Positions 1 to 64,000 of a stretch of 64,000 bases of DNA are shown here, in pieces. Position 1 is the first letter of the stretch; each line of letters begins with the position of its first letter. The notes under the pieces are model-generated. The model was not told the DNA's origin, did no database searches, and saw only the letters and a program-made list of their open reading frames with translations. Origin of the DNA: Pseudomonadota bacterium (GTDB lineage Archaea; Thermoplasmatota; SW-10-69-26; JACQPN01; JAJPHT01); assembly GCA_021325135.1 (NCBI GenBank), contig JAJPHT010000030.1, positions 32,001 through 96,000 on the forward strand. The letters run 5' to 3'. The position numbers and the translations under genes were made by a program.

Positions 1-515
1 TGGACGGTGCGTGGGCTGCTGGTGCCCTTCTTGACGAAGCGGACTTGCATCGCGCGGGCGGGCCGCCCCGCTTCGTCGCAGAGCGTCGCGTGGAGCGCCG
101 CGTAGATCTTCATCCCCACCGTGTCTTGGCGGGTGGGCACGACGAAGTGGGCTTCGGGGACGACGCGGATGAGGTCCAGGTCGAGGATGGTCGGGTCCTC
201 GAGGCATTGGATCACCGTGATGGTGCCGTCGCCCTTGGGCTTGCGGCTCTGGATCCACTCGGGCTTGAGCACGATGCCCTTCCTGTATTGTTTGAGCGTG
301 CCCGGGATGGGCTTGTCGATTCCGCAGGCAGGGCAGTAGTCGAGGCGCTTGAGGTTCTCGCCGTGGACCTCGCAGAGGTTGCTGAACTTGAAGCCGTTCG
401 TTCCCGCGTTGCTGGTGGCGAACTTGACCAGACCGACTTGGAGCGCGATCTGGCTGTTGGGGACGCTGAGGCGGTAGGAGCTGCTGGAGTCTTCGGTGTC
501 TGTGGTGTTGGCCAT
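1..515 (-). CDS. Ku-like (prokaryotic Ku beta-barrel) DNA end-binding protein, 3' end runs off the window
   Basis: Manual translation from ATG 515: MANTTDTEDSSSSYRLSVPNSQIALQVGLVKFATSNAGTNGFKFSNLCEVHGENLKRLDYCPACGIDKPIPGTLKQYRKGIVLKPEWIQ...TITVIQ...HFVVP...GMKIYAALHATL...AMQVRFVKK. Motif order matches prokaryotic Ku (F..L...CG.RI...CPxCG, KGY, YY..P, K.YALL, RFV). No stop in the window. Confidence 0.65.
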   Translation of the reverse strand, partial: MANTTDTEDSSSSYRLSVPNSQIALQVGLVKFATSNAGTNGFKFSNLCEVHGENLKRLDYCPACGIDKPIPGTLKQYRKGIVLKPEWIQSRKPKGDGTITVIQCLEDPTILDLDLIRVVPEAHFVVPTRQDTVGMKIYAALHATLCDEAGRPARAMQVRFVKKGTSSPRTV

Positions 516-562
516 GGTGCTCTGAACGAGGACTTGGTTCAGGGACGAGTGGGGGTCAGGGA

Positions 563-1510
563 TCAGGCGCTCGGGGGCGCCCGGGCGGCGAGGACCGCCT
601 CGATGCGGGAGGCTTGGCGTTCGCCGCGGACGAGGCCCAGGTATTCGCGCAGGTCGTCACTGTCCAAGGCGTCGAGGTCCTCGTCGTCGAGGCGGTCGCC
701 TTCGGCGACGTCCGCCCAGTCGAGGAGGACGTGGTCGGCTTCCTTGTGCGTCTGCGCATCGTACACCTTGGCCAGGCCCCCGCCTTGGGCGAGGGTGATC
801 ACGATCCGACCTGCGCTCTGGGCAGGCGAGGGCGCATGGGCGATGGTGTCCAGGAGGAGGTTGGCAAGATCCTCCGCCAGACACCAACGCTCGTAGGAGG
901 CGCGGAGCACGGGGTCGGCCATGGTGCGCGTCATGTTGCTCGCTTCACGGTGGAGCACGACCATGCTCGCCTCCTCTTGCGGCAAGCCCTCGACCTGGGC
1001 GACCCGATCGACGAGATCTCGGACGGCCCACTTCTCCCTCCACAACGCCTCGCGCATGGTGCTGAGGCGCTCCTGTGGTGGGCAGGTGTGGATGTAGTGG
1101 TACTCGTCGAGGGCGAGCATGAGGAGCCGCTCGCACGCGGCGGCTGGGGAGTCGTCCGCGTGGGCGTAGCGCCGGCTCTGGAACGTCGGGCCGTGGTCGA
1201 GGGGCTTGACGGGCTTGCCGCACGCGCGACAGGAGACCTTCTGGACGTCGCGGGGCTTGCGGCCTCCCTTCGGAACCTCCTTGACGATGGTGGAGTCCAC
1301 GCACTGCCAGGGAAGCTCGCTGGGAAGGCCGACGCGCCGGGCTTGAAGGGCGTTCGTGTTCGGGGTTGCGTCGGGGAGGATTTCGAGGCTCACGCGGACG
1401 TGGCGTCCGTGGAGGCGCGCGAAGTCGAGGCTGGGCAGGAGTTCCCAGGCGTCGAACCCCGCGGCGAGTTCGCGTTCGGTCGGAAAGGTGATCTCTTGAG
1501 TCAATCTCAT
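563..1510 (-). CDS. hypothetical protein (CxxC, acidic C-terminus)
   Basis: 315-aa ORF, start supported by motif 1524-1536. Confidence 0.75.
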   Translation of the reverse strand: MRLTQEITFPTERELAAGFDAWELLPSLDFARLHGRHVRVSLEILPDATPNTNALQARRVGLPSELPWQCVDSTIVKEVPKGGRKPRDVQKVSCRACGKPVKPLDHGPTFQSRRYAHADDSPAAACERLLMLALDEYHYIHTCPPQERLSTMREALWREKWAVRDLVDRVAQVEGLPQEEASMVVLHREASNMTRTMADPVLRASYERWCLAEDLANLLLDTIAHAPSPAQSAGRIVITLAQGGGLAKVYDAQTHKEADHVLLDWADVAEGDRLDDEDLDALDSDDLREYLGLVRGERQASRIEAVLAARAPPSA

Positions 1511-1547
1511 GGGAATGCACGGGAGACTTCGTCCAGGATGATGGGAT

Positions 1548-1997
1548 TCAGAGGGAGTACCGGACGGGGAGAGGTGGCAGGGGCGCAGCGGCGGGCGCGC
1601 TGGCTCCGGCCTTGCGGACGGCGCTCACGAAGCCGTCCCAGTCGGCGAGCCGCGCGTAGGGCCACCACTGGTTGGTCTTGCCGGTGTAGTCGGTCCGGCT
1701 GCGGCAGCCGCGGAACATGAGCCCGTAGCCCGTGTCCTGGCAGAACTGGACGTAGACGGTGTCGGCGTGGAGGACGCTTTCCCCCGATCCGGCGGGCCCG
1801 CCCGGCTGGAAGCGGAGATCGTAAGCGTTCTCGTCGAGGCCGAGTTCGGCCGCGAGCGCGCGGAGGATCTTGAACCCGAGGCGGCGGAACTCGCTCTTGG
1901 GCGTCTTGCCGCGCCCGTACTCGCCGCGGGCCTCGCGGGCCAACCGTGCGAGCTCCTCGATGTCCCTCGTGCTGGGGCGATGGGTTGTCTTGTGCAT
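1548..1997 (-). CDS. conserved hypothetical protein of mobile-element type
   Basis: PGGPAGSGESVLH..VYVQ..MFRGC..RTDYTG..N motif; start MHKTT chosen from motif spacing. Confidence 0.75.
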   Translation of the reverse strand: MHKTTHRPSTRDIEELARLAREARGEYGRGKTPKSEFRRLGFKILRALAAELGLDENAYDLRFQPGGPAGSGESVLHADTVYVQFCQDTGYGLMFRGCRSRTDYTGKTNQWWPYARLADWDGFVSAVRKAGASAPAAAPLPPLPVRYSL

Positions 1998-2085
1998 GGT
2001 TGAAGAATTGGGAGGCTTGGTCCACGCGGGCTCCGAAGTGGCGAGCCCGTCTGGGGCGTCTATTCCCCTGGGCCCTCTGGTGGAG

Positions 2086-2850
2086 CTACGGTGCTGGTTG
2101 GTCGTGGCGCGCGAGGAGAGCATGGCCCAGCGCTTCGGTGGCCTGCTCCAAGGTCAGTTCGGGGTAGAGCGAGAGGGCATATGCGTCCCAGAGGCTCGCG
2201 TCGGTGGAGTCGGGGATGTCGTGCTCGTCCGGTCCGCCGTTGCCGCGGTTGCGGATTTCGCCGACGCGCAGCCATTGCTTCCGCTTGAAGCGCTCCAGCG
2301 TCGCCACGAAGGCGTAGCCGTTTCCGAGTTCTAGACCCTTGACCTGTGTGATGCGCCAGGGGGCGTCGCGCGGCAGGCGAGCGTCCTGCTCGGCGAGTTG
2401 GGCCTCCAGCTCGCTCTCGGTGAGGACGCGGATGCTCGGGTCGGGCGTCCCGTAGTTCTTGCCCGTGATCCAGATGTTTTCCCGTGTCGCGTCGTGTTCG
2501 AGCGTGCCGTCGGGTTGGACGATGTACGGGAGGGCGCCTCCGGTGTCGCGGCCTCCTTCGAGCTGGTCGGCGAGGTTCCTTGCGGCTCGGCGCGCGGCGC
2601 GATCCGTCAACAACGGGCGGAGGCTGTGGATGCCGCCGCGGTTGTGAAGGAGCCGGATTGGCAAGGACTCGTTGGGCTTGGCCATCGCGAAGCACTCCTC
2701 GCAGAGGAAGAGGCTCACGCGCCAGATTGTGACGAGCTTCGTGGCGAGTCGGGCGCAGTCTTTGCACGTCTGGCGCGTACCTCTCCTGACGGGGGCGACG
2801 CTCGCGATGGTGAAGAAGGTCTCGGCGTTGGCGTGTTGGATCGATTTCAT
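2086..2850 (-). CDS. hypothetical protein with CxxC..CxxC zinc ribbon
   Basis: CKDC...CEEC; motif 2867-2879 upstream. Confidence 0.7.
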   Translation of the reverse strand: MKSIQHANAETFFTIASVAPVRRGTRQTCKDCARLATKLVTIWRVSLFLCEECFAMAKPNESLPIRLLHNRGGIHSLRPLLTDRAARRAARNLADQLEGGRDTGGALPYIVQPDGTLEHDATRENIWITGKNYGTPDPSIRVLTESELEAQLAEQDARLPRDAPWRITQVKGLELGNGYAFVATLERFKRKQWLRVGEIRNRGNGGPDEHDIPDSTDASLWDAYALSLYPELTLEQATEALGHALLARHDQPAP

Positions 2851-3044
2851 GGTCCAGGTAGAATCGAGACTTCGTCCATGCGCGCGTGCGAGCCTACAGG
2901 ATTGGGTCGAAGACGAGCGCGCGGATGCCGTGAATCGGGCATCCCTCGACGCCTCCGCTCAGGCGCGTGGCGGCGGTGAAGCAGACGCTGCAGAAGAGGA
3001 CCGGACTCGGGCCTCGGCACGCTGTAGCTTGGACGCGCATGCGT

Positions 3045-3824
3045 TCACCGCTTCAGCGCCAAGGCCAGGCCTGCGAGGCCAACGACGGCCGGGGGCGCTC
3101 CGCTTTCGCTGATCGCGTACATCGAGTTGAGGAACGCGTCCCCCGTGCCATGGTCTCGTCGCGGATTCCTTCGCAGCACCTCGGGCAGGACGACCTCGAC
3201 GGTCGTGTCGAGCTTGAAGGGGAGATTGTTGGTGTCTCCGCGTGCTTGAGCGACGCGCGTGGCGGCTTGGATGGCGGCCTCGGCCTGATCCACGCGGAAG
3301 TACCGATCGCGGTGGAGGTTCGAGTTGTAGTGGTTGACCACGCTCACGCTCGTGCCGCCATGGTTGTGTCCCAGACCGAAGGTGTTCAGCTCGAAGAGGG
3401 GCTCGCCCAGGGGCACGTGGAGCCTTCCCTCCACGAGGAGGAGGTCTCGTGCCCAGGCGCGCGCCAGGCGGCCGGCTTCGCGTTTCGATTCGGGTCGCGA
3501 GTAGGGGAAGCGCCGGTGTTCGATGGCGTCCTGGAGCGTCGCGTATCGGTTGGGCTCTGGGTGCGCGGTGTAGTGGCGCATCCTGGGCTGCACCCAGAGG
3601 CGCTTCCGCCACCAACGGTACTGGAGCCTCTCTCCACCACCGAAGCGCTTGCTGAATCCGTCGGGGAGCCAGCCCCGTTGGATGAGCGCGATGGGCGCTT
3701 CTGATTGCATGACTTCGGGGACGGTGACATTGAACGTCGCGGTCTGGTCGCGCCAGCGCAGCTTACGGTGTCGGCGCGTGGGAAGGTAACTCTCCAGGTA
3801 TGGGACGGGAACTTGAAGCTTCAT
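3045..3824 (-). CDS. hypothetical protein
   Basis: MKLQVPVPYLESYLPTRRHRKLR...GLGHNHGGT; variant motif 3840-3853. Confidence 0.75.
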   Translation of the reverse strand: MKLQVPVPYLESYLPTRRHRKLRWRDQTATFNVTVPEVMQSEAPIALIQRGWLPDGFSKRFGGGERLQYRWWRKRLWVQPRMRHYTAHPEPNRYATLQDAIEHRRFPYSRPESKREAGRLARAWARDLLLVEGRLHVPLGEPLFELNTFGLGHNHGGTSVSVVNHYNSNLHRDRYFRVDQAEAAIQAATRVAQARGDTNNLPFKLDTTVEVVLPEVLRRNPRRDHGTGDAFLNSMYAISESGAPPAVVGLAGLALALKR

Positions 3825-3876
3825 CGAGATCGGGTGAATGGGCTTCGTGCCACGAGGCCTCGGGTGATCGTGGGGC

Positions 3877-4050
3877 CTACTTGAAAGCCAGGCGTTGGAC
3901 GCGGTCGAGGAGCGTCTCGGGGTCACCGGTGGCGGTCAGGATCAGGATGTGCATGCCGCTGGGGTTCCGAGGAGGGCGGATGCAGACCTGGAAGGTGAGC
4001 TTCGAGGTGCCTTCCCCGTCGGTGACGTCGATGCACGTCGTATACGTCAT
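3877..4050 (-). CDS. small hypothetical protein
   Basis: ATGA overlap with the MTase stop codon. Confidence 0.55.
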   Translation of the reverse strand: MTYTTCIDVTDGEGTSKLTFQVCIRPPRNPSGMHILILTATGDPETLLDRVQRLAFK

Positions 4051-5087
4051 GCGGGACAAGCCGTCGCCTCCGATGGGCCCAGGATGTCTTCCTGGAGGAT
4101 CCGCTCGATCCACTTCGGATCCTTGTCCACCAGGATGACGCGGCGCCCCAAGGCCTGGACGCGCCGCGCCCAGCGGGCTCTACCGCAGAAGGGATCGAGG
4201 ACAACGTCGCCGGGGCTCGTGAGCATGCGGATTGGGGCGAGGAAGGCCTCGATGGGTTTCTCGGCCTCGTGTTCGCGCGCGGTGGGGTCGCACGCGCGGT
4301 GGACGCGCCTGACGCGCAGGACGCTCTGGTTGTGGCGCGCGTCGCGGGGGATGCCGGCGCGCGGCGTGGCGCAGAAGTAGTGCCAGAGCCAGTGGCGCTG
4401 GGCGGGCCAGTAGCCCCCGATGCGGTGTTCGTAGTCCACGACTTGCTCGAAGACGTACTCGAATCCGCAGGACTCGGCCAGCGCGATGAGCGCGTCGATG
4501 TGCTTGCGCGTGTCGCGGTTCCGGGGCGGGCTCCAGATGACGCAGAAGCCGCCCGCTTGCTTTGGAGGGCCTCCGCGCAGGGCGGGGTAGGGGCGTCGTT
4601 TGACGAGGAGGCGGTGTGCTTGGCGGAACCACTCACGATCGGGGTCGCGCTGCTCGTAGGTGCGGCCCTTGCCGCGGGGGCCTCGCGATGTTCCGTGGCG
4701 CTGCGCGTTCTGCTTCGTGCCCAGGTCTGCGGGGATGTCGCTGAGGATCAGGTCGATGCTTTCGCTGGGCAACTGGGGCATGATGGTCCAGGCGTCGCCG
4801 GTGACGAGGACGAGTTGCGCGGGTCCGTCGATGGCGACGAACACGCCGCGGGCGATGCGCAGGAGCCGGCCCTTGGCGAGGTGTTCGTAGACGCGTGCCC
4901 GCACGGTTTCTTTCGCTGTCCCGGGCCGCAGGTACAGGACGAGTTCGTAGAGCTCGCCCAAGGCCCGGGGCTGTTCGCGGAGGGAGTCGAGGATCAAGGG
5001 GGCCAGGGTGGTTTGCTTGGGTGCGCCGGGCGTGCTCGACGCCTGGGCGCGGCTTGTGCGGGGTGGTCGTGATCGTGTTGGAAGCAT
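4047..5087 (-). CDS. wHTH-fused beta-class N6/N4 DNA methyltransferase-like protein with degenerate motifs
   Basis: GDAW..LPSESIDLILSDIPA (DPPY position), HEAEKP, SPGDVVLDPFCGRA (FxGxG position), VILVDKDP; N-terminal ETVRARVYE..LLRIARGVF wHTH. Confidence 0.8.
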   Translation of the reverse strand: MLPTRSRPPRTSRAQASSTPGAPKQTTLAPLILDSLREQPRALGELYELVLYLRPGTAKETVRARVYEHLAKGRLLRIARGVFVAIDGPAQLVLVTGDAWTIMPQLPSESIDLILSDIPADLGTKQNAQRHGTSRGPRGKGRTYEQRDPDREWFRQAHRLLVKRRPYPALRGGPPKQAGGFCVIWSPPRNRDTRKHIDALIALAESCGFEYVFEQVVDYEHRIGGYWPAQRHWLWHYFCATPRAGIPRDARHNQSVLRVRRVHRACDPTAREHEAEKPIEAFLAPIRMLTSPGDVVLDPFCGRARWARRVQALGRRVILVDKDPKWIERILQEDILGPSEATACPA

Positions 5088-5123
5088 GGTCGTGTTGCAG
5101 GTCTTCGTCCAAGGGGGGAGGGC

Positions 5124-5765
5124 TCAGGGGTGGCGCGCGCGGAAGGCATCGGCGGCCTGGAGCGCCGCGCGAAGGATGCGTTCCGCTTCGGTGCGGTCGC
5201 CGCGGATGAGGGCGGCGAGAGCGTCTCGCGCATCGCCCCTGGAGACGAGCATCATGGGGCGACGCTCGCACTTGGGGCACGTTCCATGGGGGTTCACAGG
5301 GGGCGGGCCGGGCGGCGCGAAGCGGCGGAGCGGCGTGGCCGGGGTGGCCGTGTCGGCTCTGGGGTGCCGGGCCTGGAGGTCCTCGGCGCGCTGGTGGCTG
5401 ATGCTCCAGACCCGCAAGTCGCCCGCGTCGAGGGTGGCGCCGAAGACGCCGTCGGTGGCAGGATCGCTCCGATGCAGGGCGGCCGCGAAGGCGCGATCCA
5501 GCGCATCGCCCTCCGGGAGGGGTCCGGCATAGCGCGCGATCTCGACGCCGCCCTCGACGAGGAGCACATGATGCTCAGCCGCTGGGGCCAGGAGCACGTC
5601 GCCGTGGGTGTTCTCGACGCGCAGGACTTGGGGTTCGTCGAGTTCGACCGGTTCGACTCCGCTGGGGCGGCCAGCCTCGAGCCGTTGGAGCGCCTCCTCG
5701 GCGGTCGGGGCCTCGATCGTGTGGTAATGCAGGACTTCGCGGCGGATGATGAGGAAGGATGGCAT
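5124..5765 (-). CDS. hypothetical protein (C-terminal CPKC)
   Basis: Start MPSFLII supported by motif 5779-5791. Confidence 0.7.
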   Translation of the reverse strand: MPSFLIIRREVLHYHTIEAPTAEEALQRLEAGRPSGVEPVELDEPQVLRVENTHGDVLLAPAAEHHVLLVEGGVEIARYAGPLPEGDALDRAFAAALHRSDPATDGVFGATLDAGDLRVWSISHQRAEDLQARHPRADTATPATPLRRFAPPGPPPVNPHGTCPKCERRPMMLVSRGDARDALAALIRGDRTEAERILRAALQAADAFRARHP

Positions 5766-5802
5766 GAGGAAGGAACGCTGGCTTGGTCCAGTCCGAGGGG
5801 GC

Positions 5803-7569
5803 CTACTGGGGGACTTTGGCGCGCTTTGCCGCGCGCGCGAGGCTGGCGTCCAGGTCCTCGAGGGCGCGGCGGGAAGCACTCTCGAGGGCGTGGATGGGCG
5901 CGCGGCGCGCGAGGAGCTTGGCCTGGTGGAGCCGCGTGATCGTCTCCACGACGTCCGCCAGTTCTTGGCGCTTGGCCACGAGGGCGTAGTAGTGCTCTCG
6001 CGCCTTGACAATCTTCGGGCCGAGGAAGTCCATGGTGGCGCGCGTGATGAGGTCGGCGCGCAGGGCCTCCCTGTGCAGGTCTTCCTCGTCGTAGTCCCAC
6101 CACGAGTTCGCCAGCCAGTCGCCTTCGTCGCCGCGGGCGACGTAGTTCTGGATCCACTGGTTGAGCTGTTGGGCGGGGAGCCCGGGGAGTTCGACGGTTT
6201 GGCCGGTCAGGAGGCGGACGAGCGTGTCGATGTCCGTGGCGATCACGAGTCGGCCCTCTTTGCAGAGGAGGAAGGGCAGCGTGTGGCCCGCGATGCGGAT
6301 CTCCTTGGCGAGGCTGATCCAACCCTCCTCGGCCGCCTGGAGTCCCGTGATCTCGACGTGTGCCGCCGAGGCTAGCTCGGGTGTGTCGGGGGCTCCACGG
6401 GCTCGGACCGCGAAGGGAAGGTTGGCGCCGAGGTGGATCGCGTAGTTGATGCTCTGGGCGACTGCGGCGTCGTTTGTGTCTTGGACGAGGATGTAGTCCT
6501 TCGTGTAGCGGTGGATCTTCTGGAGGTTGTCTTGCCAGCCGCCGTTCTCGACGTAGTACATGCCGAGGTCTTCGTAGTCCTCGCACGTGGCGGCCCGCCA
6601 GCCGAACTCGCGGCGGAGGGCACGGCCCCGGTTGGTGTCGAAGATCCAGCGCGTCTCGGAGGCCTCGGGTTCGTCGGTGAGGACGCGGGGCCATGAGGCG
6701 GTGGCTTGTTGGGCGAGGGCGCGGTGGTGGTCCTCGGCGGCGCGCAGGATCGTCTCCGCGGCGGCGTGGAGCGCGGGGTTGACGTCGAGGTCGTTGCGGT
6801 CGGGGAGCTTGGGCCGTGTGCCGCTCTTGGGGTCCACGAACCACGCGTACACGAAGTCAGCCAGCAAGCCGCGGCGAACGGGGTTCTGCGCTGCCGCAGC
6901 GATCATGGCGCGTTGGAACGCGTTCTGGTCGCCTTCGATGGCGCGGTACTCCCAGATGGGGAAGCACGGGTCGGGGGCGTCGGGCCATCTCTTGTGGCAT
7001 TCCACCACGCGGCCCACCGGGGTGTCGAACTCGCGCTTCGCGTCTGGGACCTCGGCGGGGGGAAGGGTCTCGCCGTTGAGCGTGACGTGGAAGGGGTAGT
7101 ATCCCCGCGCCTCGCGCAGGTCCTGGTCGGCCTTGGGATCGACGAGGAGCAGCGTGATGCACATGCCCTTCCTGGGCTCGGCGTGCTCGACCAGGATGGG
7201 GCGGCGTTGGAGGACGTCGGTGGCGACGAGGTGGACCCGCCAGTTCTGGGAGTGGACCTCGACGCTCGCGGCGACCGATTCGTGGAGCACGCTGTAAAAG
7301 CCCATGCCGGCGGGCTCGGTGATCTTCGTTTCGTCCCATCCCGTCTCTCCAGCGCTCAGGAGGAGCTGGGGGTCGGGGCAGCCGATCCCGTCGTCTTCGA
7401 AGACGAGGAGGTTGCCTTCGTGGCGGATGGTCACGGAGCGGGCGCCCGCTCGGTGGCTGTTCTGGAAGAGTTCGCGCAGCGCTGCAAGCCGGCCCCCGAA
7501 AAAACTGGGGATCTTGGCGATGAGGCGGTCGGTGAGCGCGGCCTGGATGGTCTTGGGCGTTTCGGTCAT
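5803..7569 (-). CDS. GHKL-family (HATPase_c/MORC-like) ATPase domain protein
   Basis: LRELFQNSHRAGA (N box), FEDDGIG (G1), EPAGMGFYS (G2), GMCIT (G3). Confidence 0.85.
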   Translation of the reverse strand: MTETPKTIQAALTDRLIAKIPSFFGGRLAALRELFQNSHRAGARSVTIRHEGNLLVFEDDGIGCPDPQLLLSAGETGWDETKITEPAGMGFYSVLHESVAASVEVHSQNWRVHLVATDVLQRRPILVEHAEPRKGMCITLLLVDPKADQDLREARGYYPFHVTLNGETLPPAEVPDAKREFDTPVGRVVECHKRWPDAPDPCFPIWEYRAIEGDQNAFQRAMIAAAAQNPVRRGLLADFVYAWFVDPKSGTRPKLPDRNDLDVNPALHAAAETILRAAEDHHRALAQQATASWPRVLTDEPEASETRWIFDTNRGRALRREFGWRAATCEDYEDLGMYYVENGGWQDNLQKIHRYTKDYILVQDTNDAAVAQSINYAIHLGANLPFAVRARGAPDTPELASAAHVEITGLQAAEEGWISLAKEIRIAGHTLPFLLCKEGRLVIATDIDTLVRLLTGQTVELPGLPAQQLNQWIQNYVARGDEGDWLANSWWDYDEEDLHREALRADLITRATMDFLGPKIVKAREHYYALVAKRQELADVVETITRLHQAKLLARRAPIHALESASRRALEDLDASLARAAKRAKVPQ

Positions 7570-7761
7570 GCTTGTCGTAGCTTGGGCTTGGTCCAGGGGC
7601 GTGGTCGTGCCTGTTTAGGGAAGGTCTGTCTGGAGCCGCTCCTTGCAAATCTCCAGGAGGTTGTGGGTGCCGTCCCGCGGCCTCAAAGTCGGGAAGCTGA
7701 TCGACGGCGCGGGGTCCGGTCTCCCTCGCGGATGCTGGTGGCGAGTCCTTGAGGGTCGTCC

Positions 7762-8049
7762 CTAGTCCATGTTGCCGGGATGGTAGAACGCCTCGGGCAC
7801 GCCGTTGCGGTGGAGGTACTCCAGCACGCGGGGCATGCTGCGTTCCCACGTCGAGGCGCCCTGCGCCTTGGTGGGCGGCCGAATGATGATGACGTGCGCG
7901 TTCGCGTAGGGGACGGCGATGCCGGCCCCCAGGACGCACGTTCCCTCGTCGTTCCCATGCTTTTTCTGGTCCTCCAGGATGGCCTCGCGCCAGATCTCCC
8001 GAGCGATCTCGATCTCGAAGAGCTTGGCCACGATCTCCCGTGCCTTCAT
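7762..8049 (-). CDS. hypothetical protein
   Basis: ATGA-coupled to the upstream gene. Confidence 0.7.
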   Translation of the reverse strand: MKAREIVAKLFEIEIAREIWREAILEDQKKHGNDEGTCVLGAGIAVPYANAHVIIIRPPTKAQGASTWERSMPRVLEYLHRNGVPEAFYHPGNMD

Positions 8050-8669
8050 CCCAAGCACTCTCCACACGTGCCGCAGGTCGTGTGGGTTTCGCTACGCTGA
8101 GCCTCCTCCGGATGGGCGCACGCTGCTTCGCCCGGGCGGGTCGCTCTCTGCTCCCTCGCGCCGGGCGCGTTGGGGAGGGCGGGGCCCGTGTGGGAGCGCG
8201 TGAGTTCGACTTCGGCCATGGCGCGATCCATGGGGAAGTGGAGCGTGCGCTCCGACTCGTCCTTGAAGTAGAGACGCGCGGTGTCGAGGTGGACGCCGAT
8301 GGCTCGCAGGTGGGGATGGCCGATGATCTCCAGTGTGCCTGGGCCTACGCTGTGCGTCTGGCCGCCCTCGGCATTGATCCTCGTGGTGAGCTGGTCGAGG
8401 AACGCGTCCCGCGTGACGAGGGTGTCGAGCCGGGAGCGTCCTTCGAGGATGTCGTGGACGAGGCGCTGCTGGGGCTCCCCACTGATGAGGCGCATGTACG
8501 TGCGGAGCGAGTCGTCGTCGAGCAGTGGAAGGTCGGCATCGGTGAGCCGGTCCCCTTCCTCGATGCCGTCCCAGGCGACGACCAAGCGGTCGATGTCGGT
8601 CTTCGTCTCGGGATCCATGACGCGGTTGACGCATCCGTCGCACATGATGACGACGACACGGCGCGCCAT
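8046..8669 (-). CDS. hypothetical protein
   Basis: 207-aa ORF abutting the upstream gene. Confidence 0.65.
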   Translation of the reverse strand: MARRVVVIMCDGCVNRVMDPETKTDIDRLVVAWDGIEEGDRLTDADLPLLDDDSLRTYMRLISGEPQQRLVHDILEGRSRLDTLVTRDAFLDQLTTRINAEGGQTHSVGPGTLEIIGHPHLRAIGVHLDTARLYFKDESERTLHFPMDRAMAEVELTRSHTGPALPNAPGAREQRATRPGEAACAHPEEAQRSETHTTCGTCGECLG

Positions 8670-9218
8670 TCAGACCACCTCATGGGGAAGGAGTTGGCCC
8701 GTGATCTCGACGGCTTGTTCATAGGTCCAGACGTCCGCGGTTGGGTAGAGCTGCTTCAGTCGGGCCGCGACTTCCTCCAGGCGACGCGGCGCCCGTTCGA
8801 TGGGCGTGAACATCAACCCCGGTTGGAACAAGGGAACGCCTTGGCGGTCGCACCCGCACGGATTCAGGACTCGGCGGAAGTGCTCCTCGGCGTAGCCGTA
8901 CTGCTTGGCGAACTGGAGAAGGCGCGCGTGGGGTAGGTCGGACGGCTTGTCGTCGACGTTCTGGCCGAAGATGAAGACGTTCGGGGGATAATACGAGCCT
9001 GTCTTCCAGTCGCGGCTGGACATGACGCCCTTACGTGTGACTTCGAGGGCGAGGCAGCGGTACTCGGCGCCGTCGTTCGTCTCGGGGCCGTAGTCGCCTT
9101 GGCAGTCGCCCACGCTGATGAATTCTCGCGCGGCCATGCTGTAGACTTTGTAGAGGACGGCGTGCATCTGGCGGACGATCCGGTAGGTCTCGGTGGGACT
9201 CTGTTCAGTCGTTTCCAT
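8670..9218 (-). CDS. hypothetical protein
   Basis: Start METTEQ supported by motif 9233-9245. Confidence 0.75.
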   Translation of the reverse strand: METTEQSPTETYRIVRQMHAVLYKVYSMAAREFISVGDCQGDYGPETNDGAEYRCLALEVTRKGVMSSRDWKTGSYYPPNVFIFGQNVDDKPSDLPHARLLQFAKQYGYAEEHFRRVLNPCGCDRQGVPLFQPGLMFTPIERAPRRLEEVAARLKQLYPTADVWTYEQAVEITGQLLPHEVV

Positions 9219-9273
9219 GGGGTTCGAATCGAGGACTTCGTCCAGGCTCGACGCAAGAGGCGCCTGTCGCAGT

Positions 9274-10062
9274 TCACGGCTCGGCGAGATTGACCTGAAG
9301 GGGTTCGGAGGAGAGAATCCGCGTGTGGGTCGCGCGACTCTCCCCGATGGCGTGGCGGTACCGGGCCTCAGTGGGGTCGTGGGCATACACGTCGGAGGTC
9401 GTCTCGACGTGGTTGCGCGCGACGATGTGGTAGCGACACGTGCCAGGTTGGGGCACGGCGCCGGCGCGGTGGACGCCTTCGCGCAGGAGGAAACTCCAGG
9501 GGCTCGGGTTCGGGTTACCCTCCACGTCGTGGAAGGCGCCGTGGTCGCGCCGCATGGCTTCGTCCGGGTACGTCCACACGCTGACCTCGAAGGCGTCGTT
9601 CTCGCTCGCGTAGAGCCGGAAGGCGGACCGGATGAGGTACTCCGCCGCGCGCGGGTCGACGCCTGGGGCGTGGGTCAGGTGGGGCAGGTGGGTTGCCATG
9701 AAGCGCTCGGCGGCCTCGTCGGCGGCTCGGCGGGCGGCCTTGGCGCGGCGGATCGTGAGCACGCGCCCGGGGCCCACGGGGGGCGCGGCGTGGACGAAGC
9801 GGCGCTTGGGAGCGTCGTAGCGGAGGCCGAGGAGGTCTTCGAGGGGGCCCAGGTCGATCCACCCCCGGAGGCTGCGCAGGCGGGGGAGGTTGGGGTCCGT
9901 CTCGTCCTCGATGGTCTCTTGGAAGTCGTCCAGGAGCCCTTCGAGGATGTCGTCAAGCTGGTCAAGGAATTCGGTGGCGGCGCGTCGCTCGGGTCCTCCC
10001 AGGGACGTGGCAGCTTGGAGGGCTTGTCGAAGCGTGGTCGAGATGTTGGTGGGAATTGGCAT
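9274..10062 (-). CDS. hypothetical protein
   Basis: Start MPIPT supported by motif 10078-10090. Confidence 0.7.
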   Translation of the reverse strand: MPIPTNISTTLRQALQAATSLGGPERRAATEFLDQLDDILEGLLDDFQETIEDETDPNLPRLRSLRGWIDLGPLEDLLGLRYDAPKRRFVHAAPPVGPGRVLTIRRAKAARRAADEAAERFMATHLPHLTHAPGVDPRAAEYLIRSAFRLYASENDAFEVSVWTYPDEAMRRDHGAFHDVEGNPNPSPWSFLLREGVHRAGAVPQPGTCRYHIVARNHVETTSDVYAHDPTEARYRHAIGESRATHTRILSSEPLQVNLAEP

Positions 10063-10116
10063 CGCGTGGGTCACGAGGGACTTCGTTCACGGGAACGTCA
10101 CGGGAACGGCTCGGCC

Positions 10117-10320
10117 TCAGTGCATTTCGGCGTTGAGGCGTTCCTTGCAGACTTCGAGGAGGTTGTGGGTGCCATCGAGCCGGCGAGTCCGGAGCGCGTC
10201 GTGCCGGCAGCGCTCACGCGCGGCGTCCAGGCTCATCATGGCGGTCTCGATGGCGAGCTGGGCCTGGGCGAGGAGGCTGTCGAGGGAGTCGTGCTCAAGC
10301 GTGGGGGCGGGGACGATCAT
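10117..10320 (-). CDS. small helical hypothetical protein
   Basis: MIVPAP...DGTHNLLEVCKERL; motif 10335-10347. Confidence 0.65.
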   Translation of the reverse strand: MIVPAPTLEHDSLDSLLAQAQLAIETAMMSLDAARERCRHDALRTRRLDGTHNLLEVCKERLNAEMH

Positions 10321-10393
10321 GTTCTTCGAGATCCAGGCTTCGTCCAAGACAAAGGGCAGGTCGCGTTGGAAGCCAGGGAACGATGTGGCGCGC

Positions 10394-10903
10394 TTAGGTG
10401 GGCGTGGGGCGGACCATGCGCGCCATGTTCGCGGGAGCGAGAGTGTCGGCGAGGTGGAACGCGTAGTGCTTCTTCCCTTTCCGGTACACGTCGAGGTACA
10501 TCTCGTCGTGGTGGAGGCCGGCGTTCTTGGCGTACTCGTTGCCTCCGTCCACGCTGACCCGGATGGTGAGGACGTCGCCGGGTCGGAGGAGCTTGGCGAT
10601 GGTTCGCCATTCCTCCTGGACGCGGCAGGAACCGACGTGGCCCGTGGCCGTGACCGCATCAGGAATGGGCCGGCCGTAGGTGACGAAGTTTGCTCTGAGC
10701 CCGTCGATGACGTAGGTTCGCTCGTGGTCGTCGAAGGGGCCGCGGTTCTCGACGCGCTTGGAGGCCCGCATGTGGGCCGTCTCCTGGACCGTCGCATCGG
10801 TGCGATTGCGCCGTGCGACGATGACGAGGTCGTCGGCCTCCCGGAGCGCGCGCAGCGCCATGGGGCTGAGGCCTTCCTCCTGGTTGGGGGGTTGGGTGCT
10901 CAT
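10394..10903 (-). CDS. hypothetical protein
   Basis: 169 aa, ATGA overlap with the upstream gene. Confidence 0.75.
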   Translation of the reverse strand: MSTQPPNQEEGLSPMALRALREADDLVIVARRNRTDATVQETAHMRASKRVENRGPFDDHERTYVIDGLRANFVTYGRPIPDAVTATGHVGSCRVQEEWRTIAKLLRPGDVLTIRVSVDGGNEYAKNAGLHHDEMYLDVYRKGKKHYAFHLADTLAPANMARMVRPTPT

Positions 10904-11244
10904 TCATCCCACGTCCAGGGTCCCTTGATGGCGTGCTGGGCGGCCGCGTGGACGTTGGGCCACTTCTCCAGCCAGGCGCGGCGGCCCGTCACGGTGCCCA
11001 GGACGGCTTGGAGGGTGGCCGCGGTGGTCTGCCAGGCTTCGCGCAGGCGCGCCGCGGCGTGTCCCTCGCAGAGGTCCACGTCGGCGAAGCGATACGCGGC
11101 CAGCGAGGTTTCCTCTTCAAGCTCGTCGGGGTGGTCCTTCTTGCAGAGTTCGCAGCGGATTCCGGTGCGCGCGTCCAAGACTTGGACGGCGCGGCGGATC
11201 TCGGGGGCGAGGTCGGGCTTGGGCGGCTGTTGGATCTTGCTCAT
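10900..11244 (-). CDS. zinc-binding hypothetical protein
   Basis: CELC...LCEGH; motif 11258-11270. Confidence 0.7.
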   Translation of the reverse strand: MSKIQQPPKPDLAPEIRRAVQVLDARTGIRCELCKKDHPDELEEETSLAAYRFADVDLCEGHAAARLREAWQTTAATLQAVLGTVTGRRAWLEKWPNVHAAAQHAIKGPWTWDE

Positions 11245-11287
11245 GGTTCGTTCTCTGAGGCTTGGTCCAATGCGGAGAGAAGACGGG

Positions 11288-11674
11288 TCAGTTCGGAGTC
11301 AAGGGGGCGAGCTGGGCGACCCACCAGGTCGTGTTGCGCAGGGCGCTGCTGTCCTCCGCGGCCTGGTTGGCCTCCTCCGCGCCCGCGAAGGGAGCGGCGT
11401 CGGGGCCCTCGCCGTGGAGGGTAATGCCGTCGAAGGGGTTGCCAGCCGCGATGACGTAGCCGGGACCTGCGCCGGGCGCGCGGTAGCCTTCGACGTGCCC
11501 GCCGAGGGCGACGAGGGCGGCCTCCACCTGGCTCTTGGCCGCGTTGAAGGCGTCCACACTGGGCTCGTCGGGGCTGAGCGTCTCCAGTTCGCGCAGGCAG
11601 CGGTCGACTGCATCGCGCGCTGCTGCGATGCTCTGGGAAGAACGCTGGTTGTGGGACGGGATCATGTTGGTCAT
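11288..11674 (-). CDS. hypothetical protein
   Basis: GNPFDGITLHG motif; motif 11688-11700 upstream. Confidence 0.7.
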   Translation of the reverse strand: MTNMIPSHNQRSSQSIAAARDAVDRCLRELETLSPDEPSVDAFNAAKSQVEAALVALGGHVEGYRAPGAGPGYVIAAGNPFDGITLHGEGPDAAPFAGAEEANQAAEDSSALRNTTWWVAQLAPLTPN

Positions 11675-11757
11675 GGGAACTCTTGATGGGCTTCGGTCAA
11701 GGAAGAAAAGGTCGTGGGCTTGCGGTGACGCCTTGCGTTTCAGCGCGCAGCCGAACC

Positions 11758-12048
11758 TCAGAGGCTGGAGGGATCGATGTTGGCAACTTTGGCGAGCTGG
11801 CGCCGAAGACGCGGGTTCGCCTTCATGGCCATGGCCAACGCCCACGTGGCTTGCTTGCCCGGAACGCCGTGGGCATCGGCGGTTTCGTAGCCGGTAGCGC
11901 TCAAGGTCTGGGGGTGGGGCGTGCCGTCGCTGAGGCTGGGGTCCCGAATGGGGCGGGCGTCTGTCTCTCCGATGCCGACGCTGGGGAAGCCGGCGCGGTG
12001 GAGCTCGTAGAGCAGGCGTGCCGCCTTGCGGAGGTGATCACGCGGCAT
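11758..12048 (-). CDS. hypothetical protein
   Basis: MPRDHLRK..., GGAGGTG SD, overlaps the upstream ORF. Confidence 0.6.
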   Translation of the reverse strand: MPRDHLRKAARLLYELHRAGFPSVGIGETDARPIRDPSLSDGTPHPQTLSATGYETADAHGVPGKQATWALAMAMKANPRLRRQLAKVANIDPSSL

Positions 12049-12286
12049 GCTTGGCACCTCCGGGATGCTTGCGCGCGGCTTCCCGGTAGGCGGGCAGGGC
12101 GCGGTTGTGCAGGTCGGCTGTCTCTTGGGCGAGGCGCCGCGTGCGGAACCAGCCGAAGGTGTGGTCCGGATCGAGGCGCCACGGAATCCAGCGAGGCGTT
12201 TGCACGGCCCAGCCTGACTTGCGGGTGCGACTGCGCACCGCAAGGAAGCAATCCCGCACGTCCGATGGGGCCTGCGAAGGTTCCAT
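12038..12286 (-). CDS. small hypothetical protein
   Basis: TAATG overlap with the upstream stop. Confidence 0.55.
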   Translation of the reverse strand: MEPSQAPSDVRDCFLAVRSRTRKSGWAVQTPRWIPWRLDPDHTFGWFRTRRLAQETADLHNRALPAYREAARKHPGGAKHAA

Positions 12287-12915
12287 TATGATCGCACGTC
12301 CTTGAGACGGCGGATCTCGCTCGCGACGTCCCCAAGGCCGTGCCGAGTGGCGATGGTGGCCGCGGCGTCGAGCACATCGTTCATGGCTTCGCGGATGGAG
12401 CCCTCGACCGAGTCGTAGAGGGCATCCTCGGTCCGATCCGATGCCCCGGCGAGGGCTTCCTTCGTGTACTCGTCGCTGGACCGGATGGCGATCGGTTCGG
12501 GCGAGGCATCTGGGTCGCCCTCGGACGGGTCCATCGGATCAGGTGCGGCTTCCACCGGTCGGGCCTCCAGGAGGATCGTGAAGGGCCCGCGCCACGCTCG
12601 GACCCAAGCCGGCGCCCGGGGATCCTCCTTGAGCGCATCGTGGGTGTCCACGACGGGGCCGTGCTCGGTCTTCTTCCGAAGCTCCTCGAGGTAGGATTTG
12701 AGACGCAGGGCGGGTGTGGTCAGGAAGCTCGTGCAGTCCCACTCGGTCGGGCCTTCGGGATCGACGCCGACGGCGTTGTTCTGAATCCAGGCCTCGGGCT
12801 GGAAGGTCGCGACGTAGCGCCGGGGTTGGTCCGGCTGAGGCGTGCCCTGTGGCGTCGCGGCAGGATCCGGCACGCGGGCGTCCTTGTCCGGCTGGCGCTT
12901 GCGGCGCGGGCTCAC
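12286..12915 (-). CDS. hypothetical protein
   Basis: GTG start with GAGGTGA SD; FQPEAWI..VDPEG..WDCT...APAWVRAWRGPF. Confidence 0.7.
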   Translation of the reverse strand: MSPRRKRQPDKDARVPDPAATPQGTPQPDQPRRYVATFQPEAWIQNNAVGVDPEGPTEWDCTSFLTTPALRLKSYLEELRKKTEHGPVVDTHDALKEDPRAPAWVRAWRGPFTILLEARPVEAAPDPMDPSEGDPDASPEPIAIRSSDEYTKEALAGASDRTEDALYDSVEGSIREAMNDVLDAAATIATRHGLGDVASEIRRLKDVRS

Positions 12916-13430
12916 GCCGTCACCTCGGCGTGGATTTCTCCGCTGTCCATGTGGAGCAGGAGGCCTTCGCCCAGGCGGATCCCGCCGGGAGGCATGGGGC
13001 CGCGGCCGGGAATGCAGTAGCGCACGCCTTGCCATGCCCAGCCGCGCATGAGCGGGTCGTCGGGATCCTGGAAGAAGGTCGCGCGCCCCAAGCGGTACCG
13101 CACCGGCGGCAGGGTGCCGCGGGGCAGGAGGGTGGGAACGAGTCCGAGGTGATGGTTCAGAAGGCCAGCCTTGGGTTCACCTTCGAGCAGGCGGCCAGTA
13201 CCGAAGCTCATGAAGGCCGAGCCGGCAGGGTCGAGTTCATGCGCCTTGGCCCGCGCGAGGGCGACCCACGCCATGGCATCAGCGTGCTCGGCGTATGGCC
13301 CCACCACGAGGAGCCACTGGGCCCTGCCCCGCGCCGCGGTGACGTAGTAGGGACCGGGTTGGTTGTCGGGCACGCCATAGTCGGGCAGGAGTGGATTTGT
13401 GTAGCGATCAGGGTCGAACAGGATGGTCAT
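12912..13430 (-). CDS. hypothetical protein
   Basis: YYVTA..LVVGPY..HADA; motif plus AGGAG SD. Confidence 0.75.
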   Translation of the reverse strand: MTILFDPDRYTNPLLPDYGVPDNQPGPYYVTAARGRAQWLLVVGPYAEHADAMAWVALARAKAHELDPAGSAFMSFGTGRLLEGEPKAGLLNHHLGLVPTLLPRGTLPPVRYRLGRATFFQDPDDPLMRGWAWQGVRYCIPGRGPMPPGGIRLGEGLLLHMDSGEIHAEVTA

Positions 13431-13466
13431 TCGTCTCCTTCGTCGTCTTCGTTCAAACGGGACTGC

Positions 13467-13703
13467 TTATCCTTCGGAGGGCTCGATGCCCCGAGTCTTC
13501 ATCAGGGGAGATCGAAGGGCTTCCGAGGCCTCTGTGACGAGGCGCGAGACTTCATCGAGGCAGGCGATGCCGGCCTCGAACCGGCCCGCGCCGACTTCTT
13601 GCTCGGCCCAACGGAGCCGGGCGTGGAGAGTCTGCATCGTATTCTCGTAGCAGAACTCGGCGTCGGTAGTGAACCTCTTGGTGACCGAAATGGCGTTGCG
13701 CAT
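13467..13703 (-). CDS. small hypothetical protein
   Basis: Start MRNAIS defined by motif 13717-13729. Confidence 0.6.
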   Translation of the reverse strand: MRNAISVTKRFTTDAEFCYENTMQTLHARLRWAEQEVGAGRFEAGIACLDEVSRLVTEASEALRSPLMKTRGIEPSEG

Positions 13704-13810
13704 GTCTTCATCGATCGGGCTTCGTCCAGAGGAAACCTCTACGAATTGGGGCTTGGCGCTTGGCGGCCTTGTGGCCGAGGCGTCCTTCAGCGGCGCGAGC
13801 CGAAGAGGTC

Positions 13811-14116
13811 TCAAGCCGCGGCATCGTCGTGGAGCGTGACCTCGTAGCCGACGATGTCGGCGAGGATTGCGTTCCAGGTGAGCTTCGTCATGGGTCCGTC
13901 GGCGAGGTCGTTGCCTTTCTTGTCGTGGGTGCTCGCGATGCAGCCCAGGTAGTTCTCGTCCGCGGAGATGTGGTAGCTGGCCTGGGCCGTGGTCAAGGTG
14001 AAGGCGACGCTGCCGTCTGGCTCCACGTCGAAGTTGATCGCGTCGGCGTGGAGGAACTTGCTTTGGTTGATCCAGTGACGGAGGCGGCGAAGGATGCGCT
14101 TGTTGGTGGTTATCAT
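13811..14116 (-). CDS. hypothetical protein
   Basis: YLGCIAS..GNDLADG motif; motif 14131-14143. Confidence 0.75.
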   Translation of the reverse strand: MITTNKRILRRLRHWINQSKFLHADAINFDVEPDGSVAFTLTTAQASYHISADENYLGCIASTHDKKGNDLADGPMTKLTWNAILADIVGYEVTLHDDAAA

Positions 14117-14252
14117 GATGGCCGCGCGAATGGCTTTGTCCAGGCGAGATGGAAATTAGCGGGGCATGATGGAGACGGCGTTGGCGGAGCCGCACTTGCG
14201 GCATCGGAATTCCCCAATCGCGGCGTTCCGTTCGTCGTTCGCGCCTGGCGGA

Positions 14253-15077
14253 TCACTGGTGGCGCGTGCAGGCAGGGCCCTCGGGCGTCAGGCGGACCGC
14301 GTCTCGGTCGCAGGCGTGGCACGTCAGGAGGCCCGCCAGGACGCCGGCGCCGGGGTTGTCATCAGCACGGAGGCTGACAGGGCCATCCCAAATGGGCGTG
14401 GAGGTGTCCCTCGCCTCGTGGCCATGCAGGACACTCGTGCAGGCGAGGCAGACGCCTTCGATGGGCGTCTCGCCCTCGGAGGACGACTCATCGGCCCAGA
14501 TCCGCTCGAGGTCTGTGTGGTCGCAGTTCGGTTCGTAGGGCGGCGCGTTTCCCATCAAGCGCAACGCGAGGGCGGCGCCGATCTTGATCGGCGGGGGGAC
14601 AGGTTGGCCCGCGGCTTCGAGGTCGCGGAGCTGATCGACGAGATCCCGCAGGCCGCTGGCGGCCTCATCGAGATCCGTGGCTGGCACACGCTCGCCCTGG
14701 GTGCTCGTGGCGGGCATCGGAAATCGTGGGGCGGCCGGGGCCGTTGGGGCCGGGCGGCTGACGCCCAAGGCGTGGCGGCCCTGGGGGAAGCGCTCCATGT
14801 GGCGAAGTACGGTCTCGTAGGCGTGGAGCGCGCCGTACTCGTAGTTGGTGGCCGCGTCTTGATCGGCCCGGGGTAGGTCGCCCAAGGAGCTGGCGCTGAC
14901 GGCCGCGTACGCCTCGCTGAGGTCGCACGGCTCGGCCCTGCGGGCCGCTTCTGCGGCTTCGCGCGTCTGGAGCGTTCGCTCGGCCTTGAGCCAGGACGCG
15001 AGAGAGGGCCAGTCGCGGATCACCGTGGAGCGCTCGTGCGACGTGGTTCGGGCTGATTCCAGGTCTGGGATGTTCAT
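14253..15077 (-). CDS. Cys-containing hypothetical protein, possibly frameshifted at the C-terminus
   Basis: Start MNIPD via motif 15092-15104; CLAC and CHAC motifs. Confidence 0.65.
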   Translation of the reverse strand: MNIPDLESARTTSHERSTVIRDWPSLASWLKAERTLQTREAAEAARRAEPCDLSEAYAAVSASSLGDLPRADQDAATNYEYGALHAYETVLRHMERFPQGRHALGVSRPAPTAPAAPRFPMPATSTQGERVPATDLDEAASGLRDLVDQLRDLEAAGQPVPPPIKIGAALALRLMGNAPPYEPNCDHTDLERIWADESSSEGETPIEGVCLACTSVLHGHEARDTSTPIWDGPVSLRADDNPGAGVLAGLLTCHACDRDAVRLTPEGPACTRHQ

Positions 15078-15124
15078 GGTTCTCTGAAAGGGGGCTTCGT
15101 CCACTGGCGTGCAGGGGCGCTGGA

Positions 15125-15775
15125 TCAGTCGAGCGGAGCAATGATGCGGGGCGGACGCCCCTCGGCGCGGTCTACGTACTCGTTGCGGCTGGCCTTCGTG
15201 GGCCGGACCATGACGCCTTGGTGGTGGACCGCGCCGGTCGGGATTCCGAGTAGGCGCGCGAGTTCCGCGCTGTCCTCCTCGGTCATGCTCGATCCGTTGC
15301 GTCGCTTGGGCGGGCTCGTGATGGTGAGCCACTGCGAGGTCGTGCCGCGTCCGTGCGTGACGCTCCACGCCTTCGAGGAACGCTTCGCGAGGCCCTCCCG
15401 GATGCGCACGATGGCGCTCTCGCGGTCGATCTCCTCTAGCTCGACGGGCGAGACGGCACCGCCCCCGGAGGCGACGGCTCCAAGGGCAGGGGTGGGGCTG
15501 TCTGGCAGTTCGGCGGCGTGGAGCACATCGATGTCGAGCCAGCCCGTCCCGGGGGAGCGTCCCCATGTAGTGGCCGCCGCGAAGGCGGTCTCCAGGAGCT
15601 TGCGCTGCTCGGGCGTGACGGGGTGACCCTCGGGGCAGCCCCACTGGGCCGGCAACGCGTCGTGGTCGAAGACGACGTCCTTGAGGACGAGGGTCATGTG
15701 TTCGATGGTGAAATCGCAGGGAATCGTTGCCTCGATGGGCTTGAAACAGGTTTGACATTCGAAGGGAGACGGCAT
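15125..15775 (-). CDS. hypothetical protein (CQTC..CPEGH)
   Basis: Motif plus AGGAG SD; WSVTHGRGT..W..I..PP. Confidence 0.75.
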   Translation of the reverse strand: MPSPFECQTCFKPIEATIPCDFTIEHMTLVLKDVVFDHDALPAQWGCPEGHPVTPEQRKLLETAFAAATTWGRSPGTGWLDIDVLHAAELPDSPTPALGAVASGGGAVSPVELEEIDRESAIVRIREGLAKRSSKAWSVTHGRGTTSQWLTITSPPKRRNGSSMTEEDSAELARLLGIPTGAVHHQGVMVRPTKASRNEYVDRAEGRPPRIIAPLD

Positions 15776-15817
15776 GGGTACTCCTATGGGCTTGGTTCGA
15801 CGATGGGGGGCGCGGGG

Positions 15818-16999
15818 TCACTTGCTGGTGGCGGGCTGGACGATCTGGATGAGGCCCTCCGCATCGGCGCCGTACCAGCCGCGTGCAGCAGCGATGGCTT
15901 CCGCGCGCGTGTCGTAGTTGTCGATGTCCTTCCAAACGCCGGGGCCTTGGTCGGGATCAGGCAGGGAGACGTAGTGGCGCAGGCCGTCCTCATCGTCCTC
16001 TTGCTGGTTGACCAGACAGATGCGGCCCTCGTCGTCCGCTCCCCAAGTGGTCTTCGCGTACTCCACGGCGGCCTGCTTCGTAGCGAGCGTGTCGAGGCTG
16101 CGCCAGACGCCGTCGTGCCGTGTGTGGTCGGGGAGGAGGACCTCGTAGGGTGAGGTGGGCTCGCGCGCTTCTTGGGCTACGGCGAGGAAGATGTCGCTGA
16201 TCTGCTGCATGCTCTTCGAGAGCTCGCGAGTGGCCGCCTCGAAGAGGATGTCCTCGTCCAAGGCGCCGGCCTGCCGTGCCGCGAGGAGGGCCTCCTCCAC
16301 TTCTGCCAAGACGATGGCTGGAAGGCCGGATGCGTTGGGCGTGAGGGCGTCTGGGTCTCCCGTGGGGCCTTCGAACCCACGAGATGCCAGCGCAACGAGG
16401 CGGGCACGGGCGCGGCTCGTGGCGGGGTTGTCCTTCTGCGCGCTCGCGGAGGTGTCCTGGTGGTCGGCTGGGGCTTCGATCTTGGCGATCCCGGCGCCAT
16501 GGACCACTTCAAAGGATCGGAGGGCATCGTCGAGGCGCTGCACGAGTCGGTGCGGGTCTTCGCCCGTGATGCGGGTGCAATCTTGGGCGTCGTCGCGAAG
16601 GCGACGAAGCACCGGCGGCGTGATGGCGTCGAGGTCAGGCAGGAGGGCGCAGAGTTCCGCGTAACGCCCGTGGGCTTCCATGGCTGTGAGGGTGGTGCAG
16701 TAGCGCGACATGTCGTATTCGATGCGCAAGACTGCCTCGGCGCGTGACAGGTCAAGGCCCTCGGCGCCGTTCCAGTCGGGCACGCCGATGGCGCGCAGCT
16801 GGTCGAGCATCTCACGGAGCGTACTCAACGCCCCTATCGTAAGTTCGACAAGGTCTTCGGGTTTCACGAGGCAACCCTGGATGAGGTGGCCCTCGGAGCC
16901 CACGAACGTGAGCGCGTTGAGGATCTCGCAGGGTGATCGCCCTTGGCGGCTCTTGATGGCCACCAGGGCGAGGAGCTGGTCGCGGGTGTCGGGTTTCAT
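15818..16999 (-). CDS. hypothetical protein with tandem C-terminal ~50-aa repeat
   Basis: Start MKPDT via motif 17017-17029. Confidence 0.75.
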   Translation of the reverse strand: MKPDTRDQLLALVAIKSRQGRSPCEILNALTFVGSEGHLIQGCLVKPEDLVELTIGALSTLREMLDQLRAIGVPDWNGAEGLDLSRAEAVLRIEYDMSRYCTTLTAMEAHGRYAELCALLPDLDAITPPVLRRLRDDAQDCTRITGEDPHRLVQRLDDALRSFEVVHGAGIAKIEAPADHQDTSASAQKDNPATSRARARLVALASRGFEGPTGDPDALTPNASGLPAIVLAEVEEALLAARQAGALDEDILFEAATRELSKSMQQISDIFLAVAQEAREPTSPYEVLLPDHTRHDGVWRSLDTLATKQAAVEYAKTTWGADDEGRICLVNQQEDDEDGLRHYVSLPDPDQGPGVWKDIDNYDTRAEAIAAARGWYGADAEGLIQIVQPATSK

Positions 17000-17142
17000 G
17001 GTCTTCAGATCGCTTGGGACTTGGTTCAGGCCCTTCGACCGGGGCGGTCGGCGGGATAGGCAAGGAACACGCCAGGGCAAGGGGTCCACCGCTGGTAGCA
17101 TGGGGCTTGGTTCCATGCAGGCGGGGTATCGACGAGCCCGCG

Positions 17143-17667
17143 TTATTCGGAAGCGCCGGGGTGCTTTGGGGACGGGGCTCGGAGGGCGCCGATGGTGTGG
17201 GGGAGGCGGCCTTGGCCTGCGAGTCGGAGGAAGGTCTCGCCATGCCGGGCGAACCAGGCTCGTCCGGCCTTCGTCAGTTCCACGCGGCATGGCTGCGTGC
17301 GCTTGTCGAAGCGGGCGAGTTCGGGGTAGCCTGCGGAGCCGCCCAAGGAGTAGGGCGCGTTGTAGGAGAGGTCAAGGATCGATACGTGGCCGCTCTGGGG
17401 CGCGAAGCCTTGACGGCGCATTTGGTTCTCGACCTCCCCGCGGGTGGGTCGGCTTCGTCCGGGCCGCTGGAGCGTGTGGAGCGCTGCGACCAGGTGGGCG
17501 AGCTTGACGCTCAGGCCGCCCGTGGCCCGGCGCTGGAAGTCACGGACATCCGCGCGGGAGCGGCGCGAAAGAAAGCGTCGGAGCGCTTCCTCGTCCACGT
17601 GCCAGAGCGCGGCCATTTCCGCGAGGCGCGGGAATTCGGTCTGGATCTTGGGAGAGCCTGTTCTCAT
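17143..17667 (-). CDS. hypothetical protein, possibly winged-helix
   Basis: VELTKAGRAW wing-like end; motif 17683-17695. Confidence 0.6.
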   Translation of the reverse strand: MRTGSPKIQTEFPRLAEMAALWHVDEEALRRFLSRRSRADVRDFQRRATGGLSVKLAHLVAALHTLQRPGRSRPTRGEVENQMRRQGFAPQSGHVSILDLSYNAPYSLGGSAGYPELARFDKRTQPCRVELTKAGRAWFARHGETFLRLAGQGRLPHTIGALRAPSPKHPGASE

Positions 17668-17691
17668 GGTGGATACAACGTGGGGCTTGGG

Positions 17692-17892
17692 TCAGGGGGC
17701 GCGGATACGAGAAGAGATGGGGTTGGTCTCGCCGCGCTTCCAGCGCAATTGCATGGTGTGGGCGGGGTTGCTCGCGAAATGCTGGAGGGCGACGTCCAAA
17801 GCGACGGCGGCGTCGAACCAGGAGCCGCAGCTGCACTCGAAGCCGCATTGGAGGTGGGCATACGGAATGCGGAATTGCCGGGTGGTGCCCAC
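17692..17892 (-). CDS. small zinc-finger-like protein
   Basis: GTG start after GAGGTGA; CSCG..F...HF....H. Confidence 0.5.
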   Translation of the reverse strand: MGTTRQFRIPYAHLQCGFECSCGSWFDAAVALDVALQHFASNPAHTMQLRWKRGETNPISSRIRAP

Positions 17893-17896
17893 GATG

Positions 17897-18478
17897 TCAC
17901 CTCGCTTCGCTGGTGTGCGCGCGGGCGGCCAGCGCGGTCGCCTCGGCCCGGCGCCCGGCGAGGCGGAGCCATTCTTGCAAGGCCTGCATGAGATGCAGCG
18001 CGGCCGCCGGCTCAAGGGGTCCATCCAGGCGGGTCAGGAACTCCGTGGCCGCGAAGTTCAGGGTTCGCCACTCTGGCGTTCCAACGAACCTCAGCGGCGG
18101 CCCTTGGCTGCCCATGCGGGGGTCGGGGTCCCAACCCGCCTGGATGCGAAGCGCGACGGCGCCGGGGTCCGCCATGAGGTAGGCACCGTACTCGGGGGTC
18201 GTGGGCTCGGGCATCTGGCCGGGCACTCGCCAAGTTGCCTCGCCTTGGGCGCTGACGCGTGCTTCGAGGCTGAAGGGAACCGTCTCGAACCGCTCGGGAC
18301 GTCCAGGCGCGCGGATTGCGTAGACGGTTCGGATGGAGCACTCGTGGGCGGATGCGAGGGCGTGCGTCGTCGCGGCTTGGAGCGCGTCTTTGCGCGAGGG
18401 CTCGGTCGTGATGATCGAGGGCTCGGCAGGCGGCTCTGCTTGAACCTGCCAGACTTGGATTCGGGTCGTTCTTGTCAT
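17897..18478 (-). CDS. hypothetical protein
   Basis: Motif 18492-18504 upstream. Confidence 0.7.
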   Translation of the reverse strand: MTRTTRIQVWQVQAEPPAEPSIITTEPSRKDALQAATTHALASAHECSIRTVYAIRAPGRPERFETVPFSLEARVSAQGEATWRVPGQMPEPTTPEYGAYLMADPGAVALRIQAGWDPDPRMGSQGPPLRFVGTPEWRTLNFAATEFLTRLDGPLEPAAALHLMQALQEWLRLAGRRAEATALAARAHTSEAR

Positions 18479-18555
18479 GTGGATTCTCGATGGACTTCGT
18501 GCATGCTGCCCGGGCGTGATTGCCCGGAGGGTAGAGGAGGAGCCAGCCGTGGGTC

Positions 18556-18765
18556 CTACGTGCAGACGGGGGAGAAGTGGCGCAGCGGATCGCAGGCGCC
18601 CTCGTGGGCGTCCGGCGCTCCGAGCGTGTGGCCCAGGAGGTGTTCCTTCAGGTCATGCTCGGGGACGGGATCGCATGCGGGGCTGATGAGGCACCGGAAG
18701 TGCCTCACTCCCTGGGCGAGCGTCGCTTCGGCGGCCTGGGTCAAAGGGGACAGAATGGGCGTCAT
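18556..18765 (-). CDS. small Cys/His-rich protein
   Basis: CLISPAC...HLLGH; ATGA overlap. Confidence 0.5.
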   Translation of the reverse strand: MTPILSPLTQAAEATLAQGVRHFRCLISPACDPVPEHDLKEHLLGHTLGAPDAHEGACDPLRHFSPVCT

Positions 18766-19340
18766 GGAGAGTTCTCGGTTGGCGGGGTTTCGTTCGACTT
18801 GGGCATCGGGAGGGGTTGGTCGCTGCGCAGACCGCAGGTGGGGCAGGCGTGCTCCGCGCCATCCAGGATGGGGGTCATGGTGGCGAGGCACGCGGGGCAA
18901 AGGAGGGCGCCGTGGTGACCAGCGTCGATGGTGTTGCCCTCGGCGTCGCGGATGCGGCAGCGGTGGCAGAGCTGTTCGACGTCCAAGGGGCCGGGGCGGC
19001 CGCATTGGGCGCAGGAGCCCAGGAGCTCCTCCCGAAGGTCCTCGTTGTCGCTCAGGTAGAGGGTCGGCTTCTCCGCGACATGCAGCTTGACCAGGCCGAC
19101 CTGCGTCAATTCCTGCGGCGTCGCCTCGGCCAGAATTTCGGTCCACGAGAGAGGGTCCTCCAGGACGAGCCGATTGGGGCCGAGCCGCTCCAGGACGTTC
19201 CACGCGAGCTCGGTGAGGGCCTGTTGGGCGTCGAGGTCGTGGGTCGCGAGGTAGGTCTCCGCTTCCCGGTGGGGCGGGCGGAGGGTGGGATCGTGCTTCT
19301 CGCGGACGAGGCGGAAGCTCTGACCGCTGCGGACCCTCAT
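18762..19340 (-). CDS. double zinc-ribbon protein
   Basis: CAQC, CHRC, CPAC, CPTC; ATGA-coupled to the FEN1-like gene. Confidence 0.7.
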   Translation of the reverse strand: MRVRSGQSFRLVREKHDPTLRPPHREAETYLATHDLDAQQALTELAWNVLERLGPNRLVLEDPLSWTEILAEATPQELTQVGLVKLHVAEKPTLYLSDNEDLREELLGSCAQCGRPGPLDVEQLCHRCRIRDAEGNTIDAGHHGALLCPACLATMTPILDGAEHACPTCGLRSDQPLPMPKSNETPPTENSP

Positions 19341-20338
19341 GCCATCGCCCCCGACGACGTCGGCGAGAGGAGGCTGGGGAAGCCCCACTCGACGCGGGAT
19401 AGGTCGGCGTCCGCGACGGGTTCTTGGTAGATGCGGCGCGCCGCGAACCAGGGCTCGGGGTTGGGAGCGTGTTCGCGCACGAGCTGCTCGAACCCCTCCT
19501 TGCGGAGGGCTTCCAGCGCACGCGGAAGCCCCTCGCCTCTGGCGCCACCCGGCAGCAGGGGGTCGGCGTAGTCGGTCATGCCGGCCACGACGTAGGCCTC
19601 CATGAGCTCCGTGGCGTCCCTGGCGCCGGTCACCTCGAGGAAGCCCGGTTGGGCCTCCGTGCCGCGCAGGGCTTGCCACCCGTTGCTCTGGGGCCAGTGG
19701 CGGCTGACGCGCTGCGCGCCGTGGAGCACGGTATCCATGTCGCGGGTCGCGGCGGTCCAGGCGTGGCCGTTGCGGCACCAGATGGCGGCCTGCGTTTCGG
19801 CCTCGCCGGGAGCGTGGCAGACGGGGAAGCCGGCCTCTTGGAGGGCGCGCGCGATGGCCTCGTGGTCGTCCGCCGTGAGGTGGACGGCCCGCCGGGCGCT
19901 CTTGCGGGCTTCGTGGTCGAGGGTTGCGACTTGGGCGCGCTTCGCGGCCTCCGCGGGCTCGCCGGGCCGGATGGTGCTGGCGAGTTCGCGCGCCTCTTGG
20001 GCGAGACGGGTGGCGTGCTCCTTGGCGGCCTCACGGGTCTCTCGACGGGCCTGAAGGGCGGCCTTCTTGGCCGCCGGGGCGGGCCCATCGAGGATGTAGA
20101 TCGGCAGCGCGTCGGGAACCTCCCCAACGAAACGCGTGGCGGCCTCAAGCGCAGCATGGATCCCGATCTGGCGCGCCGAGGCGCCCTCCAGGAGGACCTT
20201 GTCGTGCCGTTGGGCGACGAGGCGGTAGAAGTGGTTCCGAGCGTCCACCGCCCAGATGCGCACGCGCGGCCGCTCGTGGGCCGCGCCAGGAGTCTGGAAG
20301 GTGGTTGTCGGCTGCGTGGTCGGATGGGTGTTGGTCAT
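19337..20338 (-). CDS. FEN1/XPG-family flap endonuclease-like protein
   Basis: WAVDARN.FY, PIYILDG.AP..KK...RR, APGEAETQAA, ATRDMDTVLHGA, AGMTDY, GEG..RAL (H3TH-like). Confidence 0.88.
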   Translation of the reverse strand: MTNTHPTTQPTTTFQTPGAAHERPRVRIWAVDARNHFYRLVAQRHDKVLLEGASARQIGIHAALEAATRFVGEVPDALPIYILDGPAPAAKKAALQARRETREAAKEHATRLAQEARELASTIRPGEPAEAAKRAQVATLDHEARKSARRAVHLTADDHEAIARALQEAGFPVCHAPGEAETQAAIWCRNGHAWTAATRDMDTVLHGAQRVSRHWPQSNGWQALRGTEAQPGFLEVTGARDATELMEAYVVAGMTDYADPLLPGGARGEGLPRALEALRKEGFEQLVREHAPNPEPWFAARRIYQEPVADADLSRVEWGFPSLLSPTSSGAMA

Positions 20339-20371
20339 GGATTCTCCAAAGAGTCTTCGTCCAGGTTGCTG

Positions 20372-20385
20372 GGAAAAAAGGGGAG
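20372..20385 (-). terminator. Oligo-pyrimidine (CTCCCCTTTTTTCC) archaeal-type terminator candidate
   Basis: T6 tract directly after stop 20386 and just before motif 20352-20364. Confidence 0.4.
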
Positions 20386-20925
20386 TCAAGAGATCGCGTG
20401 GGCGGGTGGCGGTTGTGCCAGGCGCGCCTCGAGGCTGGACGCGTCTGGGAACGCCTCGCACCGAACGCCCTTCGCGGAGGTCGTCACGAGGAGGGCGTGG
20501 GCGAAGCGCAAGAGCCGGGCGTCCCGAGGCGACACGGCGGGTGCGCGCGTCGCGAGGTAGTCACGGAGCTCGGTCCAGGCAGCGTGGTCCTGCCACGCTG
20601 GGAGCCAGCTCTTTGCGGGCGCGCAGCGCGCGCTCGAAGAGCGCGTGGAATGATTCGGGCAAGAGGCAGAGCCGCCTGCCATCGGGAAGTTTCGCTCCCA
20701 CGCCGTGGTCGAGTAGGAATGTGTCTCCTCCGGGTTCGGGTTGGCTTGCTCGTAGGCGCGGCTGAGGAGGCGCATCACGTCGGCCTCGGCTGGCGCGCCG
20801 AGGGGAATCGCGATGTGTATGCTCACGCGGCCGTCGTCCTGGAGGATGCGAGCTTGGCCGGCGTAGGTGACGCCATCGAGGTCGATGCCGGCCTCGTGGG
20901 GGCTGGTGTCCACTGGCTTGTTCAT
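20386..20925 (-). CDS. hypothetical protein
   Basis: Motif 20940-20952 plus GGAG. Confidence 0.65.
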   Translation of the reverse strand: MNKPVDTSPHEAGIDLDGVTYAGQARILQDDGRVSIHIAIPLGAPAEADVMRLLSRAYEQANPNPEETHSYSTTAWERNFPMAGGSASCPNHSTRSSSARCAPAKSWLPAWQDHAAWTELRDYLATRAPAVSPRDARLLRFAHALLVTTSAKGVRCEAFPDASSLEARLAQPPPAHAIS

Positions 20926-20973
20926 GATCTCCAAAATGAGGGCTTGGTCCAGGGCTTGGGGGTTGGCCGTGGA

Positions 20974-22395
20974 TTAGGGGAGGTAGGCGAGGTAGGCCTG
21001 AGTGGGCCCACCCAGCGCGCCGTACGTAGTCTGCTCGCCGGCTTCCATGGCGGGGAAGGCGTCTGGGATGGTGACGTCGAGCCGCGAGCAGACGTCGCGA
21101 ATGGCTTGGAAGTCCGTGGCGAGGCAGTGCTGGTTGCTCAACGCGCTCAGCGTGGGCAAGGCGGGGGGCGCGGGGAGGTGGGGTTCGGTGCGGATGAGAC
21201 CCACGACGTCCTCGCCGTTGAGGGGCCCGGCGTTGGCGTTCGCGCCCACGGGCGTGCCCCACCAGTCGAGGAGGCTGTAGACGGTGTGGGCCGGATCGCC
21301 CAGGACGGGGATCGGCGGCGTGGCGGGACGCTGGGGATTCGGCGCCACGAGGAGGGGCGCGTACCACTTGCCCGTGCTGGCGGCGGTGGCGCTGCTGCTC
21401 GCGGCGGGCATGGCGGTGGGGTTGCTGGACTCGTTCCACCAGAACGGGTACCCGTTGCACGTCCAGGGATTCGTCACGAGCGAGGGATCCCCCGATGTCG
21501 TGGGGGCTGCCGTGTAGACGACTTGGGCGTACCAGAAGCTCAGGCTGAAGCTGCTGTCGCTCGTCGTCACCGTCGTGCTCGGCTCCGTGTGCTGGTCGAT
21601 GAAGACGCCGTTGAGGTTGCCCTCGAAGTTCGTGCTCTTGACGGTGGGTGTGGCGCCTTCTTCGACGACGAGGCCCGCGCCATTGCTGCTGTCAATACCC
21701 GTGGGGCTCGCGGGGTCGTGGTGCATGACCCAACCGTCGCGGCGGAAAAGATCACCGTAGAAGATCCAGTTCGTCGTGGGGCCGGTGAAGCGGGCGCCGC
21801 TGCCGTAGTTGTACTTCAGGTCTGTGTAGCTCACGTTGCCGCTGCTGGTGCCCTCGACGAGGATCCCGCTGCGCAGGGCTTGCTGGATGTTGCTGTTGAC
21901 GACATGGATGCCTTGGCTGTCCACCACGTGGAGGCCGTAGAGCGCGTCGTGGGGGCTTGGGCTGACCTCGTCGGCGGGCAGGGGAACGAAGCCGATCCCG
22001 TCGATGCAAGCGACCATCTCGCCGTAGATGGCGAAGGTCGTCAGGCCGGTGAGTTCGACGTAGTCGGTGTGGATGATCTCGCCCCCGCTGGGGTAGCCGT
22101 GGTCGGCGAGGTCGTGCAGGTCGAGGCTGCGGCTCTCCACGACGTAGGGGTCGCTGGTGGTTCCGGTCCCCGTGATGCCGCGCGTGTCGTACTCGAGCCC
22201 GTGGTAGCAGTCGGCGGGGGCGCCGTCCACGAAAGCGAATGGACCGAGGGGAGCGGGGTCTTGCCAGTGGGCGTCTCCGCAGGCGTATCGGGGGGGCGTG
22301 AAGCTGGGGTCTGCTCCTGCTGGCGGCGTGACGGGATTGAGGCCGACGAGGAAGGTGGCGATGAGGAGGCCCAAGAGGGCGGGGATGGTTCTCAT
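20974..22395 (-). CDS. secreted right-handed parallel beta-helix protein
   Basis: Signal peptide MRTIPALLGLLIATFLVG; GTGT.SDPYV; GLHV, GILV, NF.GNLNGVFI repeats. Confidence 0.75.
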   Translation of the reverse strand: MRTIPALLGLLIATFLVGLNPVTPPAGADPSFTPPRYACGDAHWQDPAPLGPFAFVDGAPADCYHGLEYDTRGITGTGTTSDPYVVESRSLDLHDLADHGYPSGGEIIHTDYVELTGLTTFAIYGEMVACIDGIGFVPLPADEVSPSPHDALYGLHVVDSQGIHVVNSNIQQALRSGILVEGTSSGNVSYTDLKYNYGSGARFTGPTTNWIFYGDLFRRDGWVMHHDPASPTGIDSSNGAGLVVEEGATPTVKSTNFEGNLNGVFIDQHTEPSTTVTTSDSSFSLSFWYAQVVYTAAPTTSGDPSLVTNPWTCNGYPFWWNESSNPTAMPAASSSATAASTGKWYAPLLVAPNPQRPATPPIPVLGDPAHTVYSLLDWWGTPVGANANAGPLNGEDVVGLIRTEPHLPAPPALPTLSALSNQHCLATDFQAIRDVCSRLDVTIPDAFPAMEAGEQTTYGALGGPTQAYLAYLP

Positions 22396-22504
22396 GAGGT
22401 TGTCTCCGAAGGGTAGGGCTTCGTTCACGTGGCCCCGATGTGGGACAGGCGCGTCCCGGTCGCGGGGCTGGAGGTTCTCCTATTTGTGGGGATCGTACGC
22501 GGGC

Positions 22505-24046
22505 TCAGAAGAGGGCCGCGAGTTCCACGGCCCGCGTGGAACCGCCGCGGTTCAACAGAGCGCATTGGGCGCGGCGGCGCAGCCGCGCGCTGAGCGCGGC
22601 CAAGGCGGCGTCGCCCAATTCCAACCGGGCCTCCTTCGCCGCCTCGCTGGCGGCGTCAAGATCGCCCGAGTCGATCAGGCCGTTGCAGCGCTCTTCGAGC
22701 CGGTGGATGCGCCGGGTCAGCCGGCGCTCCTCGGTGGGCGAAAGGGGCGCGCGCGGCGCAATCTGCACCTCCACGAGGCTCGCCGCTTCAACCTGAAGCT
22801 TCTGCGCCGGCTGGGCGGGCGCACGAGGCGTCCTGCTGCCGCGGAGGCGGAGGTTCGCCTCCAGCGCCAGGAGACGCCCAGCCAGATGGGCCAAGGGCTC
22901 ACCCGTCTTGAGTTGGGCCTGCTCGAAAAGGGCGCGTGCCTTCTCCGTCTTGCCCTGCCGGATCAGATCCGTGCACATGCGCTCGATGCCCCCAAGGTAC
23001 TGGAACCGGGCCTCGGCGCGCGTCTTGCCGTCGAGGCGGTGCCGCGCCACGACCGCGTTGAGGCGCCCCGCGAGGCTGGGCAGGGGCTCACCACTGAGGC
23101 GGCTGAGCTCCTCGGCCAAGCTCATGGCCTTCTGGGCGTAGCCCGCCTCCAGCATCCGAACGATGTCCGCCTCCGTCTCCTGTGCCGCCTGGCGAGCGGC
23201 GCGGGCCTGGGCGCTCTCGAGCCGGGCCCGGACGCGCTCCAGGCGCCCCTCTAGGGTGGCCTCGGCGCGCCCGAGCAGGGCCTCCGCCGTCGCGAGTTCG
23301 CCGGCGCGGATGAGGTCGTGGAGTTCGCGGCCCACGCCGCGCGCGTACTCGGCGCGCGCCGTGTCGATCTGGTCACGTAGCTCGTAGTAGATGTACCCGC
23401 AGACCTGCTCCGCGTGCGCGACGGCTTGCGCCGCCTCTCGGATGCGCTGTTCGCCCAAGAGCGTGGGCGTGGTGGCTTCCAGGTGGGTGCGCCAGGCCTC
23501 GATGACGCTGTCGCGGGCGGGGTTGTCGGGCAGACCCGTGAGGCGCTCCATGGCCTGCTCGCGCTCCATCGCCTTCTCGAACTCGCCCTGCGCGATGAGC
23601 CGCTTGATGTCGTCCTGTTCGGGCGCGGTTGCCTCGCGCAAGAGACCACAGAGCAGGTTGTAGAGCTTCGGGAAGCGCTCATTGGCGAACGCCTCGAAGG
23701 CCGCGAGTAGGCTGAACGCCTGGGTGAAGCGCTTCTCGCGCCTCACCCTCGGGTCGCGAGCGATCTCTTCGATCACGCTGCGGATGCGGCTCACCGGCAC
23801 GCCGCTCACGCGCAGGTCTGTGAGCAGCTCATGGTTGGCCGGCGTTCGGATCAGGCCGCTCTCGAAGGCGGCCGTCGGGTGCAGTTGGGGACGCTTGCGA
23901 CGCGGCCCATTGGCGGGTGTGTTCGCGTCGATCGCGGTGGCGGCGCTGCTCGTTGTGAGTGGAACTTCACCGGGCAGGGCGACGGGCGCGTTCGCGGCCG
24001 TCTGCGTCGTCGAGTTGTCGATCTGGCTTTCGCTAAGGGATGTCAT
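22505..24046 (-). CDS. alpha-helical repeat protein
   Basis: LI..G...A repeats; motif 24065-24077. Confidence 0.75.
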   Translation of the reverse strand: MTSLSESQIDNSTTQTAANAPVALPGEVPLTTSSAATAIDANTPANGPRRKRPQLHPTAAFESGLIRTPANHELLTDLRVSGVPVSRIRSVIEEIARDPRVRREKRFTQAFSLLAAFEAFANERFPKLYNLLCGLLREATAPEQDDIKRLIAQGEFEKAMEREQAMERLTGLPDNPARDSVIEAWRTHLEATTPTLLGEQRIREAAQAVAHAEQVCGYIYYELRDQIDTARAEYARGVGRELHDLIRAGELATAEALLGRAEATLEGRLERVRARLESAQARAARQAAQETEADIVRMLEAGYAQKAMSLAEELSRLSGEPLPSLAGRLNAVVARHRLDGKTRAEARFQYLGGIERMCTDLIRQGKTEKARALFEQAQLKTGEPLAHLAGRLLALEANLRLRGSRTPRAPAQPAQKLQVEAASLVEVQIAPRAPLSPTEERRLTRRIHRLEERCNGLIDSGDLDAASEAAKEARLELGDAALAALSARLRRRAQCALLNRGGSTRAVELAALF

Positions 24047-24164
24047 GCTGAATTCTCCAGAATTGGTCTTGGTTCAGGCTGGGGCTCGGTGGGCGCCTCG
24101 CGCCTAGGGGCGACCCAATGGGTCAGAGAGGCGCGACGCGTTGCGACCCGGCCGCAGGGCGTGG

Positions 24165-24668
24165 TCAGAAGGCCGCGAGGGCGGCGGCTCCGGCGGCGAG
24201 CAAGAGGAGCCCGACGAAGAGGGCGTGGCGACGCGGCGTGGCGTGCGCCTCGCGGGGAAGGATGGTCACGAGCGCGGCCAGGCCCGTTAGGTTGATCGCG
24301 TCGCCCACGTGCACAAGGCGCTCATCCTGGCCCCCATGCGCGAGTTCGAAGCCGATCAGGCCGACCTGGCACGTGATCAGGATCCCGTAGAGGACCGTGA
24401 GTGCTCGTGTGGCGCGCGAGCTCGTCGGCGCGACCTTCCCGGGCGCCTGATCTCCCGCCTTTTGCGCAGTCTCCTCTGCGGTGATGCGTGGGCGCAGGCG
24501 GTAGTAGGCGGCCGCGACGGCGAGGAGGAAGACCGCGTGAACGGTGGCGATCGTCCCGAGGGAGGCATGTGGGCCCCCCTTGAGGACCCGCAGGACGCGG
24601 TCGAGGTCTTGCAGGAGGGCCGTGACGACCACGGCGAGGCAGAGGGCGTCCGTGAGCCTCTCACCCAT
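24165..24668 (-). CDS. integral membrane protein (about 5 TM)
   Basis: Hydrophobic segments; abuts the upstream stop. Confidence 0.65.
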   Translation of the reverse strand: MGERLTDALCLAVVVTALLQDLDRVLRVLKGGPHASLGTIATVHAVFLLAVAAAYYRLRPRITAEETAQKAGDQAPGKVAPTSSRATRALTVLYGILITCQVGLIGFELAHGGQDERLVHVGDAINLTGLAALVTILPREAHATPRRHALFVGLLLLAAGAAALAAF

Positions 24669-25061
24669 CTAGTTCGCCCCCTGGGCGAGCAGCGTGAGGT
24701 GCTCCTCGACGGCCTCGCGGAGCTCGTCGTCGAAGAGTTCCTCCGGCACAAGCATGTCCTCAAAGCGCTGCTCCGCTTGGGCGCGCAGCTCGTCGTCGAA
24801 GATGATCTCCGGGCTCGTGGCTGCGGTGTAGAGGGCGCGCTCGGCCAGCCGGCGCTCCTCATCGTCGAGGATTTCCTCGGGCGCGGGTCCGTGGTAGGCG
24901 TGCTCCTCTTGGCGGCGGGCCACCTCGTTGCGCAGCGCGTCGTCGAGGATCTCTTCGAGGACGAGGTCCGCGACATGCAGGCCCCGCTGGGTCGGGACGA
25001 GCGTGGGGATGGGCTGGTTGTTCGTGAGGTCGTTCAGGTCGAACATGGTGGTTGCGTTCAT
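24669..25061 (-). CDS. acidic repeat protein
   Basis: Four E(E/I)(I/L)(L/F)DD..R repeats. Confidence 0.75.
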   Translation of the reverse strand: MNATTMFDLNDLTNNQPIPTLVPTQRGLHVADLVLEEILDDALRNEVARRQEEHAYHGPAPEEILDDEERRLAERALYTAATSPEIIFDDELRAQAEQRFEDMLVPEELFDDELREAVEEHLTLLAQGAN

Positions 25062-25327
25062 GTGTGGATTCCTTTCCTGTTGGTTGCGCGGCAGAGCTCA
25101 CGCTCGGCCGCAGGTGGTCAATGGGATCGCCCATCTGGGCGGACGGCCTTCCTAGGCAATCCTCAGGGGCGAGACTTCCCAGTCGTGGTCCTCGCCAGCT
25201 TCCCAATCTTGGGGGTTGCCGGCGATCTCTTCCGCCTCACGGTGCGGAAGTGGTTCACCTCAGCCTGGTCTGCGCGGTCGAGGGCTCACGCTGATGCGCG
25301 AGGTCGAGGTGCAGAAGAGTGGGGTGT

Positions 25328-25594
25328 TCAGGCGGGGATGAGGTCGCCGTGGACGTAGGCGAGGTCCACGGCGAGTTCCAGGTCGGTGACCTCCCCCGGT
25401 GCGAGGTAGGTCCGCGTGGGGGAGCCGGTCTCGTCGAAGAGGCGGACGGCGAGGCGTCCGTCGCTTCGCTGGGTCCAGACCTCGGCTTCGTAGGTCGCGA
25501 TGGGGCCCAAGTCGCGCGGGCAGCGGGGGCCGACGTCGTAGCCGCAGCCGTTGGGCCACGCGCGGATCGGCCGCTGCGCCCTCGTCCTGGGCAT
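25328..25594 (-). CDS. hypothetical protein
   Basis: TAATG coupling with the upstream gene. Confidence 0.6.
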   Translation of the reverse strand: MPRTRAQRPIRAWPNGCGYDVGPRCPRDLGPIATYEAEVWTQRSDGRLAVRLFDETGSPTRTYLAPGEVTDLELAVDLAYVHGDLIPA

Positions 25595-25971
25595 TAGGAT
25601 CGCCTCCGCTTGGCGAGGCGCTTCGTGGCGTCCGCCATGGCCTTGGCGCCGTCGAGGTAGTACGTCGTGTGGCGTTCCTTGTCCTCGTTCCGGCTGCCGC
25701 CGCGGAGGAGGCTTCCGCCGATGATCCAGTCCGCGTGTCTCTCGGGTGTTGTCTCGAAGCAGATGTCTTCGAGCGTCGAGTCGGGCGTGGGGTCCTGGAC
25801 GATCCAGAAGCTCGTCAGGCGGCCATCGCCCGAATCCTTCAGAAGATCCCGGGCGTGGGCGAGGGCGCGCCCGAGGTCTTCACTGGGCGCCGTCTTGGTT
25901 GCGTGCGCGCTGCGGACGATTTGGCTGAGGGCTGCTTCGAGTTGAGCGACGCGGCACTCGGCGGGCTTCAT
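25594..25971 (-). CDS. hypothetical protein
   Basis: FWIVQDPTPDSTLEDICFET motif. Confidence 0.7.
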   Translation of the reverse strand: MKPAECRVAQLEAALSQIVRSAHATKTAPSEDLGRALAHARDLLKDSGDGRLTSFWIVQDPTPDSTLEDICFETTPERHADWIIGGSLLRGGSRNEDKERHTTYYLDGAKAMADATKRLAKRRRS

Positions 25972-26489
25972 TGCGTGGCCCCCTGCCAGGTCGGGCGAGG
26001 CATTCCCGTTGGAGGGAGCGCGCTGCGCTCCTTCTGCTTGGCGCGTTCGTGGCGTGCCCGGTCTTGGCGCGGTGCGTTGCGGCGCCTGGGTCGGGTCCGC
26101 ACGAGGTTGACGTCGATCAGGCTGGGGGTGTTCTTTCGGAAGTGGTCGATGACGAACATGGTGTCACATCACGCAGAATTCGTGGGCCGCGGTGGGACCG
26201 CGGCGCAGGTTTTTCGGGAGGGCGCTGGGCGGAGGACCCAGCGCGCGAGGCGGGGCTCTTACATCCGTGTAGAGCACACCAGCCGGCCAGGATGGACCGG
26301 CTTGTGTCCCGTCGGATGGCGGCGGCTGCGTTGTCGGGGGGTTTCTTGGGTTTCCTGATGGCGGTGGCTCTCATGCGTTTCACCTGTGGGTCCCCTCCGG
26401 GCTTGCACCGGAACCTGCCCACGGAAGGGCAGGGAAGCGTCTCGTGGGACCAATGGAGAAGCCAGGCGCGCTCCTGGGTGTGCGCCTGG

Positions 26490-26903
26490 TCAGAACGAGT
26501 GGCGGCGCGAGGTCGATTTGCGGCGGAGGCGCTCGCGCAGGCGGGTGACGGCCCCGCCAGCGCCGAAGAGATCATTGACCTCTTGGCGGCTGACGCGCTT
26601 GAGCCTCCGCAGCGTGATCTCGCCGAGCAATTCCAGGACGGGGCCGGGCCTTGGCTCCAGGGGGTGCCGCGCGCGGTCCTGGGGGTGTCGCCGCGGGTGT
26701 CCCCAGGGCGGTTCTCGGAAGGCGAGGAACTTGCCGATCACGCGCCCCTTGGGACCACGGCGTGGTACGGCCTCCTGGGCGGCTTCGCGGGCTTGGCGGA
26801 GGCGTGCGGGTCTTCCGCCGGCGGAAGGGGTTGCCTCCAGTCCGGCGGCGTGGAGCAGGACGCGGAGGGCCTCGCACCCCTCCTCGGGGAAAAGGTCCGT
26901 CAT
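26490..26903 (-). CDS. hypothetical protein
   Basis: MTDLF..., TGATG coupling; REPPW...ELLGEITLRRL..VS. Confidence 0.5.
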   Translation of the reverse strand: MTDLFPEEGCEALRVLLHAAGLEATPSAGGRPARLRQAREAAQEAVPRRGPKGRVIGKFLAFREPPWGHPRRHPQDRARHPLEPRPGPVLELLGEITLRRLKRVSRQEVNDLFGAGGAVTRLRERLRRKSTSRRHSF

Positions 26904-27147
26904 CAGCTCCCCGCTCCCTCGGGTCCGTAGAGGTTCCAGATCTTGTTCTGGGCGAGGTGCTGGGCGTAATCCTCGAGATCGTGCTCCAGGCGCTGGATGG
27001 CGTCCAGGGGGATGCCGTTCTGGCGGAGGCGCTCGATCACGGCCAGGGGGATCATTGTCCACTCCTTGCGCGCCTGCGCGGGCGCGCTGCGTGATGCCTG
27101 GCTCACGAGCACCAATATGAGTCTTCGGCACGCACCCCCCGGGCTCC

Positions 27148-27489
27148 TCAGAGCCATCCGAGGGCGCGGGCCACCTCCTCGTGCGCCTTCACGTGGCCGG
27201 TGAGGCGCCAGTACCACTCTGCAATGCGCAACCTCAGGGCGGCTCCGCGAGGCGGGGCGTCGAGGTGGTCGCGCGCCTGGTGCAGCGCGCAGAGCCAGGC
27301 CTCGCGGGCGATGGCTTCGCGGACTACGCCAGAGCGGCGCGCGTGGTGTGTCCTCTTGCGGACCTCGTGGTCGTACCAGACGGCGAACGTGCGGCTGGCG
27401 CGGACGCCCGCCGCGCGGGCAGGGCACGCCACGCCCTTGATTTCGTCGGCGCCGTACGCAAAGCGCGCGACGGATCGGCTCGCGAGCAC
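27148..27489 (-). CDS. hypothetical protein
   Basis: 113-aa ORF in the co-oriented array. Confidence 0.5.
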   Translation of the reverse strand: MLASRSVARFAYGADEIKGVACPARAAGVRASRTFAVWYDHEVRKRTHHARRSGVVREAIAREAWLCALHQARDHLDAPPRGAALRLRIAEWYWRLTGHVKAHEEVARALGWL

Positions 27490-27711
27490 GGGTTCAGGCC
27501 TCCAGATCCGCTGCGGGTTCGCCGCGCAGATTGGCCCGCGGGATGGGGTATTCGCGCCAGTCGAGCGGGACGTGTGCGGGGAGCACGATGGCGCGCTGGA
27601 GGCGCGAAGCGCTCGGGGCGAAGATGCGGGGCGTTCGGCTGCGGGTCGTCTTGGAGATCTTGCTGTCGCTGGTTGTCATGGGTCATTCCTCAGAAAGTCC
27701 GGGACTGATGT

Positions 27712-28296
27712 TCAGGGGGAGAGGGCGTACGTGTCGAGGCTCGTCACGGCCTGCCGCGCAGGTCCGACCTCGACGATGCGAGGCTCAGCGCCGCGAGGGG
27801 CGCGGTGGCTGAGGCGGAGGCCAAAGCCTCGCGTCTTGCTGAATTGCGCAACGACGTCGCGCAACCTCGGGCGGGTCTCCACGATGTCGGGCCGAGACGT
27901 CGGCTTGGCGGGGCGGCCGCGGCCGCGCTTGCTGGGCAGGCCCAGACGGCGGCGCTGGTAGGTGAACGCGTGCGGGGGCACGCTCAAGAGCAGGGCCGCT
28001 TCGGCGTCGTGGTCAGCCAGTTCGTAGGTCTCGGCGATCTCAAGGAGACCTCGCGCGCGCACGAGACTCGCTTGGACGCGGCGGTCGTGTTCGGCGTCCG
28101 CCTTGATGCCCCAGGTGGGGTTGCCGCGGCGTTGCTTGGCGATGAGGCCGAGGCGCGTGCGGCGATTGCGCCACGTCGAGAGGCGGCAGTGCGCGAGAGC
28201 GGCAGATTCGGGGTCATTCTTGCCGATGAGGTAGGCGCTGAGCGTGTCGAGGAGTTCAGCGAGTTTCGTCTCTGCGGGTTCGTGTCTCGTTTGCAT
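27712..28296 (-). CDS. basic hypothetical protein, first gene of the array, possible DNA-binding (AT-hook-like KRGRGRP)
   Basis: AGGTGA SD before MQTRH; DAEAALLL.V....F...RRRLGLPSKRGRGRPAK. Confidence 0.6.
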   Translation of the reverse strand: MQTRHEPAETKLAELLDTLSAYLIGKNDPESAALAHCRLSTWRNRRTRLGLIAKQRRGNPTWGIKADAEHDRRVQASLVRARGLLEIAETYELADHDAEAALLLSVPPHAFTYQRRRLGLPSKRGRGRPAKPTSRPDIVETRPRLRDVVAQFSKTRGFGLRLSHRAPRGAEPRIVEVGPARQAVTSLDTYALSP

Positions 28297-29940
28297 GGTT
28301 TCACCTAGGTTGGTTGTGTGGGTCGGGCGGGGAGTTTCACCTCGCCTCCGCAAGGGGAGCCGGTGGGCCGACCAGGGAGAAAGGCCGTGGGCGAACTGGG
28401 CCGAAGCGAGTCGGGCCTTCAACGCGAGCCGGAGCTCAAGCTCGGGCGTGACTCGCTTCGTCGTCGTAGCATCCCACGGCGTAAGAGTTGGCCACGAATG
28501 GGGCTCGTGGCCGGGCCCTTCGCCAATTTTGGTGGCCCTGGCGAATGGGCCTTGGCGCGTCTTGTCCCAGTGCCGGCGCGCGCCCTTGCCGGCGTCGAGT
28601 CCCGAAAAACGTGGCTCGGGTTGGCCAGGTCTGGGTCCATGGCTTGCCGCGGCGCGCGGGGAGGCGTTGACATGCCTCATCGCGGCTTGGGCTCGCCGAG
28701 GACCCTGGGTGGTTTTGAGCCGCCCGATCCAGCCTGCCCTTGGAAGGTGCGCGCTCGACTCGCGCACCTCGCTGGGGGCCTGCTGGATCGGCCACGGCTG
28801 CCGCGCGAGCTCAGGAGAAAACCTTCGACATTGCCTGGGGTTCGAGCCGAGCCGGCGCGGACTTGAGCAAACCACGCCTCACGCCCTTTCACCGCTCCGC
28901 CGCTCCGGCTCGACTTTCACGTGGCCTGAGCAGGCGGCTGCGCATGTTGCCGCGCCGCGCGTTCTAAGCGCACCCCGGTTTGGGGGGGTGCGCCCGGGAC
29001 TTTTTCCCGACCCTGCGACGAAGGTGTGGGCGCGCAGACTGGTCGCTGCGCGCCATCGCCTTGTCGGGGTCAGTACCCCGTTTCCTCGCGGACAGGTCCC
29101 CAACGACCTCAAGCAGCGTGCGTTGGCGCGCGCTGGGTCGTGGTGTTCCGTCCTGCGAGGCCGCCCTGGAAGCCGTTCTTGCTGGCTTGGGGCGGAGGAC
29201 CCGCTGGTGTGGGTGTGGTTCACTCTCTCCGGACCTATCGACCGCCACCGTGGTTTGGTAGGACTCCCGCGTCCGGCGCGGGCAAGTTTCGGCCATTCAT
29301 CCATCCCAGCCGCGCGGACTCGTGGTCTCAACGCCCCGTGGAGCGCATGGCTCGGTGGGGCGCCTTGATCGCAAGGTCGCGGGTGGGACTTCTGCGCGTA
29401 CATGTCTCGCGGAGCGTCTACGCGCACGTCCGCGGTCCCCAACTCTGACCCTTGAGGAACAGGTCGCTTCCACTTCTTGCTCCTCCTCACGAGGAGCGCG
29501 CCGACGCGCGGCGCGATGCTCAGGTGGTCCACGACGACCAGAACGCTCCCACTGGAGCTCCTCTGAGCACTATTTTTCCGAGAATTTCCCTCACCCACGA
29601 GGACCCCCTGGGTCGGGGGTCCTGGACGAGATTTTTTCTTCGGGCCTGCGATGGCCCATGGGGAGCCCTGTTTTCGGTCCCCATTTTCAGAATTGGCCCG
29701 TCGTGGTCCCCCTTGCCTTCCCCACATGCCAATTCTGAATCGGGCTCTCTGGTTCGAAAAAAAGAATTGGCGGAAAAAGAAAGGTAGCTCCGCCGTGGGG
29801 GGCCTTCGGCCACTCCCGGAGTTCGGAGCCAAGAAAAAAGTCGGAACGTGTGAGGAAGGCAATCGGGCTCCCGCGCGCGGCGTCGATGGGATGAAAAAAG
29901 GCTTAGGGCTCCAGGCGCGCGGCGCGGGGGCGAGGCCTCG
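28297..29940. other. ~1.6 kb non-coding control region with hairpins and A/T tracts
   Basis: No credible ORF. Inverted repeat AGGACCCCC-6-GGGGGTCCT at 29600-29623; T tracts 29570-29690; A tracts 29755-29900. Confidence 0.55.
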
Positions 29941-30813
29941 TCAAAGCAGGGCGTTCATGTAGTCCGAAAGATCGACGCCGGGCCCAGGCGCGATGAAGGA
30001 GGCTTGGGTGGAACCGTGGTTGTTGGTCGGGTCGGTGTCTGCCCAGGCGAAGACGTCCACATTGAGCGACAACGTTCCCACTCGGCCGGTGCCGCTCCAT
30101 GTGAACGTGAACGTGCGGGTGGTGCCCGCTGGCACATCGACGCGCTCGTCGGAGACGAAAGTCCCTGTGAGGTTGTCGTAGCCGTGGTCGATCAGGCGCA
30201 CTTCGGTGTGCGGCGCATCGCCCATCGTGGGATTGCGAAGCGTCACTTGGACGCGCTTGGTCTCGGGCTTGTGGATCTCGCCCGTGGGAGGGCTCGCGAC
30301 GGGAGCCTGCTCGAGGACTTGGACGTTGAGCACTTGGACGTCAGGGACAATGGCGATTCCGTGGGTGACGGTGTAGGTGGCGACGCGGTCGAAGAACTGG
30401 GGGTGCATGTCGATGCAGAGGATGGCCTCGCTGGTGGGGACGATGGCTCGGACGTCGTAGACGTTGCCGGGGGGCCACTGGGAGTCGGCGAGGATGGTGC
30501 CATCGGGCGTCATGAGGAAGACGAAGAGGGGCGCATAGTCGGGGCTCGTCTTCGTCACCGTGTAGGCCATGGGCGTGCCGGGGGTGAGGGTGTCTTGATA
30601 ACAATCGGAGCCGTCGATGTTACTTCCCATCTCGCCGCTGAAGTTGCCCTCTGGCATGGGCATGGCGTCTGTGAGGCTGTTTTGGGCGTCTTGGCCCGTC
30701 CCAGCGTCATCGTCGTACCGCGCGCTTGCGAGGTTCATCGAGCTGAGCATCAGGAGGAAGACGAGGGCGAGGATGGTGATGAGGCGCACGGGGATTCTCC
30801 TTGAGGGCAGCAT
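29941..30813 (-). CDS. secreted PPC-like + CARDB protein
   Basis: Signal peptide, DDDAGTGQDA, D.SDCY, PDVQV...VTLRN...DTDPTNN; alternative GTG start at 30789. Confidence 0.8.
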   Translation of the reverse strand: MLPSRRIPVRLITILALVFLLMLSSMNLASARYDDDAGTGQDAQNSLTDAMPMPEGNFSGEMGSNIDGSDCYQDTLTPGTPMAYTVTKTSPDYAPLFVFLMTPDGTILADSQWPPGNVYDVRAIVPTSEAILCIDMHPQFFDRVATYTVTHGIAIVPDVQVLNVQVLEQAPVASPPTGEIHKPETKRVQVTLRNPTMGDAPHTEVRLIDHGYDNLTGTFVSDERVDVPAGTTRTFTFTWSGTGRVGTLSLNVDVFAWADTDPTNNHGSTQASFIAPGPGVDLSDYMNALL

Positions 30814-30844
30814 AGGACCCGGTTCATTTCGCATTTGTAACGGT

Positions 30845-33388
30845 TCAGGGCAGCGAGGCGGCCTGGAGGAGGCTGGCCAAGCTGAATCCCATGCCCAGGC
30901 CTCCGATGAGGACGCTTTGATGGGTGCAGGCGGCGTTGTTGTCTGGGTCGCGCTCCGCCCCGTGGGGCGAGGCTTGGGCGCAGAGGGAAACGTCTCCGAT
31001 CGTCCCCGTGGTGTTCCAGGTGGTCTCCACCAAGGCCGAGTCGCCTGCCGGGATGGACGGAATCAGGATGCGCGCGATGATCTGCGGCGCGGAGCTGAGC
31101 CCAGTGGGGTCTTGGGCCTCGGAGGTCAGGAGGAGCTGGCCGCCTTCGGAGGCAGTGGCGCCGCGGTTGTGGATCCGGACGTGGACGACGCGTTCGGGGG
31201 AAGCGTGGTTGGGCACGGTGCCCCCGTCGGTCGTGATGGGGTTCTGCGTGACAGTGATGTCGGTTGGGCTGAGGGCGAGGTCGGGGCGGTTGTCCACGTT
31301 GAGGTGGAGCAACGCGCCCGTGCTGGCTCCCTGCTCGTCGGTGACCAGGACGTAGATGTCGGCCGTGGCTTGCGGGCCGAGGAGGCGCGCGTCGAACGTG
31401 AAGCTCCAGTTCTCCTTACCGAAGGCCGTCCTGAGCGGGCCCCCGTTGAGGGTCCATTGGACGCTGGCCAGGCTCGCAGTGGGGGAGTAGGCGTGTCCTT
31501 GGACGGTCACGCTGCCGTTCTGGGTCGCGTTGGCGAGGGGCGAATCGATGCTCAGCGCGGGCGGGGCCGCGTTGCGCACGAGGAACTGCACGTCCGCAAC
31601 GGCAGAGGTCGCCACACCGTCCGAGGCTTGGGCCTGGAGGTCGTGGAGGCCCTCGGCGAGGGCGATCGTGTCCACGAAGCGCGACCAGGGGGCGGCGCCC
31701 TGGGCGGGCATCCAGGGGCCCTGGTCCACACGGACGGACACCGTGACGGGATCGCCCTCAGGGTCGCTGACGGCGCCCGAGACGCGGAGAATGCCGCTGA
31801 CGTTCTCCAGGCTCGCCGGGGACGTGATGGCCAGCGTGGGGGGCTGGTTGGGCAGGGCTGGGGCCACCTCGACGCGCACGAACGCGACTGCGAGAGACCC
31901 GCCGGGGGGTTGGACGTGGGCCTCCAGGAGGAGGGGCGTCGCGACGTCGGGCCGTAGGCTCAGGTCGTACATGCCGTCCTGGCCGAAGCCCGGCGAGCCG
32001 TCCCCGTTGACGGGGAACGGGTTGACGGGGACGGTCTCGGTTGTGACAGGCGTGCCGTCCTCGAAGAGGCCCGTGATCGTCGCCGTCGGAGCGGGGTTGC
32101 CGAACGCATCGCGGACGGTGACGGAGAGCTCGGAGACGCGGCCGGCGTGGATCGAGTTGGGGTTGGACTCCGCGAGGGCGCCATTTGCGGTGGGAACGGC
32201 GAGCGTGCGCGCCCCCACACCGGGCCACGTCACGGCGAAGGACACTTGTCCAGCGCCCGAGGGCACGAGGCCCGAGACCGTCGCGACGCCCGTGGACGGG
32301 TCGTAGGAGGCGCTCCCGGCCGAGAGGAGCACGCCGGAGACCACGACATCGTGGGCGGCGTAGTCCGTGATCTCCTGCGCGGTGGGAGGCCGGCCGGTGG
32401 CGGCGTTGAGGCACGCGGAGGGCCCGCCCGTCTCACAGAGAGGATGAGCAGAACCCGCGTCGTCCGCGATGGCGAGCGTCATCGTCTGCGTCTGGAGCGC
32501 GCCGTTCGCGGAGGGGAGGACGGGGATGGAGGAGATGCCGTTGCCCGACACGTCGTGCAGGGAGAGGGCGAAGGGAGGGAGCGTGACGGTGAAGTTGGCC
32601 TGCCCTTGGACATCGGGGATGCCGTCGCCCGTGACGTCGGCCAGGACGGTGAACTCGTAGGTCCCGACTGGGGGTGTTCCGGTTTGGAAGGACGCGAAGG
32701 AACCGTGTGCGTCAGTAGTCACGCCATCGGGCACGCCGCTCCCAGGTGGGGCGTGGATTGTCGCGCCCGCCACAGGGGCGCCGGTCTGGTCGAGGGCCGT
32801 GAGCACCTCGGAGAAGCCACCTGTCGAGGAGTAGGTCGCCGTGGAAGGGCTCAGGTGGACCTCGATCTCGGCGTGGGGCGAGATGAGGATCATCGCCGCC
32901 TGGGTGCCAGCGTCCGCATCCAGGACGGTCCAGACGCCGGCCTTGTTGAAGCGCACGTTGGGGAACGTGGCGTTCGCAAAGGCAGTGGGCGTGGCGCAAT
33001 CGTTGGGATAGACTGCGTCGCCGCAGTGCTCGGTGTCGTTGTAGGCCTGCCGCGTCGAGCCGACGTTGGTCCCCTGGGGGTCCACGAGCTGCAGACGGTG
33101 GGCCACGCCGCCGAGGTCCAAGCCGGCCGCATCGAGGGCCGTGAAGGTGAGGTCGTAGGTCTGGTTGTAGTCGATCGTCCCGTTCTCGGGATAGACAACG
33201 GGGGAGATCGAGTCGGAGGTCCGGAAGTGGACGACGCGGATGGAGTTGCCCACGGTGAGGACGTTGGCCGGGTCCTTCACGTTCCGGGCCCCGCTGGTGC
33301 TGTCGTCTGCAACGGAGTCGGCGCCCGCCCAAGACGTCAAGAGGCTCGGAGCGAGACAGAGAAGCGTGACGAGGAGGGCAATCGGCAT
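30845..33388 (-). CDS. secreted Ig-like repeat protein with C-terminal CARDB
   Basis: Signal peptide, Big-type domains (NQPPTLAITSP, SDPEGD), PDLALS...IHNRG...ERDPDNN. Confidence 0.82.
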   Translation of the reverse strand: MPIALLVTLLCLAPSLLTSWAGADSVADDSTSGARNVKDPANVLTVGNSIRVVHFRTSDSISPVVYPENGTIDYNQTYDLTFTALDAAGLDLGGVAHRLQLVDPQGTNVGSTRQAYNDTEHCGDAVYPNDCATPTAFANATFPNVRFNKAGVWTVLDADAGTQAAMILISPHAEIEVHLSPSTATYSSTGGFSEVLTALDQTGAPVAGATIHAPPGSGVPDGVTTDAHGSFASFQTGTPPVGTYEFTVLADVTGDGIPDVQGQANFTVTLPPFALSLHDVSGNGISSIPVLPSANGALQTQTMTLAIADDAGSAHPLCETGGPSACLNAATGRPPTAQEITDYAAHDVVVSGVLLSAGSASYDPSTGVATVSGLVPSGAGQVSFAVTWPGVGARTLAVPTANGALAESNPNSIHAGRVSELSVTVRDAFGNPAPTATITGLFEDGTPVTTETVPVNPFPVNGDGSPGFGQDGMYDLSLRPDVATPLLLEAHVQPPGGSLAVAFVRVEVAPALPNQPPTLAITSPASLENVSGILRVSGAVSDPEGDPVTVSVRVDQGPWMPAQGAAPWSRFVDTIALAEGLHDLQAQASDGVATSAVADVQFLVRNAAPPALSIDSPLANATQNGSVTVQGHAYSPTASLASVQWTLNGGPLRTAFGKENWSFTFDARLLGPQATADIYVLVTDEQGASTGALLHLNVDNRPDLALSPTDITVTQNPITTDGGTVPNHASPERVVHVRIHNRGATASEGGQLLLTSEAQDPTGLSSAPQIIARILIPSIPAGDSALVETTWNTTGTIGDVSLCAQASPHGAERDPDNNAACTHQSVLIGGLGMGFSLASLLQAASLP

Positions 33389-33611
33389 TGTCGATCGCGT
33401 GGTCGGACGCACGCCCCGCACCCGGGAAGAGGGTTCAAAAGGCTTCTCCTAAACTCCTGCGCGTAACGCCCCCATTTTGTGTAGGATTCTTGTCAATTTC
33501 CCCGCCGAGCCGGCCTAACCCGCAGACCCGCCAATCCATGTCACTCACGAGGGGCCAAGGCAGGATTTAAGGCGCATCGTCTCCTCGGCCGTTCCGGGAG
33601 GCCATCCCAAC

Positions 33612-34583
33612 TTGCGCCCAGCGGTCCTCATCCTCGTTAGCCTCTTCCTCGTCAATCTCCTCCCTCTCGCCGCGGCCCAAGACGATGCCGGCACGGGCGC
33701 CGACGCCCCCGACAACCGAGCGAACGCGCTTTCATTCAACGGGACTGACCTCACGGGGACTCTGGACGACCCCAACGGTGATAGCGCCGACTGGTACCTC
33801 ATGACCGGCCTCCCCGCTCATCAAGGACTCAGCGTGGACCTCCAAACAACTGGCCTCTGGGGAATCGCAATTACGCTCTTGGACCAGAACGGCAACCCCT
33901 TCCTTCACGACCAAAACGGCCAGCTCATCAGCGGATATTACACCGACAACTTCGGTGGTGCTCCAGCACGCTACCACTTCGACATCATCCCCTCCCCCGG
34001 CGCCTTCTACCTCGGCATCACGCGCAACTTCTGGTCGAACCAAGGCACCTACGAGTTCAACTTCACCACCGTCGCGCTCGCCGACTTGGCCGTCGATTCC
34101 ATCACCATCACCCCCGTGACCATCCAGTCCGATCTTGGCCCTCTCCCGGCCTCGGTCGAGCGGATCGTGAACGTCACCGTCGAGAACCATGGCGCCGCCG
34201 ATGCCCCCAGCGTGGTGGACGTCTGGGTCAACCCCGCCAACGACCCCAGCGGCTCTCGCCGCCACGTCGGCACCATCAGCCTGACCATCCCCGCGGGCCA
34301 GAGCCGGACGGTCTTGCTCGAGTGGCAAACCACGGGCGAGCTTGGCGACATGGACGTCCACGCCCACGCCTCGACGCATTGGGAGGCCAACTTGGGCGAC
34401 AACGAGCTCGTCACGCGCCAGTTCGTCCTCGTGGGCCAACTGGGACAAGGCGTTGACCTGCTCAACCACAACGTGGACGCGGACGGCGTCGCAAGCGCTG
34501 GCACCAGCTACGGCCGCGGCACGGGCGCCGGCATCACCCTCCCGCTCCTCGGAACGACCAGCGTGGGCCAATACGACCCGTGA
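33612..34583 (+). CDS. secreted PPC-like + CARDB protein
   Basis: Signal peptide, QDDAGTGADAPD, DSADWY, ADLAVDSI..VTVENHG..EANLGDN; TTTAAG box near 33566. Confidence 0.82.
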   Translation: MRPAVLILVSLFLVNLLPLAAAQDDAGTGADAPDNRANALSFNGTDLTGTLDDPNGDSADWYLMTGLPAHQGLSVDLQTTGLWGIAITLLDQNGNPFLHDQNGQLISGYYTDNFGGAPARYHFDIIPSPGAFYLGITRNFWSNQGTYEFNFTTVALADLAVDSITITPVTIQSDLGPLPASVERIVNVTVENHGAADAPSVVDVWVNPANDPSGSRRHVGTISLTIPAGQSRTVLLEWQTTGELGDMDVHAHASTHWEANLGDNELVTRQFVLVGQLGQGVDLLNHNVDADGVASAGTSYGRGTGAGITLPLLGTTSVGQYDP

Positions 34584-34587
34584 GACT

Positions 34588-37239
34588 ATGCGCGCCCCCC
34601 TCCCCGTCTTCCTCGCCCTCTTCCTGCTCGTCCCCAGCGCCCACGCCGAGGCACCCGGCCAGGACGACAACGCAACCGGCGCGGATGCTCCCGACGACGC
34701 AACCCACGCCATCGCGATCCCCTTCGCGGACATCGCCGGCACGCTGGATCCCGCCAACGGCGACCACGCGGACTGGTACGCATTCAACGTCACGCCCGGC
34801 AAGGTCCTCCAGTGGACCTACCACACCACGATTCCCCGCTCCTACGTCTACATCCTCGACGACGCGGGCCGCACGATCACGGCCCACGACATGTGGAACT
34901 GGGACAGCGTCTTCGGCGGCCCCGCCAACGCGACCTTCTACCCTGTGAACACGCTCCTGGGCAACGTGACTCACGTCCGCCTCGGCATCGCCGAACACGA
35001 CGGCGGAGGCGACTACTGGATGGAACTCGCCCTGCTCGATCCCGCCGACGTCAGCCTCGACACCCTGACGGTCGCGCCGGCGGCGGGCCCCACGGATCCG
35101 CAAGCGCCCACCAGCCTGCACCACACGATCCTCGTCAACCTCTCCAACCAGGACCAGGGCGCGACCGTGGCCCGAGTCCACGTGACCGTCATCGCGACCG
35201 CGACGGGCGGCACGCGCGACTTGGGCACCCAAGCCGTCGGGCTCAACGGGGGGCAGCGGGCGGTCTTGACCTACGACTGGAATGGCCTGGGCGAAGCGGG
35301 CGAAATGCGCATCGACGCCACCGCCACCTCAAGCTGGATCGAGACCCGCAGCGACAACAACGCCATCACCACGACCAGCAGCGTCCTCGTCAACCACACC
35401 GGCTTCGGCCTGGATGTCTTGAACGGGGGCGCAGGCAACTCCCTCCTGGGCGTTGGGTGGAGCTCGAATGGCCACTCGAGCGTCGGCGTCTGCGCCGGCC
35501 TCGTCGTGACCGGCGCGTGCGAAGGCGCCACCGATCCCATCCAGCCCGGCATCAGTCCCACCGGAGATGCGGAGGGAGACAAGCTGGCCATCAGCGGGAC
35601 TGGCCACGCCCATTCTGACTCCGGCCTCGCCGTGAGCGGAACGGGCGACTCGGACGGACCCGTCGCCGTCTCCGGAACGGGCACCAGCAACGGAAGCCTC
35701 GTGGCGGCCGGAGCAACCGGCACAAGCAACGGCTGGGCCCTCGCCGTGAACCCCTTGGGCAACGCGACGTGCACCGTGGGCTTCCTGTGCATCGCGGCCA
35801 CCGCCACGGGCGAAGCCAACGGATGGCTCCCCCTCGGCGTGACCGGGACATGCAACGGTGGGCCCTGCAACGACGTCGAGACCACCCAGAACGCCCAAGC
35901 CAACTCCATCGCCGTCAGCGGCACGGGCCAGAGCCAAGCCCCCATCGCCACCAGCGGGACCGGCCCGAGTACAGGCAACTTCGCCACCAGCCTCACGGGC
36001 CCCGCGGAGGGCAACGACACCGCGCTCAGCGGCACGGGCGACGCCACCACAACGTGGAACGCGCTCAGCCTCGCCGCAAGCGGAATGGGGAACGCCACGG
36101 GGGGTTCCGCCCTCGCGCCCGTGGGCAATGCGCGCTGCTTCGGCTTGGACTGCGCCGCGGTGAGTCTCACCGGCGATGCCGACGCCTCCTGCGACGCGGC
36201 CCTCGTCGAAGAGTGCGTCGCAATCAGCGGCACCGGCCAGGCGCACTGCGAATCCGGCAACGCGGGGGATCAGTGCACAGCCGTGCGCATCGCGGACCTC
36301 ATTCCATCCCCCGACGTTGCAATCAGCCCAACCGGCGACGCCAACGGAGGCGACCTCGCGATCAGCGGCACCGGCAACGCCCACACCGACCACGGAACCA
36401 GCCTGAGCGGAACCGGCAACGCCAGCAACGGAGGCGACCAGGACGACTCGTGCGCACACCCCGGCGCGGTCTCGTGCATCGCCCTGAGCGCCGCCGGCGA
36501 CGCCTCGAACGGCGGCAACGGAGCCCGCGCGTGCGAAACCCAAAGCTCTGCCTCGGTCGGTTGCGTGGCGCTCAGCGGGGCGGGAAGGAGTACGAATGGG
36601 GGAGACGGCGAGGAATCGTGCCTCACCAACGGCGTCCTCACCGACGACATCAACCTCAACTGCATCGCGATTTCCTTGCTAGGAGACGCCTCGAACGGGG
36701 GAGACGGAACCTACAGCTGCGCGACGGTGCTCGCAGCCAACCCAAATTGCATAGCCATATCCGCCTTCGGCACCGCGCGCAATGGCGGTGAAGGAGGCGG
36801 CTCCTGTGAGGTCATCTTGGGCATCGGCTCCACGACCTGCACGGCAGCCAGCCTCACCGGCAACGCCTCCAACGGTGGCGATGGCGCAGGCTCCTGCGCG
36901 CAAGGACTCGGCTACGCGTCCCTCAGTTGCGTCGCAATCTCCGTCATCGGGGACGCCTCCAACGGTGGAGCTGGCCAGGAAAGTTGCGAGAGCAGCGTCG
37001 AGACCGCCTCCGTGAACTGCGTTGCGATCAGTCCGGCGGGCCGCGCTGCCAACGCCGGAGGGGGCCCGCTCGCCTGCAGACAGTTCGACGCAACTGCATC
37101 GGCCAACTGTATCATGGTCGGTTCACCCGCCCCGCCAGCCTCCCACGGCTTCTTGCAAGGTGGAGAGGAGCGCGAGTCGGGATCCAACTTCATGCGCACA
37201 GTCGTGGCCTGGCTCATCCACGCGATCTCGTCACGATAA
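34588..37239 (+). CDS. secreted PPC + CARDB protein with Gly/Cys-rich solenoid repeats
   Basis: Signal peptide MRAPLPVFLALF, QDDNATGADAPD, SGTG repeats, CxAxS..G.ASNGG.G..SC repeats. Confidence 0.82.
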   Translation: MRAPLPVFLALFLLVPSAHAEAPGQDDNATGADAPDDATHAIAIPFADIAGTLDPANGDHADWYAFNVTPGKVLQWTYHTTIPRSYVYILDDAGRTITAHDMWNWDSVFGGPANATFYPVNTLLGNVTHVRLGIAEHDGGGDYWMELALLDPADVSLDTLTVAPAAGPTDPQAPTSLHHTILVNLSNQDQGATVARVHVTVIATATGGTRDLGTQAVGLNGGQRAVLTYDWNGLGEAGEMRIDATATSSWIETRSDNNAITTTSSVLVNHTGFGLDVLNGGAGNSLLGVGWSSNGHSSVGVCAGLVVTGACEGATDPIQPGISPTGDAEGDKLAISGTGHAHSDSGLAVSGTGDSDGPVAVSGTGTSNGSLVAAGATGTSNGWALAVNPLGNATCTVGFLCIAATATGEANGWLPLGVTGTCNGGPCNDVETTQNAQANSIAVSGTGQSQAPIATSGTGPSTGNFATSLTGPAEGNDTALSGTGDATTTWNALSLAASGMGNATGGSALAPVGNARCFGLDCAAVSLTGDADASCDAALVEECVAISGTGQAHCESGNAGDQCTAVRIADLIPSPDVAISPTGDANGGDLAISGTGNAHTDHGTSLSGTGNASNGGDQDDSCAHPGAVSCIALSAAGDASNGGNGARACETQSSASVGCVALSGAGRSTNGGDGEESCLTNGVLTDDINLNCIAISLLGDASNGGDGTYSCATVLAANPNCIAISAFGTARNGGEGGGSCEVILGIGSTTCTAASLTGNASNGGDGAGSCAQGLGYASLSCVAISVIGDASNGGAGQESCESSVETASVNCVAISPAGRAANAGGGPLACRQFDATASANCIMVGSPAPPASHGFLQGGEERESGSNFMRTVVAWLIHAISSR

Positions 37240-37262
37240 GCCCGCAATCGTGGTGCAGGACT

Positions 37263-37763
37263 ATGTTTGCAACCAGCAGCGCGGATCTCGCATTCAACGT
37301 GGATCTTGAGTTCCGGGACTACCTCGCGTTCTACCTTTACGGCTTCCGGCGGATCATGATGTTCCTCGGGCCACCAACGGCGGGGTTGGCCCTCGCGTAC
37401 GTGATCGCACCACAGAAGTACCCCACATTGGGCATCATCGTCCCGTTGGCCTTGCTCTGCATCGGCCTCATTGTCGTCGGGATATTCCGGGACGCGTGGC
37501 AGCAGAGCAAGAAACCGAGTCATGAGAGGATGTTCACGATGGAAACGACCGCCGAAGGGTTCACCATCCGCACGGGCGGCCGATCTGAATCTTTCACATG
37601 GGACGGCTTGTGGAGAAACGTCGAACTGCGGGGACATTTCTTGTTCTTCGCCACACGCCGCATCATCTTCATTGTGCCAAAAAGAAGCCTGGGCGGGGAA
37701 AGAGTGGTGGAGATGCTCAGGGCGCGCTCCAACCCAAAGGCAAGAGAGCGGCGCACGGAATAG
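37263..37763 (+). CDS. YcxB-like membrane protein
   Basis: Two TM helices then TAEGF......ESFTW....VE...FLFF.....FIVPKR. Confidence 0.65.
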   Translation: MFATSSADLAFNVDLEFRDYLAFYLYGFRRIMMFLGPPTAGLALAYVIAPQKYPTLGIIVPLALLCIGLIVVGIFRDAWQQSKKPSHERMFTMETTAEGFTIRTGGRSESFTWDGLWRNVELRGHFLFFATRRIIFIVPKRSLGGERVVEMLRARSNPKARERRTE

Positions 37764-37876
37764 GAATGGCCTTCTGCCACTGAGCAGCGCGTGCCCTTGC
37801 TGCGTTTCAGCGCAGCCGCGTCTGGAGTGTTGGGTGGAGGCGTTCCTCGAACCGTACTGTGTCCACCTCGCGCGCC

Positions 37877-38560
37877 TCAGCGCGATGGATTGGCATCTTC
37901 GGTCGTCCATTCGAAGGACGCGTTGGCCTGAATCCCGCCGTGGTCGTCGCCGTACCAGCGTGCGGTGGCCAGGAAGCTGAGGTTGCCGGCGGGAAGCCAA
38001 GTCCAGGGTGCGTCGGAGCCGCCCTGCTGGACCCAGCCGGGAAAGGTGTACGTGGCCTCGTAGGTCTGGTTGGGCGCGAGCTCTCTGGCACCTGTCTCGG
38101 GCTGCGAAGCGTTGTAGTCAAAGCTGCAGGGATCCATGCATGGACGCCCCATTCCCATGGTTCCAGGTTGGGGTTGGCAAGCCGAGTTGTAGGGCACGTA
38201 GATCGTGCCGTTGGCATCGCGGATGCTCATGCCAAACGGCTGCTGGCACGGAGGCCACCAGATCGTGAGGTTCTCCCCGCCGAGATTCGTGGCCTCGGCC
38301 TGGACGGTCACATGCCCGGCCTGCTGATCGGACGCGTGAACCTGATCCACGATCTGAAGATCAAACCGAAGCGATGAGGCGGAAGGCGAATTGTTGGTGG
38401 TCGATGCGTTGAGGGAGTTCGCTCGCGTTGTGGCCGTGAGGATTGGAGTTGCAGATGGCGCGGCGCTCACTGTCGTGTTGGTCAGCGTGTGCGTCGGGCT
38501 CTCGGATGGCGAGAGGCAGCCAATCAGGAAGATCGCAAGGACAAGAGGGAACGAGCGCAT
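37877..38560 (-). CDS. lipoprotein with Ig-like domain
   Basis: LAIFLIGC lipobox, Thr/Ser linker, ATNLG..LAPNQTY. Confidence 0.72.
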   Translation of the reverse strand: MRSFPLVLAIFLIGCLSPSESPTHTLTNTTVSAAPSATPILTATTRANSLNASTTNNSPSASSLRFDLQIVDQVHASDQQAGHVTVQAEATNLGGENLTIWWPPCQQPFGMSIRDANGTIYVPYNSACQPQPGTMGMGRPCMDPCSFDYNASQPETGARELAPNQTYEATYTFPGWVQQGGSDAPWTWLPAGNLSFLATARWYGDDHGGIQANASFEWTTEDANPSR

Positions 38561-38754
38561 CGTTGCAGGGACCGCAAATAGGTGCATAGCAGTTTCCAAG
38601 ATTGGCTGCCGCCGTCAAGGAGCAGGCCAGGAGCGACCTGTTTCCAAGACGGCGAAGGATCATCGACGCCACGGGCAGGAAGATAAGGGGTGCTCGGGCA
38701 ACCATCACGAGCAAAACCCCCCCGGGTTCTTTCGCCCGCGAGCTATCTCGAACT

Positions 38755-39186
38755 TCACTGGGGGAATATCTCGTTGAGCGTACAGACGATCTCTTGGTTT
38801 GCCGATTCTTCGCCAAGCCCCTCCTGCGTCACGCACCCTCCTGCAACATGTCCTCGTTGGATGCTGTCGCTTGTATGGAACCATCCTTGGTCGTCGGTGT
38901 AGTCGTACTCGTGGTGGACATGCCATCCGTCTGCCTGAAGGCTTGATTCAAGCTGTTGGAAGAGTTGCGACGCGTTCAACGACCGCGGGTAGGCGTACGC
39001 GACCTGGGCCGTTGCGCTGTTGTTGCTCCCCGCAGCCGCGAACATGATGAAACGATGGCCTCCCGAGGGGAAGGTGATTTTCTCGGCCTCAGCCCGAATC
39101 GCAGCGGCCCGATCGCTGATGCACCCGCTGGTCACGAGCACAGCAAGCAGGACACCGCATGCGGATCTGAGGCCGGGATTCAACAT
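38755..39186 (-). CDS. lipoprotein, candidate immunity protein
   Basis: VLVTSGC lipobox; starts 3 nt after the giant gene's stop. Confidence 0.7.
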   Translation of the reverse strand: MLNPGLRSACGVLLAVLVTSGCISDRAAAIRAEAEKITFPSGGHRFIMFAAAGSNNSATAQVAYAYPRSLNASQLFQQLESSLQADGWHVHHEYDYTDDQGWFHTSDSIQRGHVAGGCVTQEGLGEESANQEIVCTLNEIFPQ

Positions 39187-39189
39187 GGC

Positions 39190-42100
39190 TTAGCACCCGA
39201 ACGTGATGGCCAAGGGTTCCAGTTCGATATATACCTCCACGACGCTGTTCTGAACCGCTACCATGGGAAGGTAGGCAGACCGCGTTGCCGGGTGCCCCGC
39301 ATTCCAGGCCTTGATTGTGTCCTCCGCGCTCTTGAGTTCCTTGGGAACGTTGAGCACTTGGTCCGTGTCGAGTGGACTTCCGACCACCAAGGCGCCGAGG
39401 TCGTTCCAGGCTCCATTGGAACTGGAGATTGTGACCGTGTTAAGGTTGTTAGATGCGACAGGCGCCATCGACCCGACCGTGTTGCACCTCTTCGACAGGT
39501 TGGACGGATCTTCCCAGTACCAAGGCGGTGCGTATGCACATGGCCTGGCGTTGCCTTGGGCGGCGTTCATCGCAAGCATGGCGATGGTGAGCTCGTACTG
39601 CTGTTGGAGCTTGTTGTTCGCCCAGTCGCAGACCTTGCCCGGGATGATCGTGTAGTCGCAGACGGAACGCACCACGGCGTCGTTCAACGCCTGGGGAAGC
39701 TCGGGCATGGGGAACCTGGTGACCTCTGCATTACCGCTCTTGCCGTCCAAGATATGGACGAATGATTGAGGCTCGATCTTCCCGTGGTCCACGATCTTGA
39801 GCATCAACGCCCACATGGTCGCCGCGCCGAGAAGCTGGATGATCTGGTCCACGCTGGCCGGGTCGTTGGTCGGGGTGCGGTCCTCGTAGGTGATGCGGGC
39901 GGGGTCGCAGCTAGTGGGGTCGAGCTGCAGATGCCAGCGGTCGATGAACTTCCCGGCGTAGTCCACGTACATCAGGACGCCGGTGAAGGCGTCGAGTTGG
40001 AAGACGTACTTGGTGCCTTGGAGCTCTGTGCGCAGCTTGGACTGCACGTCCGAGATGGCGTTGTAGCCTCCGGTCGTGAAGGCCGAACTGTAGGCCGCCA
40101 CAATGCCGTTCGCGTCGCTGGTCGCGTACGCACCGGCGGCGGGGCCGGCGAGCAGGCGCAGGGCGCTGGAGCACCCCAAGCTTCCCGCGGCGATGTTGAA
40201 GTCGCTGAAGGGGAAGTCCTGGACGATGCCGCGGGTGTAACGTGGATCATACGGGTTGTACACGTCGCGGACGACTTGCGTGGTGCCTTGTTGGGGCGTA
40301 TGCTGGTAGGTCTGAGCCACGATGGTCCCGATGCCCACGGTCACGATGCCCCCGGCGACGAGCGCGAGCGCGCACCAGCCCTCGGTGATGGCGACGCAGA
40401 CGGCGTCCGCCGTGGGCGAGATGGTCGCGACGGAGCCAGCGAAGGTGGTGGCGATGACAATCCCAGTTTCGCTCCACTCGCGCAGGCTGGTCTGGATCGT
40501 CTGCGGGTGCTGCTGCGCGTTGTAGGTGAGGATGACCTCGGCGTTGTTGCGCAGCGAGTCGTTCACCTCCAGGCGGACGCTGGAGACTGCGCCCAGGTCA
40601 CTGGGGAAGTCCCACTGCCACGTGTTCCCATCCTGGTTGGAGGGAACGAGCTCGCGGCTGTTGCCGGAGCTTCCAGTGAAGACGAGGCGCGCATCTGAGA
40701 TCCCGTACCGGCTGGTCAGGTGAGCCTGCAGCGAGGTAGGCCAGCCGGAGGTCGTCTTGGGTCCGAGCACGTCGATGGAGGGGGGCGCGTCCGAGGTGAA
40801 GGGCCGCGTGTCGAAGGCGTTGAGGAACCCGTCGTTGTCCGGGTCTCTTGAGAGTGGGTCCACGCCGGCCACGTTGAGCGCGGCTCCATCGGTGAGTCCG
40901 TCGCCGTCGCTGTCGCCGAGCATGTACTGCGTGTGGCCCGATGCGAGCAGGAAGTACCCGTACTGGTTGACGCTGCCGCTGCCGAGGGTCGTCACGGTCA
41001 GCGTGAAGGTCTGGGGCGTGTCGAGCTTCTTCGCGTTGAAGCCGGCCTGCACGAGGTTCGTCAAGAGCACGAGCGAGCTTCCGTCGGAGAGGCCCGCGGT
41101 GCCAGTGCCGAAGCCGCTGCATGTGCCGTTCATGAGCGTCGTGCTCCAGTCCGTCGTGTTGAGCACGACGCGCACGTTGCAGGTGCCGCTGAGCTTGACG
41201 GCCGCGTACACGCTCTCGGGGAACGAAGCTTGCAGGCCCCACTGGTGGCTGATGAGCTGGCTGTTGCCGGGCACGATGCCAGTCCCGTCGGGGCTGCGCC
41301 AGATCGTCATGACGGTGGTGTTGCGCTCGACGGAATCGGGGATGCCGTCGTTGTCGCGGTCCGTGCCGACCGTGAGCTGGTTGATGAACCAGCCGCGGTA
41401 GTTGTTGGCCTGGCCATCGCCGGTGGCGAACTCGAAGCGGACGCGGACGGTCTGGTTTTGCCACTGGCGCAGGCTGATGGAGACGGGCCACCACTGGTGG
41501 TTGCCGTGGTAGGGCGCGCTGAGCGTGTCCACCTGGGTTTCGTGCCCGTCTGGGCCGATGACGTAGACCTTCTTCGTGTCGTTCTGGGTGCCGTTGTCCT
41601 GCGTTTCGAAGTACGTCCAGAATGTCAGCGCTGGGTTCTGCGCAAGTTCGAGGTGCATGGGCGGCGTGATGACGCTGCCGTGCGCCTCGTTCGTGCCGTT
41701 GGCGTACGTTCCGGTGGCGTTGTCGCCGAACCAGAGGCTGACGCTGGGCTCGGTGTTGATGCCGGTGGGCCAGTCGGGCGCATCGCGCAGGCCCGGCGCG
41801 TTGGGCGTGTTCACGGTGTGCCAGAAGGGCCCCTGCGAGGTCGCGGACTTGCCGGTCTCCACGCGCGTCCATTCCGGGGAAGGCAGTCCGTTGGCGGTGC
41901 TGTCGTATTTGATGGTGGCGCTCATGGCGACGATGCGGTACACGGGTCCGACGCTGGCCTGCGTTGTGCTCTGTTCAGGGCCCGTGCCGTCCGTGTACAC
42001 GTACTTGTAGCTGTGCGTTCCGGGGTCAAGTGTCGTGTTGTATGCGTACACCACGCCGCACGTGTAGACGCAGGGCGAAATCGGCGTCATGACGTGCCGG

Positions 42101-45100
42101 ATCCCATCGATGACGACAGCGGGGTAGCCTGCGGGGGGCGCGTCGTTGTCCACGTCCGTGTAGCGGCCCTGGAAGCTCACTGGTGTGTCCTCGTAGCTCG
42201 CGGAGGGGAAGGTCTCCAGGCTAGTCCACGTGGGCGGGCTGTTCGTGGTCACGTTGCCCAGGCTGTTGGTCGAGGTGCCGCGTTCGTTCTTGATGATGAG
42301 GCGGTACTGGTACTGGGTGGCCTGGACCATGTTCGTCGCGGTCTGCGAGACTTGGATGGGTGTGGTGCCGGTGTAGTGGACGGGTGTGGTGTTCTGTGTG
42401 GCTCCTCCGGGGGTTCCGTACTGGAACCAAGCGAGAACGCCGGCGCTATCGCCGCCGGTGTCGGTGATGTTGCCGTTGAGAACGGCGCTCGTTCTGCCCA
42501 CGTTGTTGGCTGCACTCGTCGTGCCGGCGGCGAAGTCCACGACGTCGTGGGCCTGCTGCGTGGTGGGCGCGACGACGCCATACTCGTCCGTGGCGGTGGC
42601 CGTCACGAGGTACGTGCCGCGCGAGGAGTACGTGTGGGTCAGGCTGAAGGTCGTGCCGCTGCTGACGTTGCCGCTGGCCGGGAAGGTGCTGGTGTTGGTG
42701 CCGTCCTTCCAGTCGATCGAGTATGTGAGGTTCGCACCTTGCGGGTGCACGGCGCTCCCGTTGGCCCACACAAGCTCGCTGCGGGCGGTCACGCTGGGCG
42801 AAACGCTCAGGGTGGGCGCGCCCGCGCCGTTGTCGGCCGTCGAGACAGTGCGGTCGCCGCCGTCCGAGGTGCCCATGCTGTTCTGCATCATGAGTTTGTA
42901 ATGGAACAGCGTGTTCGTGGCCAAGCCGGGGACTTGGACGCTGAAGGAGCCCGTGGCCGAGCGGGTCACGTGCGAGGTGGAGCTGCCGTAGCTCGTCGTT
43001 TGGCCGTAGACGAACCACGTGTCCACGCTACTGAGCCCATTCATGCTTGAGACCGTGCCGTTGAGCGTCAGGCTGGTCAGGCCGCCCCAGGATGGATCAG
43101 TGCTGCCCACGGCGACGTCGCGGATGTTCACGTTCCCCGTGTTGCTGTTGGATAGGCCGAACTGGTCCGTGACGGTCACGGTCGCGGTGTACGTGCCCAC
43201 GGCCCCGTAGTTGTGCTGGGCGGAGTACGATGTCCCACTCGCGAAGGGCCCCAGGGGGGGCGAGGTCGTGCTGTCGCCCCACGCGATGGTGTACGTGAGC
43301 GTGGATCCGCCCGTGGCGCTTCCGTTGAGCCAGGTAGGCTGGTTGGGGAACTGCGGATTGGGTCCCTGCGCGATCGTGGGCGCGCTGGGCTTCGAGCGCA
43401 GCGTCGCCGTCAGCGTGTACTGGCCCGAGCCCTGCACCGCGTTGACCATGATGTACCACGTGCCCGCGCCGGCGGGCGTCTTCGCGATGGACTCCGAGCT
43501 CGTGCTGCCCGTGCTGCTGGCGTCGAAGCTGGTCGTGGTGGGCTCGCTGCCGAGCTTCGCGTAGAGGTCATAGTTGGTGCCGCTGGGTCCCGTGAGCACG
43601 ACGCTGAGTTGGTCCGCGCCGCTGGGCAGGCTGATCTGGTAGTAGTCCGACTCGCCCGCGCCCGCGATGCTCTGCGTGAGCGCGACACCGTTGGTGAGAG
43701 CGGCGTCGGTGATGGTCACGGCCTGGGGGGCGCTTGTGGTGGAGGCGCCGTTCGTGTCGGTCACCGTGAGCTGGATCTGGTAGGTGCCGCTCTTGGTGTA
43801 GCGGTGGCTCGCGGTGGCGGTGCTGACGCCGGCTGTGTTGTCGCCCCAGTTCCACGAGTAGGTGATGGGATCGCCGTCAGGATCGCTACTCGTGCTTCCA
43901 TCCACGTTGACCACGTCGATCGTGGTTGCGCTGGTCTTGTCTTTGGTGAAGTTGGCGAAGGGCGGGCTGTTGGAGCCGGTGTAGTGGTAGGTGCGGCCGC
44001 TGAAGTCGTCGGTCCAGCCTTCGTTGTTCCCCTGGAACCCAATCCCAGCGAACCCGTTATCACTGGCGAAGATGCCAGCAGTCCACTTGGTCCAGGTACC
44101 GCTGACGTAGCGGTACATGGCCGCATTTCCGGAGGCGTTGGAGCCCACGGCCCACGCCTCCCTCGTGCTGTCGCCGTAGATGCCTACGCCAATGAAGTCG
44201 GTGCCCGCAGGCAGGTTGGCGTTCGTCCAGGACGTGCAGGGGAGCTGGCAGTACGCTGCCTTGATGCCGTTGATGGCCCAGAGGACCGTGCGGTTCGAGT
44301 TCAGCACGACCGAGTCAGCGTACGGGGCGGGGACGAAGGGGATGTTCGTCGCGGTCGTGAGGGAGTTGTGGGCGAGGTCGTACTTCAGGAGCGTGCTGGT
44401 TTGCTTGTCGTAGACGAAGCAGTCGCTGTCGTCGAAGCAACGGGTGTGGTTGAACCCGTGGCCATTGTTGACGACGCGCGTCCAGCTTGAGCCATCGTAG
44501 TGGTAAATGCCGAGCTCGCCGGCGGCCCAGACGTCGGTGCTCGTGAGCGAGTCCACATCGTAGAAGGTTCCACAGCCCGTGGTGGGGTTGGAGCCCGAGA
44601 ACTGCCAATCGCCGGTGAAGGAGCTTGCTCCTTCGTTGGCCGGGTTGAAGGCGAGACGCAGGATCCAGCCGACGCTGGGGGTCTGCCCGCAGTCGTTGCC
44701 GCCCACGTACCAGGCCTCAGAGGGGCCCGTAGACGCGACCGCGCGGTCGTGCGCGCGGTTCTGGTCAACGTCGTTGGGGAAGAGGCACCCTGGCGATCCG
44801 CCGTTGCAGTTCACGGTGGGTCCCCAGATCATGCCGTCCCAGACGACGGCGCGGTTGAAGCCGCCCGAGAGGAACGCGTTGTTGGGGTTGTTGGGGGCGA
44901 TGGTCGCGTAGGTCAGCGGGGCGGGAGTGATGGAGGAGCTTCCGAACCATGCCCACGCCTTGGAGAAGTGGGCGAAGGTGAGGACGTAGTCGTTGATGCC
45001 GTCGCCGTCGACGTCGCGCCAGGCGATGGTGGTGCTCGCGGCGTGGCTGGGGTCAATGCTGGGCGGGGCATACGTCGAGGCGTACCCCAGCGCGCGCAGG

Positions 45101-48100
45101 GTCGCGCCGTAGACGACGATCGTGCTGCCCGTCGTGCTGTGGTCGCTGGGCTCGAAGACGAGGCGGGTGGCCGGCTTGTTGCCCACATGCGAATTCGCCG
45201 GGGTCTCCTCGAAGCTCCAGTCGAACGCCCGCGGGCTGGGCGCTCCGATGTCTGCCGCGGCGAGGGTGCCCTGCGGGATCGAGAACGTGACGCCCGTGGA
45301 GCTGAGCGTGGTCTGGGGCGCGCCGTACCAGGCTGGGCTCGCGCTGGAGGGAGCCGGATTGGTGAGGCCCGTTGCGGCGGCCTGCGCTTGGACGAAGGCG
45401 ACCACCTGGGGGGCAAGGCTCGCAGCCTGGTATTCCGTGCGCAGTTGCGTGAGGAGGCCGCGCATGGCGAAGCTCGCGTTGGCGCCGAAGAGGCGCATGC
45501 CTTGCGTGGTGGGGAACTGGGCGCAGGATCCGTCGCGGAGGAACGCGTTGTACGAGAGGCACTGCGTCTGCGCGCCAGAGTCGCTGTACCAGGGCGTGTG
45601 GCCGTTGGGCACGGCGGGCGCGTTCTGCATGTTGATGAAGTGCCAACTCACGTGCAGCGCGTCCATGTTGGGGAGGCTGCTCTGGGGGAGGCTGGCGTCG
45701 ATGCTCATGCCGGCGAGCGTGAGGGTCACGCCGGTGACGTCTGTGTCGCGGATGAGCGTCCACGTTCCTTCGGCGCCGGTGCCAGCGAGGAAGTCGAGCG
45801 GCACGCCGGCCTGAAGCCCGGGTGTTGCGGGGGTCTTGACGAGGTTGAACGTCATGCCCGCGTTGAGGTGCTGGCGCAGCACGCTGTCCAGGAACATGCC
45901 TGGCTGGGCCTGCACGGTGGGCGAGAGGCCGGTCGTGGCGTAGTAGCTGCTCAGTTCCGAGAAGAACTGGGCGTAGGAGATTTGGGATCTCGTCGTAGAG
46001 GTGGCGCCGTTGCCGATCTCGACGAGCGAGGTGCTCTTCCAGTCGGGCGGGACGAGGATCGCGATCTGCATGCCCGTCTTGGCGACGCTGAAGGCGAGCG
46101 CGTTCTGCGCAGGGTCGGTGCCGACGAGGACCGCCGTGGCCGCGGGGTCGTTGGTGAGGTCCGCGAAGTCGGGCACGCCGTCGTTGTTGCTGTCGGTGAT
46201 CTGCTCGCCGTCGTTGACCAGTTGCGTCGTCTCCCGGAGGCTGGAGTGCTCCCAGTCCACGCCCGTGAGCGGGCCTTGGACGTACGAGGCCAGCGCAGTG
46301 GAGAGCGGGTCGAGGGCGGCGGTGCGGGTGGGCTCGAGGATGTTGGGGACGCCGTCTGCGTCGTCGTCCGTGTAGGGCGTGCTGCTCGCGTTGAAGGGGT
46401 CCGAGTGGCCGCGGATCTCGGCCTTGTCCGAGAAGCCATCGCTGTCCGAGTCGATTTCGTAGCGCAGGCGCGTGTCGTTGGTTGTCTCCTCGGGGTTCGA
46501 CGTGCTCGTGAGGCCCGTGTCGTAGCGGGCCGTGGCTTGGTTGTGCCAGTTCCAGTGCAGGATGGGTTGGTTCTGGGCGCTGACCTTGCCGTTGCCGGTG
46601 CCCTCGATGGCTTCGCTGGCGGGGCTGACGTCGTCGAACGTCTTGCCCCCCACCACAAGCTGCGTGCCGCCCACGCCCAGAAGGGTGGGGGCCCCGTGGA
46701 TCGTCCACGTGCCGCTGGTGGGCTGGCCGACCCAGACGCCGTTGGTCACAACGAAGCTCGTATTCGAGACGGGCGTCGGGTTGCCGCCCACGACAAGGGC
46801 CTGGCGCGCGGTGAGCGTGCCGTCGGCGGCGAGGCGCGCGACGACGTCGCCGTTGTTGCCCGTATACTTCACGCTGACCGTCTGGCCGTTGGGCGTCGTG
46901 AAGTTGGCCGTTTTGCCGCTGGATTCGAAGTAGGCGTAGAATGCATCAGCGCTTGTCGTGTAGGCGTTGTAGGGCTGCAGGGGAGACGTGCCCGTGGCGA
47001 GGCTCGTGACGAGGAAGTCGCTCACGTACCATCCTTCGCTCTGGAGGGCGTCGTCGCTGGTGAAGACGAACCGGAGCTGGACCTTGCGGTAGGCATAGGG
47101 GCTGAGGTCGAACGTGGTCAGCCTCCAGCCCAAGGAGTTGCCGCTCCAGCCCAAGCTGCCGTCGGGGAGCCGGTCGTAGAGGAGCCCAGTGGCGGGTCGG
47201 AGGACTTGCCAGGTGGCGCCGCCATCCGGGCTGATCTCGACGTGGGCGCTGTCGTTGCCGTACTCCGTGTGGAACCACTGCTCGAAGCTGAAGCTGCCCT
47301 GTCCCACGCCGCTCAGATCCAGCGTCGGGAGCTGGAGGAGGCTGTGCGAGGAGGCAGGGTAGGGCGCGAAGGGCGCGACGCTCCAGGCGTGAAGCGTCGA
47401 GTCACCGCGCTGGGGACCCGTCGTGGGCACGGCGAGCGTCCACGTGCCCGTCTTGGTCCAGACGTTCTCCATCGAGTCGCTGAACACCTGGGATCCATCG
47501 GCGGTGACCTGGAGGTCGTCGAGGAACCAGCCGCGCGCCTGCTGGAGCGCGTCGCTGCGGAACTCGAACTGGACGTCGATGGGGCCTCCGGCGTAGGGCG
47601 AGAGGTCGAAGGTCGCGGCCTTCCAACCGCCGCTGGATCCAGCGTAGCCCTGGCTACCGTCCATGAGTTGGGCGTAGGCGGGGCCCGAGGAGGGCGTCAG
47701 GAGCGTACGCTGGCCGTTGGCCTGGACCCAGACTTGGCCCGCGTCGTAGCTGTCCGCCGTTTCGAAAAGCGTGTTGAACGAGAGCGTGGCGCTCGCCTTG
47801 CCGGTGAGGTCCACCGCGAAGTGGAACGTCCCATCAGCAAGCGGCGGGTAGTTCCCCGCCAGCGTCGTGCCCCATGCCATGGAGCCTGAGTGGCCCGTGG
47901 TGGGCAGGTCGGCCTCGGGGCCTTCGGCCCAGATGGCGGAGGTGCCATTGTTGGTCACGTTGTAGGCGGTCTGGCCGGCGCCGGCATCGTACGTGGCGTC
48001 GTCCAAGTTGGGGGCGAAGATGATGCCCGCCAGCAGGGTGTAGCTGACCTGCCAGGAGGAGTTGGCGTCGGCGCGGGCGGCGACCTTGAGGTAGTGCGGG

Positions 48101-50073
48101 CCGGGCGTGAGCGGGGGAACCTGGACGCTGCGGTTGATCGTGTACGCGATCAGGTCGCCGTGGGCGGAGTGCTGGTTGCTCCCGCTGTCGAGGAGCTGGC
48201 CGTCGGGAGAGTTCGCACTGGTGCCGTCGAGCAGGATCTTCCAGTCGTTCTGGATCGAGCAGGAGTCGGTGGGACGGCACTGCTTCTGGAAGACGCTGTA
48301 GTTGCTCAGGACCTGGATCTGCGTGTTGCCCGTCGTCGTGGTCGCGTTGAGCTGCGGCGTGCTGGGTCCGATAAGGTAGCCGGGCGCGGGTGCGTCGAGG
48401 TGGAACGAGAGGCTCGACTCGTTCCACTGCGTGCTGCCCACGCGCGGATCCGCCGCGACCTGGAGCAAGTGTGTGCCGTCCGCGCCGGTGGGATGCGTCG
48501 TCGTGCTGACGCTGTAGGTGACGATCTCGGCGTGGCCGGGGTGCGTGTTCGTCCCGTTGGCGAGCATCGCGCCATCGACGCCGCCCGGCGTGCCATCCTC
48601 AAGGACCATCCACTGGTGATCGACCGGGCACGTCTGGCTGGGGTCGCATTGGCTGACGGCGACTTGGTAGGTGAAGTTGACCGTGCGCGGGTCGCCCGTC
48701 CAGCCCGTCGTCGGGTAGATGCTGACGCCGGTGGGCGCCCAGGCCTGGTCGGGCTTGGGCGTGCTGTTTGCCTCTGCGCTGGCGGTGCCTTCGCCCACGA
48801 GGTTCGTGGCCGTGACGGTGTAGAACCAGGCCGTGCCGTTGGGGCGGTGCGTGTCCGTGTAGGTGCGGTTCGCGCCGATCTGGGCGAGGAGGGCTTCTGA
48901 GCCGGTCGTGTTGCCGCGGTAGATGGTGTAGTTCGTGACCGGCGTCCCGCCGCTCGATACGGGCGCGTTCCACGTGAGCGCGATTTCACCCACGTTCACG
49001 CCGGACGCGGCCTTGAGGTTCTGGGGCGGGCTTGGGTAGTTGAAGGTCGTGGCGCTCGCTTCGTTGCTGGCCGGACTCGCGCCGACGGCGTTGACGGCCT
49101 TGACGACGTAGTACGCCTTCACGCCGTTGCCCAGGCCAGAGTCGGTGAATGACTGAATCGTGGTGTTCGCCACGAGAGTCGTCTCGTTGCCCGTCGCGTT
49201 GCCGCGGTAGAGCAGGTAGTTGAGGATGGGCATGCCGCCGTCGTCCGAGGGAACGCTCCAGTTGAGAGCGATCTGGCCGGCGCCGGGGCCCGCGAGAGCG
49301 GCGAGGGTGGGCGCTTGTGGCGGATCCGGCAGCGTGACCTGCAAGTCGTCGTAGAAGACAGGGTGGGGCGGTTGGCCTACGAGTGGGTCCGTGCCGTAGT
49401 AGTAGTTGTCGAACGTGAGGGAATTCAGATGGCTCGCATTGGCTGAGATGCCCACGCTGGAGCTGCTGGCAAGGAGGTGCCCAGTGAGGTCGCGTACCTC
49501 GCCATGTACTTGGCCGTCGATGACATCCAGCTTAAGGACGAGCCGGTACCAGGTCTGCTGTGTGTAGCCGAACGTCTGGTGGCTGGGCGTGGTGAAGAGC
49601 GAGGTGGCGCTGCTCTTCGTGATGAGGCGCAGGTTGTTGTTGCCCGCGCCGTAGGTCAGATTGGCTTGAACCCACTCTCCGCCCGGGAAGCGAAGGGTCA
49701 GCGCGCTGCTATCGGTGCCCCCGGTCCACTGGTTGTAGAAGTCCACACCCACCTCATACCCAGACCCAGTGATGTTCAGGGTGGGACTCGCAGTGGCCGT
49801 GACGGTCTGGCCCGTGGTCTGGGCCTGGACCTCCAAGACACAAGGCGGTGTCACAGCTGTCACGTCATGCGGGTTGCAATCCTGGCCTGCGAAGGTCGGC
49901 GTGGGCGGGTTGTACGTCCAGACCGTGTTGGGCAGGTCCCATTCCTCCTGGAACAGGACCGCACCCGCCTGCGCCGTGTCGGCAAGGAAGGGAAGCATGG
50001 GCAGGCCGGCGAAGAGGAGGGTGGCGACGCTGAAGAGGGAGAAAGCGCGGGCTGGGAGGAACTGCTTCTGCAT
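39190..50073 (-). CDS. 3627-aa giant secreted multidomain protein (FN3, InhA-like carbohydrate-binding folds, DxDxDG Ca motifs, beta-propeller, PKD, PPC, hydrophobic hairpin, unique C-terminus)
   Basis: Signal peptide; WSVPSDDGGMPI FN3; FDLSPYAG..F.F.SD...GWFLDD; SSDPDGDPITYSWNWGD PKD; GTNYDLYAKLGSEPT PPC; DSDGDGLTD. Confidence 0.92.
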   Translation of the reverse strand: MQKQFLPARAFSLFSVATLLFAGLPMLPFLADTAQAGAVLFQEEWDLPNTVWTYNPPTPTFAGQDCNPHDVTAVTPPCVLEVQAQTTGQTVTATASPTLNITGSGYEVGVDFYNQWTGGTDSSALTLRFPGGEWVQANLTYGAGNNNLRLITKSSATSLFTTPSHQTFGYTQQTWYRLVLKLDVIDGQVHGEVRDLTGHLLASSSSVGISANASHLNSLTFDNYYYGTDPLVGQPPHPVFYDDLQVTLPDPPQAPTLAALAGPGAGQIALNWSVPSDDGGMPILNYLLYRGNATGNETTLVANTTIQSFTDSGLGNGVKAYYVVKAVNAVGASPASNEASATTFNYPSPPQNLKAASGVNVGEIALTWNAPVSSGGTPVTNYTIYRGNTTGSEALLAQIGANRTYTDTHRPNGTAWFYTVTATNLVGEGTASAEANSTPKPDQAWAPTGVSIYPTTGWTGDPRTVNFTYQVAVSQCDPSQTCPVDHQWMVLEDGTPGGVDGAMLANGTNTHPGHAEIVTYSVSTTTHPTGADGTHLLQVAADPRVGSTQWNESSLSFHLDAPAPGYLIGPSTPQLNATTTTGNTQIQVLSNYSVFQKQCRPTDSCSIQNDWKILLDGTSANSPDGQLLDSGSNQHSAHGDLIAYTINRSVQVPPLTPGPHYLKVAARADANSSWQVSYTLLAGIIFAPNLDDATYDAGAGQTAYNVTNNGTSAIWAEGPEADLPTTGHSGSMAWGTTLAGNYPPLADGTFHFAVDLTGKASATLSFNTLFETADSYDAGQVWVQANGQRTLLTPSSGPAYAQLMDGSQGYAGSSGGWKAATFDLSPYAGGPIDVQFEFRSDALQQARGWFLDDLQVTADGSQVFSDSMENVWTKTGTWTLAVPTTGPQRGDSTLHAWSVAPFAPYPASSHSLLQLPTLDLSGVGQGSFSFEQWFHTEYGNDSAHVEISPDGGATWQVLRPATGLLYDRLPDGSLGWSGNSLGWRLTTFDLSPYAYRKVQLRFVFTSDDALQSEGWYVSDFLVTSLATGTSPLQPYNAYTTSADAFYAYFESSGKTANFTTPNGQTVSVKYTGNNGDVVARLAADGTLTARQALVVGGNPTPVSNTSFVVTNGVWVGQPTSGTWTIHGAPTLLGVGGTQLVVGGKTFDDVSPASEAIEGTGNGKVSAQNQPILHWNWHNQATARYDTGLTSTSNPEETTNDTRLRYEIDSDSDGFSDKAEIRGHSDPFNASSTPYTDDDADGVPNILEPTRTAALDPLSTALASYVQGPLTGVDWEHSSLRETTQLVNDGEQITDSNNDGVPDFADLTNDPAATAVLVGTDPAQNALAFSVAKTGMQIAILVPPDWKSTSLVEIGNGATSTTRSQISYAQFFSELSSYYATTGLSPTVQAQPGMFLDSVLRQHLNAGMTFNLVKTPATPGLQAGVPLDFLAGTGAEGTWTLIRDTDVTGVTLTLAGMSIDASLPQSSLPNMDALHVSWHFINMQNAPAVPNGHTPWYSDSGAQTQCLSYNAFLRDGSCAQFPTTQGMRLFGANASFAMRGLLTQLRTEYQAASLAPQVVAFVQAQAAATGLTNPAPSSASPAWYGAPQTTLSSTGVTFSIPQGTLAAADIGAPSPRAFDWSFEETPANSHVGNKPATRLVFEPSDHSTTGSTIVVYGATLRALGYASTYAPPSIDPSHAASTTIAWRDVDGDGINDYVLTFAHFSKAWAWFGSSSITPAPLTYATIAPNNPNNAFLSGGFNRAVVWDGMIWGPTVNCNGGSPGCLFPNDVDQNRAHDRAVASTGPSEAWYVGGNDCGQTPSVGWILRLAFNPANEGASSFTGDWQFSGSNPTTGCGTFYDVDSLTSTDVWAAGELGIYHYDGSSWTRVVNNGHGFNHTRCFDDSDCFVYDKQTSTLLKYDLAHNSLTTATNIPFVPAPYADSVVLNSNRTVLWAINGIKAAYCQLPCTSWTNANLPAGTDFIGVGIYGDSTREAWAVGSNASGNAAMYRYVSGTWTKWTAGIFASDNGFAGIGFQGNNEGWTDDFSGRTYHYTGSNSPPFANFTKDKTSATTIDVVNVDGSTSSDPDGDPITYSWNWGDNTAGVSTATASHRYTKSGTYQIQLTVTDTNGASTTSAPQAVTITDAALTNGVALTQSIAGAGESDYYQISLPSGADQLSVVLTGPSGTNYDLYAKLGSEPTTTSFDASSTGSTSSESIAKTPAGAGTWYIMVNAVQGSGQYTLTATLRSKPSAPTIAQGPNPQFPNQPTWLNGSATGGSTLTYTIAWGDSTTSPPLGPFASGTSYSAQHNYGAVGTYTATVTVTDQFGLSNSNTGNVNIRDVAVGSTDPSWGGLTSLTLNGTVSSMNGLSSVDTWFVYGQTTSYGSSTSHVTRSATGSFSVQVPGLATNTLFHYKLMMQNSMGTSDGGDRTVSTADNGAGAPTLSVSPSVTARSELVWANGSAVHPQGANLTYSIDWKDGTNTSTFPASGNVSSGTTFSLTHTYSSRGTYLVTATATDEYGVVAPTTQQAHDVVDFAAGTTSAANNVGRTSAVLNGNITDTGGDSAGVLAWFQYGTPGGATQNTTPVHYTGTTPIQVSQTATNMVQATQYQYRLIIKNERGTSTNSLGNVTTNSPPTWTSLETFPSASYEDTPVSFQGRYTDVDNDAPPAGYPAVVIDGIRHVMTPISPCVYTCGVVYAYNTTLDPGTHSYKYVYTDGTGPEQSTTQASVGPVYRIVAMSATIKYDSTANGLPSPEWTRVETGKSATSQGPFWHTVNTPNAPGLRDAPDWPTGINTEPSVSLWFGDNATGTYANGTNEAHGSVITPPMHLELAQNPALTFWTYFETQDNGTQNDTKKVYVIGPDGHETQVDTLSAPYHGNHQWWPVSISLRQWQNQTVRVRFEFATGDGQANNYRGWFINQLTVGTDRDNDGIPDSVERNTTVMTIWRSPDGTGIVPGNSQLISHQWGLQASFPESVYAAVKLSGTCNVRVVLNTTDWSTTLMNGTCSGFGTGTAGLSDGSSLVLLTNLVQAGFNAKKLDTPQTFTLTVTTLGSGSVNQYGYFLLASGHTQYMLGDSDGDGLTDGAALNVAGVDPLSRDPDNDGFLNAFDTRPFTSDAPPSIDVLGPKTTSGWPTSLQAHLTSRYGISDARLVFTGSSGNSRELVPSNQDGNTWQWDFPSDLGAVSSVRLEVNDSLRNNAEVILTYNAQQHPQTIQTSLREWSETGIVIATTFAGSVATISPTADAVCVAITEGWCALALVAGGIVTVGIGTIVAQTYQHTPQQGTTQVVRDVYNPYDPRYTRGIVQDFPFSDFNIAAGSLGCSSALRLLAGPAAGAYATSDANGIVAAYSSAFTTGGYNAISDVQSKLRTELQGTKYVFQLDAFTGVLMYVDYAGKFIDRWHLQLDPTSCDPARITYEDRTPTNDPASVDQIIQLLGAATMWALMLKIVDHGKIEPQSFVHILDGKSGNAEVTRFPMPELPQALNDAVVRSVCDYTIIPGKVCDWANNKLQQQYELTIAMLAMNAAQGNARPCAYAPPWYWEDPSNLSKRCNTVGSMAPVASNNLNTVTISSSNGAWNDLGALVVGSPLDTDQVLNVPKELKSAEDTIKAWNAGHPATRSAYLPMVAVQNSVVEVYIELEPLAITFGC

Positions 50074-50094
50074 GGGAAATCACCATTTACGGGG

Positions 50095-51606
50095 TTAAGA
50101 GGGAAGTTTGGGGGCGGATTCGAGGCCGAGGTTCGTGTTGTAGGCGACGGTCATGATCGCGCCCATCGAGTTTCCGTACGACTCACCCGTGACGAAGACG
50201 TGCGCTCCATCCGGCGCGGCAGTCACCATCCAGACCTGCTGGAAGCCGTTGCCGGCCACCACGCGCCAGACTGGATGGCCATTGGTGGCGTTGAGCGAGA
50301 AGGTCTCGTAATGGCCCCCGAACCGGCCATCCGTAACCACGTCATGCCCCCCGCTGTCCGTTAGGTACACCCTCGAGCCATCAGGACTGAGAGTGATGTC
50401 GCTCTGGTAGAAGTCGCTCTGGGGAGTCGGGTAGACCGCGCCTGTCGGGGACCCATCGGAGACGTGAATGGGTAGCGCCCAAAGCGTCGAACCTGTGGCC
50501 GTGTCGTACGCGGCGACGGTTTCGGGCGTGCCAGCGAAGAGGCGAGTCCCGTCTGGGCTCAGCTTCACGACGCACTCACGCAGCACGCCGCGTGGCGTAA
50601 GGACTGGGCACGTTGCCGTGGCCTGGTTGGCCCAGCGCATTTCGCCCGTGAGGCTATCGTACGCCACGGCGCCTGCCGATCCCAAGACGTAGACTGCCCG
50701 ATTGATCGGGGAAGAGACGAGGCTGTATGCCTCGGAATCGGTGGGCGCGCCTTGGGCGTCTTGGCCGTGATAGCGCGCCAGCCAGCGTTGCGCACCGGTC
50801 GCGGCGTCGTACGCCAAAGTCGCGTACTCCATGGGACCGGGGGCACTTGCGCTGATGCCGGTCACGTAGATGGCGCCGCCGTCTGAGCTCGTTGCGATGG
50901 AGAAGGCGCTGTCGTACGCCCTGGGGTAATACTGGGGTGCTGTTCCACCTTCGCCGTCATACGAGGTTGACCAGACCGGGTTGCCGTTTGCACTGTCGTA
51001 GGCGACGGTGACGTAGTTGTCGCTCCTTTCTCCCGTCGTGTAGACGCGGGTACCGTCGGGAGAGACGGCCAAGGCGTATCCGAACGAGTTAGCCGGCACG
51101 GTCGCGTTCCAGGCGATCGTCCCGTTCGACGCATCCAACGCGAGTGTGAGGCCCTTCGAAGTCGTCAGGCCGCCGGGGCCGCCGATGAGAGTCCCGACGA
51201 CGTAGAGACGTGCGCCGTCGGGCGAAACGACCATCATGCGTTCCCCAGGGCTGTAGTCGGGCGCCGTGAAGGTCGTCGTCCAGACCGGGGCTCCTGTCTG
51301 GGAGTCGTAGGAGACGACGATAAGCTTGAGGGAGCTCGTAGAGAACGCGACGAAGACGTGCGAGCCATCGGGGCTGCTCGCCTCAGTGGGTTGGCTGTCT
51401 TCCGAGTGGTCGTCGAACACGGTCGACCAGGTCTCGCAGCCGATCGGGACCACGGTTCCGCACAGGGGGGGCGGCGCGAGCTCGGCGGAGCTCGTGGGGG
51501 CGAGGGACCACATGAGCAGCAGGGCGACGGCCAGCGTGATGGCGGCTCGGCCCGACTCCCTGGGTGGCGTCGTCACGCCCGTGTGAATCACGTGGAGCAT
51601 CTTCAC
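50095..51606 (-). CDS. secreted PQQ-like beta-propeller protein
   Basis: Repeated SPDG.RVY and AYDAATG...W motifs. Confidence 0.85.
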   Translation of the reverse strand: MKMLHVIHTGVTTPPRESGRAAITLAVALLLMWSLAPTSSAELAPPPLCGTVVPIGCETWSTVFDDHSEDSQPTEASSPDGSHVFVAFSTSSLKLIVVSYDSQTGAPVWTTTFTAPDYSPGERMMVVSPDGARLYVVGTLIGGPGGLTTSKGLTLALDASNGTIAWNATVPANSFGYALAVSPDGTRVYTTGERSDNYVTVAYDSANGNPVWSTSYDGEGGTAPQYYPRAYDSAFSIATSSDGGAIYVTGISASAPGPMEYATLAYDAATGAQRWLARYHGQDAQGAPTDSEAYSLVSSPINRAVYVLGSAGAVAYDSLTGEMRWANQATATCPVLTPRGVLRECVVKLSPDGTRLFAGTPETVAAYDTATGSTLWALPIHVSDGSPTGAVYPTPQSDFYQSDITLSPDGSRVYLTDSGGHDVVTDGRFGGHYETFSLNATNGHPVWRVVAGNGFQQVWMVTAAPDGAHVFVTGESYGNSMGAIMTVAYNTNLGLESAPKLPS

Positions 51607-51623
51607 AATACCCCTCCTCCGTG

Positions 51624-52754
51624 CTAGTTGAACGGGGTTGTCACCATGGCGACAACCTGGCCGTGGTCATTGGCCACTCCCATGCCTGCGCTCGTCAGGC
51701 CCAGGATGAGAGGCGCGAGGGGATCGCACCAGGGATACTGGTTGGCGACTATGCCTCCGGGGTTCGTGACGAGGTGGAGCGGGCTGTTGTCGGCGCTGAA
51801 GGAGTAGCCGCCGCCAAGGTGGTTTTCGTCGACGGCCGTCTTCACGTACACGGGCTCCAGACTCAGCGCGATGCACGACTGCTGCATGGCGCCGCACCCG
51901 TGCGTGGTTGCCACCGACGATGACCCATCAGGCGCAATGAGCGAGAACTCGTACCGGCTTGAGTACGCGTTGCAGTCAGGGGTGAACGTCGCCGTGAGAA
52001 GCCCGAGAGCGATCCCGCCCGGGTCTTGGCTGGCCGCGATCGTGTGGACGCGGAACCAGTCCTGGTCGGGTCCGAGGGGCGCGCGGTTGGGGAGACCGCC
52101 CTTGATGGCCAAGACGTCCTTCGTGATCGTGTCCGAGGGGAACGCCGAGTAGTCCAGCGCGCTCTGGAACGTGTTCCCGATATCGTACCCACCCGGCTGG
52201 TTGGTCCCCATCCCCGCATCGTTGGGGACGATGCCCGTGTTGAGCGTGTAGGGAGTTCCCGCCGCGCCGGAGGTCACCTTCATCGGGTACCAGGCATCGT
52301 CGCCCACGTTGACGTTCCCCCCGTACGTGATATCGAGAAGGGCACAGTTGGGAGTGGCGTATTGCACCGTGTCCCCGGTCAGAGTGAGCGACTCGGTGCG
52401 CACGAGCCAGACGCTGGACCAGTCGGCAGGATCGGCCTTCCCGCCGACATAGCCGGTGCTGCTGGCGGTTTGCTCGAGGGGCCACTGGATGGCGCCGGCG
52501 CAGTCGTTGTTGGCCGGCTCGTTGACGCACCGATCGACGAGGCCCGTGAGGCTGTCATCGCAGGTCGGCGGAGGGGGTGGGGGAGGCGGATTGCCACCGC
52601 CGCCAAGGCCGCCACCGCCGCCGCCATCGCCCGGGACATCGGCTTCCCCCTCGGGGTTGACGGGGGTGTTGACGGGGTCAGCCATGGCAGGGAGGGTGAT
52701 CGAGCCTGCGAGGGTGAGGATCGCGAGGGCAATCCAGAGGGTTCGAGTTCGCAT
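51624..52754 (-). CDS. secreted PPC-like Cys-containing protein
   Basis: Signal peptide MRTRTLWIALAIL, G/P linker, NNDC, DPADW, DQDWF. Confidence 0.78.
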   Translation of the reverse strand: MRTRTLWIALAILTLAGSITLPAMADPVNTPVNPEGEADVPGDGGGGGGLGGGGNPPPPPPPPTCDDSLTGLVDRCVNEPANNDCAGAIQWPLEQTASSTGYVGGKADPADWSSVWLVRTESLTLTGDTVQYATPNCALLDITYGGNVNVGDDAWYPMKVTSGAAGTPYTLNTGIVPNDAGMGTNQPGGYDIGNTFQSALDYSAFPSDTITKDVLAIKGGLPNRAPLGPDQDWFRVHTIAASQDPGGIALGLLTATFTPDCNAYSSRYEFSLIAPDGSSSVATTHGCGAMQQSCIALSLEPVYVKTAVDENHLGGGYSFSADNSPLHLVTNPGGIVANQYPWCDPLAPLILGLTSAGMGVANDHGQVVAMVTTPFN

Positions 52755-53168
52755 CCGACAGTCTCCGGTGGCTTCTCCTAACACGACTCGTGCCATAAGC
52801 TCGACTGATGGATTGTTGTCAATTCCCTTGGGGGGACGTGGATCTGACGCATGGCTGACGCTGGTGTAGGCGTCGCCATTTCCTGCGAATGGTTGGCCTA
52901 CGGTTCTCGCTCCGGGGGCGGAGCTGTAACAATCAGTTTGCGCGCTGCGTTGCGGGCGGTGGAAGGCCGCCCCCAGAGGACGACGCATGGCAAGGCCGAG
53001 GCCAGCCATTCGCTGTGTGTTCGGTGGAGCCGTGGGCGCCAGGTGTGGCCGGGGTCGGCGAGGGTGGAGGTCGTTGCCCAGGGGTCGAGCTGGGTTTGGT
53101 TCTCTGCACGGTCCGCGACGAGCGCGCCCGTGCCGTCGCTGCGGAGGAGAAGTTTCAGTCTCATTCCT

Positions 53169-53486
53169 TCACGCATGAGAGGGCTTCCCCCCGGAGGCAT
53201 GGTGGAGCGCGACGAGGGTGGTTTCCAGCTTGGCATGGCAGTGACGCAAGGCTTGGCGCGCCGTGCCTGGCTCATGGCGGATGCCGCGATCCGCGAGGGC
53301 TTGGACGAGGTCGTAGATTTCGGTGCGGGTCAGGAGGAGAGCGAAGAAGGGCGTCTCCGCGTCGTTGCGCGTAACGAGCGCATCGGGGAGTGGGAGGCCG
53401 CGCGTGTGGGCGGTGGCGACGAGTTCGGCGTGCTCGGTCGCGGTCAGAATGACAGGGACACGATCCGGCCTCCGCGCGTCAGGCAT
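53169..53486 (-). CDS. small hypothetical protein
   Basis: MPDARR with AGGAG SD. Confidence 0.55.
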   Translation of the reverse strand: MPDARRPDRVPVILTATEHAELVATAHTRGLPLPDALVTRNDAETPFFALLLTRTEIYDLVQALADRGIRHEPGTARQALRHCHAKLETTLVALHHASGGKPSHA

Positions 53487-53870
53487 GGGCTCTCCTTTGG
53501 GCTCGTCGTTTAGCTTGGAGGCGCGTTCGGAAGGGTCGGGGGAGGATGGGGGGCTTGGAACGGATGGTCGCTTCTTGGTGGCCGAGGATTTCGAGCAGGC
53601 AGTCGCGGCAGGCCTTGGCGATGGGAAGGCGTTCCTTGGCCCCGAGGGCGCGAGACGGGGCCAGGATGGCACGGCCGCAGACAGCTCGTCCTTGATGGGT
53701 GAGGAGAACGCAGATTCGCCGCGCGTTTTGGTGTTCGATCCACCATGTTCCGGGGGGAAGGCTTATCCTGATTTCGGGTGGTCGCTTGAGGTGAGGCCGT
53801 GGTTGGGCTGCGGCGATGTCGTCCTTCCATAGGGGAGAAAGTCCGACCATGCCGCAACCCAACCAATAGC

Positions 53871-53898
53871 CGACGCGGTCATACGACCGCGTCGTATG
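53871..53898. promoter_or_regulatory. Two overlapping perfect inverted repeats, candidate operator
   Basis: CGACGCGGTC-ATAC-GACCGCGTCG (53871-53894) and CATACGAC-CGC-GTCGTATG (53880-53898) between divergent genes. Confidence 0.65.
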
Positions 53899-53908
53899 GT
53901 TCAAACGT

Positions 53909-54295
53909 ATGTCGGTGCTTAATGGTTATGTGCCCGCACCCGATGCTTCAGGTGGCCGTCGTGCCCGGCGAGGGGCGGTGTTGGAAGTCTTCCGTGAATA
54001 CCTAAGGACTCAGGGAGTCCAACTCCTTGTCGTCGCTCTGGAAAGCGGTCCCAAGACGTTCCGCCAATTGACGGAAGCGGGCGGCTTCTCCGCCGACTAC
54101 ACCAAGAAAATTCGCGACAAGATGGCCGCCTGGGGGCTTATCAACGTCACCTGGATCAGCGGCACAACCCAGCAGCACGAACTCACCGCCCTCGGGAAGC
54201 GCTTCCTGGCCTACACCTACAAGCAAGCTGAATTGCTGGAAGAAGGCGCACGAACAGCCGCCAAGGCCACGCGAGACGACGAGAAGCCCCTCTAA
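53909..54295 (+). CDS. winged-HTH (HxlR/ArsR-like) transcriptional regulator
   Basis: LESGPKTFRQL....S.......M..WGLI......HELTALGKRF. Confidence 0.8.
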   Translation: MSVLNGYVPAPDASGGRRARRGAVLEVFREYLRTQGVQLLVVALESGPKTFRQLTEAGGFSADYTKKIRDKMAAWGLINVTWISGTTQQHELTALGKRFLAYTYKQAELLEEGARTAAKATRDDEKPL

Positions 54296-54297
54296 AA

Positions 54298-55905
54298 TTA
54301 CCCTTGCTTCGCGAGGGCCCCGCGAGCCGTGCGCACGATCGCGTCGAAGTCCGGCCGCCCACGCAGCGACTCGAACTCCGGCTCGCCGTTCAACTCACAC
54401 ACATGATCAGGCCGGCCGAGCAGATCCTTCCTCAGGGTTGCAACGGCCCGCTCCAGGTCTCCCACGCGGACGAGCGTGAGGGCCAGTTCAATCTTAGCCA
54501 TCTCGGCACCCGCCAAGTCCGCGAGTTCGAAGGCGTCCAGCGCGGCTTCGAGGTTGCCGAGGCGGCGAAGATGCCGCGCCTTCGACATGCACAAATCGAT
54601 GTCCCTGGGCGCGAACTGCAAACCGGCGTCGGCCCACATGAGGGCCTCTGGCCATTCTCCGAATCCCACAGCCAGATCCATCCGGGCTTTGGCCTCCAGA
54701 GCCGTGTTTGGCGCGAGATTCACAGAGACGCCATCTCGCGATGTGGCGTACTCATCGACGGCGTCCTGTTCTTGGGTGGGAAGTGCTGTCGGTTTCCTTC
54801 GCTTGTAGAGGAGAAGGCCTCCTCCCACCGCGAGACCGGTGGTCACGACTGCGCCTGCGACAACGAGAGGAAGGTTCGTCTGTCTCCATGGCGCCGGGGG
54901 AACGGGCACCCGTTGCAGGGATGTCGCCGTAAGCGGCCCCTGGAGCGTTAGGTGTGACGCTGGACCCGTTGTCTCACTTGGAGAAAACCTCAGATCAAAT
55001 GTGCCTGTGATTTGATCGCGGAAAGTTGAGTTAGACGGAAGGTAGCGTGCTTCGCTAGCCACCAGGAGCCCTTGTTCAGCGGAAAGCGAGATTGTGCCTC
55101 TGACTGTCCCGGTCACGGCGCTTGCCGCAATTCTGACGGGAGCGCCTGATCGGAAGGTGAAAGATGCATTCTCCGCTCTCACCGAAAGCCAGCTCTCAGT
55201 CTGTTCGCCGGCAACACCGCTGGGGTTTTCCTCTCCCGTGTTGTGCTCTTCGGTTCCCGCGCTGGAGGTTGTCGTGGTGACTAGGCCGCGGATCTTCAGG
55301 GTGCCAGAGAAGACGCCCGAGAATTGGCCCGTGCCAGAGAAGACAACGTTCGATCCGTTGAGGTCTTCGGCGAAGAACAGGTTTCCATCCGGATCCCCTG
55401 GAGTAGCGGTTTGCGCGTCCGTGCTTGCAAACCGTGTGTCGTGCTCCGTGTCTACCGTGATCCCGGAGGCGTTTCCTGTCAGGGACATGGTGTCAACATA
55501 CCAGCCGATGTACATCGGCCCAGTCGCGCTGCCTGTGGCGTCGAGGGTGAAGTCTGATTGGACCCCGCACGGGTGGTTCTTGGGCGGGATGGCGACGCTC
55601 GAGTCTGGGATCGGTCCGATACCCTTTGCATGGGCGAAGGTCTCGTTTGTGTAGCAGACGTACGCTGAGGCGACGCTGAGATGGACGGCTGCCCCTTTGC
55701 TGAGGTCAGGCGCCAACATGGCGGAGGGATGGACGAAGGTCGCGTCTGCCAGGTCCGCAAGGTCAACGACGTTGCGAGTCGTGAAGGTCCCGCTGACATT
55801 CTCCAGAGCCGAGGCTTGAGGGGCTATCAACACGAAGAGAACAAGGAATAGAACTGCGCACGCAGAGCTATAGGCTCGCACCCCCCTGGCCTCGGCAACG
55901 CCCAT
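54298..55905 (-). CDS. membrane protein: extracellular beta domain, TM helix, cytoplasmic TPR
   Basis: Signal-like N-terminus, TM ending YKRRK, TPR repeats, EPEFESLRGRPDF cap; start uncertain. Confidence 0.78.
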   Translation of the reverse strand: MGVAEARGVRAYSSACAVLFLVLFVLIAPQASALENVSGTFTTRNVVDLADLADATFVHPSAMLAPDLSKGAAVHLSVASAYVCYTNETFAHAKGIGPIPDSSVAIPPKNHPCGVQSDFTLDATGSATGPMYIGWYVDTMSLTGNASGITVDTEHDTRFASTDAQTATPGDPDGNLFFAEDLNGSNVVFSGTGQFSGVFSGTLKIRGLVTTTTSSAGTEEHNTGEENPSGVAGEQTESWLSVRAENASFTFRSGAPVRIAASAVTGTVRGTISLSAEQGLLVASEARYLPSNSTFRDQITGTFDLRFSPSETTGPASHLTLQGPLTATSLQRVPVPPAPWRQTNLPLVVAGAVVTTGLAVGGGLLLYKRRKPTALPTQEQDAVDEYATSRDGVSVNLAPNTALEAKARMDLAVGFGEWPEALMWADAGLQFAPRDIDLCMSKARHLRRLGNLEAALDAFELADLAGAEMAKIELALTLVRVGDLERAVATLRKDLLGRPDHVCELNGEPEFESLRGRPDFDAIVRTARGALAKQG

Positions 55906-56240
55906 GTTTGCTCGCCCGCGGAAGGGGAAATCAGATAATAAGTCGTCGGCCCCCCATGACACGGCGAGGAATTCACAAGAATTCTCGAACCCAGTCGGCT
56001 GCACGGGAGCGCCTCCGTGACCAACTGCCTAGGCGAGACGCAGATTTCTAATATTGAGTCTTTTCGTCCATCATTGCTTCTATCACACGACAACTCCAAT
56101 CAATCGTGAGAGGTCTTGTCAAGGATGGCCACGACCTTCTCCAATGCGGAGGACAATTTCCTCAGTCCTCCCGATCTTGGACCAGGCTTGACGTGGATGC
56201 TCAGCCAAAGCCATTATGGGTCGCCCGGGAGGTGGCCGCC

Positions 56241-56678
56241 GTGATTCCGATGAAGGCCCGAGGCATCGTGCTCATCTTCGCTACGATCGCTCTCATCGTC
56301 ACGAGCACGACCACGTCCGCCTTCGGCGATGCTTCCCAACCTACCGCCGCGATCGCCATCTCCCAACCAGGCGGCGCCATCGTCACCTGGGGCCCCGCGC
56401 CTGAAGCCCCCGACTACTACGAGGTCTACGGAATCAACGGCACGTCGTGGCATTCGGTGGATATCGTCCCATCGGATGCTCCGCCCTCAACCGGAATTGT
56501 GCCAGCATTCCCTGAGTACGCGGTCGTGGCAGTTACCAACGGAGTCCCGTCACCGCCGACACTCGCGGTTACGATGGTCGAGAGTTGCCTGCGCGTCGAA
56601 TTGGAGCCGCCTGCCGTGTCATATGGCTGCAACCCCTCCACACCCAGCCGTGCTGAGCTCGAACTGGACCTGCCGTAG
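56241..56678 (+). CDS. small secreted FN3-like protein
   Basis: GGAGGTG SD, signal peptide, VTW...YEVYG...YAVVAV.NG. Confidence 0.7.
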   Translation: MIPMKARGIVLIFATIALIVTSTTTSAFGDASQPTAAIAISQPGGAIVTWGPAPEAPDYYEVYGINGTSWHSVDIVPSDAPPSTGIVPAFPEYAVVAVTNGVPSPPTLAVTMVESCLRVELEPPAVSYGCNPSTPSRAELELDLP

Positions 56679-56907
56679 ACACTGATGGGCGTGCGCCGGA
56701 CCCCGGAGTCGCATAGGATGTTGCGACGAAATTGACGATGCAGGCGAAGACGGGCGACGTGCTCGTCACGGTGACGAGGATTTCGGCCCCACCTTGGGAG
56801 ACGGCTGCCTACGACCTCACGGTCAACGTCCTCTAACGCCACGCAAGCCCTTGATCGGGGAAGCCGCGCGCCGCAAGGCTTGAATCGAAGGACACCGCTT
56901 AGGTGGA

Positions 56908-56931
56908 TGCGCACACGTATAGGGGCGTGCG
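56908..56931 (+). promoter_or_regulatory. TATA box inside a GCGCAC..GTGCG dyad (copy 1)
   Basis: TGCGCACACGTATAGGGGCGTGCG, repeated at 57730. Confidence 0.55.
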
Positions 56932-57033
56932 CGTCAACTGCGACGGAACGTCGTGCACGCCCCAGGACCGCCTCCAAGCGGTGCCTCAAAGCCTCCTCAT
57001 CCTGGGGCGCTGCACGACCTCCTCGCCGAGGTG

Positions 57034-57705
57034 ATGCCTCGCGACCCTCTCCGCGCCCCTACCATCTTCCCTGCACCACGACGGCCTCCCCCCAGACGCC
57101 CTCGAAAGGTCGTGGTTGGCCTGACCGGCCACCGGCGGAAGGACGAAGGTGAAAGATCACCGCGAGCCAAGCGCACGGCCAGAATCCGGGACGAGTTGCT
57201 GGACATCGTTGCGAAGCGGCCTGGCATTTCACTCACGGCGATCACGCGCGAGATGAACACCGCCTGGAGCGGAGTCTACCACCACCTCCGGGCCTTGGAG
57301 CGCGAGGGCAAGGTGAAGCGCGTCACGCACGGCCGCCGGCGCCTCCTCTATCCTATCAATGCGAACCAGCCAGATCCCGTAGCCGATGGGCTTCTCCATG
57401 GCGCCACCGCTCGCCTGATCGCCCAAGCCATTGCCGAGCACGAGCAACTCGACATCGCCCAACTCGAGATGGTGCTCGACTTGAAGCCACGCGTGGCGTA
57501 CTACCACGTCCGAAAACTACTCGCCGCGGCCCTCATCACCGCTGGATCCACCACAAGGTATCGAGAACTTCGCGCCACGCAACGGCTCCTCCAAGCCCTC
57601 GGGCGACCCGCGCAAGACCCGACCGGCTCACCCCCGCGACCCGATTCGGCGCATGGCCATGGGAATCCCAGTCGAATCGAAAGCCATGAGGCGCGAAAAG
57701 TTTGA
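57034..57705 (+). CDS. double winged-HTH transcriptional regulator (COG3398-like)
   Basis: RPGISLTAI......SGVYHHLRALEREG.V......RRLLY; second HTH AYYHVRKLLAAALI. Confidence 0.82.
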   Translation: MPRDPLRAPTIFPAPRRPPPRRPRKVVVGLTGHRRKDEGERSPRAKRTARIRDELLDIVAKRPGISLTAITREMNTAWSGVYHHLRALEREGKVKRVTHGRRRLLYPINANQPDPVADGLLHGATARLIAQAIAEHEQLDIAQLEMVLDLKPRVAYYHVRKLLAAALITAGSTTRYRELRATQRLLQALGRPAQDPTGSPPRPDSAHGHGNPSRIESHEARKV

Positions 57706-57729
57706 ATCCAAGAACCGTATTGAGAGTTT

Positions 57730-57752
57730 TGCGCACGTTATAGGGGCGTGCG
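57730..57752 (+). promoter_or_regulatory. TATA box inside a GCGCAC..GTGCG dyad (copy 2)
   Basis: TGCGCACGTTATAGGGGCGTGCG. Confidence 0.55.
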
Positions 57753-57865
57753 TTCGCAACCGCGAAGCCATCGCGCACGCCCCGCTCCGCCGCATCAAAC
57801 GGCGGATCCACCCACGCGCCAGTGGGCTTGGGGCTCTGCGTTGACCTCGCGAGAGGTGAACCCGC

Positions 57866-59827
57866 ATGAGCCCCCCGATCCGCACCCTCTCACTCCTCGT
57901 GGCCCTCGTCCTCTCCTTGCCTCTGGGTCACGCTGCAGGCGCCCCCTCGCGCCCCGCGCTGCTCCATGCTCCACCGGCCGGCCTCGCGAGCGTCGAGCCG
58001 CCCCCACTCGCCTGGGCACACGCGAATCCTCGCGATCCCCATACCTACTTCGACGCCACGATGAACCTCCTCAAGCCCGTCTTGCCCGGCATGGCGACGA
58101 GCACCTCCGCCGCACCAAACACGGAGGCCAACCGGGCCGCGCCGTGGCGTTACCCCTTCGCAGCCGGTGATCTGCGCGGCACAGGCGGCCAAGACCTCCT
58201 CGTCTTTGACGTCCTGCTAGACGAGAACTACACGTATCCGGCCACGCGCTTGGAGGCGCTCAGTGGCGCCACGGGTGCCACGCTCTGGACCCTTGCGATG
58301 GATCCGCCCAGTCCGGCGGGCGCCGCGTCGATTCCCGACGTGGATGGGGATGGCGGTCGCGACGTCATCCTGCTCACCTTCACCGTGGACGGCTCGCGCC
58401 CCGACTGCCCCCTCGGCGTCATGGCACCTCCTGATCCCACGGGGACGTTCAACACAGACTGGTACTGCTCCAGCGTGACCACCTACCACTGGACGCTCCA
58501 TGTCCTCAACGGCGCCACCGGCGCGCCCCTCTGGACCCGCACCTGGCAGGGCAAAGAGGGCTACACGACCTTGGGCTTCCCCTACGCGACGAACGCCAGC
58601 GTGGTTGTCGCTCCCCTCGTGCCCACGCAGGGCAGCGCTCCCGAGCTCGTCCTCGACTGGCTCGACGCGGCCGGGGAAGCTGTGCCCGACTATTCGCCCA
58701 CCACCGGCCTCATCACCAACCCCGTCCAAGTCCACGACGACATGCAGGCGAATCTCCTGCGCTTCACCAGCACGGCCCAACTCGTCGTGGGCGCCACCGG
58801 CGCGCCTGTCACGACGCAGGTTCTGCCCCGCAGCACAGCGGAGGCTCTCCTCGTCCCAGGGCCCCTCCTCGGGGGAGGGCAGGGGAGTCTCTTGTGGCTG
58901 AACTTCACCTACCCCCCCGGCGCCCAAGCCTGCGCCAACCTCGCCGAAGGCTCCACACCCCTCACGCCGCGCACCTGCGCGGGAGACGGCGCGAGCGCCA
59001 CGGCCACGCTCCTCGACGCCAGCAACATGGTCCCCCAGTGGAATACGAGCCTGGCTCCAGATGCGGCGTGGGTGGGCACGTTCGGGGACCTCGACGGGGA
59101 TGGCATCTCGGACCTCCTCGTCTTCCGCTTCCCACTGACCGACTCGCCCTCCTGGGAGGCCATCAGCGGCGCGACAGGAGCCCACCTCTGGAGCAGGCCC
59201 ATCGAGGCGTTCTTCCTCATACCAATCGGCAACGTGGATGACGGTCCCGGTCTTGACGTGGTCACCTTCGATACCGCGGCCACAAGCGGCGGGACCATTG
59301 GCCTCAACGTCACGCGCTGGGATGGCGCCACTGGAGCCAGGCTCCTGAGCACGACGCCCACGGCGAGGGCGGGCTGCGACGGCACGGGCTATGCGCTCGA
59401 CGTCGCCCCCGACGCCCTCCACGAGGGCGCTGGCATCGTCCTCGTCAGTTTCATCGCGGATTGCAACGGCACGCATACCAGCACGCTCCATGCCGAATCC
59501 GGCCGCAGCGGCCGCGCCCTCATCCAAGAGGAGAACCAGTCGGGGAGTCGGGTCCTCGTAGGCAACCTCCCAGCCGCGTGCGCTTGCGCGCCAAGCGCCT
59601 ACGAGTATGACTGGGAGCATGGGAGCGGCACGCTGCGCGCGCTCGACCTTGCGACCCAGACCACGCTTTGGACGCGCGCGCCCAGCCCGGGCAGCTACAT
59701 CCTGCCAGACCTCACCGCGGATGGCGCGCCTGACCTGGTTGAGGTCCAATACGACTCCCTCGCCGGGAGCACGCTGGTGGCGTTGAGCGGAGCCACCGGA
59801 ACGCCCGTCTGGACCAGCCCCCCGTGA
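57866..59827 (+). CDS. secreted FG-GAP/PQQ-like beta-propeller protein
   Basis: SGATG..LW repeats, DVDGDG/DLDGDG motifs, GAGGTGA SD. Confidence 0.85.
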   Translation: MSPPIRTLSLLVALVLSLPLGHAAGAPSRPALLHAPPAGLASVEPPPLAWAHANPRDPHTYFDATMNLLKPVLPGMATSTSAAPNTEANRAAPWRYPFAAGDLRGTGGQDLLVFDVLLDENYTYPATRLEALSGATGATLWTLAMDPPSPAGAASIPDVDGDGGRDVILLTFTVDGSRPDCPLGVMAPPDPTGTFNTDWYCSSVTTYHWTLHVLNGATGAPLWTRTWQGKEGYTTLGFPYATNASVVVAPLVPTQGSAPELVLDWLDAAGEAVPDYSPTTGLITNPVQVHDDMQANLLRFTSTAQLVVGATGAPVTTQVLPRSTAEALLVPGPLLGGGQGSLLWLNFTYPPGAQACANLAEGSTPLTPRTCAGDGASATATLLDASNMVPQWNTSLAPDAAWVGTFGDLDGDGISDLLVFRFPLTDSPSWEAISGATGAHLWSRPIEAFFLIPIGNVDDGPGLDVVTFDTAATSGGTIGLNVTRWDGATGARLLSTTPTARAGCDGTGYALDVAPDALHEGAGIVLVSFIADCNGTHTSTLHAESGRSGRALIQEENQSGSRVLVGNLPAACACAPSAYEYDWEHGSGTLRALDLATQTTLWTRAPSPGSYILPDLTADGAPDLVEVQYDSLAGSTLVALSGATGTPVWTSPP

Positions 59828-59840
59828 GGAGACACAATCC

Positions 59841-60413
59841 ATGTCTCGCGCATTCCTCCCCCTCACGTGCATCCTAGCCCTCGCGGGCCTCCCCGTGTCA
59901 GTCCAAGCGCGCGAAGCAGGCTTCGACACGAGCTGGCAGCAAGCGGGACACGCCTGGACGTTCCTGGGCGTTGAGCAGCCCGGAGGCTTCGCGCGCGGCT
60001 TCGCCCCCGATCCGGACGCCTGGTTCAGCGACCACGCCACCGTCCTGGGCGTGAGTCCCACCCAGATCACGATCCAGTTTGAGGCATGCGCGTCCCTAAC
60101 GGCAGCCACGCCATCCAGCGTCGCGACGGTCACGTACGTGCGCCAGACGCGCCTCGATGCCACGGAGCAGGCCTCGTTCCTCTGGATCAACCCAAGCGAC
60201 GTGGCGATGGGTCACGCCCAACTGGGCGATCACGAGTACGTCCTGCTGATGGCGAACAGCCCCCTGGTGGAGTTCAGCGATGGGCACACGGACTACTGGT
60301 TCGACGCGCACACCGGCCTGCTTCACCACGTCACGGACGAATGGAACGGCGCAGCATCCACTCGAACGCCGGGTCCTTCCGCCTGCCCCAACGCCTCCAT
60401 GGAACACGCCTGA
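59841..60413 (+). CDS. secreted hypothetical protein
   Basis: GAGGAG SD, signal peptide, YWFDAHTGLL. Confidence 0.72.
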   Translation: MSRAFLPLTCILALAGLPVSVQAREAGFDTSWQQAGHAWTFLGVEQPGGFARGFAPDPDAWFSDHATVLGVSPTQITIQFEACASLTAATPSSVATVTYVRQTRLDATEQASFLWINPSDVAMGHAQLGDHEYVLLMANSPLVEFSDGHTDYWFDAHTGLLHHVTDEWNGAASTRTPGPSACPNASMEHA

Positions 60414-60421
60414 GGGACACG

Positions 60422-61267
60422 ATGGTCGAGATTGCGCCGGATACCCTCATCACGTACGCGCGCCTCGCCGCCGAGGACGAGGACCCCCAACGCGCCTTGG
60501 CCTACGTCACGGAAGCCCGACGCGTCGCCCCCACCAGCGTGGAAGCCGTCGAGTTCGAAGCCTTCATCCGCGGCCGCCTCCACGAATACGACCAAGCCTT
60601 CGATCTCTACGCCCAGGCCATGATGGCCGGCAGTGAGAACGCGCCCTTCAACGCGGCCTACCTCGCAGCCAGTCTCGAGGACACAGCGACCGCCAAGCGG
60701 TTCTTCCTTCGCTGCTTCGAAACGCGTCCGGCTGAAGCCGTGGCCGCCGTCCACGCGGACCCCTTCTTCGCCAGCCTCACCGAGCAATCCGACATCAAAG
60801 AAGCCCTCGACGCGGCCTCCCAACGCCTCGACGACCTTCACACGCCTCCGGGACCCCGAGTGAGGCCGGCGCACCCTCTTCCACCAGCGGCCCCGACTCT
60901 TCGCTCCGCCCCGGCTTGGCGCCTTCGCGCATGGCACCTGGGCTACTACCCGGCGTATCTCGAACTCCTCCTCGGCCTCGCCTTCCTGCTTCCCGCCCCC
61001 TTCGTCCAGCTCGGCTTCCTCTTTCTCACCGTCGGACTCGCACTTCTCGCCTCCGGCAGTTGGCTCATGTTGCTCCGCCTCAAGCGCCGACGCGCTTACA
61101 TCCACGACCTCCACGAAGCCTGGACCAAGTACCCCATCCTCCACGAGGAAGTCTTCTCGGCCCTCCTGAGCGCCCAAGCCGACTTGGGCCTGAGCGGCGA
61201 GGAGGCCATCAGCCTCGAGAAGATCGCGCTCGCGCACTTCCCCCAACGCGTCCAGGAGGAAGCATGA
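60422..61267 (+). CDS. TPR + 2-TM membrane protein
   Basis: TPR-like helices, DPFFASL cap, two TM segments. Confidence 0.75.
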   Translation: MVEIAPDTLITYARLAAEDEDPQRALAYVTEARRVAPTSVEAVEFEAFIRGRLHEYDQAFDLYAQAMMAGSENAPFNAAYLAASLEDTATAKRFFLRCFETRPAEAVAAVHADPFFASLTEQSDIKEALDAASQRLDDLHTPPGPRVRPAHPLPPAAPTLRSAPAWRLRAWHLGYYPAYLELLLGLAFLLPAPFVQLGFLFLTVGLALLASGSWLMLLRLKRRRAYIHDLHEAWTKYPILHEEVFSALLSAQADLGLSGEEAISLEKIALAHFPQRVQEEA

Positions 61268-61761
61268 TCAACCGCTTCCTTCAGAGGCTGGGACGACATC
61301 TCGCGCGCCCCCTCAGCTTGGGAAGCGCGCGCCTTCCCCATGACCTGACCGTGGATCAGTACGCGGCTCTCTTGGACGTGGCCATGATGAGCCGCGAATT
61401 CGAGCGCGCCCTCGAACTCACCTCACTCCTGCGCGGACTCGCACCTGGAAGCGTGCATGTTGTCGAGACAGAAGCCTGCGCCCACGCTGAACTGGGTCAC
61501 ACGCAGGAAGCCTACCAGCTCTACAGGAAGGCCCACGAGGTCGGCAGCAAGGACGCCGCTTTCGCCGGGCTCTGTGTTGCCTTGGATCACGACGACATGG
61601 AGGCCGCCCGCGAATTCATCGCTTGCTACCTCACCGCCTCTCTTCCCCAAGAGGATCTCAGGGACATCGGAGATCCACGCGTCGAGAAGCTCACCCGCGA
61701 ATGGAGAGCCACACGCGTGGGGTGGTCACCCAAACCTACCCGCACAGAGGTGAAACCATGA
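61264..61761 (+). CDS. TPR-like protein
   Basis: ATGA overlap, GGAGG SD; resembles the upstream gene's N-terminus (AP.SV..VE.EA). Confidence 0.7.
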   Translation: MINRFLQRLGRHLARPLSLGSARLPHDLTVDQYAALLDVAMMSREFERALELTSLLRGLAPGSVHVVETEACAHAELGHTQEAYQLYRKAHEVGSKDAAFAGLCVALDHDDMEAAREFIACYLTASLPQEDLRDIGDPRVEKLTREWRATRVGWSPKPTRTEVKP

Positions 61762-62222
61762 CGACCGTGCCCCGTATTCCTCCTCTCGACGTAGTGTTCT
61801 TCATCGTGGGCGCGCTGCTCTTCGGGGGCGCGCTCACTGCCATTATCATCACTCAAGGCCCCGGAGCTTTCACTGGGCCCGCGCAGTCCGACACGATCCC
61901 CGTCGTCTCGCTGACGGTGGAGAACTTCACCTACACGGCGTTGAACGGGGTGCTCAACGCCACCGGCAGCGTCGTGAACCTGGACACGAAGCCCATCACG
62001 GCCGTCGTGGTCACGATCACCGGCTACGATGCGGGCCATCACGCCCGAGACCACGAGCTGCTGACCTTCAACGGCACACTCCAGCCCGGCGAACGCTGGC
62101 CCTTCAACGCTACCTTCTGTCCTCCCAAGGACACGGGTGAGATCGCCGGCTACGAGGCGGACGTGACTGGACGAACGGCCGATGCACCCGGGCTCACGCC
62201 GCACCGCCGGGAGGACGCATGA
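61758..62222 (+). CDS. membrane-anchored FxLYD-like domain protein
   Basis: TM helix, GSVVN......VVVTITGYD...LQPGERWPF. Confidence 0.72.
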   Translation: MTTVPRIPPLDVVFFIVGALLFGGALTAIIITQGPGAFTGPAQSDTIPVVSLTVENFTYTALNGVLNATGSVVNLDTKPITAVVVTITGYDAGHHARDHELLTFNGTLQPGERWPFNATFCPPKDTGEIAGYEADVTGRTADAPGLTPHRREDA

Positions 62223-62845
62223 TCCGCCCAGCACGCAAGGACAACCATCGGCGCGTGTTCGCCCTCATCGTACTGCTCACGATGGCCGGCTGCGTGAGCC
62301 CCTCGCCGCCATCGGAAGTGCCTGCGGCGCCGGCGCGCGCTGACCTTGCGGCGCAGCCTACTACGAGCGGCGCATCGACCATGCCGACGAACACCACGCA
62401 GTCAGCGCCCTTCGTGCTCCGGTACGACGGCCAGACCAACACGAGCGCGTTCGTCTGCGCGAACGCGACTGTCGGGGACGAGGTATGCCAATGGACCCCG
62501 ACGGACCCCGGCGGCTACCGCTCGCTGACGAACGGCTCCTACAACCACGCGCACCTCACGCTGACGTGGACCGCGACCTCGCCCGCGACGCAACAGCTCC
62601 ACCTGAGCCTCAACGACGTTGTACCCGATTCAGGGGACTGGAACACGCTCTGCCAAGCCAACGCGACGAGCTCCCCCTTCCCCTTCGACTGCGACCTGAA
62701 GGGCCACAACGCCACCTTCGACCTGCTCCTCTTCGTCCGCCCACCCAACTATCCCACAGGCAACCCGCCCTTGGGCGGATGGGTCGGCACAGACCAGCCG
62801 TTCCACGTCGAGATCACCCTCACAAACACGACCCGCCAAGTGTGA
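62219..62845 (+). CDS. lipoprotein
   Basis: LLTMAGC lipobox; LTLTW...L.L; DQPF. Confidence 0.75.
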   Translation: MIRPARKDNHRRVFALIVLLTMAGCVSPSPPSEVPAAPARADLAAQPTTSGASTMPTNTTQSAPFVLRYDGQTNTSAFVCANATVGDEVCQWTPTDPGGYRSLTNGSYNHAHLTLTWTATSPATQQLHLSLNDVVPDSGDWNTLCQANATSSPFPFDCDLKGHNATFDLLLFVRPPNYPTGNPPLGGWVGTDQPFHVEITLTNTTRQV

Positions 62846-62850
62846 AACCC

Positions 62851-63762
62851 ATGGACGATCCCCTCCTCTCTGCCCTCGAAGTCGTCGGCCTTCTTGCCAC
62901 GTTCAGCCTCGCCGCGTGGCTCCTAGTCAAGCGCCACCCCGTCGCCCGCGCCCTTGGAGCCTCCGCGGTGCTCAATGGCCTGCTGACCATGGGCATCAGC
63001 CTTGGCGACTACGGATTCCCTGACTCGTGGAAGCGCGCCACTTGGATGTCGTGCTTCTTCGCCCCGCCCCTGCTCGTCTTGGCGTGGAAGTGGTTCCACT
63101 CCACCAGTGGAACGAAGGAGCCCTGGACGTCCCGGTTGGGCTTCTTCTACGGCCTCGCCTGGATCTTCACGGGCGTCTGCGTTGTTACGTTCCTCGCCGT
63201 GCCTTGCGCGTGGAGCTGCACGCAAGGCAACGCGGGCGTGACGGGGCCGCTGGTGCTCACTCTCTCCCTCACGACTCTCGTGCCGCTGGCCTGCGCGTTC
63301 CTGCTCGTGAGCGACGCGCGCCGGCCGACGCCCCTCCTGGGCGGGACCGCGGCCGTCGCGGGCGCCGTGATCCTGCTGCTGCGCGCGCTGGCCTACGAGG
63401 GCATCTTCATGGGCGCCCTCGCCATGGGCCACTGGCCCACCGGGGCTTATCTCGTTGCGTTCGATGCCATCAGCGTGACGCTGGGCCTCGCCGCGCTCGG
63501 CGGGCTCGCCTGGATCGCCAAGACCCAGTGGCAGGCGGGCCTCCGCCTGCGCGCGGCGACCATTCTCGTCTGGAGCGGGACCGCGCTCCTCGTGGGCGCC
63601 ATCTTCGGAGGCATCGCCGCGCCCCTCGTGGGCCCCTACGCGGGCTACCCCTACGTCTTGGGCGGGATCGGGCTGAGCCTCGCGCTGTTCATGGTGCTCC
63701 GCCGAGCCACCTTCCAGCCCGCGCGCTCGCAGGAGGCCACGCTGGGGGCCGAGCACGCATGA
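62851..63762 (+). CDS. multi-pass membrane protein
   Basis: About 8-9 hydrophobic helices. Confidence 0.75.
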   Translation: MDDPLLSALEVVGLLATFSLAAWLLVKRHPVARALGASAVLNGLLTMGISLGDYGFPDSWKRATWMSCFFAPPLLVLAWKWFHSTSGTKEPWTSRLGFFYGLAWIFTGVCVVTFLAVPCAWSCTQGNAGVTGPLVLTLSLTTLVPLACAFLLVSDARRPTPLLGGTAAVAGAVILLLRALAYEGIFMGALAMGHWPTGAYLVAFDAISVTLGLAALGGLAWIAKTQWQAGLRLRAATILVWSGTALLVGAIFGGIAAPLVGPYAGYPYVLGGIGLSLALFMVLRRATFQPARSQEATLGAEHA

Positions 63763-63841
63763 GGACCACCCAGGGGCCCAGCGGGAGACCTTCACCTTCG
63801 CAGGCGTTCTGTCGAACACGTCCATCCACGAGTGAATCCGC

Positions 63842-64000
63842 ATGAGCGATCCGATCATCACCTCATTCCAAGCCCTCGCCAGCGCTGCCAACTTCGCCCT
63901 TGCAGCATGGCTGATCCTCCGGCGCGGGCAGCCCTCCGCCCGTGCCGTCGGCTGGTTCTTCGCCATCTACGGCTTCACGTTCCTTAGCAGCGTCCTGGCC
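63842..64000 (+). CDS. membrane protein, partial, N-terminus similar to the upstream gene
   Basis: MSDPIITSFQALASAANFALAAWLILRRGQPSARAVG vs MDDPLLSALEVVGLLATFSLAAWLLVKRHPVARALG. Confidence 0.6.
   Translation, partial: MSDPIITSFQALASAANFALAAWLILRRGQPSARAVGWFFAIYGFTFLSSVLA

Follow-up and report, generated by a model that had tools for sequence, protein, structure and literature searches.

Cluster K mycobacteriophages carry start-associated sequences (SAS), which are 13-nt asymmetric repeats of unknown function that precede non-structural genes, with ATG as the start codon in 80 of 93 cases (PMC3203893). The stoperators of cluster A phages are 13-mers whose action depends on orientation and which are bound by a monomeric reader through two DNA-binding domains (PMC9283540); site and reader co-evolve within a lineage (PMC9283540, PMC6550527). 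In archaeal viruses, virus-specific consensus regulatory sequences are found before early and anti-defense genes. They are thought to unite these genes in one co-regulated early set, and small DNA-binding proteins dedicated to them have been proposed as regulators (PMC11065993). Intergenic repeats of halovirus HF2 were shown with a reporter to have promoter activity, which coexists with very long read-through transcripts (PMC8707807). Anti-defense islands in the leading regions of conjugative plasmids are expressed early via unusual promoters (PMC11541004).

The locus analyzed here belongs to a large mobile DNA element of an uncultured soil archaeon, in which a 12-13-nt motif with the core TGRACSAAGHCY precedes about 50 genes. 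The window is a stretch of 64,000 nt of contig C46. Like the SAS of cluster K, the motif is a 13-nt asymmetric sequence in one orientation, found upstream of many starts with a bias to ATG (42 of 46 motif-led genes; two have GTG and two TTG), nearly absent from the host genome and placed before genes of unrelated families. However, the SAS includes the SD core AGGAG and stops 3-7 bp short of the start codon, whereas the motif lacks GGAG, ends mostly 13-15 nt away and has displaced the SD. Its host is an archaeon, and an ESAS-like inverted repeat is absent. As with the archaeal virus sequences, the motif is element-specific and heads many single genes encoding unrelated proteins, but those sequences are built on a canonical BRE and TATA box (TTTAWATA), neither of which it has, and its roughly 50 copies are far above the number in those viruses. 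Kessler et al. reportedly described, in 2004, a GTC element adjoining the TATA box in the rudiviruses SIRV1/2.

The HF2 repeats are likewise repeated intergenic sequences of an archaeal mobile element, and they head transcription units. Unlike the motif, which is 12-13 nt long, not AT-rich and absent from the relatives found, they are few, AT-rich and 29 and 58 bp long, and related viruses have them at conserved positions. With the stoperators of cluster A the motif shares asymmetric 13-mers in more than 20 copies, short intergenic gaps and an orientation locked to transcription. The plasmid leading regions resemble this locus in that their genes all point one way and include many orphan DNA methyltransferases and genes of anti-restriction type, but they are bacterial, and their Frpo promoters are long single-strand hairpins occurring once or a few times, unlike a short sequence repeated ahead of each gene. 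Integron gene cassettes were set aside as an analogue: neither an adjacent integrase nor an attC palindrome was found at the locus, and inverted copies and the fold are absent. A preliminary description of the window had held that no archaeal equivalent with this sequence was known. Archaeal regulatory sequences do exist (PMC11065993, PMC8707807); since all of them hold a TATA box, the motif remains distinct in having none.

Motif copies and gene arrays

Exact matches to the pattern YTGRACSAAGHCY number 12 in the window, and every one is on the minus strand; 100 shuffles gave an expectation of 0.12 and a maximum of 2. With up to two mismatches, 93 matches were found against 36.7 expected. A weight matrix was then built from 31 seeds and applied with cut-offs of at least 13 and at least 16 bits. 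Between 530 and 24077 it returned 24 copies scoring 13 bits or more and one weak copy (14131-14143), which agrees with the 25 copies of the preliminary description; the five that it quoted are correctly placed, and their strand is the minus strand, as for the genes (Table 1). Along C46:11.3-56.1 kb, 44 copies on the minus strand reach 13 bits; the opposite strand of the array has none. Contig C29 carries 10 more, giving 54 copies, all 54 in gene orientation, of which 46 head ORFs.

Copies of at least 16 bits number 34 on the minus and 0 on the plus strand of C46:11-56 kb, and 7 on the plus strand of C29; the rest of the genome (~3.5 Mb) has 18. The array strand thus carries 34 such copies within 45 kb, compared with 18 over ~7 Mb of strand elsewhere, and none of these 18 has an ATG 12-16 nt downstream. 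The observation made in the preliminary description is confirmed, and was understated there. This genome has 29 occurrences of the motif-plus-ATG pattern, whereas none of the ~400 genomes sampled across the phylum has more than 7. The motif is element-specific and is not a host promoter. It is asymmetric, non-palindromic, strictly strand-specific and about 40% A+T, with conservation restricted to its 12-13 nt; no conserved or AT-rich flank was found from -50 to -1. Because the flank is unconserved, any promoter function must reside in the motif itself.

The preliminary description had given the array as 24 kb. It is larger, running from C46:11351 to 56077 and thus extending ~20.6 kb to the left of window position 1, and the motif recurs in a second array, composed of genes unrelated to those on C46, at C29:660-13385. 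The C46 array encodes a DNA ligase, several orphan DNA methyltransferases (five genes are of methyltransferase type), a DUF3560 protein, an XPG/FEN nuclease and many orphans. This content with its orphan methyltransferases, together with the presence of ArdC in the relative L021, is suggestive of an anti-defense set.

Table 1. Motif copies and other features of the array in window coordinates; bits are weight-matrix scores, and distances run from the end of the motif to the start codon.
Feature	Position	Strand	Remarks
Motif-led gene array, part in window	1..24077	-	44 copies scoring 13 bits or more over whole array; all genes minus
Copy CTGAACCAAGTCC	530..542	-	20.5 bits; 14 nt to ATG 515; heads 286-aa gene leaving the window's left edge
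Copy CTGGACGAAGTCT	1524..1536	-	19.6 bits; 13 nt to ATG 1510; heads 563-1510
Copy GTGGACCAAGCCT	2013..2025	-	17.7 bits; 15 nt to ATG; heads 1548-1997
Copy ATGGACGAAGTCT	2867..2879	-	18.1 bits; 16 nt to ATG; heads 2086-2850
Copy TTGGACGAAGACC	5100..5112	-	20.4 bits; 12 nt to ATG; heads 4047-5087 (N6_N4_Mtase)
Copy CTGGACCAAGCCA	5779..5791	-	16.5 bits; 13 nt to ATG; heads 5124-5765
Copy CTGGACCAAGCCC	7584..7596	-	19.5 bits; 14 nt to ATG 7569; heads 5803-7569 (588-aa GHKL-like orphan, N-terminus within 4 residues of ortholog P0001)
Copy CTGGACGAAGTCC	9233..9245	-	20.2 bits; 14 nt to ATG; heads 8670-9218, then coupled 8046-8669
Copy GTGAACGAAGTCC	10078..10090	-	19.8 bits; 15 nt to ATG; heads 9274-10062
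Copy TTGGACGAAGCCT	10335..10347	-	20.0 bits; 14 nt to ATG
Copy TTGGACCAAGCCT	11258..11270	-	19.5 bits; 13 nt to ATG; heads 10900-11244, then coupled 10394-10903
Copy TTGACCGAAGCCC	11688..11700	-	16.5 bits; 13 nt to ATG; heads 11288-11674
Copy TTGAACGAAGACG	13444..13456	-	17.1 bits; 13 nt to ATG; GGAG in spacer; heads 12912-13430
Copy CTGGACGAAGCCC	13717..13729	-	20.0 bits; 13 nt to an ATG
Weak copy CTGGACAAAGCCA	14131..14143	-	11.2 bits; 14 nt to ATG; heads 13811-14116
Copy GTGGACGAAGCCC	15092..15104	-	18.8 bits; 14 nt to ATG
Copy TCGAACCAAGCCC	15788..15800	-	15.2 bits; 12 nt to ATG; GGAG in spacer; heads 15125-15775
Copy CTGAACCAAGTCC	17017..17029	-	20.5 bits; 17 nt to ATG 16999; ORF to 15818
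Weak copy TGGAACCAAGCCC	17103..17115	-	13.3 bits; 13 nt to GTG, in frame with ATG 16999
Copy CTGACCCAAGCCC	17683..17695	-	15.4 bits; 15 nt to ATG; heads 17143-17667
Copy ATGCACGAAGTCC	18492..18504	-	15.9 bits; 13 nt to ATG; heads 17897-18478
Copy CTGGACGAAGACT	20352..20364	-	19.2 bits; 13 nt to ATG; GGAG in spacer; heads 19337-20338 (XPG_I); preceded by a T6 run at 15 nt
Copy CTGGACCAAGCCC	20940..20952	-	19.5 bits; 14 nt to ATG; GGAG in spacer; heads 20386-20925
Copy GTGAACGAAGCCC	22416..22428	-	19.6 bits; 20 nt to ATG; GGAG in spacer; heads 20974-22395 (beta-helix)
Copy CTGAACCAAGACC, first of array	24065..24077	-	20.1 bits; 18 nt to ATG 24046; GGAG in spacer; heads 22505-24046
Motif-free, SD-led "early" operon heading array	24165..28296	-	Starts preceded by AGGTGA, GAGG, GGAGG or GGAAAGGA
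First early gene, candidate tandem-HTH DNA-binding protein	27712-28296	-	Atlas look-alikes
Host-type promoter box TTGAAG upstream of early operon (candidate)	28417..28422	-	Sequence read directly
Head region upstream of array: non-coding, with T and A tracts	28297..29940	.	Sequence read

Related arrays and replacement of the SD

Three metagenomic arrays (L019-L021) hold orthologs in common with both the C46 and the C29 array. They lack the motif and have ordinary GGAG ribosome-binding sites in its place; no motif copy was found in any of the relatives L019-L025. A strict SD precedes 8 of the 46 motif-led genes as opposed to 39 of 54 genes in the three homologous arrays (Fisher 3e-8), where the share of ATG starts is 40 of 54. 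The motif therefore holds the place of the SD found in related elements, at which translation initiation otherwise requires a signal. Since orthologs are headed by the motif in this element but by an SD in the relatives, the motif arose in situ. With about 50 genes led by it where relatives have an ordinary ribosome-binding site, it constitutes a private gene-expression signal of the element, and no description of such a signal in archaea was found in the literature.

These comparisons bear on a further possibility, raised in the preliminary description for integron-like events: that gene units recombine at the motif and are shuffled in an integron- or PeSL-like way. In favor of such shuffling, the C46 and C29 arrays share the motif and no homologous genes, and array gene order differs among relatives. 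In a single case, C29 and C35 are 90% identical over 535 nt, after which a weaker similarity runs through a degenerate motif copy and then ends. The relatives, however, reshuffle the same gene families without any motif, the exchange of SD and motif between orthologs indicates that the motif arose in situ, and a fixed distance to the ATG would be unnecessary for recombination. Inverted copies, an attC-like fold and a conserved flank are all absent, and no tyrosine or serine recombinase (PF00589, PF00239) matched on C46 or C29. We consider this explanation highly improbable, and the cassette claim was not sustained.

The distance to the start codon is the fixed one. Among the 46 gene-heading copies the spacer is 12 nt in 2, 13 in 16, 14 in 12, 15 in 8, 16 in 2 and longer in 6, so that 40 of 46 fall within 12-16 nt; the distance from the previous stop varies from -89 to -10. 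The orientation and the 13-15 nt spacing noted earlier thus agree with the counts. Array genes without the motif overlap or abut the previous stop or are SD-led. This too had been recognized, but positions 4050, 8049, 12915, 17892 and 19340, then listed as starts of such genes, are minus-strand stop-codon ends.

As the preliminary description stated, the motif is neither an SD nor a canonical TATA box. As an SD it was rejected: it lies farther upstream than 5-10 nt and lacks complementarity to the 16S 3' end (mean -13.4 against -14.2 kcal/mol, not beyond shuffled controls). The 16S rRNA used came from a genome of the same genus and has an ordinary 3' end, GGAUCACCUCCU, ending in GGATCACCTCCT. 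Within the spacer, GGAG occurs in 8 cases against 1.1 expected, in keeping with the earlier remark that several units have it nearer the ATG, and GAG at -7 to -12 in 17 against 6.2. From these SD-like remnants above chance, it seems that a third or more of the spacers are both transcribed and in use.

The main rival to the promoter-type reading given below is that the motif works at the RNA level. A very long polycistronic RNA would start at the head promoter, and a protein of the element or the host would bind the single-stranded motif 13-15 nt before each AUG and either load the small ribosomal subunit on SD-less cistrons or cut the RNA into mRNAs with short leaders. The motif takes the place of the SD in the translation-initiation region of the homologous arrays and stands directly 5' of eroded SD remnants (GGAGAA to AGAGAA or CGAGAA) that exceed chance at SD distance. 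The stretch from motif to start is less folded than shuffled sequence (mean z +0.58), as expected for a ribosome landing site. Strict strand specificity without a palindrome, a flank devoid of promoter-like features and the near absence of T-run terminators from the gene strand also point this way. T5+ runs on that strand number 8 in C46:10-62.5 kb, five of them in the head region 28297..29940; with just 3 in 46 kb, unit-by-unit termination is not visible. The nearest bacterial analog, the cluster K SAS, is also suspected of a role in translation (PMC3203893). Against an RNA-level signal, 16S complementarity is no better than in shuffled sequence, no conserved hairpin or covariation was found around the motif, and no RNA-binding or RNase domain was recognized in the array or the head operon. 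We also know of no archaeal precedent for a protein-mediated, SD-independent internal initiation signal. On balance, an RNA-level signal is possible but appears somewhat unlikely.

Proposed promoter-type reading and its alternatives

Host promoters are of the leaderless type, with a box YT[TG]AAG that peaks at -31 to -29 from start codons, AA before it at -34/-33 and W at -11/-10. The 5' half of the motif, YTGRAC, equals this box at five of six positions, an invariant C taking the place of the host's G, and begins at -25 to -28, which is 3-4 bp nearer the ATG; a canonical start site would therefore fall inside the coding sequence. No BRE-like AA or AT-rich box was found upstream. As a host core promoter the motif was accordingly rejected, the box position being off, the C invariant and the upstream AA absent. 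The spacer from -12 to -3 is 45-60% A+T in an element of 68% G+C, and C stands at -1 in 78% of motif-led genes; together these would look like an initially melted region plus an initiator.

The head of the array is organized differently. Window positions 24.1-31.9 kb, which hold the head region, have no motif copy of at least 12 bits, and the early operon gave no Pfam hits. Its first product shows two HTH-like repeats, with Atlas look-alikes of the HTH_23, Sigma70_r4 and Mor types at 0.87 in a language model; both are leads only, and they make the protein a candidate reader of the motif.

Most likely, the motif works at the DNA level, serving as a compact core-promoter or activator site without a TATA box. 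Our tentative interpretation is that it is an element-specific promoter-type signal, probably read by a DNA-binding protein of the early operon. A host-type promoter at the array head (window ~28.4 kb) would drive the short early operon from 28296 to 24165. Its candidate tandem-HTH product would bind the asymmetric 12-bp site before each downstream unit and place the host RNA polymerase so that transcripts would begin at the ATG, 13-15 nt downstream, or a few bases ahead of it. The resulting mRNAs would be leaderless or nearly so and would not need an SD, and the ~50 motif-led genes would form one regulon, switched on jointly, much like the early or anti-defense genes of archaeal viruses and the leading regions of plasmids. 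The sequence data establish the motif, its strand and spacing, its confinement to the element and its substitution for the SD of homologous arrays, whereas its action on DNA, the transcription start position and the reader's identity are inferred.

We count in favor of the promoter-type signal the fixed start-codon geometry, the scarcity of SDs, the preference for ATG, the resemblance to the host box, the element specificity, the spacer composition and a motif-free, SD-led head operon with an HTH-like first protein. Possible precedents are the archaeal virus regulatory sequences (PMC11065993) and the HF2 intergenic-repeat promoters (PMC8707807). Counted against it are the offset from host geometry, the absent BRE and AT-rich box, the SD-like remnants, the few T5+ runs and the lead-only status of the HTH assignment at 0.87. 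In addition, the element has no detectable gene for TBP, TFB, Spt5 or a T7-type polymerase; a search for a recombinase, TBP or TFB had been suggested earlier, and none was detected.

A DNA-level alternative is a stoperator-like operator, at which a monomeric two-domain repressor would block elongating RNA polymerase in each intergenic gap and keep the 45-kb array silent in the resident element, as happens in cluster A mycobacteriophages. Asymmetric 12-13 bp sites in more than 40 copies, short intergenic gaps, orientation throughout with transcription and a candidate reader with two HTH-like repeats (a lead only) are consistent with it. It leaves unexplained, however, why motif-led genes lost the SD that orthologs keep, why the distance to the ATG is so tight at 13-15 nt and why ATG is preferred. 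Furthermore, the candidate head promoter has no copy of at least 12 bits, whereas cluster A phages have operators at early promoters. To our knowledge, stoperators have neither a fixed start-codon distance nor a role in SD replacement, and operator copies stand at the early promoter. We regard a stoperator-like role as improbable. The promoter or operator and RNA-signal readings of the preliminary description both survive and are strengthened by the SD-bearing, motif-free homologous arrays.

A broader proposal, which we put forward as speculative and rather unlikely, is that the element has its own route to start expression, bypassing both the archaeal TATA/BRE promoter and the SD: an encoded factor would read the 12-nt signal in DNA or nascent RNA and load host RNA polymerase or the ribosome on ~50 genes. 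T4 MotA/AsiA acts by promoter appropriation, and RfaH-ops by ribosome recruitment to SD-less genes. If true, the bypass route would be an archaeal functional counterpart of MotA/AsiA promoter appropriation or RfaH-ops recruitment.

Sequence and distribution of the motif

The signal that precedes the array genes is a 12-13-nt motif of the form CTGGACGAAGCCC. Its conserved part, according to a weight matrix built from 31 seed copies, reads T-G-R-A-C-S-A-A-G-H-C-Y, and positions T1, G2, A4, C5, A7, A8, G9 and C11 are invariant. Aligning the copies by this matrix revealed no conservation in the flank from -50 to -1. Exact matches of the pattern YTGRACSAAGHCY were found 12 times in the window (0.12 expected), and with at most two mismatches 93 matches were found against 36.7 expected. 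The exact matches all lie on the minus strand, as do the genes of the region, which confirms the gene orientation given in the preliminary description.

Scoring with the matrix showed 34 copies of at least 16 bits on the minus strand of C46, the contig whose positions 32001-96000 form the window, between 11 and 56 kb, and none on the plus strand. The array therefore exceeds the window's left edge by about 20.6 kb; copies are indeed present in the span of 530-24077 first assigned to it, but that span is too short. Contig C29 has a further seven copies of at least 16 bits, on its plus strand. The other ~3.5 Mb of the genome contain 18, and none of these (0/18) has an ATG at 12-16 nt downstream. 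This genome has 29 matches to "motif, 11-17 nt, ATG", compared with 0-2 in each of the 14 others from the same order and no more than 7 in any of ~400 genomes sampled from the phylum. These counts rule out a promoter of the host lineage, and the motif belongs to the element. The search of contig and host genome by strand and position, as suggested earlier, thus found copies that are one-stranded, linked to starts and not common before host genes. The assembly (3.77 Mb, 72% G+C, 94% complete) encodes TBP and three TFBs and lacks sigma-70, and the source organism is an archaeon.

The copies on C29 mark a second array with the same motif, in which 10 copies score at least 13 bits; seven are at or near 20 bits or more, with an ATG 13-15 nt downstream. 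No protein similarity was found between genes of the C46 and C29 arrays at E<1e-5. Pfam matches in the C29 array include GP88, PAPS reductase, N6_N4 methylase and a phage zinc finger. Its head is lost at the contig end, and GC3 over C29:1-26 kb falls to ~0.8 from a host-like ~0.97. The starts of C35, another contig, and C29 are 90% identical over 535 nt. Weaker similarity extends through a degenerate motif copy (TTGAACCAATCCT) and then stops; beyond it C35 has an inverted repeat (GTCCCG...CGGGAC), followed by host-like DNA. The shared stretch may be the remnant of a third array, or the breakpoint of a rearrangement at the motif.

Coordinates of the arrays and associated features (window positions unless a contig is named)
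Feature	Position	Strand	Remark
Array of motif-led genes on C46	C46:11351-56077	-	window share 1-24077
Early operon	24165-28296	-	array head, no motif
First gene of early operon	27712-28296	-	candidate motif reader
Host-type box TTGAAG	28422-28417		upstream of early operon
588-aa orphan	5803-7569	-	used to find relatives
T run	7504	-	within gene
T run	20379	-	15 nt before motif copy
3627-codon open frame	39190-50073	-	outside motif array
Second array, on C29 (L017)	C29:660-13385	+	same motif
Similar contig starts	C35:1-700 and C29:1-700		
Degenerate motif copy	C35:652		

Motif-led genes and their motif-free relatives

Downstream of 46 of the 54 copies of at least 13 bits, a start codon opens at least 45 codons (ATG in 42 cases, GTG in 2 and TTG in 2). 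The spacer is 13 nt long in 16 of these genes, 14 nt in 12 and 15 nt in 8; spacers of 12 and 16 nt were found twice each, and longer ones six times. The distance from the previous stop to the motif, on the other hand, varies between 89 and 10 nt, and in six copies the TGA within TGAAC is itself that stop. Since the spacer is fixed and the distance to the previous stop is variable, the motif is anchored to the downstream start. In two orthologue pairs, protein alignments confirmed, or were compatible with, a start at the ATG that follows the motif. Array genes that lack a copy are led by a Shine-Dalgarno (SD) sequence, or else they overlap or adjoin the preceding stop.

The array encodes an ATP-dependent DNA ligase, DUF3560, an XPG/FEN nuclease, a beta-helix protein, methyltransferases (C5, N6/N4, Eco57I-type and others) and many orphans. 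PHROGs and Pfam searches of its genes found almost nothing besides the methyltransferases, ligase, DUF3560, XPG_I and beta-helix; megablast of the window's first 24 kb gave no match in a phage database, and the first motif-led protein had no relatives in IMG/VR. In its gene content the array is reminiscent of plasmid leading-region anti-defence islands (PMC11541004). Elsewhere in the window, the 3627-codon frame encodes a giant surface-type protein and adjoins PQQ/beta-propeller and FG-GAP proteins.

Relatives were found through the 588-aa orphan; a collection of 5.8 billion clustered proteins contains only six homologues of it. The orphan's N-terminus is GHKL/HATPase-like, and PF13589 was matched in one homologue. 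The three homologue contigs looked up (L019-L021, from Logan SRR28401808 and SRR33230358 and JGI 3300049432) all proved to be arrays of the same type. They are one-directional, encode GP88, ligase, N6_N4 and Eco57I methylases, DUF3560, PAPS reductase and ArdC, and contain orthologues of both the C46 and the C29 arrays in a different order. In type they are similar to the leading-region anti-defence islands known from bacterial plasmids, and the elements that carry them seem to be of archaeal type. Their G+C content is 67-70%, and their ArdC consists of ArdcN plus MPTase-PolyVal. The motif is absent from all three, and was found in none of four more metagenome loci reached via a C29 methyltransferase. 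Genes of L019-L021 instead have a plain SD (aGGAGaa, GAGGTGa) 6-10 nt before the start. A strict SD was found in 39 of their 54 genes versus 8 of the 46 motif-led genes (Fisher 3e-8). The motif in this lineage therefore occupies the place of its kin's SD-led initiation region.

Possible traces of such a region are found in the spacers of the C46 array (window 530-24077 and C46:11-32 kb), which contain two recurring sub-motifs. One is TCGATTCGA-like (TCGA 9 versus 2.1 expected) and the other, (A/C/G)GAGAA(C/T)C, directly precedes the ATG (GAGAA 8 versus 0.7 expected). GGAG occurs 8 times versus 1.1 expected, GAG at -7 to -12 occurs 17 times versus 6.2, and a perfect GGAG is kept in all four copies closest to the SD-led early operon. 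These GAGAA, GGAG and GAG sequences have the look of remnants left by erosion of an SD region like the GGAGAA of the relatives.

The relatives also bear on the earlier proposal of integron-like shuffling of gene units at the motif, and they speak against it, as the same gene families are reshuffled among them without the motif. A six-frame Pfam search of C46 and C29 recognised neither a tyrosine integrase (PF00589) nor a serine recombinase (PF00239). A recombination or gene-cassette site is very improbable; the single, weak observation in its favour is the divergence of C29 and C35 just beyond the degenerate copy. No tRNA gene was found in C46:1-20000.

Possible modes of action

Three simple readings were ruled out. 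Duplexes between the motif and the 16S rRNA of a same-genus genome (ending GGATCACCTCCT) were no better than those of shuffled motifs, which excludes SD-like pairing; CAAGAC variants alone match one internal 16S site. An RNA hairpin was rejected because the stretch from motif to start is less structured than shuffled sequence (mean z +0.58), although in a few copies CTGAAC or CTGGAC can pair with the spacer. No inverted motif copies were found. An upstream TATA/BRE was rejected since the flank is 25-38% A+T and C-rich once upstream stop codons are masked; these stop codons account for a slight A+T excess at -23 to -10.

Host genes offer a promoter for comparison. The hexamer YT[TG]AAG upstream of them shows a sharp peak at -31 to -29 relative to the start codon; AA at -34/-33 precedes it and W at -11/-10 follows. 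It appears to be the host core promoter box, a G+C-rich stand-in for "TATA" that yields leaderless mRNAs. On contigs other than C46 and C29 the box has the form YT[TG]AAG(C), and many leaderless genes start with GTG. The 5' half of the motif, YTGRAC, resembles the host box at 5 of 6 positions; however, an invariant C replaces the host's G, the upstream AA is missing, and the distance to the ATG is 3-4 bp shorter.

The loss of SD in motif-led genes is explained only by a signal that supplies translation competence, and the candidates are a promoter making leaderless mRNA, a ribosome-loading RNA signal and a processing site. Our tentative preference is for a promoter-type signal, which may well account for the fixed spacing, the preference for ATG, the host's leaderless habit and the likeness to the host box. 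Moreover, the stretch from -12 to -3 is A+T-rich with C at -1, and there are precedents in archaeal viruses (PMC11065993, PMC8707807). Against a promoter stand the offset from host box geometry, the missing BRE, SD-like spacer remnants far above chance, and the near-absence of T-run terminators on the gene strand. Only three runs of at least five T were found there in ~46 kb (C46:10000-57000, minus strand), and the array seems to avoid oligo-T terminators throughout. The persistence of SD-like remnants suggests that many spacers are transcribed. Together with the scarcity of terminators it favours a signal acting at the RNA level, which we consider possible but somewhat unlikely; alternatively, the same two features are compatible with a mixed regime, where ribosomes translate read-through transcripts as well.

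A repressor site resembling the stoperators of cluster A would fit the asymmetry, copy number, orientation and intergenic placement of the motif (PMC9283540). It is nevertheless unlikely, since it leaves SD loss and spacing unexplained and no copy is found at the candidate head promoter. Some other function accounts for the remaining probability.

The cluster A stoperators (PMC9283540) and the HF2 intergenic repeats (PMC8707807) are among the closest known systems. Cluster K start-associated sequences are like the motif in size and asymmetry, in their orientation and ATG bias, and in being absent from the host; unlike the motif, they contain the SD and sit 3-7 bp from the start (PMC3203893). 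Early and anti-defence regulatory sequences of archaeal viruses are virus-specific and follow the same logic, but are built from BRE/TATA (PMC11065993). Each family compared has a defining feature that the motif lacks.

The array head and a candidate reader

The first ~4 kb of the array, the early operon, contain no motif copies; the genes there are SD-led and a host-type box lies upstream. The first gene has no Pfam match, and the nearest Atlas clusters to its product are tandem helix-turn-helix proteins of HTH_23, Sigma70_r4 or Mor type (0.87). As a lead only, this product is a candidate motif reader; a two-domain monomer would suit the asymmetric bipartite site TGRAC / AAGHC. No paralogues of early-operon proteins turned up in the rest of the assembly or among the fragments of the relatives, so the C29 array would have to rely on proteins supplied in trans, unless its own head was not assembled. 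The element-borne TBP or TFB whose presence had been raised was not recognisable on C46 or C29, nor was Spt5/NusG or a T7-type polymerase; the PF00940 search gives a weak negative, as its control matched 0/14 reference genomes.

By current understanding, three signals set where transcription and translation begin in archaea: TATA/BRE, leaderless 5' AUGs and the SD. In this mobile element about 50 genes have a further signal, a fourth and private one, where the orthologues of related elements have an SD. If it is a promoter, it would represent a TATA-less class requiring an unrecognised specificity factor, and promoter appropriation would be hinted at for the first time in an archaeal mobile element. 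Action at the RNA level would instead mean SD-independent initiation on internal cistrons. Under either reading the motif delimits a regulon of probable establishment and anti-defence genes, mostly orphans. With a 12-nt site and one candidate reader gene it is a simple test object, and among start-associated sequences, still unexplained in mycobacteriophages, it contributes an archaeal example.
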